25,420 nucleotides of DNA, taken from the NCBI GenBank assembly GCA_964519005.1, contig CAZFLO010000001.1:1-25420 (forward strand). Reading direction: 5' to 3'. Shown here in pieces: positions 1 through 25,420 of this stretch (positions within the stretch are counted from its first letter, which is position 1; each line of letters starts with the position of its first letter). Below the pieces are notes generated by a model, which saw only the letters and a program-made list of their open reading frames with translations, was not told the origin of the DNA and made no database searches. A program made the translations under genes and the position numbers. The stretch comes from Candidatus Woesearchaeota archaeon (lineage in GTDB: Archaea > Nanobdellota > Nanobdellia > Pacearchaeales > GW2011-AR1).

Positions 1-2
1 TT

Positions 3-509
3 CTAGAGGTTTTTAAGAAGTGCAAGAAGATAATTTAATTCTGTCCCAGAGCCTAAAAGATCTTTAGAATTTTCTCCATGAAACTGAAGTTTATCTGAAA
101 CCTGCTTTTTGTTTTTAAACTCCTCCATATCACCATGGGAATAAATCTTGAATTTTCTATCCTCAACTTGAGACATAAATTTTTCAAGAGTTATTTCTTT
201 TGGCAAATCTTTTGGCATTTTTTCGAATAATTTCATTAATGCTAAAGTTGCCCGAGTTAAAGCTTCATAATCTCTATGCTTTGATTGTGGCCAAATTCCT
301 GTTTTAGACGAATACCCATAATGTTCTTCACAGAATTTTGTTTTGTCCAATCTAAGAAGAGTAAAAAGCGCATCATTATTCATTCCCGAAGAAGAAGAAT
401 AAATATGATTGAAAAAAACTATAAACGAAAAAGATGCTAACAAAAGAATTTCATCCCCATATTGAAGTGTTTTTCCTTCAAGATCTATTGACTTTTTGTA
501 TGTTGCCAT
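3..509 (-). CDS. hypothetical protein (168 aa)
   Basis: Minus-strand ORF with stop TAG at 3-5. Started at ATG 507-509 (MATYKKSIDLEG...) because the 210-aa track version would read through the hairpin at 557-600. No domain recognised. Confidence 0.6.
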   Translation of the reverse strand: MATYKKSIDLEGKTLQYGDEILLLASFSFIVFFNHIYSSSSGMNNDALFTLLRLDKTKFCEEHYGYSSKTGIWPQSKHRDYEALTRATLALMKLFEKMPKDLPKEITLEKFMSQVEDRKFKIYSHGDMEEFKNKKQVSDKLQFHGENSKDLLGSGTELNYLLALLKNL

Positions 510-556
510 TTGTTTAAATTTTAAATTTGAAAATAATTTTGTTTTTTGTTTGAAAG

Positions 557-600
557 AAAAAAACCCTCCGCAACTGTGAATAAGCAGTGAGGGGTTTTTG
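557..600 (-). terminator. family-A hairpin (copy 1), putative intrinsic terminator fused to next-gene leader
   Basis: Plus strand: A7 CCCTC..ACTG loop CAGT.GAGGG T5. Minus sense: GC stem then a T7-8 tract. Lies between the stop of 622..828 and the ATG of 3..509. T/G box at 537-556. Confidence 0.6.
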
Positions 601-621
601 GTTAAGAATTTAAACTGTTTT

Positions 622-828
622 TTATCTGAATTCAAATAACATCAAAACCAAGCTTAAGGTAAAAAATGATCCCATAACAATTGAAAAAACTATTGAATAA
701 AAATAGCTATTCGATTCTTTTCTGGAACCCCCATTCGATTTTATTCTCTTGTACCTTCGAAAATTAACAAAGATTGAAATTATGGATAAAACAATTCCTA
801 CCACACAAATTATCTGAGAAATAATCAT
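622..828 (-). CDS. small membrane protein (68 aa, two predicted TM helices)
   Basis: ATG 826-828. Two hydrophobic stretches (IICVVGIVLSIISIFV and SIVFSIVMGSFFTLSLVLMLF) around a basic loop. Confidence 0.55.
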   Translation of the reverse strand: MIISQIICVVGIVLSIISIFVNFRRYKRIKSNGGSRKESNSYFYSIVFSIVMGSFFTLSLVLMLFEFR

Positions 829-850
829 CTTTTTAAATTTTAATTAATAA

Positions 851-868
851 TTTTGTTTTTTGTTTGAA
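851..868 (-). promoter_or_regulatory. T/G box (TTTTGTTTTTTGTTTGAA) without hairpin
   Basis: Same box as in family-A modules, 22 nt upstream (coding sense) of ATG 828 and abutting the stop of 871..1239. Confidence 0.4.
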
Positions 869-870
869 TT

Positions 871-1239
871 TTAGAACTCGACAATTATTATTTCGAAAGG
901 ACCTCTTCCATTTTGAAAAGGGTTCGAACCAAAACGATCAGCAAATATTTGGAACATTTTTTCGAATAACTTCTCGGAAAAATCCGGGTGAACTATTAAA
1001 AAAGATCCTCCTTTCTCTGGAAATTCAACCAAAACATCTGAAGAAATCAATTCTTCAACTATTTCATTAAAATCTCCGATCTTCATTTCTTCCGGGAGAT
1101 CCTTTGATAATTCTTCAAGTTCTTTTTTTGAAACAATCATCTTCTCAACAACTAGAATTAAAAAATTTGCTATTATTTCAGTTTTCTTGGTGAAGATAAA
1201 TTTGCTGGAATTTAAAACCTCTTTAATTACATTTTTCAT
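871..1239 (-). CDS. hypothetical protein (122 aa)
   Basis: ATG 1237-1239. Acidic, helical-looking, no domain recognised. Stop abuts the T/G box at 851-868. Confidence 0.55.
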   Translation of the reverse strand: MKNVIKEVLNSSKFIFTKKTEIIANFLILVVEKMIVSKKELEELSKDLPEEMKIGDFNEIVEELISSDVLVEFPEKGGSFLIVHPDFSEKLFEKMFQIFADRFGSNPFQNGRGPFEIIIVEF

Positions 1240-1287
1240 CTTGATAATTTAAATTTTAAATTTTAATTAATTTTTTTTTTTTGAAAG

Positions 1288-1330
1288 AAAAAAACCCTCC
1301 GCAACTGTGAATAAGTAGCGGGGGTTTTTG
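1288..1330 (-). terminator. family-A hairpin (copy 2)
   Basis: AAAAAAACCCTCCGC aactgtgaataagta GCGGGGGTTTTT. Downstream of 1380..1769 and upstream of 871..1239. Confidence 0.6.
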
Positions 1331-1379
1331 GATTTGAAATTTTAAAGTTATTTTCTAAAAGAGGATTTTAATTCAATTG

Positions 1380-1769
1380 TTAACCTGCGCCAGGAGGGTG
1401 GTGAGTCATTATAACTTCATCATATTGCCTTTTGAATTCGAAATAATTTTTCTCGAAAAACTCAAGGACTTTTGGAGGCGCTTTCTCAAATATTTCTTTC
1501 GCCTCTTTTTCAGAGATATGATACTTTGAATATGCTATATCGCTCGCATATTTTTTTATTCTTTTTTTCAACGCAGAAGGATATTTTTCAATCCAACTTT
1601 CCTCTGTTAATTTTGCTAGGTTCTTGATGTCAACAATCCCAATTATCTCTTCTTCAGATAACTCAATAGATCCCCAATCAATTTTGGATAACAATAACTC
1701 AAGCGCCTTTGTTCCATCAACATCTTTAACAAATCCCAACAAGGAATGAAATTTTTCTTTTATTTTCAT
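1380..1769 (-). CDS. hypothetical protein (129 aa)
   Basis: ATG 1767-1769 preceded by AAGAGGAG, one of the few Shine-Dalgarno-like leaders in the window. Monocistronic between hairpins 1288-1330 and 1810-1852. Confidence 0.65.
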   Translation of the reverse strand: MKIKEKFHSLLGFVKDVDGTKALELLLSKIDWGSIELSEEEIIGIVDIKNLAKLTEESWIEKYPSALKKRIKKYASDIAYSKYHISEKEAKEIFEKAPPKVLEFFEKNYFEFKRQYDEVIMTHHPPGAG

Positions 1770-1809
1770 TATTTCTCCTCTTTATGAATAATTTTTTTTT
1801 GTTTGAAAG

Positions 1810-1852
1810 AAAAAAACCCTCCGCAACTGTGAATAAGAAGCGGGGGTTTTTG
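1810..1852 (-). terminator. family-A hairpin (copy 3)
   Basis: Same stem as copy 2; the loop differs by one base (aactgtgaataagaa). Downstream of 1891..2430. Confidence 0.6.
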
Positions 1853-1890
1853 GTTATTTTGAAGAACTATTTATCCTAATACATCACATA

Positions 1891-2430
1891 TTACACCCAG
1901 ACATCTGGAAAAGGAGAAATAATCATTGCATTGTGTAAATCATCCTTTGGATAAAATTCTCGTAGCTCTCCCCCTCCAACATATCTTGGGCGCATTTGGG
2001 GATCTTCATCAAGAGAAATTATGATTTCACCAATTCCCAGTTTCATAGATTTCGCATTGACCTCTAAAGAAACAATCTCATTGCCATTTATCTTTGGTGT
2101 AAAATTGTCCCATTTTTGAGGAGGCATAAAATCTGAATGCAATGGTTTCTGAATATGATACTGATCAGGATGAGCACTTACCCATTGCCCGCCAACAGTC
2201 AACCAATCATATGAACTCCAAAGAGTTAAAATAAACCATTCTCCAGGATATTTTTCTGTATGCTTTAACTTAAGGCCAAAAAACCCAGGACCCCCTTGAC
2301 CATATGTGCCGCAATAGCCAGTACATTCAAGAATGAACCTTCCAATTATTCTTTCTTTGGGGGGGTTAAAAATTATTTCCTTTAATTGTTTTTTGTTTCT
2401 CAATTTTACAATTGCACTTGTTTTTTGCAT
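1891..2430 (-). CDS. hypothetical protein (179 aa), globular Trp/Gly/Pro-rich
   Basis: ATG 2428-2430. Sequence such as CTGYCGTYGQGGPGFFGL and WSSYDWLTVGGQW looks like a folded domain, but I cannot name the family. Confidence 0.65.
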   Translation of the reverse strand: MQKTSAIVKLRNKKQLKEIIFNPPKERIIGRFILECTGYCGTYGQGGPGFFGLKLKHTEKYPGEWFILTLWSSYDWLTVGGQWVSAHPDQYHIQKPLHSDFMPPQKWDNFTPKINGNEIVSLEVNAKSMKLGIGEIIISLDEDPQMRPRYVGGGELREFYPKDDLHNAMIISPFPDVWV

Positions 2431-2465
2431 AATAAATTCCTTTCTTTATTTAATTAAACAATAAT

Positions 2466-2762
2466 TTATTTTCTTGCCATACTCAAATATGCTTGGAGAC
2501 CCCTGTTTTTGGTTCTCACATATTTTAGATATTTTTTTGTATTAGGCTCTTTTCCCATAATTACATAAACTCCCTCGATTAAATTTTTGTCAAGGAGTTC
2601 GTCTGTTACTCTTTTTGGAAAAGTTAAAGATCCTTTTTTCCCCCAATCCCGGATTTCTTCATAAACTCCAAAGGGTCCTTTATTTCCAATTTTGCGTAAT
2701 GCATTCTGACCTTCGCTACTAAGACCTCTTAAACCGATCTTTCCTTTTCTTCTTAAACGCAT
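2466..2762 (-). CDS. hypothetical basic protein (98 aa)
   Basis: ATG 2760-2762. Lys/Arg-rich. No domain recognised. Confidence 0.55.
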   Translation of the reverse strand: MRLRRKGKIGLRGLSSEGQNALRKIGNKGPFGVYEEIRDWGKKGSLTFPKRVTDELLDKNLIEGVYVIMGKEPNTKKYLKYVRTKNRGLQAYLSMARK

Positions 2763-2786
2763 ATGTTTTTCGTTTTAAATTAATAC

Positions 2787-2803
2787 TTTTGTTTTTTGTT
2801 TGA
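2787..2803 (-). promoter_or_regulatory. T/G box without hairpin
   Basis: TTTTGTTTTTTGTTTGA, 24 nt upstream of ATG 2762 and abutting the stop of 2804..4771. Confidence 0.4.
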
Positions 2804-4771
2804 TTAATCTTTTATGCATCGGACAGAAAATGTGACAGACCGATATGTGTCATATCTTCTTACTTGTTTGCTGAAGTCGTGCAAACTCCTACAATATGCG
2901 TCATCTCCACAAGGTGTAGATGTCCACCAATGACCATCTTCTGTAAGATTTTGGAAATAACCCCCGTTAACGTAAATACCTCCTCCAAGTGCATTAAAGC
3001 CCAGGGTGTTTGTTCCATTTCCATTCTCGAACCATCCCTCAGTAGATTTCATTTTTTCCCCTTCATCAGTACCGCGATAGCCATATTCATCAGCCTCACT
3101 TTGACTCATTCCAAAATACATTTCAAGGGTTTTCCATTCTTCGTCCGAAGGTAAATGCCAACCAGCGGGACAAGCTGTTAATGCTGCATCCCAATTGTAA
3201 AGCCTGCCATAGATATCTCCATTTGCAGAATTATTGTCATACCACCAAGAATAGGGAGAATCATAATTCAAGTTTTCTGCAAACCAGGTTTGAGAACCAA
3301 TTGTTATTGTGTTGTAAATTTGTCCATCTCGGGGATCTGTGAAAGTGTTTGCCCCGCCTCCAGAACTAACATGAATGTAATTTGATCTTGATAAAAAATC
3401 TTCTCCGGCTTCGTTTGCGACACCCAAAGTTATATTGTAATCTCCGGGAGAAGAATAAGCATGGGTTGGATTTTGAAGATTGGTATTGGTTGAACCGTCT
3501 CCGAAATTCCAATGCCAAAAATTCGGGTTATTTGATGAAAGATCTGTGAACTGGATAACTTCTCCCACTTCGACATTTGTAGAACTTGCAGTGAAATTTG
3601 CGACAGGAGGATTTATTGTTACTCCGAAACTTCCCGAGGCCAATTCATTCTCAAAATTAATAAAAGTTTTACTTTGGTCAACCCAGGTTCTGCTTAAAGC
3701 TTTGACTTTGACTTTGCCTAAGATATCTAAGCCTCCTTTCAAAGTCCAATAAGTTGTTTTGTTATATGCATTCAAATTTAAGTATGACCTTGCAGAAGCT
3801 GAAAGGCCTGCGACATCGTAGAGTAATAGGTTCAAATCAGTTCCGGCAAAGGCAGTCACATTTAAATTGTAATTCAAAATAGGATCTTCAAAATTGAATT
3901 GATTTGTTAATTCTGAAATTGTCCCCCATTTGGATTCTTCATATTTGATTCCTGCTTCTGCATGAAATTCATTTGAAACAGTTGACGTGTGGACGGAAAG
4001 GTTTCCATCTGTTCCCAAGATTACATCAAAAGAGGGCGTTACCCAAACAGGTAAGATTCCAATTGTTCCTAAGAGGACTGGAGAAAATTTGCATGTTGCG
4101 ACAACCTTATTTTCATTTATTGCTCCGGTTCCAAGAGTGGATTTCACGACCAGACTTGAATATTCATCTAGAATATTTTTGAAAACAAAATGTTTCATTT
4201 TCCACTTCTCGACTTCAAGTAGGATATCTATTTTATAATTAAATATAATAAAACCATCGATGATTACTTGGTCATCTGTTGTCCCGACATTTCCGTCACG
4301 ATCATAAATAACGTATTCATCGAAATCCCATCCAAATTCATAACTCTTTTCTGGTTTGAACAATTTGACTTTGGGTTCGGATTTGTGGCTAGATTTATCG
4401 CTATGCAAAAGCATTAAGCTAACGGACAAATAACCTTCTTCGGTCGCTTCTTCAATCGGACAACTAATTGTTTGGAGTGTTTTTTCATCACTTGAAACCG
4501 AAGTTATTTGCCTTAGAAAACCATTTGGAACTTTTTGAGTGATGATGGAATTGGTTAGAATATCTCCGACAGCATAATTTCCCGGAGCAGATAATGTTAT
4601 TTTTCCTGTGGTTCCGTCGTAAGAAGATATGTTTGTCATGTCTTGATTTGGCAGAACAAAAACTTCTCCCGTACCTGGAACGGAGGGATCTGGCGTTGTG
4701 GGATCATCCTTTTTGCAAGTTGTAAAGAGAATGATAAAAATAATTCCCAATAAATAAATTGCTTTTTTCAT
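2804..4771 (-). CDS. lipoprotein with PKD domain and Fibrobacter-succinogenes-major-paralogous (TIGR02145-like) C-terminal domain
   Basis: Started at ATG 4769-4771 (MKKAIYLLGIIFIILFTTC, lipobox Cys), which also removes the overlap with 4782..5198. PKD signature at about 3368-3613: FTASSTNVEVGEVIQFTD...WHWNFGDGS...NPTHAYSSPGDYNITL. TIGR02145-like signature at about 2807-3346: FTDPRDGQIYNTITIGSQTWFAENLNY...GRLYNWDAALTACPAGWHLPSDEEWKTLE...FSVRCIKD. Confidence 0.85.
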   Translation of the reverse strand: MKKAIYLLGIIFIILFTTCKKDDPTTPDPSVPGTGEVFVLPNQDMTNISSYDGTTGKITLSAPGNYAVGDILTNSIITQKVPNGFLRQITSVSSDEKTLQTISCPIEEATEEGYLSVSLMLLHSDKSSHKSEPKVKLFKPEKSYEFGWDFDEYVIYDRDGNVGTTDDQVIIDGFIIFNYKIDILLEVEKWKMKHFVFKNILDEYSSLVVKSTLGTGAINENKVVATCKFSPVLLGTIGILPVWVTPSFDVILGTDGNLSVHTSTVSNEFHAEAGIKYEESKWGTISELTNQFNFEDPILNYNLNVTAFAGTDLNLLLYDVAGLSASARSYLNLNAYNKTTYWTLKGGLDILGKVKVKALSRTWVDQSKTFINFENELASGSFGVTINPPVANFTASSTNVEVGEVIQFTDLSSNNPNFWHWNFGDGSTNTNLQNPTHAYSSPGDYNITLGVANEAGEDFLSRSNYIHVSSGGGANTFTDPRDGQIYNTITIGSQTWFAENLNYDSPYSWWYDNNSANGDIYGRLYNWDAALTACPAGWHLPSDEEWKTLEMYFGMSQSEADEYGYRGTDEGEKMKSTEGWFENGNGTNTLGFNALGGGIYVNGGYFQNLTEDGHWWTSTPCGDDAYCRSLHDFSKQVRRYDTYRSVTFSVRCIKD

Positions 4772-4781
4772 TTTTAAAAAG

Positions 4782-5198
4782 TTAGTTACTAGTTTTTGTT
4801 TTGTGTTCATATTTCCTAATCTCAAAATCCATGTTAAACATGAAACGAATATTCTTGATTATTTCTATCTCTAAGGGCAAAATGTCTTCAAGAGAACATC
4901 GGTCTGCAATGTAATCTGCACAAGTTTCACCATACTTCCCCGATTGGTTATTTTCAGACCGATAAAAAAAGAAGAATGTTCTCTTAAAAATTATAAACTT
5001 TCCGGACAATAATGGAAAAGAATGAGATTTATACTTTACAAAAACTTGATATTTTACGTGAATCCTTGAAGAAGAATTTTCCTCTTCAAAACTATGAACT
5101 TCAATAAAAAAATCATTCTCTTTTGAAATGCTTGGATTTAGATCCGTAATTAGATCAATCAGTTTTTGCCTTATTGGTATTCGAAATGTTTCATCCAT
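4782..5198 (-). CDS. hypothetical protein (138 aa)
   Basis: ATG 5196-5198, directly downstream (coding sense) of hairpin module 5221-5300. No domain recognised. Confidence 0.55.
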   Translation of the reverse strand: MDETFRIPIRQKLIDLITDLNPSISKENDFFIEVHSFEEENSSSRIHVKYQVFVKYKSHSFPLLSGKFIIFKRTFFFFYRSENNQSGKYGETCADYIADRCSLEDILPLEIEIIKNIRFMFNMDFEIRKYEHKTKTSN

Positions 5199-5241
5199 CG
5201 TGATTTAAAAATTTAGTTAATAATTTTTGTTTTGTTTGAAG

Positions 5242-5281
5242 AAAAAAAACCTCCGCAAGAAAAAGGATGCGGGGGTTCTTT
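5242..5281 (-). terminator. family-A hairpin (copy 4)
   Basis: A8 CCTCCGCA agaaaaagga TGCGGGGG TTCTTT. Part of the 64-nt block identical to 5738-5801. Confidence 0.6.
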
Positions 5282-5306
5282 GAAATTGTTTGATCGATTG
5301 TTTTGT

Positions 5307-5717
5307 TTAATCGGAAATCTCGTAAATCTCAGCATATTTTTTAATTAACAAATCAATCACCTCCTGATCATAATAATATTCGTTCCCTAATGCGAAATTT
5401 ATAAACCAGTCCGGTAAATCCAAAAGGGTTACTTCATTTATGAGCTGTTGCACTTTTTCGAAAAATTTTGTTTTTATATCCAGAACTATTTTTACACGAG
5501 TTTTTGCTGTGATGAACGCTTCATGAATTATTTCGAAATTATTGCAAACAGCCAGATCTTTTTCAAAATCTTTGCTCCCAAAATATGCCCTAAGTTCTTC
5601 AGGTATGTTTGTCTGTATTTTATGATGTGAAAATTCCTGCAATCTTTTTATACACCTACTCTCCCTATTTTTTGCCATTAAGTCTTCTGGCGAGATTCCC
5701 AAAATTGTTTTTCCCAT
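5307..5717 (-). CDS. hypothetical protein (136 aa)
   Basis: ATG 5715-5717. Single gene bracketed by two identical 64-nt modules (5221-5284, 5738-5801). No domain recognised. Confidence 0.6.
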   Translation of the reverse strand: MGKTILGISPEDLMAKNRESRCIKRLQEFSHHKIQTNIPEELRAYFGSKDFEKDLAVCNNFEIIHEAFITAKTRVKIVLDIKTKFFEKVQQLINEVTLLDLPDWFINFALGNEYYYDQEVIDLLIKKYAEIYEISD

Positions 5718-5758
5718 TGTGATTAAATTTTAATGATTAATTTTTGTTTTGTTTGAAG

Positions 5759-5798
5759 AAAAAAAACCTCCGCAAGAAAAAGGATGCGGGGGTTCTTT
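5759..5798 (-). terminator. family-A hairpin (copy 5)
   Basis: Identical to copy 4. Confidence 0.6.
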
Positions 5799-5871
5799 GA
5801 ACTAGAATTTTTCTTTGAAATAATCTGGGTCCAACTAATCAACCAAGTGGTCTCTTGTTGGTACAAAGATA

Positions 5872-6393
5872 CTATTTTTTAATTAATGATTGAAGTGTAG
5901 GCTCGCTTGAAGAAGATTTATTCTTCTTAGCTTTAATAATTTTGTATTCAGCAACAGCAGTATATTTTCCTGCATTGGAATAAACTGTAACTGTCATTCT
6001 CACGTCAACATCCGTTTCTCCGGTGTTTAAGACCTGCGCTGATTGGCTATATACAATTTGCGTTTCATTGGTGCCAATTGTACTATTTGAATTTTGTAAA
6101 TCCACTTCAGCACTTTCTCCCTGTGCCCATCCACTAATAAATTCCTCTTTTGCATGGATTCTGGTTATCTCAGCCTCTCCACCTGAATTAGAGACCTTGA
6201 TTTCCCAGTGAATTGAACTACCGCTTTTGACGGATGTTGGAGTTATACTATTCTCAACCTTAAGGGGGCCTGGAACGGAGGGGCCTTCTTTTTCGTCTTT
6301 TTTACAGCTATCACTCAAACAGGCAAAGAATCCAAATATGATGGCTATTGCAAAGAATTTGAATTTTGTTGAAATAAAAATTGAATTTTTCAT
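5872..6393 (-). CDS. putative lipoprotein (173 aa), beta-rich
   Basis: ATG 6391-6393. N-terminus FFAIAIIFGFFACLSDSCKKDE (signal plus Cys), then PSVPGP linker and a Ser/Thr/Val-rich beta-looking domain. Confidence 0.65.
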   Translation of the reverse strand: MKNSIFISTKFKFFAIAIIFGFFACLSDSCKKDEKEGPSVPGPLKVENSITPTSVKSGSSIHWEIKVSNSGGEAEITRIHAKEEFISGWAQGESAEVDLQNSNSTIGTNETQIVYSQSAQVLNTGETDVDVRMTVTVYSNAGKYTAVAEYKIIKAKKNKSSSSEPTLQSLIKK

Positions 6394-6598
6394 AAATATA
6401 AATTTAAATTTAGTTAAAATTGTTTTATCTTTAATTTTTTTAATTCCCTAAAGATAAATGAGAATTCTCAATTTTGGCTTTGCTCTCTTGAGAAAAAGAA
6501 CATCCAATTTTTTTATATTGTAAAATCATTGGAATTGTTAATTTTTTAAGGTGCTCTTGGCATGGGCTTTTTATTTGGGTTTATGTTAGTTGTTTTGT

Positions 6599-7372
6599 TT
6601 AATCGGAATCTCTCATTGTTACTTCATCTTGAAATGTCTCTAATCCGGGAGAAATGTGATGGTCACTCATTAACGGACAATGAGGATCTGAAAAATTAAT
6701 TTCTCCATCATCGTTCACATCCCAATAAAGAGTTATATTCGGATAATCTCCTTCATGAACATGGGCACTTACATATTCCGAGGTAATTCCGAATAAATTC
6801 CTTAAGGAATTAAAACATCGCTCATCTGAAACCACGGCCCCATATGAATCTTGTATCACCATTCGGAGGTGGTGTTGTCCTGAAACTGATCCGACATATT
6901 TGACATTCCCGCTGAACCAACCTAAATCCGAAGGGCTTGTTCTATCAACTACATTTATGTCAAAAGATTCAGTCTCAAAACCCTCAACTTCAAAAGATTT
7001 CTGAACAATTATTTGCTCATTTGAATTTTCAAATCCGGATTCATCCCAATCCCAATAGCCCCCTAATTCATATGTTCCTGCTTCAAGTTTAGATGGAGTT
7101 TTAATTTTCCATCCTCCAGATAACATTCCGGGGTTTGCACTTTTTGTGAAATTGCTATACTGTGAACCTTCATGATAAATTGTAAAATGGAATTGGTGTT
7201 CTCTCCCCAATTCAGTTTTTGCAGTCCCAGAATAAAATAAATTGAATTCGACAAACTGTGCAGTTGGTTCTTCTTCCCCAAAAGGAGTTCCATTGGGCGT
7301 AGTCGTCTCTTTTTCACAAGCTACAAAACTGAAAAGGAAAATAATTCCTAATAAATAAATTGTTTTTTTCAT
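6599..7372 (-). CDS. putative lipoprotein (257 aa)
   Basis: ATG 7370-7372. MKKTIYLLGIIFLFSFVACEKE lipobox. The first 35 nt are near-identical to the start of 2804..4771. Confidence 0.7.
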   Translation of the reverse strand: MKKTIYLLGIIFLFSFVACEKETTTPNGTPFGEEEPTAQFVEFNLFYSGTAKTELGREHQFHFTIYHEGSQYSNFTKSANPGMLSGGWKIKTPSKLEAGTYELGGYWDWDESGFENSNEQIIVQKSFEVEGFETESFDINVVDRTSPSDLGWFSGNVKYVGSVSGQHHLRMVIQDSYGAVVSDERCFNSLRNLFGITSEYVSAHVHEGDYPNITLYWDVNDDGEINFSDPHCPLMSDHHISPGLETFQDEVTMRDSD

Positions 7373-7417
7373 TGAAATTAAATTTTAATAATTAATACTT
7401 TGTTTTTTGTTTTAAAG

Positions 7418-7461
7418 AAAAAAAACCCTTCACATCCGCAAAGAAGAAAAGGGTTTTTTTC
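7418..7461 (-). terminator. family-A hairpin (copy 6, weak-stem variant)
   Basis: A8 CCCTT cacatccgcaaagaagaa AAGGG T7. Short GC core extended by A/T pairing. Downstream of 7473..8420. Confidence 0.45.
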
Positions 7462-7472
7462 TTTTTGTTGTT

Positions 7473-8420
7473 TTAAAAAAGGAAACCCAGGGAAAGAGAA
7501 ACTGATTGGTTTTTTGGATTGAAATCCCAGGGATCTTCTTTATCTTTTAATGCTGTTAATCCCGAAGATAAACGAAAATCAAAGAAAATTTTATGGTTAG
7601 AAACTTCCATTTCCAGCCCTGCCCCCGCCAAAAAACAAACATCAAATCTTCCAAAACCTGGATGTAATTCAAAGATCCCCATTTCCGTTGGACGAATGTT
7701 TGATATATGGCCATTTGAAACCTGGTAAGTCACTGTCTTAATTTTTCCAGAGACCAAATACCCTAATGAAACTCCAGAATTTAAGTAACCCCTTAATTTT
7801 TCATTTCCGATCTGAACTTTCAAAAGGGGTGCAAACTCGAGATAGTTTTGATGATAATCCAAGTATAAACTTTCATCACCTTCGTAATGAGATGCGAAAC
7901 CTCTTGTGTTCAACATTGCTTCCATTTGGAAAGCAAGATATTTTCCTAAGATAAGTTCTGACCTTAAACCAAGAGATAATCCCGCCAATCTTTTTTGAAT
8001 CCTATCTGATTGACTAAACATGTTTTCCACACCTCCCCATTTTGAAAAATTGATTCCAATTTTGGGTCCAATGTAAAAGTTCTTGGTTTCTTTTTTTATT
8101 ACTTTCTTTTTTGGATGTGGAGCAACAGACGAGGGAATCTTCCCGGAAGACTGTTGTTCTGAGATGGATGGCTCTTTGGTAGAAAATTTTTCTTTTGCCC
8201 CGTCCTCATATTCTATCCACTCAATTTCCTCTATAGAAATATTTCTCAAAGGGCCCTCGGGATCGTTGAATTTTTTGTACTTTACAAAATCACTTGTTAT
8301 TTCTATAACCTTTACAGTTATTTTATCTCCATTAACTTTACAGATAATCTCTTGTGCAAAAAGCGAAGATGCCGAAATTGAAATTAATAGAACTGATAAA
8401 ATTAAAATTGCTTTTTTCAT
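7473..8420 (-). CDS. outer-membrane beta-barrel-like protein with small N-terminal domain (315 aa)
   Basis: Signal peptide MKKAILILSVLLISISASSLFAQ. The C-terminal ~200 aa show alternating hydrophobic strand pattern and end ...SLGFLF (aromatic C-terminus typical of OM barrels). Confidence 0.7.
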   Translation of the reverse strand: MKKAILILSVLLISISASSLFAQEIICKVNGDKITVKVIEITSDFVKYKKFNDPEGPLRNISIEEIEWIEYEDGAKEKFSTKEPSISEQQSSGKIPSSVAPHPKKKVIKKETKNFYIGPKIGINFSKWGGVENMFSQSDRIQKRLAGLSLGLRSELILGKYLAFQMEAMLNTRGFASHYEGDESLYLDYHQNYLEFAPLLKVQIGNEKLRGYLNSGVSLGYLVSGKIKTVTYQVSNGHISNIRPTEMGIFELHPGFGRFDVCFLAGAGLEMEVSNHKIFFDFRLSSGLTALKDKEDPWDFNPKNQSVSLSLGFLF

Positions 8421-8462
8421 TGTTTAAAAATTTAAAATTAATAATTTGTTTTTTGTTTTAAA

Positions 8463-8503
8463 GAAAAAAACCCTTCGCATCCGCAAAGAGGAAAAGGGTT
8501 TCT
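8463..8503 (-). terminator. family-A hairpin (copy 7, weak-stem variant)
   Basis: A7 CCCTT cgcatccgcaaagaggaa AAGGG TTTCTT, followed by the AATTGTTTGATCGATT extension. Downstream of 8538..8876. Confidence 0.45.
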
Positions 8504-8537
8504 TGAAATTGTTTGATCGATTTTTTTTAGAAACCTT

Positions 8538-8876
8538 TTATTCCTTCGAGAAGAAATTTATGTGGTCAAGGATTTCTTGGTCCAAAGGCCCTAAAGAAAC
8601 CAAATCCATTTTGATTAATTTGTTTGTATTTAACTCCCGAGCATATTCAGATACTTTCCCTTTTGAGATACAAACCATTCCAGAGATTATAATCTGGGGT
8701 ATGGAAGCTCCTTCCTGGTAAATTTTGAATTCTTTTTGAATTCCTTCTCCGGAAAAAAACTTTGAGTTGTCTGGGGCAATTTGGATTAAAACTGGCGAAT
8801 TGTTAGTTGATGGATAAATATTTCTAAGTATCTCCACTAACTTCTTTCTTACTTCTTTACTATACTGTGGTTTCAT
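8538..8876 (-). CDS. hypothetical protein (112 aa)
   Basis: Started at ATG 8874-8876 (MKPQYSKEV...). This ATG sits in the same 41-nt leader found in front of 9240..10316, and the choice removes the overlap with 8881..9222. Confidence 0.5.
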   Translation of the reverse strand: MKPQYSKEVRKKLVEILRNIYPSTNNSPVLIQIAPDNSKFFSGEGIQKEFKIYQEGASIPQIIISGMVCISKGKVSEYARELNTNKLIKMDLVSLGPLDQEILDHINFFSKE

Positions 8877-8911
8877 CTTGTTATTTTTTAATGAAGTTGT
8901 TAATTTGTTTT
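8871..8911 (-). repeat. 41-nt exact repeat spanning a start codon (copy 1)
   Basis: TTTCATCTTGTTATTTTTTAATGAAGTTGTTAATTTGTTTT is identical at 10311-10351. Includes the ATG AAA of 8538..8876. Here it also encodes the C-terminus of 8881..9222. Confidence 0.85.
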
Positions 8912-9222
8912 TTAAAAATTCCGCTATCCTTGTATTTTTCAGCAACAAGCTCTGAATAAGGATACGCTATGGTCACATCAACCATTTTTTCTTTTTTGGA
9001 AAAAATATTTGAATGGCCTGTATGTGTTTGATAACATATTAAAAAATTCCACAAGAGGAGCATTGGAACATTCTCTCTCCGGTATTTCATGTAGATTTTT
9101 TCAATTTTTCCTAATTTTTCTTTATCGAAATTTTTGAATTCTTCTTTTTTGGTTTCAGAATCTTTCAAAATCGAAATTATCTCATCATAGAGTTCTGTTC
9201 CTAATTCTTGTTTGAGGTTCAT
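8881..9222 (-). CDS. hypothetical protein (113 aa)
   Basis: ATG 9220-9222. Its last ~10 codons are encoded by the 41-nt repeat 8871-8911, which is non-coding at its other copy. Confidence 0.5.
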   Translation of the reverse strand: MNLKQELGTELYDEIISILKDSETKKEEFKNFDKEKLGKIEKIYMKYRRENVPMLLLWNFLICYQTHTGHSNIFSKKEKMVDVTIAYPYSELVAEKYKDSGIFKKQINNFIKK

Positions 9223-9239
9223 AATTTTTTGTTAATTTG

Positions 9240-10316
9240 TTAATTTGTTTTTTGTAATTCTTCTCTGATTTTTTTCAGATATTCAATTGCTTTTTCTTTG
9301 GTCCAGGCATGAACTCCATATTCCCAACTAGTTGTTTGTTCTTCTTTGAATAATTGGTTTAAATCAACTTTCCAATTGGACCATTCGATTTCCATTACTC
9401 TTTTTCTCCAACCAATCCTTATTGGCTTTTCTAATTCTGTATGGAAATCAAACCAAGGTCCCCGGTAAGTGTATGAACCATATTCATTGTCTCTCCTTAC
9501 TGTGGCAATAATCTCTGGAATAAATCCTGCTGCCTTGAAAATATCCAAAAACTCCAAAGAAGTTTCGAGATTTAGTTTCATCTGATAACAAGATTTATGG
9601 TAATATTTGTAAATGTTGAAAAAGGCTTCATCTCCCGCTCTAACTAAATAATTATCCGAGAGATCATTTAATTTTAACCAACCATGCTCATTCTCGACCA
9701 TTTGATTTTCTGGATATTTTAAGTTCCATTCTTCCTGGCCTGAACGGGAAGTTAAATCAATATAGTCATCATTTCTTATTGCTGAGTCTGGTTGATTCAT
9801 TAACCAAATTGCATCGTCCTGGGAGTTAAAGAACTCAATAGCAACTGCCAATTTTTGTCCTTTGAATTTCTCCAATGAAACAACTTTTGAATCGGAATGT
9901 GAAATCACATCATAGATTGTTTCTAAATCCCAACTTTCTTTGCATTCTATGCAACATGCTCCAATTGGAGGAATTGGAGGAGAAAATCCAAATCCCATTC
10001 CGGAAATTTCATTGTTTTGGGAATTCTTTTTTATGTATTCCCAGAAAGCTTCACTTGTTAATACATCGGGTATGTTTGGAAAATTGCCTTTCGAATTAAT
10101 GAGGGCTCTTGCTATATTCCCACAAGAATCTAAATAAAAATTTCCAAGAACATAAAACTCAGTTAATCTTTCTTCCCTTTCATAACCAGCCACATGTCTT
10201 TCATGAATTAGTTTAAGAAAAGATTCATAAGATTCCAAGGATTTTTTAATTCCTTCTACCATATTGTAAAAAGCGTGAACGTTGCTTTCTTCAGGTTTGC
10301 CTATTTTTAATTTCAT
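9240..10316 (-). CDS. hypothetical protein (358 aa)
   Basis: ATG 10314-10316. Long uninterrupted ORF, Trp/Tyr-rich globular composition, no signal peptide. Family not recognised. Confidence 0.7.
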   Translation of the reverse strand: MKLKIGKPEESNVHAFYNMVEGIKKSLESYESFLKLIHERHVAGYEREERLTEFYVLGNFYLDSCGNIARALINSKGNFPNIPDVLTSEAFWEYIKKNSQNNEISGMGFGFSPPIPPIGACCIECKESWDLETIYDVISHSDSKVVSLEKFKGQKLAVAIEFFNSQDDAIWLMNQPDSAIRNDDYIDLTSRSGQEEWNLKYPENQMVENEHGWLKLNDLSDNYLVRAGDEAFFNIYKYYHKSCYQMKLNLETSLEFLDIFKAAGFIPEIIATVRRDNEYGSYTYRGPWFDFHTELEKPIRIGWRKRVMEIEWSNWKVDLNQLFKEEQTTSWEYGVHAWTKEKAIEYLKKIREELQKTN

Positions 10317-10351
10317 CTTGTTATTTTTTAATGAAGTTGTTAATTTGTTTT
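10311..10351 (-). repeat. 41-nt exact repeat spanning a start codon (copy 2)
   Basis: Identical to 8871-8911. Includes the ATG AAA of 9240..10316. The remainder is non-coding here. Confidence 0.85.
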
Positions 10352-10363
10352 ATAAAAATATCC

Positions 10364-10651
10364 TCAGAAAGTGAATAGTCTGGGGTAGTCTGCTACAAGA
10401 TACATCGCTGTTGCGGCACCAATCATCCCTGAAAGGAAAATTATGAGAGATTCGTGGATGTTGTATCCCTTATAAAATTGAATCACTCCCACTATTATTG
10501 CTGTGACTAATCCGATGAATAATGCGAAAGCGCTCGTACCCATTTCAATTCCGGGGCCCACAACCAATCCAAATAAAATCCCAGTGGCTGCAGAGAAAAC
10601 CAAATTGAAAAATGACATGAAAGCTGTCTTGAAGTTTTTTGGTATTTGCAT
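10364..10651 (-). CDS. small membrane protein (95 aa, about three TM helices)
   Basis: ATG 10649-10651. Gly/Ala/Ile-rich hydrophobic segments throughout. Confidence 0.6.
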   Translation of the reverse strand: MQIPKNFKTAFMSFFNLVFSAATGILFGLVVGPGIEMGTSAFALFIGLVTAIIVGVIQFYKGYNIHESLIIFLSGMIGAATAMYLVADYPRLFTF

Positions 10652-10687
10652 CTTTTTAAATTAATAATTTGTTTTTTGTTTGAAAGG

Positions 10688-10731
10688 AAAAAACCCTCCG
10701 CAACCACAAAAAAAGAAGCGGGGGTTTTTTT
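10688..10731 (-). terminator. family-A hairpin (copy 8)
   Basis: A6 CCCTCCGC aaccacaaaaaaagaa GCGGGGG T7. Begins 6 nt after the stop of 10737..11186 (coding sense). Confidence 0.6.
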
Positions 10732-10736
10732 AATTG

Positions 10737-11186
10737 TTAATCGATTGTGTTTGGAACATCTTGATTATCGGAGAGTTGTAAGAACCTATATTTTCCACAA
10801 TATTTCCAAGAAAAAACTTTGTTTCCCTGGGGAAGTTTCAGAACGAGATATGTGCGTTTTCTAATTTTAGTTTCACCCAAGACTTGAGCCATAAACTCTA
10901 CTGGATCGGCTGCAAGAAAACGATGAATTTCTCCTGATTTGATTTGATCTTCTCTCAATCCTCCGGCGCATTTTCCCGGAATGAATTTGATTGATTTTGA
11001 AAAGGGAGTTTTTGATCCAAGAAGAAAAAGAGGCTCCTGTGCTGAAATAATTTCTTCTTTATCCAGATGAACCATTTTATCCAAAAAGTCTTTCTTTGTC
11101 TTACAGGATTGAAGAATCAAATCCCATATTTCTACTTCAGAAATTTCATTTAGAAGTTTTTGAAAATTTAATTGTTCTAATTTCAT
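10737..11186 (-). CDS. hypothetical protein (149 aa)
   Basis: ATG 11184-11186. Stop codon lies inside the conserved AATTGTTAATCGATT extension of module 10668-10747. Confidence 0.6.
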   Translation of the reverse strand: MKLEQLNFQKLLNEISEVEIWDLILQSCKTKKDFLDKMVHLDKEEIISAQEPLFLLGSKTPFSKSIKFIPGKCAGGLREDQIKSGEIHRFLAADPVEFMAQVLGETKIRKRTYLVLKLPQGNKVFSWKYCGKYRFLQLSDNQDVPNTID

Positions 11187-11216
11187 TTTACAATAGAATT
11201 TTAAATTTGGAAATTA

Positions 11217-11924
11217 TTAAATTGTTTTTTCGGGAATTATTACCTTCAGTTTTTGTCTCCTCTCTTGAGATTGTTCTCTTGTCAACCGAAGTTTTCCATC
11301 GTTGTTGATTATGATGGAATCATTTTTTAATACACCCAGAAGGGCTCCATCGGAATCGAGTTCATAAAGGTTTAAATGTTTGCAAGATTCCACGAAAAAT
11401 TCATAATTTAGAACCTGTGTATATCCATACTTTTCTTTTGCCCTCGCACTGAGCTCATATTTTTTTATTAATGGATAAATTTCTTCTCGGGTCAAATGAG
11501 ATTTTAACTTTTCAATTTTGAACTCCAAAAGAGTTGTGAATTTTAATTCTTGTTCATTCACAATTTTTCCTCCAGGAAAATAAAGTTTTCCGTGATAATT
11601 TATCACATATATTTCTTTTGCGTTTATTCCTTGGAGCTTTTTCATATTTTTCTCAATTTCAATTGTCTGGCCTGGATTTAATTTTACCAAAGACATAGTT
11701 TTATTGAGAACTGGATTGGACACTGCAGCTATATATTCTTCCAAGAATTTTGAGCTATCGGGAGAATAGGATTTAATAGCCTGACTGAAATCTTTCTGGG
11801 AAGTTACTTGGGCAATTGAGTCGTTCACAACTTTTTTCTGCTCTACTCTTTTCTCTTTTTGTCCACAATTTGAAAGTGTGAAAATCAAAAAGAGAGATAC
11901 TAATAATAAAATGATTTTTTTCAT
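11217..11924 (-). CDS. putative lipoprotein (235 aa)
   Basis: ATG 11922-11924. MKKIILLLVSLFLIFTLSNCGQKEK lipobox. Confidence 0.7.
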   Translation of the reverse strand: MKKIILLLVSLFLIFTLSNCGQKEKRVEQKKVVNDSIAQVTSQKDFSQAIKSYSPDSSKFLEEYIAAVSNPVLNKTMSLVKLNPGQTIEIEKNMKKLQGINAKEIYVINYHGKLYFPGGKIVNEQELKFTTLLEFKIEKLKSHLTREEIYPLIKKYELSARAKEKYGYTQVLNYEFFVESCKHLNLYELDSDGALLGVLKNDSIIINNDGKLRLTREQSQERRQKLKVIIPEKTI

Positions 11925-11989
11925 TGTGTTGAATTTTTAAATTTTAATTTGAAAATAAATTGTTAATTTGTTTTTTGTTTGAAATAAAA

Positions 11990-12032
11990 GAAAAAACCCT
12001 CTTCGACTGTTAAGAAGAAGGATGGGTTTTTT
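11990..12032 (-). terminator. family-A hairpin (copy 9, divergent stem)
   Basis: A6 CCCTCTTC gactgttaa GAAGaaggatGGG T6. Imperfect stem. Downstream of 12043..12825. Confidence 0.45.
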
Positions 12033-12042
12033 CTAAATTGGG

Positions 12043-12825
12043 TTAGTTAGTTTCTACGCTGAAATCCACATGGGAAAAGGGATTTTCCTGGCGCATTAAC
12101 TCTTCAGCAATCAATTTGAAATTTACTCCACGATTATAATCTCCTTCGGGGGTTGTTGGGATTGGATTTGCCAAGGAGAATTTTCCAAGATACCAAATCT
12201 TACGACCTTTGAATGATTTGAGGCTTCGGCTCAAATAATTTGCGATATAAGTGGCATTGGGATCAAACCAGGAAATTTTGATTGCTTCTGCCTTAATTCC
12301 TTCTGCTGCTTTCCGGAGTTTATCCAAATCTATGTTATTTGACAAATATTTGCCAATGGCTTGCAAAGCTGAAACAACTTTTTCTTCATCTTTTTCTTTG
12401 ATGCCACCTTCCATTAATTGCAATGCCATTTCAACTTCTTCCACAATCTTGTCTGCTTTTCTACGAGCATCATTAACCTGGATGGCCAATTTTTCTGTAA
12501 CCGAATCAAGCTTCTGGCCGAAACCTTGCGCGAAAGAAGAAATGTTTGCTGGCAAGCCTTCAAACTTTTCGGAAAAATTGACGTTCTCTTTGACAGCAAT
12601 ATTTGCAGTTATCTTTAACGAAAGGCCAAGGGCAATCAATCGGGCCAGCCGGGTTGTCAAGGCGTAATTTAAATTGGAATTGCTCGAATAGTAGCCGGCT
12701 ACAATTTCCTCGGGAAGTTTCAAATTGTTGTAATTTTGCAGGGCAATGTTTGCTTTAATTATTGTGGCAATTAAATTTTCAACATTTTCTGCGGGAACAC
12801 GATAAAAAACATTTGTCTTTTTCAT
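12043..12825 (-). CDS. hypothetical helical protein (260 aa)
   Basis: ATG 12823-12825. Ala/Leu/Lys/Glu-rich helical composition. Visibly GC-richer than its neighbours, which also produces long antisense ORFs. Monocistronic, followed by hairpin 11990-12032. Confidence 0.7.
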   Translation of the reverse strand: MKKTNVFYRVPAENVENLIATIIKANIALQNYNNLKLPEEIVAGYYSSNSNLNYALTTRLARLIALGLSLKITANIAVKENVNFSEKFEGLPANISSFAQGFGQKLDSVTEKLAIQVNDARRKADKIVEEVEMALQLMEGGIKEKDEEKVVSALQAIGKYLSNNIDLDKLRKAAEGIKAEAIKISWFDPNATYIANYLSRSLKSFKGRKIWYLGKFSLANPIPTTPEGDYNRGVNFKLIAEELMRQENPFSHVDFSVETN

Positions 12826-12992
12826 AATAGATAAAATTTAATTTGAAAATAATTTAATTTGAAAATAAAATGTTTCTTTTGACTCTTTAACTGGAGTGTT
12901 CCTACGGAGAACTCAAACCTCGTTTGAATTATTCCTATTTCGTTTTAATTATTTTTTACTAACTATCTTTAAATTTGTTATTTTAATTAATA

Positions 12993-13051
12993 AAAAAGAA
13001 ACCCCGGTTTGTTTAATCCTCTCTACCGGAAAAAGAGATCTTGGTATTACG
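12993..13051 (-). terminator. family-B stop-plus-terminator module (copy 1)
   Basis: Coding sense: TAATACCaaGATCTCTTTTTCCGGTAGAGAGgaTTAAACAAACCGG ggTTTCTTTTTT. A CCGGT/ACCGG stem followed by a T tract. Near-identical to 23579-23643. Confidence 0.45.
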
Positions 13052-13115
13052 ATTTTTTTGAATGGTCAACAATCGTTTGATGGTTATTTGCTTCGGCTAA
13101 CTTGAGGGCAACCAC

Positions 13116-13394
13116 TTAATTCTTTTTTAATTCCATAAAAGCGGTCGAAAGGTTCTTGGGCCAATTACTTCCAGGAGCAAATTCTAAAAGGGCCTTTACC
13201 AATTTCAAATTGCCGGATCGTGTTGCCTTTTGGAAAATATTTGAAATCTTTTTTTCTGGATAAGTTGTAATAGAAAGCAAATATTCTACAACCGTTTTGT
13301 GGTTGTTTTCTATGGCCAGAATAAGGGCAAGATCACGATTTTTCTTCAATCTAAGATAATATATTGAAGAAGTTTCAGGACTTAGTTTTTGCAT
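13116..13394 (-). CDS. ankyrin-repeat-like protein (92 aa from ATG; 98 aa if TTG 13410-13412 is used)
   Basis: Two ANK-like units: DLALILAIENNHKTVVEYLL and ATRSGNLKLVKALLEFAP. Start is ambiguous between ATG and TTG. Confidence 0.5.
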   Translation of the reverse strand: MQKLSPETSSIYYLRLKKNRDLALILAIENNHKTVVEYLLSITTYPEKKISNIFQKATRSGNLKLVKALLEFAPGSNWPKNLSTAFMELKKN

Positions 13395-13413
13395 GATTTT
13401 CAGTAATTTCAAA

Positions 13414-13878
13414 TTACCATTTTGCGCGGCCCAATTGAAAATATTGAAAATTACTCGGGGGGGAAGATAACTTCAAACCATATTCTGCAAAATATCCTTT
13501 TCCAACTCTTTTCAAATCGGGTGTTTTGAAAGGAGGCAAATCTTTTGCTTTAAAATCTTCTGCCTCTAACTTCCTTACTCCACTTCCAACTTCCACTTCT
13601 TTTCCTTTTTCATTGAATTCGAATTCTAACGCTTTTGGTTTGAATGAAGCGGCAGGCTTTCCTTCTATGTGTCTGATTTCTCCCGAACAAAGATAAAACC
13701 CTTTTTCGGAGAATCTAAAACGATGGTCCTTATGGGGGAAAACAACAACTCCTCCTTTTGAATTGGTGAGCCTTATTGCGCCGGACCTTGTGTTTATTCT
13801 GAATAATGGACTTCCCGCTTTATATTCAAAAAATACTTCTTCTACTTTCGTTGTTGTTACAACTTCTTTTTGTGTCAT
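13414..13878 (-). CDS. hypothetical protein (154 aa)
   Basis: Started at ATG 13876-13878 (MTQKEV...); the track start at 13905 is a TTG. Beta-rich, Lys/Gly-rich, no domain recognised. Confidence 0.6.
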   Translation of the reverse strand: MTQKEVVTTTKVEEVFFEYKAGSPLFRINTRSGAIRLTNSKGGVVVFPHKDHRFRFSEKGFYLCSGEIRHIEGKPAASFKPKALEFEFNEKGKEVEVGSGVRKLEAEDFKAKDLPPFKTPDLKRVGKGYFAEYGLKLSSPPSNFQYFQLGRAKW

Positions 13879-13883
13879 GATGA

Positions 13884-13898
13884 TTTGTTTTTTGTTTG
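13884..13898 (-). promoter_or_regulatory. T/G box without hairpin
   Basis: TTTGTTTTTTGTTTG, 5 nt upstream of ATG 13878. Confidence 0.35.
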
Positions 13899-13923
13899 TA
13901 TTCAATTAATTAGATTTTCCAAT

Positions 13924-14000
13924 TAATTAGACTTCGCACCTCAAGAGTCGAGTCTACCAACTTATCTGAAAGTGATACAATTAAATGTTTGATTTGTTTT
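13924..14000 (-). repeat. 77-nt intergenic repeat, copy 1 (family C)
   Basis: TAATTAGACTTCGCACCTCAAGAGTCGAGTCTACCAACTTATCTGAAAGTGATACAATTAAATGTTTGATTTGTTTT. Matches 14494-14570 with 2 mismatches (offset 570). Contains the inverted repeat TAGACT..CG / CG.AGTCTA. Confidence 0.85.
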
Positions 14001-14006
14001 GGAAGT

Positions 14007-14453
14007 TCAATCTTTTCTTGGGACAAAAATAAATATTATTTCTAACAAAAGTCCTATCATAAAAATTGTGAGAAGCCCTATTGATGAAAACAGGGGAATA
14101 TTCTGCCATTCTTCTTCGATAAAAGAAATTCCAAAATACAAGAATAATAAATCTAATAGAATTATCAAAAGCACAATGGTTTTCTGCCTCCAGAAATGAA
14201 AAAAACTCTCAGGAATGTTTCCCCAGGAAATTGCCTTTGAAAAAATGATCAACAAAATTGTTCCTAGAAGGTAGGAGAGTGGCCAAAAAAGCATTGCTGA
14301 TTCAATCCAGGAATCTATATATGAGCCGTGGACATTTAATTGGGCCATTGCGTTCTCAAGAGACTGGAAGTAATTTGCTCCTAAGAAAATTAGTGTAAGG
14401 ATTACCATAAGAGAAATTACTCTTTGGATTGTTTTTGATTTGGAATGTTTCAT
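14007..14453 (-). CDS. membrane protein (148 aa, about four TM helices)
   Basis: Started at ATG 14451-14453 (MKHSKSK...); the track start at 14492 is a TTG. Bracketed by the 77-nt repeats 13924-14000 and 14494-14570. Confidence 0.6.
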   Translation of the reverse strand: MKHSKSKTIQRVISLMVILTLIFLGANYFQSLENAMAQLNVHGSYIDSWIESAMLFWPLSYLLGTILLIIFSKAISWGNIPESFFHFWRQKTIVLLIILLDLLFLYFGISFIEEEWQNIPLFSSIGLLTIFMIGLLLEIIFIFVPRKD

Positions 14454-14493
14454 TTTGTTAATTTTTGTTTTGGGTTTGTAATTAATTCTCAAC

Positions 14494-14570
14494 TAATTAG
14501 ACTTCGCACCTCAAGAGTCGAGTCTACCAACTTATCTGAAAGTGATACAATTTAATGTTTGATTTATTTT
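14494..14570 (-). repeat. 77-nt intergenic repeat, copy 2 (family C)
   Basis: See copy 1. Begins 4 nt after the stop of 14575..14820 (coding sense) and ends 40 nt before ATG 14453. Confidence 0.85.
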
Positions 14571-14574
14571 TTTG

Positions 14575-14820
14575 TTAAAATATTTCTATTGAATCTAACT
14601 GTTCAATTTTTGATTGAACTAACTTAAGTATTTCGCCTCTTCTCCGAGAAGTTCTTTTTGATTTTTTTAGGAAATGCTGGAAATTTGAAAGTTCTTTCTT
14701 TGAGGGAGAATTATTAATCCTGTCAAATAATTCCTTTGAACTTTTGTATGCTGGAGGTGTGTCTTTTGACCTCAATGCATTTTGGAAGTCCAAGAAATGT
14801 CTCTTTAGAAGATTTCCCAT
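14575..14820 (-). CDS. small basic protein (81 aa)
   Basis: ATG 14818-14820. Lys/Arg/Ser-rich (KKSKRTSRRRGE). No domain recognised. Confidence 0.5.
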   Translation of the reverse strand: MGNLLKRHFLDFQNALRSKDTPPAYKSSKELFDRINNSPSKKELSNFQHFLKKSKRTSRRRGEILKLVQSKIEQLDSIEIF

Positions 14821-14883
14821 TTTGTGGATTTTTAAGTGAATAATTTATTTGATTGAATAATTTTTTTTAAAGGGGTGACCGGT

Positions 14884-15453
14884 TTAAAGGTCCTCCAAAA
14901 CTTCCTCTTTCAACGGAGAAAGCATTTTTGGCCTTAAAACAATCCAAGGATTTTTATTGAAAACTCTTATATCTTCAAAAACTCCTTGGAGTTTGTTTTT
15001 CTTTTTATAGAGTTCACTGACAAGCTTTGAAATTTTCTCAACCAGGCTTTCTAAGACTTCGGGAGTTTTCAAATCAGGATAATTCAAATGAATGTTTATT
15101 TCTTCAGAGGATTCTGCATCTTTTAACTTCCCCAAGATTTCTTTTTCAAATTCTGGATAAATTTTTCCAAGATACTCTTTGTATTGATCGAGAATGGAAG
15201 TCATTTTTTCTTTCAACAGAGCAATTTGATTGGATATTTTTTTTGATTCCTCAAAACGTTCCAATTGTTCTTTATAGCTCTTAAAATTAACGTCAATCGT
15301 GCACATGCAAATAATAAAAGAACTTGCCATAGAAATCATTCCGATAATTGATAACCAAGATAGGCCTCCTTCTTCAATAGAGATGTCTTTTCCAATTAAA
15401 AGACTAATTGTTCCGATAATAGCAAAAATAATAACAAAAATGATGTTAAACAT
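14884..15453 (-). CDS. membrane-anchored coiled-coil protein (189 aa)
   Basis: ATG 15451-15453 preceded by AAGGAG. Two N-terminal TM helices, then a Glu/Lys/Leu heptad-like region. Confidence 0.65.
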   Translation of the reverse strand: MFNIIFVIIFAIIGTISLLIGKDISIEEGGLSWLSIIGMISMASSFIICMCTIDVNFKSYKEQLERFEESKKISNQIALLKEKMTSILDQYKEYLGKIYPEFEKEILGKLKDAESSEEINIHLNYPDLKTPEVLESLVEKISKLVSELYKKKNKLQGVFEDIRVFNKNPWIVLRPKMLSPLKEEVLEDL

Positions 15454-15496
15454 AATATGTTCTCCTTAAATTTAATTGATAATTTATTTTACTTTT

Positions 15497-15518
15497 GACA
15501 TGCGCTCACAGCCATGTC
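15497..15518. other. 6-bp hairpin GACATG / CATGTC in the 15454-15540 spacer
   Basis: GACATGcgctcacagcCATGTC. The T-rich tract follows only on the plus strand, so it is not a canonical terminator for the minus-strand genes. Confidence 0.3.
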
Positions 15519-15540
15519 TTTCTTCAAATAATTTTGAATG

Positions 15541-15750
15541 TTAATCTTCGTCTTCGTTTCTATTCAAATAAGCGAGATATGAAAACAAACAAGCTATTAT
15601 GAAAATATTTCCGGGCAAACCCAATTCACCATATGTTTTGATTTTGTCAAGAAGTGAGGGATCTAAGTAGTTCAATGCAAATGTTCCAGCAATTAGAATT
15701 ATTATCGTGCCGATGAACACAACGAATGGATGTTCTAATAGATTTTTCAT
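15541..15750 (-). CDS. small membrane protein (69 aa)
   Basis: Started at ATG 15748-15750 (MKNLLEHPFVVFIG...); the track start is a TTG that would overlap 15779..16126. Two hydrophobic helices. Confidence 0.5.
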   Translation of the reverse strand: MKNLLEHPFVVFIGTIIILIAGTFALNYLDPSLLDKIKTYGELGLPGNIFIIACLFSYLAYLNRNEDED

Positions 15751-15778
15751 GATTTTAATTTTTATAATTCGTTTTTTA

Positions 15779-16126
15779 CTAATAGTATGGTTCAAATGTG
15801 AATTTCAAAGACCCTGTTCCCGATCCCTTTGAATACTGTTCACAGGAAACATCTCCAAAATCGCTCATCATATTTTTGCAGAGAGGGTGCATTTTCAAAA
15901 TGAGTCCGGCGAAGGAACCTGATCCGGAGAGTATTTTCCCTTCATTACTTTTTCTAAAAGGGAGGCTGGAATCGATCTCTACCTCACCCCCTTCACTTCC
16001 AAAATTACTTTCCAAAATCAATTGCTTTATTCCTTCCCAAATGGGTTTCTCGTATTTGTCCGTCTCTGGCAAATAAGCTTCAATTAATTCGACCTTACCT
16101 TTTAAGTCTTCTATTGTATTTTTCAT
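15779..16126 (-). CDS. hypothetical protein (115 aa)
   Basis: ATG 16124-16126. Gly/Ser/Glu-rich soluble protein. Its leader shares an 18-nt block with the leader of 15541..15750. Confidence 0.55.
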   Translation of the reverse strand: MKNTIEDLKGKVELIEAYLPETDKYEKPIWEGIKQLILESNFGSEGGEVEIDSSLPFRKSNEGKILSGSGSFAGLILKMHPLCKNMMSDFGDVSCEQYSKGSGTGSLKFTFEPYY

Positions 16127-16239
16127 ATTTTAGTTTATTTTTATAATTCGTTTTCGAAATGTTCAAGAATACTCTTTAAAACGGCTATTAAATTTTTCAT
16201 TATTATATTTGTTTAGATTTTAAAATGTTTTTTATTTTA

Positions 16240-16503
16240 TTAACCAATGATTGAAATAATCATAAAAGCAATTGATCCTGTTATGATAATCAGAAGAAAA
16301 GTATCTCGAAAAAAGTTTCTCCACTTTTCTCTTCTTCTGAGAATAGATCTCCCTGGTGCGCCTATTGCTTGACATTCGTGGCAAAGGCCATCTTTGTGAT
16401 GTATCACATACCAATTTGTTCCACAGTGCACACAATCTTCTTTTTCTTCCCCTTTAATTATCCGGATGTTTTTGTTCCATTTCTCGATTAGTTCCTCGTT
16501 CAT
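16240..16503 (-). CDS. zinc-ribbon protein with C-terminal TM anchor (87 aa)
   Basis: CVHCG...(13)...CHEC four-Cys motif, then FLLIIITGSIAFMIISII. Its ATG overlaps the TGA of 16500..16904 (ATGA), suggesting translational coupling. Confidence 0.6.
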   Translation of the reverse strand: MNEELIEKWNKNIRIIKGEEKEDCVHCGTNWYVIHHKDGLCHECQAIGAPGRSILRRREKWRNFFRDTFLLIIITGSIAFMIISIIG

Positions 16504-16904
16504 TTTTTGCTCCCTACTTTTTTATCCCTTTCCTTTTCGGCCCTTTCAATCATCCTTTCTAAATATCTTTTTGATCTTTGGCCTATTTTCTTCTCCAAGG
16601 GTTTTCCATCCAAGAAAACTATGAATGTTGGAATTGTTGAAATCATGAAAATCTCGTCAAGAGGAGTCCGGCCACAACAGATTTGGATTACTTTTGCCTT
16701 GCCCTCCATCTCTTTTTTCAATTCTTTCACACGAGGATCCATTGTTTTGCAATCTTCACAAAAATCTTGATGGAACTCAATTAAAACAATTCCTTCGATG
16801 GATTCTCCCAAATCTGATTGGATAAGGTTGGGTAAATTCTCTACGCTTTTATTGCAAGCGGAAAATGTGAAAACTGCGATAATAATTAAAATGAAATTTT
16901 TCAT
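16500..16904 (-). CDS. thioredoxin-fold lipoprotein (134 aa)
   Basis: Lipobox IIIAVFTFSACNK. CxxC motif in FHQDFCEDCK, and a cis-Pro-type motif TIPTFIVFLDGKP at the expected spacing for a thioredoxin fold. Confidence 0.7.
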   Translation of the reverse strand: MKNFILIIIAVFTFSACNKSVENLPNLIQSDLGESIEGIVLIEFHQDFCEDCKTMDPRVKELKKEMEGKAKVIQICCGRTPLDEIFMISTIPTFIVFLDGKPLEKKIGQRSKRYLERMIERAEKERDKKVGSKK

Positions 16905-16961
16905 GTTTATTTATTTGTTAATTTTTAGTTTGTTAATTTGTTTATTGGATTTATTTATTTG

Positions 16962-17624
16962 TTATAACTCGTAGGAGAAATCATCGTAACCATACTCAAC
17001 CATCTGTCTTGATGCTTTTTCCATGTCCCAATCTAAAATAATTCCCCTTTCAATTCTTTGGGCTTTTTTCAACAATAATTCTTCATCTTGGATATCTATG
17101 TAATACTTCCAAAAATCTTCTTCCTTTTTTGATTCGTTGATTACCTCCGTTTTTATTAAATAAAAAGCCTCTTTCATTGCATTAATTTCTCCCCAATATG
17201 CTATCTCCCCTTTTACGATGCAAAACTCTTTTGTTCTTGGAGAGAGAAAAATGTCAAAATCCAAAAATGAATAAACGAAATTTAACCAATCATTTCCCCA
17301 ACAAAAACTTTTTTCTTCCTTTTCTTGTGGAACCCCCAGGCATTCTTCCTCAGCTAGTAATTCAGAATAAACTATGTCAAGAACTTCTTTTATTGAATTA
17401 TAACTTCTTGGAATAACATCTCTTCCTGAGGTCAAATAATATTCCCGGCTGTAAAGTGATTTGAAAATTCTGAAATCTTGAATCCACTTCATAAACCTAA
17501 CTCTAACAGCTTTATTTCCAATCACTAATTCTACGGGATCTCCAATTTCTGCTGTTTCAAATTCCTCTGGTTCACCCGGGTTGAACTCTTTTTCAATTTC
17601 GTAAATCTTTTTTATTTTGTTCAT
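16962..17624 (-). CDS. hypothetical acidic protein (220 aa)
   Basis: ATG 17622-17624. Glu/Trp/Tyr-rich, no signal peptide, no domain recognised. Confidence 0.65.
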   Translation of the reverse strand: MNKIKKIYEIEKEFNPGEPEEFETAEIGDPVELVIGNKAVRVRFMKWIQDFRIFKSLYSREYYLTSGRDVIPRSYNSIKEVLDIVYSELLAEEECLGVPQEKEEKSFCWGNDWLNFVYSFLDFDIFLSPRTKEFCIVKGEIAYWGEINAMKEAFYLIKTEVINESKKEEDFWKYYIDIQDEELLLKKAQRIERGIILDWDMEKASRQMVEYGYDDFSYEL

Positions 17625-17662
17625 TGTGAAATTTTTTAATTTGTTAATTTATTTGGATTTGC

Positions 17663-19303
17663 TTATTTGGATTTATTTACTTCATAAATCTCTCCGGAAA
17701 GAACTTCCTTACCAGAACACCTTTTTACGAAAGATACAACATTTACTATTGGCATTCCAATCTGGGTTGTTTTAACTCCAATCAATTCATACTTCACATC
17801 GTGTTCATCCATGTCCGAATCAACTTGGATCTTGAATTTTAATGCAAGTTCTGAATTTAGCGAGAAAGAATTCTTAATTTTCCTTCTTACTTCTGAATTG
17901 ACATCTTCTAATTTGAAATTATTTGTCGGTTCAAGATATTTCTCGAAATGTTTTTGCCTAATTTCATTGTCTCCATTGATTGAATCAAGTAGATAGCTAA
18001 AGAAAGAAGATATCCAAAGAACGCTCGTGCCTTCTTCCCAAGTGTAATCTTTCAATAAAATGATTTTGTTCCCCCTGTAGGTATAATTTTCTGAGGAGAA
18101 CTTATCCCTCATATTTTTTATATGAGACTCCAAAGCATTCTTCTTTCCCACATAATTCTTTATTGTTTTCGTAAGCGCCGCATTAATCTTTAAGAATTTT
18201 TCTCCCAGAAATAAATGGCCGGGGAAAGCTTCTTTTACTATGAATGCCTCTCCTTTTTTATCCGAAAAAACAGCCCAATAATCTCCATCAATGCAATCCT
18301 CGATTTTTAATTTTCCTTTGCCAGCCCCAATAGTTGCAATAGATAATCCTACATATCTAGAAAATATTCCTCCTGTCTTAAAACCATTTGAATGGCCAGT
18401 AGATTTGAAATCAAAATTTATCTTTCCTTTTGATTCCAAGTGAAGGTTTTTTGGATTCGCAATTATTCTTACAAATTCTCCATCATTAATTTTCTTCAAT
18501 TTGTTTGCATCTGAAGAATAAATATTTGCATGAGGATACTCTTCTAAAGCTTGATTGAGATAAATTATCAAAATCTCTTTTTGTCCTAAAATTTCCTTTT
18601 CCAAACTGTCCAAAATAATTTTTTCTTCCCAAAACTTTGCGGATAATTTTGGAGCTATTTTGTGAAATTCCTGAGAATAAAGCTCCCTTCCATTTTCAAT
18701 TCTCGTTTCCAACTCATTCAAATGGGATGAGTAGTTCCAAAAGGAAAATATTGGAAATACCAGAATAATTAACCAAGTGAAAACTAACAAGACCCATTTG
18801 TTGAATCTTTCAAGGAACGGGATCCGGATCTTATTATATGCTATTACTTCAGCGAGAACTATGGAAATTATTATCGGTACTAAGAACCAAAAACCTTGTT
18901 CCCTTAAAAAAGAAGTATTGAACATCTTTTCAATTGAAAGCCAGCCCATACAAAAAGCAAGACAACAAAAAATAAATTTTCCTATTAATTTTGAAGAGGG
19001 CGTTGAGGTGAAAGTCATATTCTCCAAATATTCTTTGATGGTTAAAATTTTATGGGACTCTACCTCTATATCCGAATATAAGATTTTCTTTAATTTTTTT
19101 CTCCCCCATTTTCCCGAGTTAAAATTTATGGTCAATTTGGAATAAAGATTCATTAACCAAACTTGTGTCAAAAGGAAAAGGAAAAATAAAGAAGACAATA
19201 AAATTATATCTAGTGGATTCAAAGATCCCGCAGGGGTCAATAAAAAGATAAACCCTCCCCCTAAAAAGAACAGGTAACCACTTATTCTTACAAAGTCTCT
19301 CAT
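17663..19303 (-). CDS. large membrane protein (546 aa): about five N-terminal TM helices plus ~350-aa soluble domain
   Basis: ATG 19301-19303. Largest uninterrupted ORF apart from the PKD lipoprotein. Soluble part not recognised. Confidence 0.75.
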   Translation of the reverse strand: MRDFVRISGYLFFLGGGFIFLLTPAGSLNPLDIILLSSLFFLFLLTQVWLMNLYSKLTINFNSGKWGRKKLKKILYSDIEVESHKILTIKEYLENMTFTSTPSSKLIGKFIFCCLAFCMGWLSIEKMFNTSFLREQGFWFLVPIIISIVLAEVIAYNKIRIPFLERFNKWVLLVFTWLIILVFPIFSFWNYSSHLNELETRIENGRELYSQEFHKIAPKLSAKFWEEKIILDSLEKEILGQKEILIIYLNQALEEYPHANIYSSDANKLKKINDGEFVRIIANPKNLHLESKGKINFDFKSTGHSNGFKTGGIFSRYVGLSIATIGAGKGKLKIEDCIDGDYWAVFSDKKGEAFIVKEAFPGHLFLGEKFLKINAALTKTIKNYVGKKNALESHIKNMRDKFSSENYTYRGNKIILLKDYTWEEGTSVLWISSFFSYLLDSINGDNEIRQKHFEKYLEPTNNFKLEDVNSEVRRKIKNSFSLNSELALKFKIQVDSDMDEHDVKYELIGVKTTQIGMPIVNVVSFVKRCSGKEVLSGEIYEVNKSK

Positions 19304-19342
19304 GATAATTTTGTTTTTTTAATTTGTAATTTGTTTTTTTAT

Positions 19343-19624
19343 TTAAGAAAAGAGCCAAGCCATATTAACTCCAGGAATTAATTTTGTTGAATGGATGTAT
19401 ATTGAACTTGTTTCCTCTCCTTCTTTTTTTGTGAAATCTTTTATTTTTTCAAGAAGATCTTTGATGAGCTCCGGAGAAGTTAATTTGTGAAACGCTGCCA
19501 CGCATACTTTGGGATGGAACTCAGCCATTTCCAAAACACACCAAATGCTTTCATCTTTCTTTAAATCCATTAACCGACCCAAAAAGAAATTTAATTCTTT
19601 GATTGAAATTTGATTTTTTTTCAT
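19343..19624 (-). CDS. hypothetical protein (93 aa)
   Basis: ATG 19622-19624, one nt after the stop of 19626..19817. No domain recognised. Confidence 0.5.
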   Translation of the reverse strand: MKKNQISIKELNFFLGRLMDLKKDESIWCVLEMAEFHPKVCVAAFHKLTSPELIKDLLEKIKDFTKKEGEETSSIYIHSTKLIPGVNMAWLFS

Positions 19625-19625
19625 A

Positions 19626-19817
19626 CTACTTGTTTTTTCTTTGTTTTTTTATTATCCAAAAAATTATTATTAAAATTATTAGTCCTCCACGAAAGAAGAG
19701 ATCGTTTTCAGTCCACCAATCTAAGTAATCTGCCACGGCTCCAGTCTCGGGAATTATGAAAGTTACCAAGAATATGGAAACGAGAATTAAAATTAAACGC
19801 TCTTTTATCCAGTTCAT
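19626..19817 (-). CDS. small membrane protein (63 aa, two TM helices)
   Basis: ATG 19815-19817. LILILVSIFLVTFIIP and GGLIILIIIFWII, followed by a basic tail. Confidence 0.5.
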   Translation of the reverse strand: MNWIKERLILILVSIFLVTFIIPETGAVADYLDWWTENDLFFRGGLIILIIIFWIIKKQRKNK

Positions 19818-19838
19818 GTTTTTAGGTTTTTATGAAGA

Positions 19839-20213
19839 TTATAAATTTTTCCAGATATCGAAGAAGGGATCGTAGACACCATAACCTCCTTCTTCAGACA
19901 TGTCTGCTCTTGCCATATCTTCTAAGATATCTGTATCTAAGGGGAAATCTTCGAGAGAATCATTTAACTCCCTGGTTTGCAATTCCCAGTAATCCTCAAT
20001 ATATTGCTTTTCTTCTGGAGAAATTTGTGGAGGAGGCTCGCTTGTTGGGAATTCAAGGAGAGCGCCGAATTGGGAATTTGCCAGAACTTCTTCTGCCCAT
20101 TCAGATGAAGTTTTTATTGGTTTTTCAAAGTTATCCAAGAGAGAGGGGAAAAGGGGAAGATTGCTTTCAGTTACAACTATGTTTTGTCTTTTTTCAAATT
20201 TTCTTTTTGCCAT
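19839..20213 (-). CDS. strongly acidic protein (124 aa)
   Basis: ATG 20211-20213. Asp/Glu/Pro-rich with aromatic residues. Preferred over the Arg/Leu-rich antisense ORF 19832..20290. Confidence 0.6.
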   Translation of the reverse strand: MAKRKFEKRQNIVVTESNLPLFPSLLDNFEKPIKTSSEWAEEVLANSQFGALLEFPTSEPPPQISPEEKQYIEDYWELQTRELNDSLEDFPLDTDILEDMARADMSEEGGYGVYDPFFDIWKNL

Positions 20214-20243
20214 TGTTTTTATTTTTATGTTGTGAATTTATTT

Positions 20244-20360
20244 TTAAAATAAATGAGGGAATCTCCAAAGAAGCCAAACAATTGCTATAAAAATGCAAAT
20301 GCAAATGGCTCCAAAATTTTCTCTAGAAATTCTGCTTTTTTTAAAATTGAACTTTTTCAT
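20244..20360 (-). CDS. possible micro-membrane protein (38 aa)
   Basis: Not in the ORF track (below size cut-off). ATG 20358-20360, TAA 20244-20246. Reads MKKFNFKKSRISRENFGAICICIFIAIVWLLWRFPHLF and fills an otherwise empty 160-nt gap. Confidence 0.25.
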   Translation of the reverse strand: MKKFNFKKSRISRENFGAICICIFIAIVWLLWRFPHLF

Positions 20361-20377
20361 GAAAATTTTGTTTTTGT

Positions 20378-20623
20378 TTATTTGTTTAAGTATATGAGCT
20401 CTCGGAGCTCTTTTATCCTTTGATCCATTAAAGAAATTATGGCTTCTTCAAACTCCGAAGACAATATCTTAACAACTAATTTTGCTCGTTCAATTTCTTC
20501 GATGTCTTTAACTTCTAAGAGTTCATTTCCAAGACGTTTTATATTTTTCACGACTAAGAGATGATCTCTTATTATCGTAGCATTTACCAAAGAATTGGCT
20601 GTTTCTACTAAATTTATTCTCAT
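20378..20623 (-). CDS. small helical protein (81 aa), paralogue of 22803..23030
   Basis: ATG 20621-20623. Shares the pattern D(I/L)EE(I/L)ER..(L/F)V...I.S.....L(M/I)...IK(E/D)L with 22803..23030. Confidence 0.55.
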   Translation of the reverse strand: MRINLVETANSLVNATIIRDHLLVVKNIKRLGNELLEVKDIEEIERAKLVVKILSSEFEEAIISLMDQRIKELRELIYLNK

Positions 20624-20654
20624 AATTATAGATTTTAAATTATTGTTGTTTTGG

Positions 20655-21110
20655 TTAATTGCAAATTAAATATATTCCGCCAAATAGAATGATTGCTTGA
20701 AAAAATGAAATTATCAAAATTTCTTTCCTTCTAATCGTTGATTCATTAAATATTTCCGAGAGGTATTTGAAAAATGCTACACTAAAGACCGCTGCTCCAC
20801 CCACTTGTGAAATGCTGATAATGCCCTCCATCAAGTCTGTTTTTCCTTCTGTAAAATCAAAAAGAGACATGGCTGTTATGCAAACCATTGTATTTGTAGT
20901 TAAAGCCCAAATATTTTTTGAAATTGGAATTAGAGAAAAAGTCATTGAAAGGGCTCCGATAAAAAGAGATAAAGAAAGATACAAATTCATTTTCTCTAGG
21001 ACAAGAAAGTTGGAAACAAATTGAGAACAAAGAAAATAAATTCCAAGAACAATACCGGTCAGAATTAATTCTGGGATTGCTTTTTTAAAATTTGAAATAG
21101 GAAAGTTCAT
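20655..21110 (-). CDS. membrane protein (151 aa, four to five TM helices)
   Basis: ATG 21108-21110. Hydrophobic throughout. Confidence 0.6.
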   Translation of the reverse strand: MNFPISNFKKAIPELILTGIVLGIYFLCSQFVSNFLVLEKMNLYLSLSLFIGALSMTFSLIPISKNIWALTTNTMVCITAMSLFDFTEGKTDLMEGIISISQVGGAAVFSVAFFKYLSEIFNESTIRRKEILIISFFQAIILFGGIYLICN

Positions 21111-21130
21111 GTTAGTTTATTTTTTTAAAA

Positions 21131-21295
21131 TTAATTTTTTATACAGGAAATAACTCTTAGAACCAGCCAATATCCGAAGAAGATTATTAAAATTATTAAT
21201 GATATTGCGAAACCGATCAGACAGGTGACTGTTAGTAGGATTGCAAGACTCACCCAAAATAAAATTATCCAAAGAATGTTCAGAAAAATTTTCAT
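21131..21295 (-). CDS. possible small membrane protein (54 aa)
   Basis: Not in the ORF track. ATG 21293-21295, TAA 21131-21133. Reads MKIFLNILWIILFWVSLAILLTVTCLIGFAISLIILIIFFGYWLVLRVISCIKN and fills the gap between two membrane-protein genes. Confidence 0.35.
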   Translation of the reverse strand: MKIFLNILWIILFWVSLAILLTVTCLIGFAISLIILIIFFGYWLVLRVISCIKN

Positions 21296-21305
21296 ATTTG
21301 GAGTC

Positions 21306-21728
21306 TTATAATGAACTTATTGTGAAAGCCAATCCGAAAGCCAAAACCAGGAATTGAATGAGTAACTGTTTCTCACAACTTTGAAGAAGAGTTTTCTTAA
21401 CAATAAGAGAGAGCATTAACATTAATTTAAACAAAATTAGACAACAAAGAACTATTGCAACTGAATAGAAATCTGAAATTACTTCTGAAAAAATCAGTAT
21501 TTGGGCTAAGCATGTTAAACTTAGTACCAATAAAATAATTCCTTTTTTGTAATCAAAAAAGAATGAAATGATAAAAAGAATAACTCCTAAAACAAAGGAG
21601 AAAAGAGTTAATGCTTCGGTTGTATCTACATCTTCGTAATCAAACAAGAAAATTGAGACAATGAAAAAAGCATATCCTATGCAGAAAATTGCAGAATAAA
21701 TGATTTGTTCTTTTATGAAATCTTTCAT
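21306..21728 (-). CDS. membrane protein (140 aa, four to five TM helices)
   Basis: ATG 21726-21728. Hydrophobic throughout. Confidence 0.6.
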   Translation of the reverse strand: MKDFIKEQIIYSAIFCIGYAFFIVSIFLFDYEDVDTTEALTLFSFVLGVILFIISFFFDYKKGIILLVLSLTCLAQILIFSEVISDFYSVAIVLCCLILFKLMLMLSLIVKKTLLQSCEKQLLIQFLVLAFGLAFTISSL

Positions 21729-21774
21729 GTTATTTTATTTTTATTTGATGAATAATTATTTTGTTTGGAAAATG

Positions 21775-21811
21775 AAAGAAAGGGAGTTGTTGATATTTGC
21801 TCCCTTTCTTT
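21775..21811 (-). terminator. 12-bp perfect hairpin downstream of the frame-broken OMP gene
   Basis: AAAGAAAGGGAG (21775-21786) pairs with CTCCCTTTCTTT (21800-21811), with a 13-nt loop. In minus sense it is followed by CATTTTCC. Unrelated in sequence to families A and B. Confidence 0.6.
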
Positions 21812-21819
21812 TAAAAATT

Positions 21820-22733
21820 CTAAAGTTTTATGTATGCTCCAATATAAATATTGAGACCAATATCCAATGGTTTGAGGATATTGTAACCTATCCCGTATAA
21901 ACCTTCGATGGCGAGATCTTTGTTCCAAGGTTGTTTGAATTTTTTTATAATTATAAATTCGAAATAATCCTCTTGGATCTTGTCCCAAGGTTCTGGATCT
22001 GAGACATCAATTACGTCCAGCGCTAACTCGAACCATCCTCGAACATTATACTGAACATATTGAGACATCAAGTTCTGGTTCATATTGCAAACCCACTTTA
22101 ACTCATCTTTCACTTCTGTTCCGATAATCATCCCTACCTCTCTGTCGTTTACATATATTGCTGCACTCATACAATCAAAGAAAGTTGCCTTGAGAGCATA
22201 CTCTGTCGAATCTCCGAGATAATTTCCTCGCTCGGCAACTCCCATTTCTACCTTTAAGTTCTTGAAATTATACCCGGTTTTTAATGCAACTTTATTTCCC
22301 CCGAGTGTTGCTTGTGAAGCTAAATATTCAAATTGAGCATCAAAGGAAACGGGATATGTCCGATACATAGTTACTGGTGAAGCCGGATTTCCTATTTGTG
22401 CCCAGAATCCTTTTCCGTTTTTATTTTTGTATTCTAAATATGCTTGAAAAAAGGACTTGAACTTTTGTCAGTCACAAACTTATTTGCAGCGTTTACATTC
22501 AAGATAAAATGTGAGCCGAAGTAAGTTTTCGTGCTTACTCCAAACAAGAGATTGCTTGACTTTTGAAAATCCAGTTCGCGGAAATTTGGATTGATTGTGT
22601 TTGCGATTCCGGCATAAGGTACTGCTTCTATTCTTTGTGCTTTTGAATCTTTTGGGGAAATAAGTAATAATATGATGATTAAAAGTATGAGCAGGATTGG
22701 TAACCAATAATTCTTTCTTTGTTCGTTTTCCAT
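21820..22733 (-). pseudogene. outer-membrane beta-barrel-like protein, frame broken at a T6 run (304 aa if joined by a -1 shift)
   Basis: ORF 22434..22733 has a signal-like N-terminus ending SKAQ and strand-like sequence. The frame of ORF 21820..22368 is open upstream to 22467. The two frames overlap at coding-strand CCT TTT TTC (plus 22446-22454). One extra T or a -1 slip gives ...SSSPFFQAYLEYKNKNGKGFWAQIGNP... continuously. Confidence 0.55.
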
Positions 22734-22802
22734 GATTTTATTTTTTAGATTTAGAAATTTTAAGATTTGGAAATTTGATTAATTGTGAAATGTTGCTTGA
22801 TA

Positions 22803-23030
22803 CTATTTCTGGAGATCTTTTATTTTGGATTCGATTAAATCAAGTACCTTCTCTCTCGTGGAGTCAGAGATAATTGACTCAGCAACAAACCTTGTTCTTT
22901 CAAGTTCTTCCAAATCTGTTTCTTTTGAAAGTCCTAAAAGAAAATTTTCAAAAGATTCTACCCTCAAATCTACATTTTGAGTATGGGAGGAGTTCATGAC
23001 ATACATGCATAATTCTGACAGGCTTTCCAT
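22803..23030 (-). CDS. small helical protein (75 aa), paralogue of 20378..20623
   Basis: ATG 23028-23030. Gapless alignment to 20378..20623 shows conserved DLEELER..FV...IIS and LIESKIKDL. Confidence 0.55.
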   Translation of the reverse strand: MESLSELCMYVMNSSHTQNVDLRVESFENFLLGLSKETDLEELERTRFVAESIISDSTREKVLDLIESKIKDLQK

Positions 23031-23067
23031 GTTAGTTAATTTTTGATGATTAAATTTGATTAATTTT

Positions 23068-23544
23068 TTATTTACTCAAAACATCCTGGTATTCGGAGAG
23101 TTTAAACCCGTATCCGGATTTATACGGAAAATCATCTTCTTGAACTTCTCTGAAGAAAAAGAAAGTTGAGATTCCTACTCTGATAACCAAATATTTCTCC
23201 CCTTTTTCGTTTACGATTGCATAGGGAATTCCTTGGATCTTTAACCTGTTTCCGAATTCTATGGAAAGTGATTTATCTGAAGGAATATTTTCCGGCGTTG
23301 TTAGTTCTACTAAAGAACCCTCAATTGAATCGAAGGAATTCAGGATGTCTTTGTATGAATTAGAAATCGCAAAGATTTCATAAGTATAAATGTCTGGGAA
23401 ATTGAATCCTCTCTCTAATTGGTTAAGAACGGTAAGGAGGTGTTCTTTTCCATACTCCTCTGTAAAAAAATCAAATGAAACAATTGTTTTGTCTTTTAGG
23501 GGATTTAAAAAATCCTTCAAAGACATTTCTTTTAAATTTATCAT
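23068..23544 (-). CDS. hypothetical protein (158 aa)
   Basis: ATG 23542-23544. First gene after module 23579-23643. No domain confidently recognised; a faint SUKH/SMI1-like N-terminal pattern (LNQLERGFNFPDIY) is only a guess. Confidence 0.6.
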   Translation of the reverse strand: MINLKEMSLKDFLNPLKDKTIVSFDFFTEEYGKEHLLTVLNQLERGFNFPDIYTYEIFAISNSYKDILNSFDSIEGSLVELTTPENIPSDKSLSIEFGNRLKIQGIPYAIVNEKGEKYLVIRVGISTFFFFREVQEDDFPYKSGYGFKLSEYQDVLSK

Positions 23545-23578
23545 GTTATTAGAATTTAATTAATAATTTGTTTATTTG

Positions 23579-23643
23579 AAAAAAGAAAAAATTCCGGTTT
23601 GTTTAATTTTCTCTCTACCGGAAAAAGAGATCAGGGTATTACT
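23579..23643 (-). terminator. family-B stop-plus-terminator module (copy 2)
   Basis: Same sequence block. Its TAA (23639-23641) is the stop codon of the LysM gene. The T tract follows the CCGGT/ACCGG stem. Confidence 0.45.
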
Positions 23644-24430
23644 CGATTATTAATTTCTGTCCGACCAAGATTAAATCGGATTTAAGACCATTCAGCTTTT
23701 TCAAAGAAGCTATACTAATTCCATAAAGTATGGAAATGGATGTTAAGGTTTCTTTTTTCACAACCAAATGGATTCTTTCTTCTGCCGTTGCTATTCCTTT
23801 TGGTTTGATTACCTTCTTTTTTGAAGGAATATATTTTTCCAAAACATAAAAATCATTGACATTTTTGAAGGTGATTTTCAAGGTTTCAAGATTGAGAATA
23901 TCAACTATATCATCATCCAAAGGAGTTATGAGGACATATTCACCATATTCACCATATTTGAAAAATAAATATGTTTTACCATCAATATCCATCATGGTGG
24001 GAGGATCATAAGAATAATCTCCATGTTCTGTCTCTATTGTCCACCTCCCTTTTTTTACCCTTCCCTTTGTTGCTTTCAAACCAGCAGGAGTGAATCGATC
24101 TACATGGGCCCCATATTTGTTCAAAAAAGGAACTGCAATAAAATACCCTCCCTCCACAGTAATGTTGCGTTCACCGGTTTCAAGAATCCTTTCAATACGA
24201 AGATCTTTAAAACGGGCAACTTGGAAAGGCAAAGAACTCGCTCCCTCGTTTGGCATAAAATACCTTGCCGAATCGAACAGATTGGTGACATTATAAATTA
24301 GCGGGCCCGATTTAAACTTTTTGGAAGTGAAAGAAATATCGGTAATGTTGTTTTTTGCATGGTGTTTTCTTTGTCCTATTGCACCAACAGAAATAAGCAC
24401 CATTAATAAAACTAAAATTAAATTTTTCAT
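23639..24430 (-). CDS. secreted protein with C-terminal LysM domain (263 aa)
   Basis: Signal peptide MKNLILVLLMVLISVGAIGQ. The C-terminus HLVVKKETLTSISILYGISIASLKKLNGLKSDLILVGQKLII matches the LysM consensus (TV..GDTL..IA..YG......N.L....L.VGQ.L.I). Confidence 0.8.
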   Translation of the reverse strand: MKNLILVLLMVLISVGAIGQRKHHAKNNITDISFTSKKFKSGPLIYNVTNLFDSARYFMPNEGASSLPFQVARFKDLRIERILETGERNITVEGGYFIAVPFLNKYGAHVDRFTPAGLKATKGRVKKGRWTIETEHGDYSYDPPTMMDIDGKTYLFFKYGEYGEYVLITPLDDDIVDILNLETLKITFKNVNDFYVLEKYIPSKKKVIKPKGIATAEERIHLVVKKETLTSISILYGISIASLKKLNGLKSDLILVGQKLIIE

Positions 24431-24493
24431 AAGAATTGTTTTTTAAATTTAGAAAATTTGTTTATTGGAAATTTGTTTATTTATTTGTTTTAA

Positions 24494-25051
24494 CTAAAAC
24501 TTTGCTCCTACTGTTAAGTTGAATCCATGGAATTTGTCTCCGGCAATTTGCAATGTGTGTTCTCCTTCAAGATATATTCTTACGGGACCATAAGGCAATA
24601 AAGTCACTCCTGCCCTTAATGGGATGTTCCAGGAATTGAAATCGTTTCCTTCGTAAGAACAATCCTCCTTTTGATTCCACATATTATGCTCGGTTGTTCT
24701 GAACATTATTCCAGTTCCAAAATATCCTATTCTCTTGCCGGAAAAATTTGGATAAAAGTTGACCATGTATCCCAAATCGAAAACCGTTTGGTTTGAGAGT
24801 TCTGAATCTCCCACATTGTGGTTTAGATATGCCCCGGCAAATGCACCATGTTCGAGGAAGTATTCTTTGAATCCTGCTTCGACTTTGAAACCTCCAAAGG
24901 TTACTGAAGGGTAATTTCCACAATCTGTTTTTAGGATTGTGAGACTTGGGCCAACTTTTCCGTAGAACTCTTGAGCTTGGGTATTTGGGCAACAGGCAAC
25001 TGCGAAAACTGCGATTAAAACTGCGATTAAAATTTTGATTGAATTTTTCAT
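24494..25051 (-). CDS. small outer-membrane beta-barrel-like protein (185 aa)
   Basis: Signal peptide ending NTQAQ. Alternating strand pattern with Gly/aromatic girdles. Ends LTVGAKF (C-terminal Phe). Confidence 0.7.
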   Translation of the reverse strand: MKNSIKILIAVLIAVFAVACCPNTQAQEFYGKVGPSLTILKTDCGNYPSVTFGGFKVEAGFKEYFLEHGAFAGAYLNHNVGDSELSNQTVFDLGYMVNFYPNFSGKRIGYFGTGIMFRTTEHNMWNQKEDCSYEGNDFNSWNIPLRAGVTLLPYGPVRIYLEGEHTLQIAGDKFHGFNLTVGAKF

Positions 25052-25133
25052 ACTTTTAAAATTTAAGATTTAGAAATTTGATTATTTTTTGATGTTAATT
25101 TGTGAATAACTTTGTTTGTTTATGGAAATTTGT

Positions 25134-25420
25134 TTATTTGCTGCTGGAACAAATCACAAACCACTCAGCATCGTCCTTCTTTTTTTGATAGATGGAAATC
25201 CCTGCTGCGGTACCCACCCTACTTTCTGCTTTTTGATAGATTGAGATTCCTACTCCGAGAGTTGCATCCTTTTCTGCTTTTTGATAAATTGGAATTCCCC
25301 AGCCAGTGATGGCATTACTTTCTGCTTTTTGATAACTTAGAACTGCCACTATTGTGAATGCATCTCCTTCTGCTTTTTGATAGGTTGAAATCCCTAAACC
25401 AATAGTTGCACCATTTCCTG
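25134..25420 (-). CDS. 16-aa tandem-repeat protein, C-terminal part only (5' end beyond window)
   Basis: The frame is open to the window edge. It reads ...GLGISTYQKAEGDAFT IAVLSYQKAESNAITG WGIPIYQKAEKDATLG VGISIYQKAESRVGTA AGISIYQKKKDDAEWFVICSSSK. The track start at 25349 is just an internal Met. Confidence 0.6.
   Translation of the reverse strand, partial: GNGATIGLGISTYQKAEGDAFTIVAVLSYQKAESNAITGWGIPIYQKAEKDATLGVGISIYQKAESRVGTAAGISIYQKKKDDAEWFVICSSSK
25178..25420 (-). repeat. 48-bp tandem repeat (at least five units, continues past window edge)
   Basis: The anchor CTGCTTTTTGATA recurs at 25226, 25274, 25322 and 25370, with a degenerate first unit at about 25178. Period is exactly 48 nt (16 codons) and encodes the YQKAE repeats. 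Confidence 0.85.

What the first reader, a model, noticed from the sequence alone, without database searches (positions are those of the whole stretch)
1..25420. 25 kb of strictly co-oriented, envelope-biased ORFans with no hallmark genes: candidate cassette array
Seen: about 44 genes all lie on the minus strand with very short spacers and several stop/start overlaps or 1-4 nt gaps. Most are 38-260 aa. About half carry lipoboxes, signal peptides, OM-barrel features or TM helices. Only a few have Shine-Dalgarno-like leaders (1380..1769, 14884..15453). No polymerase, recombinase, capsid/terminase, tRNA, cas or known defence enzyme is recognisable. Only generic binding or fold modules are recognisable: PKD, TIGR02145-like, LysM, thioredoxin, ankyrin, zinc ribbon. 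Established knowledge: such uniform orientation with small diverse ORFs and reusable intergenic signals characterises phage early/hyperplastic regions, chromosomal integron arrays, and arrays of orphan immunity genes against polymorphic toxins (rAID in Bacteroidales). Immunity arrays are often rich in periplasm-targeted lipoproteins and ankyrin or SUKH-type proteins. Inference: this window is the interior of such an array, and its organising gene (recombinase, or a phage replication/structural module) would lie outside, most likely beyond the right edge where transcription originates. Signal-peptide style (…SLFAQ, …NTQAQ, lipobox Cys followed by K/E/D) and the mostly SD-less A-rich leaders point to a Bacteroidota-like host.
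Basis: inference. Interest (0 to 1): 0.7.

Follow-up and report, generated by a model that had tools for sequence, protein, structure and literature searches.

The report
DPANN archaeal island of orphan genes
A 25-kb run of about 45 same-strand small genes, half of them exported or membrane proteins, is most likely a fast-changing surface-protein island in the chromosome of a tiny symbiotic (DPANN) archaeon, and not an integron, an immunity-gene array or a phage region.

Summary
About 45 credible genes all lie on the minus strand, 23 of 48 products in the extended array carry TM, signal or lipobox features, and the only known domains are LysM, thioredoxin, weak ankyrin, OMP beta-barrel and PKD+FISUMP. 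There is no tRNA, no Rfam hit, and no PHROG hit apart from the LysM motif. The intergenic DNA carries a repeated module: a GC hairpin with a T-run, then a G-free A-rich leader. The array extends past both window edges. Window 1-53 is the end of an IS5-like element inserted into the leftmost gene. No recombinase, attC site or phage gene was found. The only syntenic relative lies 280 nt from an archaeal RpoD-S11-S4-S13 operon in a 'Woesearchaeota' MAG. The IS has near-identical copies beside Trm5b-like and HerA-like genes. Yet the proteins and leaders look Bacteroidia-like, and this conflict is unresolved. The lake population is clonal. Distant relatives share a backbone with heavy gene turnover. 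Best reading, at about 0.45: a chromosomal accessory island encoding the exported interaction repertoire of a DPANN archaeon. Rivals are a hallmark-less archaeal virus or extrachromosomal element, a Bacteroidota chromosome, and a true cassette array.

The parts
1..53 (.). Right end of a ~1.28-kb IS5-like insertion sequence. The terminal inverted repeat TTCTGTCCCAGAGCC is at 39-53. The last 12 codons of the IS's 53-aa ORF (P0001) run on the plus strand to the stop at 36-38.
   Evidence: 100% identical to L012 1256-1308. Copies 99.8-100% identical occur in at least 4 different flanks. The 330-aa ORF matches IS5-family transposase NF033579 at E=3e-7, below the curated cutoff.
54..62 (.). 9-bp target-site duplication TAAAAGATC of the IS insertion
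   Evidence: The same 9-mer abuts the other IS end in L012 and L021. Two other copies have their own 9-bp duplications.
3..509 (-). G48: gene interrupted by the IS. The last 17 codons and the stop are IS sequence.
   Evidence: Joining window 54.. to the L021 flank restores an ORF of at least 220 aa that is still open. It is 34% identical over 93 aa to a gene in array L197/L198.
510..621 (-). Terminator-like hairpin (564-591), T-run and conserved leader before G48
622..828 (-). G47, 68 aa, 2 TM
871..1239 (-). G46, 122 aa, soluble, no family
1240..1379 (-). Hairpin (1296-1324), T-run and leader module before G46
1380..1769 (-). G45, 129 aa, soluble, SD-like leader
1770..1890 (-). Hairpin (1818-1846), T-run and leader module before G45
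1891..2430 (-). G44, 179 aa, soluble; uncharacterised family with relatives of 43-61% identity
2466..2762 (-). G43, 98 aa basic protein; backbone gene, 67% identical to the L101/L046 homologue
2804..4810 (-). G42, 668-aa lipoprotein with PKD and FISUMP (Fib_succ_major) domains; backbone gene
   Evidence: Pfam 1.2e-35 and 2.7e-15; TIGR02145 1.8e-46. Full-length 39% homologue in L046/L101. The FISUMP domain alone is 55-66% identical to Bacteroidales MAGs.
4782..5198 (-). G41, 138 aa, soluble
5199..5306 (-). Hairpin (5250-5275), T-run and leader module before G41. A 77-nt copy, 95% identical, lies at 5725-5801. It was previously read as a 40-aa ORF.
   Evidence: family D16
5307..5717 (-). G39, 136 aa, soluble
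5718..5871 (-). Hairpin (5767-5792), T-run and leader module before G39. It was previously read as a 47-aa ORF.
5872..6393 (-). G38, 173-aa lipoprotein-like
6599..7372 (-). G37, 257-aa lipoprotein-like; its signal peptide resembles that of G42
7373..7472 (-). Hairpin (7426-7453), T-run and leader module before G37
7473..8420 (-). G36, 315 aa: signal peptide (..SLFAQE), OMP_b-brl_2 beta-barrel domain, C-terminal ..GFLF
   Evidence: Pfam PF13568 E=2.7e-14, 54 bits against cutoff 27; also in precomputed hits
8421..8537 (-). Hairpin (8471-8490), T-run and leader module before G36
8538..8876 (-). G35, 112 aa, soluble
8881..9222 (-). G34, 113 aa, soluble (missed in my first gene list)
9240..10316 (-). 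G33, 358 aa: member of a very large uncharacterised family with conserved C122, C125, H240, C243 and the motif IGWRKRV
10364..10651 (-). G32, 95 aa, 3 TM
10652..10736 (-). Hairpin, T-run and leader module before G32 (exact match to the leader consensus at 10660-10682)
10737..11186 (-). G31, 149 aa, soluble; weak homologue in L101
11217..11924 (-). G30, 235-aa lipoprotein; backbone gene (37% identical to the L101/L046 homologue)
11925..12042 (-). Hairpin (11997-12021), T-run and leader module before G30
12043..12825 (-). G29, 260 aa, soluble. A 42% identical relative lies in another 15-kb contig of co-oriented genes that lack Pfam hits.
13116..13394 (-). G28, 92 aa, weak ankyrin repeats
   Evidence: Pfam Ank_2 E=2e-4, below cutoff. 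Fused with the G27 homologue in L101.
13414..13878 (-). G27, 154 aa, soluble; backbone gene (37% identical to the L101 homologue)
13920..14000 (-). 81-nt intergenic repeat, copy 1 (previously read as a 38-aa ORF)
   Evidence: 96% identical to 14490-14570. No significant fold (z=-0.95) and no Rfam hit.
14007..14453 (-). G26, 148 aa, 4 TM
14490..14570 (-). 81-nt intergenic repeat, copy 2
14575..14820 (-). G25, 81 aa, basic, soluble
14884..15453 (-). G24, 189 aa, 2 TM plus a helical tail; SD-like leader
15541..15750 (-). G23, 69 aa, 2 TM
15779..16126 (-). G22, 115 aa, soluble
16240..16503 (-). G21, 87 aa, CxxC..CxxC motif plus a C-terminal TM; overlaps G20 by 4 nt
16500..16904 (-). G20, 134-aa lipoprotein with a thioredoxin domain
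   Evidence: Pfam E=1.7e-12
16962..17624 (-). G19, 220 aa, acidic, soluble; only the self-hit appeared among the 150 listed hits of 1.84 billion representatives
17663..19303 (-). G18, 546 aa, 5 TM plus a C-terminal domain; several assemblies break inside it
19343..19624 (-). G17, 93 aa, soluble
19626..19817 (-). G16, 63 aa, 2 TM
19839..20213 (-). G15, 124 aa, acidic, soluble
20244..20360 (-). G14, 38-aa ORF, doubtful
   Evidence: not called in L109
20378..20623 (-). G13, 81 aa, helical; weak paralogue of G07
20655..21110 (-). G12, 151 aa, 4 TM
21131..21295 (-). G11, 54 aa, 2 TM
21306..21728 (-). G10, 140 aa, 6 hydrophobic segments
21820..22368 (-). G09, 182 aa, no TM; only the self-hit among the 150 listed hits
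22434..22733 (-). G08, 99 aa, N-terminal signal or anchor (..KAQ)
22803..23030 (-). G07, 75 aa, helical
23068..23544 (-). G06, 158 aa, soluble
23639..24430 (-). G05, 263 aa, signal or anchor plus a C-terminal LysM domain
   Evidence: Pfam E=3.5e-10. The only PHROG hits in the array are LysM-type.
24494..25051 (-). G04, 185 aa, signal peptide (..NTQAQE), C-terminal ..VGAKF, no family
   Evidence: The single-sequence AF2 model is unusable (pLDDT 35).
25134..25420 (-). C-terminal part of G03, a 217-aa membrane-anchored protein that starts outside the window. It is built from 16-aa YQKAE.. repeats encoded by a 48-nt tandem repeat.
   Evidence: family D8

Best explanation
The window is the interior of a chromosomal accessory island of at least 27.6 kb and at least 45 genes. 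The host is a low-GC, small-genome DPANN archaeon resembling Woesearchaeota, from Antarctic-lake-type metagenomes.

The island is a string of independent small transcription units, not one operon and not recombinase-driven cassettes. Most genes are preceded by an AT-rich box and a nearly G-free, A-rich leader (A at -3, -6 and -11 to -13). About ten genes are preceded by a GC hairpin with a T-run that would terminate the upstream unit. These roughly 80-nt terminator/leader modules are homologous to one another.

About half the products are exported, lipid-anchored or membrane-embedded. The recognisable ones are binding or envelope modules: PKD+FISUMP, LysM, ankyrin, a thioredoxin lipoprotein and an OMP-type beta-barrel.

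I infer that the island encodes the exported and surface 'interaction repertoire' of an episymbiotic cell. I also infer that it evolves by gene gain and loss, by copying of the intergenic modules, by horizontal acquisition (FISUMP and the OMP barrel from Bacteroidales-like bacteria) and by IS activity.

Shown: the anatomy, the repeats, the IS insertion, synteny with an archaeal contig, and clonality in the source population. Inferred: the archaeal host of this particular window, the promoter and terminator function of the modules, and the host-interaction role.
For: Anatomy:
- All genes lie on one strand.
- 9-10 hairpin plus T-run elements lie on the coding strand, all intergenic and 19-79 nt after a stop codon, against 0.2 expected in shuffles.
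- The modules align with each other and form repeat families of 5-10 copies. The leader motif occurs 5 times against 0 expected, always on the minus strand.
- The region -45..-1 is nearly G-free, with A at -3 in 83%, at -6 in 71% and at -11..-13 in 80-83% of genes.
- The Bacteroidota -7 promoter motif TAnnTTTG is not enriched: 2 found against 1.3 expected.

Content:
- 23 of 48 products have TM, signal or lipobox features.
- Only binding or envelope domains are recognised.
- There are no PHROG, recombinase or immunity families.

Host:
- Of 79 genome loci carrying a FISUMP relative, only L046, labelled 'Candidatus Woesearchaeota archaeon', shares neighbours: G30 at 37%, full-length G42 at 39% and G43 at 67%, in the same order and on the same strand.
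- The same DNA occurs in JGI contig L101 (100% identical over 6555 nt). It continues 280 nt later into RpoD (E=6e-49), archaeal S11, S4 and S13, RpoF, L21e, RpoN and SecD.
- In L101 the array and the housekeeping part have equal GC (29.3% and 29.5%).
- The IS at the window's left end has copies 99.8-100% identical next to Trm5b-like (E=6.5e-34) and HerA-like genes, on DNA of the same GC as the window (32-33%).

Evolution:
- L101 shares G27(+G28), G31, G30, G42 and G43. It lacks the 10 genes that lie between G31 and G42 in the window and has its own Pfam-less genes instead.
- Relatives of G33, G48 and G29 sit in other 11-15-kb contigs made only of co-oriented genes that, apart from one Rhomboid or LysM hit, have no Pfam match.
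Against: - The archaeal assignment of this window is indirect. It rests on protein identities of 37-67% to L101 and on a shared IS. The 47.5-kb NCBI parent contig could not be read.
- The genes look bacterial. They include SPII-type lipoboxes, an OMP_b-brl_2 barrel ending in Phe, and a FISUMP domain closer to Bacteroidales (66%) than to the archaeal orthologue (54%).
- Their leaders reproduce the Flavobacterium johnsoniae initiation pattern (PMC6847099).
- In L101 this leader signature is confined to array genes and is absent from the housekeeping genes on the same contig. That would also fit a foreign element.
- The AT-rich box sits 15-31 nt from the ATG. This spacing is too variable and often too short for a canonical archaeal TATA box on leaderless mRNAs.
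- No function was shown for any gene.
- A host-interaction role is inferred only from export signals and binding domains. About half the products are predicted cytoplasmic.
Confidence: 0.45

Rival explanations
1. The array belongs to a virus, provirus or large extrachromosomal element of a DPANN archaeon. It would be an early or accessory region in which every small gene has the element's own promoter motif. In L101 the element would be integrated or adjacent to the chromosome.
For: - Strict co-orientation, tight packing, mostly ORFans, and a conserved AT-rich motif before each gene.
- In L101 that motif marks array genes but not the neighbouring housekeeping genes.
- The G33 family, and especially its C-terminal domain, occurs in more than 80 IMG/VR contigs and in jumbo phages.
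- Three other contigs of 11-15 kb consist only of such genes.
Against: - No hallmark gene in 27.6 kb, and no PHROG hit except LysM.
- No DNA match to 50,697 phage records.
- G04, G43, G44, G29 and G30 have no relatives in IMG/VR.
- None of the viral contigs holding a G33 relative shares any other array gene.
- In L101, array GC equals chromosomal GC, and no integrase or tRNA lies at the visible junction.
- The IS that interrupts the array also sits next to cellular genes.
Confidence: 0.2
2. The window is an ordinary accessory region of a Bacteroidota (Bacteroidales-like) chromosome. On this view the archaeal linkage of the related locus is a mis-assembly or a transfer in the other direction.
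For: - Lipoboxes..AQE signal-peptide ends, and an OMP_b-brl_2 barrel with a terminal Phe.
- FISUMP best hits of 55-66% identity to Bacteroidales, Lentimicrobiaceae and Draconibacterium MAGs.
- SD-less leaders with A at -3, -6 and -11..-13, as in F. johnsoniae.
- Hairpin plus T-run terminators.
Against: - None of about 70 Bacteroidota loci shares any neighbouring gene with the window. Only the archaeal contig does.
- That junction is identical in two separately deposited assemblies and has no repeat that could cause a chimera.
- G04 has no relative in 185,579 species genomes.
- IS copies lie beside Trm5b-like genes, an archaeal/eukaryotic type of enzyme.
- The Bacteroidota -7 promoter motif is absent from the intergenic DNA.
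- GC of 33% matches the IS-linked archaeal-type contigs.
Confidence: 0.15
3. The array is a true mobile cassette array, integron-like or rAID-like. A site-specific recombinase outside the window would insert and excise gene units at the repeated intergenic elements.
For: - Diverse unrelated small genes, uniform orientation, and repeated intergenic modules of about 80 nt at unit boundaries.
- Gene content differs strongly between related loci.
- The flanks are only partly visible: a divergent gene of unknown function lies 2.1 kb to the right.
Against: - No recombinase in the 27.6 kb read, nor in the 20 kb of L101.
- The repeats are a short GC stem with a T-run and a leader. They do not show the R''/L''-L'/R' architecture of attC, and GTTTTTT does not fit the GTTRRRY core.
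- The units carry their own expression signals.
- No Imm, SUKH or Tsi families are present.
- There is no rearrangement in 24 contigs from many samples.
- There is almost no paralogy or duplicated cassette.
Confidence: 0.05

Closest known systems
Regions rich in hypothetical proteins and hypervariable surface-protein regions of genome-reduced symbionts (DPANN archaea, CPR bacteria)
   Same: - Small, low-GC genome context with long co-directional gene runs.
- Mostly lineage-specific small proteins, many exported or membrane-bound.
- Bacterial-type proteins in an archaeal genome. PMC8204110 reports bacterial protein families in DPANN, DPANN-specific hypothetical families that may be symbiosis-related, and asks whether some DPANN have bacterial hosts.
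   Different: - This is one contiguous block of at least 45 genes with its own repeated terminator/leader module.
- The leader signature is not shared by neighbouring housekeeping genes.
- It includes an OMP-type beta-barrel, for which a literature search on Woesearchaeota found no mention.
Chromosomal integron cassette arrays
   Same: Uniform orientation, small diverse genes, repeated elements between genes, and many ORFans.
   Different: - No IntI, no attI and no attC architecture.
- Units have their own promoter-like leaders and terminators.
- The likely host is archaeal.
- There is no strain-level shuffling.
rAID (recombinase-associated acquired interbacterial defence) arrays of Bacteroidales. 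Characterisation is from my memory of Ross et al. 2019 and was not re-read here.
   Same: A co-oriented array of small genes with conserved intergenic sequence. Many are periplasm-targeted or lipoproteins, and an ankyrin protein is present. The domain affinities point to Bacteroidales.
   Different: - No recombinase at either visible end.
- No match to immunity families in Pfam.
- Synteny is only with an archaeal chromosome.
Phage early or hyperplastic regions
   Same: Tightly packed co-oriented small ORFans, each behind a reiterated AT-rich motif. One family (G33) is shared with jumbo phages.
   Different: - No phage hallmark or PHROG family in 27.6 kb.
- No similarity to phage records.
- Adjacent to ribosomal protein genes in the related locus, with identical GC.
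IS5-family insertion sequences (for window 1-62 only)
   Same: 15-bp terminal inverted repeats, a 9-bp target duplication, multiple near-identical copies, and a DDE-like 330-aa ORF weakly matching the IS5 model.
   Different: - The score is far below the curated cutoff (30 against 140 bits).
- There is an additional divergent 53-aa ORF.
- The 9-bp duplication is longer than I recall as typical for IS5 (from memory).

Membership tests
Integron cassette array | IntI-type tyrosine recombinase with attI at the head of the array | tested here: not met
   No recombinase or integrase family appears in any of the 48 products or flanking ORFs (Pfam, PHROGs, NCBIfam). Only about 2.3 kb beyond the right edge and 0.2 kb beyond the IS could be read, so a more distant gene is not excluded.
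Integron cassette array | attC site (imperfect inverted repeat with RYYYAAC / GTTRRRY cores) at the 3' end of each promoterless cassette | tested here: not met
   The aligned intergenic modules consist of a 7-8-bp GC stem, a T-run and a conserved A-rich leader. The 3' side reads GGGTTTTTTT, which does not fit GTTRRRY. The units carry promoter-like leaders.
Integron cassette array | Cassette order and content vary among close strains | tested here: not met
   24 contigs from more than 10 samples are 99.99-100% identical and colinear.
rAID / orphan immunity gene array | Genes homologous to known immunity families (Imm, SUKH/SMI1, Tsi, Tdi) and an associated XerD-like recombinase | tested here: not met
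   A Pfam scan of all products at E<0.01 gave no such family. Only a weak ankyrin hit was seen. No recombinase was found.
rAID / orphan immunity gene array | Located in a Bacteroidales genome | tested here: inconclusive
   Domain affinities and leader pattern look Bacteroidia-like, but synteny and IS linkage point to an archaeon.
Phage or prophage region | Hallmark genes (capsid, terminase, portal, tail, replication) or similarity to known phage proteins or DNA | tested here: not met
   PHROGs gave only LysM-type hits. Megablast to phages found nothing. IMG/VR holds no relatives for five of six proteins tried. Only the G33 family is shared.
DPANN (Woesearchaeota-like) archaeal chromosome | Physical linkage to archaeal information-processing genes | tested here: inconclusive
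   Met for the syntenic relative L101/L046, which carries RpoD, S11, S4, S13, RpoF, L21e and RpoN. For the window itself the link is indirect: homology plus a shared IS beside Trm5b-like and HerA-like genes.
DPANN (Woesearchaeota-like) archaeal chromosome | Archaeal promoter geometry (BRE/TATA about -26 from the start of leaderless mRNAs) | tested here: inconclusive
   AT-only runs overlap -30..-20 in about two thirds of genes, but the best-conserved box is often at -24..-15. Housekeeping genes in L101 show canonical TATA boxes at about -29..-22.
OMP_b-brl_2 outer-membrane beta-barrel (gene 7473-8420) | Profile match above Pfam gathering score, N-terminal signal peptide, C-terminal aromatic residue | tested here: met
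   54 bits against cutoff 27, covering 167 of 175 profile positions. Signal ..SLFAQE and terminal ..GFLF are present. The barrel fold itself was not modelled.
IS5-family insertion sequence (window 1-62) | DDE transposase, terminal inverted repeats, target-site duplication, several copies | tested here: met
   Inverted repeats GGCTCTGGGACAGAA / TTCTGTCCCAGAGCC, three matched 9-bp duplications, and at least 4 insertion sites. The transposase match to NF033579 is weak (E=3e-7, below cutoff), so the family assignment within the DDE insertion sequences is tentative.

The most novel reading that the evidence does not exclude
A Woesearchaeota-like DPANN archaeon keeps a dedicated, separately signalled island of bacterial-envelope-style proteins. 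These include OMP-type beta-barrels with a C-terminal beta-signal, SPII-type lipoproteins, LysM, and a FISUMP domain acquired from Bacteroidales, all with Bacteroidia-like translation-initiation leaders. The proteins would be exported to act on, or insert into, the envelope of a bacterial (Bacteroidales-like) partner. That would be genomic evidence for a DPANN archaeon with a bacterial host, together with the gene set that mediates the contact.
Probability: 0.15. Interest if true: 0.85.

Novelty: new variant of a known kind. Interest (0 to 1): 0.55.

Why it matters
If the archaeal assignment holds, this locus gives a compact, well-delimited candidate set for how a DPANN episymbiont touches its partner. 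It comprises about 45 genes with shared expression signals, roughly half of them exported.

Several of the genes are of bacterial envelope type. That makes directly testable the open question raised in PMC8204110 of whether some DPANN archaea have bacterial hosts.

The case also shows that co-oriented ORFan arrays with reiterated intergenic elements can arise without an integron or a phage. This is a useful negative control for scans that look for cassette systems.

Independently, the G33 family (more than 1000 clusters, a confident but unmatched fold, shared with jumbo phages) is a sizeable uncharacterised protein family worth describing.

Tried and rejected
- A 4992-aa concatenated query to the search for homologous proteins returned nothing, not even self-hits, and wasted one search. 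Concatenation did work for hmmscan and for the representatives search.
- Scans with G04 of viral, genome and metagenome collections found no relative. An exact 30-mer was absent from IMG/VR.
- The 47,547-nt NCBI contig that carries all ten window proteins tested could not be retrieved. Look-ups returned only shorter ENA, JGI and Logan contigs.
- The 43-residue start of the divergent gene at the right flank has no hit.
- A circular-element idea, in which the left and right flanking fragments form one gene, was rejected. The left fragment is the IS's 53-aa ORF.
- An apparent 254-aa LysM variant in L003/L006 is only a different start call; the DNA is identical.
- The generic sigma-70 promoter scan and the generic terminator scan were at chance level. 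The hairpins needed a custom scan allowing loops up to 15 nt.
- The 81-nt repeat has no significant fold and no Rfam match.
- Single-sequence AF2 of G04 was unusable (pLDDT 35).
- Foldseek of the good G33 model found nothing significant in PDB or BFVD. Profile searches against PDB, Pfam and PHROGs were also empty.
- tblastn of G33 against plasmids found nothing.
- PADLOC was not run.

Full report
**1. Observation**

The window is one-sided. ORFs of at least 80 aa cover 85% of the minus strand and 16% of the plus strand. GC is about 0.33 with no compositional break. There is no tRNA or tmRNA, no Rfam family and no nucleotide similarity to 50,697 phage records.

Re-calling genes with ATG starts on an extended sequence gave 48 ORFs on one strand, about 45 of them credible.

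A hydropathy and lipobox count gives 23 of 48 products with membrane or export features. Pfam and NCBIfam recognise only five things:
- LysM (23639-24430)
- thioredoxin (16500-16904)
- weak ankyrin (13116-13394)
- OMP_b-brl_2 (7473-8420)
- PKD plus FISUMP/TIGR02145 (2804-4810)

PHROGs adds nothing beyond the LysM motif. Three ORFs in my own first gene list lie on repeated intergenic DNA, that list also missed one gene (8881-9222), and the leftmost ORF is a truncated gene.

**2. Edges**

Exact-protein look-ups show the same DNA in many ENA, JGI and Logan metagenome contigs.

To the right, contig L001 adds 2.0 kb. It carries three more same-strand genes and then the first 43 codons of a divergent gene with no detectable relatives.

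To the left, every assembly breaks 48-90 nt past the window. The reason is an insertion sequence:
- Window 1-53 is identical to the end of a ~1.28-kb element with 15-bp terminal inverted repeats.
- The element carries a 330-aa DDE-like ORF (weak IS5-family match, E=3e-7) and a divergent 53-aa ORF.
- Copies 99.8-100% identical sit in at least four different flanks, each with its own 9-bp target duplication.

The window's duplication (TAAAAGATC, 54-62) matches the flank in L012/L021. Joining the two restores the leftmost gene to at least 220 codons, still open. The apparent strand switch at the left edge is therefore only the IS, and the array continues beyond it.

**3. Intergenic architecture**

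Aligning the spacers shows a reiterated module:

AAAAACCC[CCGC-loop-GCGG]AGGG-TTTTTTT-C-TTT-CAAACAAAAAAC-AAATTATTAATT-AAAATTTAAA-(2-8 nt)-ATG

- A custom scan finds 9-10 GC-hairpin plus T-run elements on the coding strand. All are intergenic, 19-79 nt after a stop codon, against 0.2 expected in shuffles.
- The repeat finder groups the spacers into families of 5-10 copies.
- A 23-nt leader consensus occurs five times against zero expected, always on the minus strand.
- Aligned at the ATG, positions -45..-1 are almost free of G. A occurs at -3 in 83% of genes, at -6 in 71% and at -11..-13 in 80-83%.

This means many separate expression units, each with similar signals and several with terminator-like ends. 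The promoter and terminator functions are inferred, not shown.

**4. Which organism?**

- The FISUMP domain is 55-66% identical to Bacteroidales, Lentimicrobiaceae and Draconibacterium MAGs.
- The A pattern at -3, -6 and -12/-13 is the one described for Flavobacterium johnsoniae (PMC6847099).

Synteny says otherwise. Among 79 genome loci with a FISUMP relative, only one shares neighbours with the window. That locus is L046, from a MAG labelled 'Candidatus Woesearchaeota archaeon'. It has homologues of the lipoprotein at 11217-11924 (37%), the full-length 668-aa protein (39%) and the 98-aa protein at 2466-2762 (67%), in the same order and on the same strand.

The same sequence occurs, 100% identical, in an independently deposited JGI contig (L101). 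There a run of 17 co-oriented genes without Pfam matches ends 280 nt from a convergent cluster. That cluster encodes RNA polymerase subunit D, archaeal S11, S4 and S13, RpoF, L21e, RpoN and SecD. Array and housekeeping parts of L101 have the same GC (29.3% and 29.5%). The junction contains no repeat shared with other loci.

A second, independent line comes from the IS. Its near-identical copies lie next to a Trm5b-like tRNA methyltransferase (E=6.5e-34) and a HerA-like ATPase, on DNA whose GC (32-33%) equals the window's. In addition, the Bacteroidota -7 promoter motif is absent from the spacers.

I therefore put about 0.75 on an archaeal (DPANN) host. The conflict with the bacterial look of the genes is not resolved. 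In L101 the leader signature is specific to the array genes and is absent from the housekeeping genes beside them.

**5. Variation**

All 24 overlapping contigs from many samples are 99.99-100% identical and colinear with the window. The source population is clonal, and no cassette shuffling is seen.

Between distant relatives the picture is different. L101 shares G27 (there fused with G28), G31, G30, G42 and G43. It lacks the ten genes that separate G31 from G42 in the window and carries its own unrelated small genes.

Relatives of 9240-10316 (46% by tblastn) and of the leftmost gene (34%) lie in 11.5-kb contigs made of 24 co-oriented small genes of which only one (Rhomboid) has a Pfam match (L197/L198). 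A 42% relative of 12043-12825 lies in a similar 15-kb contig that also has a LysM protein. This kind of array therefore recurs, with a thin shared backbone and heavy turnover.

**6. How orphan are the genes?**

- Ten tested proteins are singletons at 90% clustering.
- The 98-aa protein has only three clusters among 5.8 billion.
- In a full HMMER scan of 1.84 billion representatives, 16962-17624 and 21820-22368 showed only their self-hits among the 150 hits listed. 12043-12825 showed one relative among those listed, and 1891-2430 several at 43-61%.
- The 358-aa protein at 9240-10316 belongs to a very large family. It accounts for most of the 1255 hits and 171 hits at E<1e-30. The family has conserved C, C, H, C residues and the motif [IV]GWR[KR]RV[IM].

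That family has no Pfam, PHROG or PDB match. It folds with pLDDT 92 but has no Foldseek neighbour. Its C-terminal domain is common in IMG/VR contigs and jumbo phages. None of those viral contigs shares any other array gene.

**7. Interpretation**

The best-supported reading is a chromosomal accessory island of a DPANN archaeon. It consists of many independently signalled small genes, about half of whose products leave the cytoplasm. The recognisable parts are binding or envelope modules. I infer a role in the cell surface and in contact with a partner cell. I also infer evolution by gene gain and loss, copying of the spacer module, horizontal acquisition and IS activity.

Rivals:
- A hallmark-less virus or extrachromosomal element (0.2). 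This is favoured by the array-specific motif and the G33 link. It is disfavoured by the absence of any hallmark gene, the chromosomal neighbours and the equal GC.
- A Bacteroidota chromosome (0.15).
- A true recombinase-driven cassette array (0.05). No recombinase, no attC architecture, own expression signals, and no shuffling were found.

**8. Comparison and novelty**

The locus resembles an integron array or a phage early region only in outline: one strand, small diverse genes and reiterated spacers. It fails the defining tests that could be run. It fits best with the hypothetical-protein-rich, partly bacterial-like gene complements reported for DPANN (PMC8204110).

It is a distinctive variant for three reasons:
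- It is a single block of at least 45 genes.
- It has its own terminator/leader module.
- It contains an OMP-type barrel and SPII-type lipoproteins in a probable archaeon, for which I found no literature.

The most novel reading not excluded is that these are effectors aimed at a bacterial (Bacteroidales-like) host envelope. I give that about 0.15.

**9. Limits**

- Homology searches were exhausted early, one of them wasted.
- No AFDB library was available.
- No expression data exist here.
- The archaeal assignment of this particular window, the promoter and terminator roles of the module, and the biological role of the island are inferences.

Noticed in passing
window 1-62; L012 32-1309: An IS5-like insertion sequence (~1.28 kb). 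It has 15-bp inverted repeats, 9-bp target duplications, a 330-aa DDE-like ORF and a divergent 53-aa ORF (MVYIRKKIVKGKRYYYLVEGK...). At least 4 near-identical copies exist in the community, and assemblies chimerise across them.
   Followed up: yes
window 9240-10316: This 358-aa protein belongs to a very large uncharacterised family. It accounts for most of 1255 representative hits. The family has conserved C, C, H, C residues and an IGWRKRV motif. The AF2 model has pLDDT 92 and no PDB or BFVD structural neighbour. Its C-terminal ~100 aa recur in jumbo phages and in more than 80 IMG/VR contigs.
   Followed up: partly
window 25134-25420 (continues to about +370 nt in L001 1662-2315): A membrane-anchored 217-aa protein made of about eight diverged 16-aa repeats (..SYQKAEGDAFTIVAA..), encoded by a 48-nt tandem repeat.
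   Followed up: no
window 13920-14000 and 14490-14570: An 81-nt direct repeat (96% identical) in two consecutive spacers. It has no significant RNA fold and no Rfam match, and is probably a recent spacer duplication.
   Followed up: partly
window 5208-5284 and 5725-5801: A 77-nt terminator/leader module duplicated at 95% identity on both sides of gene 5307-5717. Both copies had been read as small ORFs.
   Followed up: yes
window 2807-3346 compared with L022 and L046: The FISUMP domain is more similar to Bacteroidales MAGs (66%) than to the domain of its own full-length archaeal orthologue (54%). The N-terminal 400 aa show the opposite pattern. This suggests domain-level exchange or very uneven rates.
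   Followed up: no
window 17663-19303 and about 20830: Independent assemblies repeatedly start or end inside the 546-aa membrane protein gene and near 20,830. The exact 546-aa product is not on record although its neighbours are. This hints at microheterogeneity there: one SNP relative to the ENA contig lies somewhere in 4884-20813.
   Followed up: partly
L101 404-11389 compared with 11669-19806: In the related archaeal contig, the G-poor leader with A at -11..-13 marks the array genes (87% A, 3.7% G). It does not mark the adjacent housekeeping genes (21% A at -11, 12.7% G), which instead show canonical TATA boxes at about -29..-22.
   Followed up: partly
L013 840-1193: Another IS copy interrupts a gene for a signal-peptide protein (..SNLHAQE) elsewhere in the same community. 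Bacterial-style exported proteins are therefore not confined to this array.
   Followed up: no
window 14821-14883 and L101 2760-2818: A similar short hairpin (CATGGCTGTGAGCGCATG in the window, CATCGCTGTGAGCGGATG in L101) lies upstream of one gene in each locus. It may be a conserved RNA or DNA element.
   Followed up: no

Follow-up and report, generated by a model that had tools for sequence, protein, structure and literature searches.

Repeated spacers that join terminator-like hairpins to gene leaders in an array of co-oriented small genes

Results and discussion

Nine near-identical spacers of 60-100 nt separate unrelated small genes in the window (the whole 25,420-nt stretch of DNA analyzed here), and each consists of a terminator-like hairpin and the G-free, A-rich leader of the next gene. 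Every such unit is probably the junction of two separately expressed genes, at which an intrinsic terminator abuts the leader of the gene that follows. The units are known, ordinary expression signals, unusual only in the local copying of whole spacers. If they are terminator-plus-leader junctions and nothing else, they are of practical use: an uncultured bacterium of low GC content would supply a clean set of natural terminators and of leaders that lack Shine-Dalgarno sites.

Anatomy of the units

Read on the coding (minus) strand, a unit runs from an A tract through a C-rich/G-rich stem with a 10-18 nt loop to a tract of 6-8 U, and then to the box CAAACAAAAAACAAA. The original prediction described nine copies with this anatomy, and all nine are present at the positions it gave, all on the minus strand. 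Near-identical loops define three subfamilies, which means that its further claim, that loops differ and most copies are not recent duplicates, was overstated. Subfamily A comprises module 1 (537-606, with hairpin and U tract at about 553-606, box at 538-552, leader at 510-537 and ATG at 509; -12.4 kcal/mol), module 2 (1271-1336, with the degenerate box CAAAAAAAAAAAA and the downstream ATG at 1239; -18.3 kcal/mol) and module 3 (1793-1858, with a Shine-Dalgarno-like GAGGAG in the leader and the ATG at 1769; -17.9 kcal/mol). Subfamily B comprises module 4 (5221-5300, ATG at 5198, -15.8 kcal/mol), which carries block X (AATCGATCAAACAATT) 5' of its hairpin, and module 5 (5738-5802, ATG at 5717); the two bracket the gene at 5307-5717, and the 5221 copy is 100% identical to 5738-5801 over 64 nt. 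Subfamily C comprises module 6 (7399-7466, ATG at 7372, -18.3 kcal/mol) and module 7 (8445-8522, with block X and the ATG at 8420; -14.7 kcal/mol), which bracket the OMP gene at 7473-8420. Module 8 (10668-10747, ATG at 10651, -20.2 kcal/mol) is a mosaic of A-like arms, a loop of its own and block X, and module 9 (11966-12040, ATG at 11924, -17.1 kcal/mol) has a stem of its own and 4 nt inserted between U tract and box. The sequence AATTGTT(T/A)(G/A)ATCGATT is indeed common to three copies, as had been proposed.

Fold energies of the nine hairpins range from -12.4 to -20.2 kcal/mol, with z-scores from -2.5 to -4.9. The stems are 7-12 bp long and GC-anchored, the 6-8 U lie directly 3' of the stem in 9/9 copies, and the hairpin begins 5-75 nt past a stop codon in all nine units. 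A scan for hairpins followed by T tracts recovers 9/9 on the coding strand and 5/9 on the opposite strand as well, and one compensatory CG-to-UA pair occurs between hairpin subfamilies. The sequence has features of an intrinsic terminator, a stable GC-containing stem-loop with a U tract after the stem, past a stop codon, and the 5' part of each unit would act as the Rho-independent terminator of the upstream gene, partly in both directions. Known Rho-independent (bidirectional) terminators share the GC-anchored hairpin, the 3' U tract, the matching 5' A tract and the site just past stop codons; the units differ from them in their long loops (10-18 nt), in forming sequence families rather than independent solutions, and in that their function is a predicted one. 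Hairpin, U tract and leader anatomy together support the earlier view that the unit fuses a terminator-like hairpin to the leader of the next gene.

Diverged units of like architecture also occur on the minus strand. One, at 21740-21822, has the hairpin GAAAGGGAG/CTCCCTTTC, a T-rich tail and then CCAAACAAAATAATTATTCAT (-15.8 kcal/mol, z -5.9). Two others form subfamily D: the unit at 23548-23642 has a CCGG...CCGG hairpin, a T run and then CAAATAAACAAATTATTAAT, and its hairpin part is 90% identical to 13004-13050, within the unit at 12978-13050 that lies inside the 290-nt spacer upstream of the gene at 12043-12825. A further one is found upstream of the window, in contig L006.

The box and the leader

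Searched for at <=2 mismatches, the 15-nt box has 14 matches, 14/14 of them on the minus (coding) strand; shuffled sequences give 2.04 ± 1.42 matches, and 0/100 shuffles reach 14. Box-only copies had been noticed at 851, 2787 and 13884, and these hold up. A hairpin-less box with a TTATTAAT leader (829-868) directly follows the stop codon of the gene at 871-1239, another with a GTATTAAT leader (2763-2803) directly follows the stop codon of the gene at 2804-4810, and a third (13879-13898) is 5 nt ahead of the ATG at 13878; all three are on the minus strand. Because hairpin-less copies exist, the box belongs to the downstream gene; because box and hairpin can be separated, the "module" consists of two signals side by side rather than one indivisible element. 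Box and ATG are 16 to 43 nt apart, a variable spacing that a position-fixed ribosome contact would not show. The conserved block of about 23 nt is strictly strand-specific and has a constant spacing to the U tract but not to the ATG; within low-complexity A/C sequence, the box is free to degenerate (CAAAAAAAAAAAA, CAAACAAAACAAAAA).

The 3' part of the unit would be the leader of the downstream gene, made up of the G-free A/C-rich box (CAAACAAAAAACAAA) and TTATTAAT, then a Shine-Dalgarno-less initiation region. Across the start codons of 43 genes, A stands at -3 in 88%, at -6 in 70% and at -13 to -10 in 70-81%, G is nearly absent, and Shine-Dalgarno-like sites are seen in about 2-3 of the 43. 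In Flavobacterium johnsoniae, A at -3, -6, -12 and -13 are positive determinants (PMC6847099). The leaders end in a Bacteroidia-type Shine-Dalgarno-less initiation region whose pattern matches that of F. johnsoniae, although the host may not be a Bacteroidota member. Bacteroidia initiation regions (Baez et al. 2019, PMC6847099) resemble these leaders in being enriched in A at -3, -6 and roughly -11 to -14, in their G-poor, unstructured leaders and in their rare Shine-Dalgarno sites; what the published description does not include is the extra 15-nt A/C box with TTATTAAT that here precedes the ATG by 16-43 nt.

The motif ACAAA[ATG]T[AT] has 37 copies on the coding strand vs 3 on the other, and most of those between genes precede an ATG by 18-37 nt. 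The pattern of box plus TTATTAAT has 130 matches in public collections, of which 35 precede a long ORF in the sense orientation by no more than 45 nt (mostly 15-21 nt), vs 3 antisense. The 21-22-mer of the units also stands 15-21 nt ahead of start codons in contigs of Bacteroidota and of phages, and in one marine phage family a conserved upstream element of about 90 nt begins with the identical 22-mer. If the units are terminator-plus-leader junctions and nothing else, they would suggest that one specific A/C-rich 22-mer is a recurrent leader in Bacteroidota and in the phages of that group. In three Bacteroidota-like genomes (L141, L018 and L098), a gap of 3-4 nt separates the end of a TAnnTTTG-like element from the 22-mer that follows, which places the 22-mer at the mRNA 5' end there. 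The box of the units may likewise be the 5'-proximal, unstructured part of the mRNA, a ribosome loading or standby region, and transcription would begin at the box or just upstream of it.

Transcription of the array

Promoter scans agree with the original prediction that sigma-70 and TAnnTTTG motifs are absent from the coding strand. The search for sigma-70-like -35/-10 pairs yielded 44 vs 46.4 expected, with no enrichment and none within modules; TAnnTTTG has 15 coding-strand sites, all but one inside genes, and is not enriched; and the Bacteroidota primary promoter (TTTG at -33, TAnnTTTG at -7) is not matched upstream of genes here. With neither promoter type present, the transcription start cannot be placed from sequence. 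This weighs against the terminator-plus-leader reading, as strong terminators without internal promoters would silence the genes downstream. Matches to TAATTTTG on the plus strand inside the box are the complement of ACAAAATTA and were judged a by-product. An archaeal TATA/BRE reading was rejected, since the spacing to the ATG does not fit and the lipoprotein and OMP genes are bacterial.

Two other accounts of expression deal with this difficulty differently. A promoter is logically needed after each strong terminator, and the box plus TTATTAAT could itself be promoter DNA for a non-canonical sigma factor or polymerase, with the start downstream and very short leaders. The block of about 23 nt, with its spacing tied to the U tract rather than the ATG and its strict strand specificity, and the 22-mer at the head of the element of about 90 nt in the marine phage family, would suit such a role. 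We nevertheless hold it doubtful: the box degenerates (CAAAAAAAAAAAA, CAAACAAAACAAAAA) more freely than specific promoters do, the -7-type element of the three Bacteroidota-like genomes lies upstream of the box and not inside it, and a start after TTATTAAT would put the A run at -13 to -10 outside the mRNA, or at its very end, in several copies. The array could instead give rise to one long read-through transcript that has no internal promoters, on which the hairpins serve as attenuators or 3'-end stabilizers that set differential expression and the A/C leaders allow each cistron to be translated independently. All genes are co-oriented (43/43) and the spacers contain no promoter motif, and the box-only leaders sit in tight junctions of 41-42 nt without a terminator, as would be expected for internal cistrons. 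Even so, we judge this account distinctly unlikely, as at least nine hairpins of -12 to -20 kcal/mol with 6-8 U permit little read-through unless there is antitermination, and no antiterminator gene could be recognized.

Local copying of whole spacers

Among the repeat pairs at >=90% identity, 7/8 bracket one or two genes (1271/1793, 5221/5738, 7399/8445, 537/1271, 8871/10311, 13920/14490, and 690-770/2310-2390 in L006). The pair 8871/10311 is a hairpin-less leader repeat on the minus strand, whose copies at 8871-8919 and 10311-10359 are 98% identical and bracket the genes at 8881-9222 and 9240-10316. The genes bracketed by or flanking repeat pairs have no similarity to one another. The pairs with the greatest similarity enclose one or two unrelated genes, which shows that DNA has been copied locally; an origin of the repeats by tandem gene duplication was rejected, as the flanking genes are not paralogs. 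The similarity of the copies comes from a local process that copies whole spacers, not from gene duplication, and such copying fits PeSL-like cassette recombination or gene conversion and proves neither. Block X adjoins hairpins of three different subfamilies, with module 8 a mosaic. Tight matches to a covariance model are confined to 520-12042; it detected none in roughly 6 kb of other sequence contexts of this genome.

These patterns allow the units to be read as PeSL-like mobile regulatory cassettes, that is, spacers that are also substrates for homologous or site-specific recombination by which single ORFans are inserted, deleted and shuffled, for example through gene-plus-module circles that integrate at a resident module. 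Such mobility is compatible with the terminator-plus-leader role in expression and has its precedent in PeSLs (PMC2839356, PMC4122927); the dissimilar genes between near-identical pairs, block X beside three subfamilies with the mosaic module 8, and the confinement of tight copies to 520-12042 all argue for it. The cassette-shuffling role first proposed is supported indirectly, by the bracketing of single unrelated genes by similar copies and by the mosaic parts; on the other side, there is no presence/absence polymorphism in about 25 population contigs, all 99.3-100% identical, and no recombinase or integrase family detected in the 25.4-kb window or 2 kb upstream (43 residues of the divergent gene at the array's 5' end were visible to this search). 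The GC content of the genes is homogeneous, and gene conversion between neighboring repeats gives a like pattern of similarity, which leaves us regarding mobility as rather unlikely. Population contig ends fall at the repeats; what looked like a break in synteny in L003 was set aside as a high-GC chimera of the assembly. The hairpin might, on another view, be a small MITE/REP-like mobile palindrome inserted in TTCAAA sites that border the 5' side of A/C-rich leaders already in place. TTCAAA flanks the hairpin on both sides in 4-5/9 copies (as TTCAAA or TTTCAAA at 1271, 5221, 5738, 1793 and, less clearly, 8445), the "empty" leader at 851 has a single TTCAAAC, and A/C-rich sequence lies on both sides of several hairpins. 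Yet 4/9 copies have no left repeat, the orientation is uniform, the approximately 6 kb of other genome contexts contain no copy, and no RAYT-type or other cognate transposase was found; the inverted repeats of the neighboring IS are unrelated. We therefore consider this origin highly improbable.

If cassette recombination were true, each orphan gene would come already equipped with stop and start signals, the shuffling of ORFans on the PeSL model would extend from T4-type phages to a bacterial chromosome, and there would be a recombinase-independent route to orphan-gene arrays. The fullest version of this idea is also an unlikely one: PeSL-like cassettes in a cellular, Bacteroidota-like genome, where spacer recombination inserts and excises single orphan genes and so builds a 28-kb ORFan array without an integrase, with the A/C box plus TTATTAAT as a second novel element, a conserved and so far undescribed expression signal shared with marine Bacteroidota phages.

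Genomic context and known systems

A phage origin was rejected after searches of phage DNA, PHROGs and IMG/VR and by tblastn: megablast of the 25 kb against phages gave no match, PHROGs gave LysM matches only and no structural ones, IMG/VR held no relatives of the 358-aa gene, and tblastn matched only a C-terminal domain, in jumbo phages. The context looks cellular, with a multi-copy IS, homologs beside ribosomal operons and no phage genes. The IS5-like transposase lies just beyond the 3' end of the array, and tblastn of it against plasmids gave no match. For the sole conserved gene, the closest homolog is 46% identical and shares no neighboring gene, and homologs lie in non-Bacteroidota-like contexts. 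No homolog of the OMP gene and no close relative for synteny or breakpoint comparison was found, Rfam and tRNA searches returned nothing relevant, and the module DNA pattern gave scattered single matches in viral, genome and metagenome collections, with no second multi-module genome.

One close parallel in layout is with the PeSLs (promoter-early stem-loops of T4-type phages; PMC2839356, PMC4122927), composite spacers of about 60-100 nt in which a terminator stem-loop is combined with the next gene's expression signals, and which are repeated between co-oriented ORFans as sequence subfamilies, with near-identical copies flanking single unrelated genes. PeSLs, however, have a near-consensus sigma-70 promoter and a Shine-Dalgarno site, while the units have no -35/-10 and usually no Shine-Dalgarno; the PeSL stem-loop is usually within or beside the promoter, while the hairpin here precedes the leader; and PeSLs sit in hyperplastic regions of T4-type phages and show indels and mini-circles, in contrast to the cellular-looking context here and a clonal population with no indels seen. 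The rAID-1 and integron cassette arrays (bioRxiv 10.1101/471110) likewise are long and co-oriented, with small low-GC orphan genes and repetitive intergenic sequences, but neither an XerD-like or IntI recombinase, nor attC-type R/L boxes, nor immunity-protein families were detected here, and an integron attC reading was rejected for want of RYYYAAC/GTTRRRY cores in the nine units. REP/BIME and Correia-type palindromes are also short repeated intergenic hairpins that can terminate or stabilize transcripts and are sometimes flanked by short direct repeats; they occur genome-wide and in both orientations, whereas the units cluster within 12 kb, all face the same way and are in every case joined to a gene leader.

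Anatomy of the intergenic modules

The window has 33% GC. Its genes, about 43 in number, all lie on the minus strand and make up 86% of the sequence. The fused hairpin and leader module that the original prediction described in nine spacers of 60-100 nt between 537 and 12032 is present in all nine. Read on the coding strand, its 5' part is an A tract followed by a stem starting ACCC and ending GGGU around a loop of 10-18 nt; a tract of 6-8 U, usually extended by CUUUC, leads into a G-free, A/C-rich 15-nt box (CAAACAAAAAACAAA), then usually TTATTAAT, an A/T-rich stretch and the ATG. Hairpins start 5-75 nt past stop codons, in agreement with expectation for intrinsic terminators, and have folding energies of -12.4 to -20.2 kcal/mol (z-scores -2.5 to -4.9). 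Most escaped a terminator scan limited to loops of at most 8 nt; a separate hairpin scan detected every one of them on the coding strand, plus five on the opposite strand, so the module hairpins are partly bidirectional. A covariance model of the nine copies gives these 75-94 bits and everything else 33 bits or less. Among the lower-scoring matches are a leader with the box alone (832-917) and diverged units at 21740-21822, at 23548-23614 and, in contig L006, which continues upstream of the window, at 1525-1611.

With up to two mismatches allowed, all 14 matches to the box fall on the coding strand; shuffled sequence gives 2.04 ± 1.42 (maximum 6). The box stands without a hairpin directly after the stop codon in junctions of 41-42 nt (851 and 2787) and 5 nt upstream of an ATG (13884); since it occurs apart from the hairpin, it is part of the gene that follows. 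A broader leader motif, ACAAA[ATG]T[AT], is found 37 times on the coding strand vs 3 on the other, and in spacers lies mostly 18-37 nt upstream of the ATG. The element TAAAATTTAAA, also singled out originally, is a start context lacking a Shine-Dalgarno site: across all 43 starts A makes up 88% at -3, 70% at -6 and 70-81% at -13 to -10, with almost no G, and Shine-Dalgarno-like sequences precede only two or three of the roughly 43 genes. In the Shine-Dalgarno-less initiation regions of Flavobacterium johnsoniae, A at -3, -6, -12 and -13 is a positive determinant and an A-rich motif lies at -14 to -11 (Baez et al., PMC6847099).

The 22-mer in other genomes and the promoter question

Exact pattern scans for the 22-mer (box plus TTATTAAT) yielded no second genome with many copies. 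Of 130 scattered matches elsewhere, 35 lie in sense within 45 nt upstream of a long ORF, mostly at 15-21 nt, against 3 in the antisense control. One marine phage family (L015, L021, L091-L151) supplies about 22 of the 35; its common upstream element of about 90 nt (GTTCTAGTAGATTAACCTAAACC...AACAAAAAACAAATTATTAATTAAAAAAACAAAAAA-ATG, e.g. L021:5933-6010) precedes very diverse small proteins and includes the window's 22-mer. A GroEL encoded by one family member resembles those of Bacteroides and Flavobacterium phages, and the remaining sense matches include genes of Bacteroidales, Paenimyroides and Aquimarina as well as bacteriocin loci in contigs of 25-31% GC. Recurrence of the A/C-rich 22-mer as a leader across Bacteroidota and Bacteroidota phages would be notable. 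In three of these matches (L141, L018 and L098) the 22-mer begins 3-4 nt after the end of a TAnnTTTG-like element, which puts it at the mRNA 5' end there; by analogy, we infer that the box in the window is the 5'-proximal part of an mRNA leader.

The modules of the array show no recognisable promoter of this kind. The reported absence of sigma-70 matches holds (44 sites vs 46.4 expected, none within modules), as does that of TAnnTTTG on the coding strand, where the motif is not enriched and nearly all sites are intragenic. The expected -7 position is taken up by the U tract and CUUUC, without the motif's A and G. Non-canonical promoters inside the array and read-through transcription with attenuation at the hairpins are both live rival explanations. 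On the plus strand, the complement of the junction between box and leader reads as perfect TAnnTTTG at 534-541, 848-855 and 2784-2791 (TAATTTTG, TACTTTTG), aimed into the bidirectional hairpin; these matches are probably a by-product of ACAAAATTA, although transcription of very short antisense RNAs from them is conceivable.

Spacer copying and possible cassette shuffling

The modules fall into subfamilies: A (537, 1271 and 1793; 93-97% identity across 60-63 nt), B (5221 and 5738; 100% across 64 nt) and C (7399 and 8445; 94% across 67 nt), joined by D (13004-13050 and 23594-23642). Module 11966 belongs to none and module 10668 is a mosaic; the short block AATCGAT[CT]AAACAATT, adjoining hairpins of three different subfamilies, adds to the evidence for mosaicism. 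Leaders lacking hairpins are repeated too: 8871-8919 and 10311-10359 (98% identity), two copies of about 80 nt in L006, and an 81-nt direct repeat (13920-14000 and 14490-14570; 96%) bracketing gene 14007-14453. Unlike the other leaders, this last repeat contains G; no Rfam family matches it, and it shows no significant structure (z -0.3 to -0.9).

Seven of the eight high-identity repeat pairs enclose one or two genes, and all-against-all BLASTP detected no paralogy among window genes except one common signal peptide. Near-identical loops around unrelated genes rule out both tandem gene duplication and convergent selection as sources of the repeats and show a local process that copies spacers, whole spacers having been copied around unrelated genes. 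Such copies fit either gene conversion among neighbouring repeats or the model put forward for the promoter-early stem-loops (PeSLs) of T4-type phages (PMC2839356), in which a gene-plus-module circle integrates by Campbell-type insertion. Separately, lipoprotein genes 2804-4810 and 6599-7372, otherwise unrelated, share a leader and signal-peptide coding region (4707-4772 and 7308-7373; 76% DNA identity, 53% across 36 aa), which implies that a 5' gene segment was copied along with its leader.

Several observations limit the idea that gene cassettes are shuffled at the modules, as originally suggested. Among roughly 25 population contigs, from several Antarctic-lake samples and 99.3-100% identical to the window, there are no presence/absence variants; the ends of these contigs coincide with repeats. 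GC content is uniform across genes, and no recombinase or immunity family was detected within the window, whose Pfam matches are, in full, Fib_succ_major/PKD, OMP beta-barrels, thioredoxin, LysM and ankyrin. The sole gene with a real family (9240-10316, a 358-aa ORF with 30 homologs) is at most 46% identical to any homolog, and these lie in unrelated contexts, among them one next to an operon for ribosomal proteins. For the C-terminal 70-110 residues of its product there are further matches among hypothetical proteins encoded by Xanthomonas and Xylella phages and by a 595-kb uncultured phage. A relative of 47% GC (L078:170-7000) has a homolog of gene 9240-10316 on a contig of 566 kb. There, too, ORFans form a co-oriented array, in which a different repeated spacer motif of its own (TTGAGCCGCACGGCAAT..GCTCA..CGTGTTTG.GTGCGCAGGCACGA) precedes strong Shine-Dalgarno sites. 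An apparent synteny break in L003:1-1330 proved to be an assembly chimera, with high-GC TPP-enzyme sequence joined to window sequence at about 14486.

The module's parts are known kinds of signal. Like a PeSL, it combines a terminator with the next gene's expression signal and is repeated between ORFans; unlike a PeSL, it has no sigma-70 promoter and its context is not phage. By the features that were testable, it is neither an integron attC site nor a rAID repeat. What is notable is the local copying of whole spacers around unrelated genes, a 22-mer leader seemingly common to Bacteroidota and their phages, and the lack of a readable promoter.

Genome context

The 3' end of the array (window positions up to 53) adjoins a 1277-bp insertion sequence (L157:1167-2443) with perfect 15-bp terminal inverted repeats (GGCTCTGGGACAGAA; window copy at 39-53). 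The element encodes a transposase of 330 aa that matches the IS5 family weakly (NF033579, E=3e-7), as well as a 53-aa ORF, and provides the last 17 or so codons of gene 3-509. It turns up in at least four different contexts within the same samples, which points to a cellular genome; about 6 kb of sequence from the other contexts is free of modules, weak evidence that the tight module family is confined to this array. Lipoproteins in which C-K-(D/E) follows the lipobox, together with OMP_b-brl_2 proteins and the context of the start codons, suggest a diderm resembling Bacteroidota. At the far end of the window, the gene upstream of 24494-25051 contains a 48-nt tandem coding repeat (25215-25420, continuing into L006:1860-2280) that encodes 16-residue units with YQKAE.
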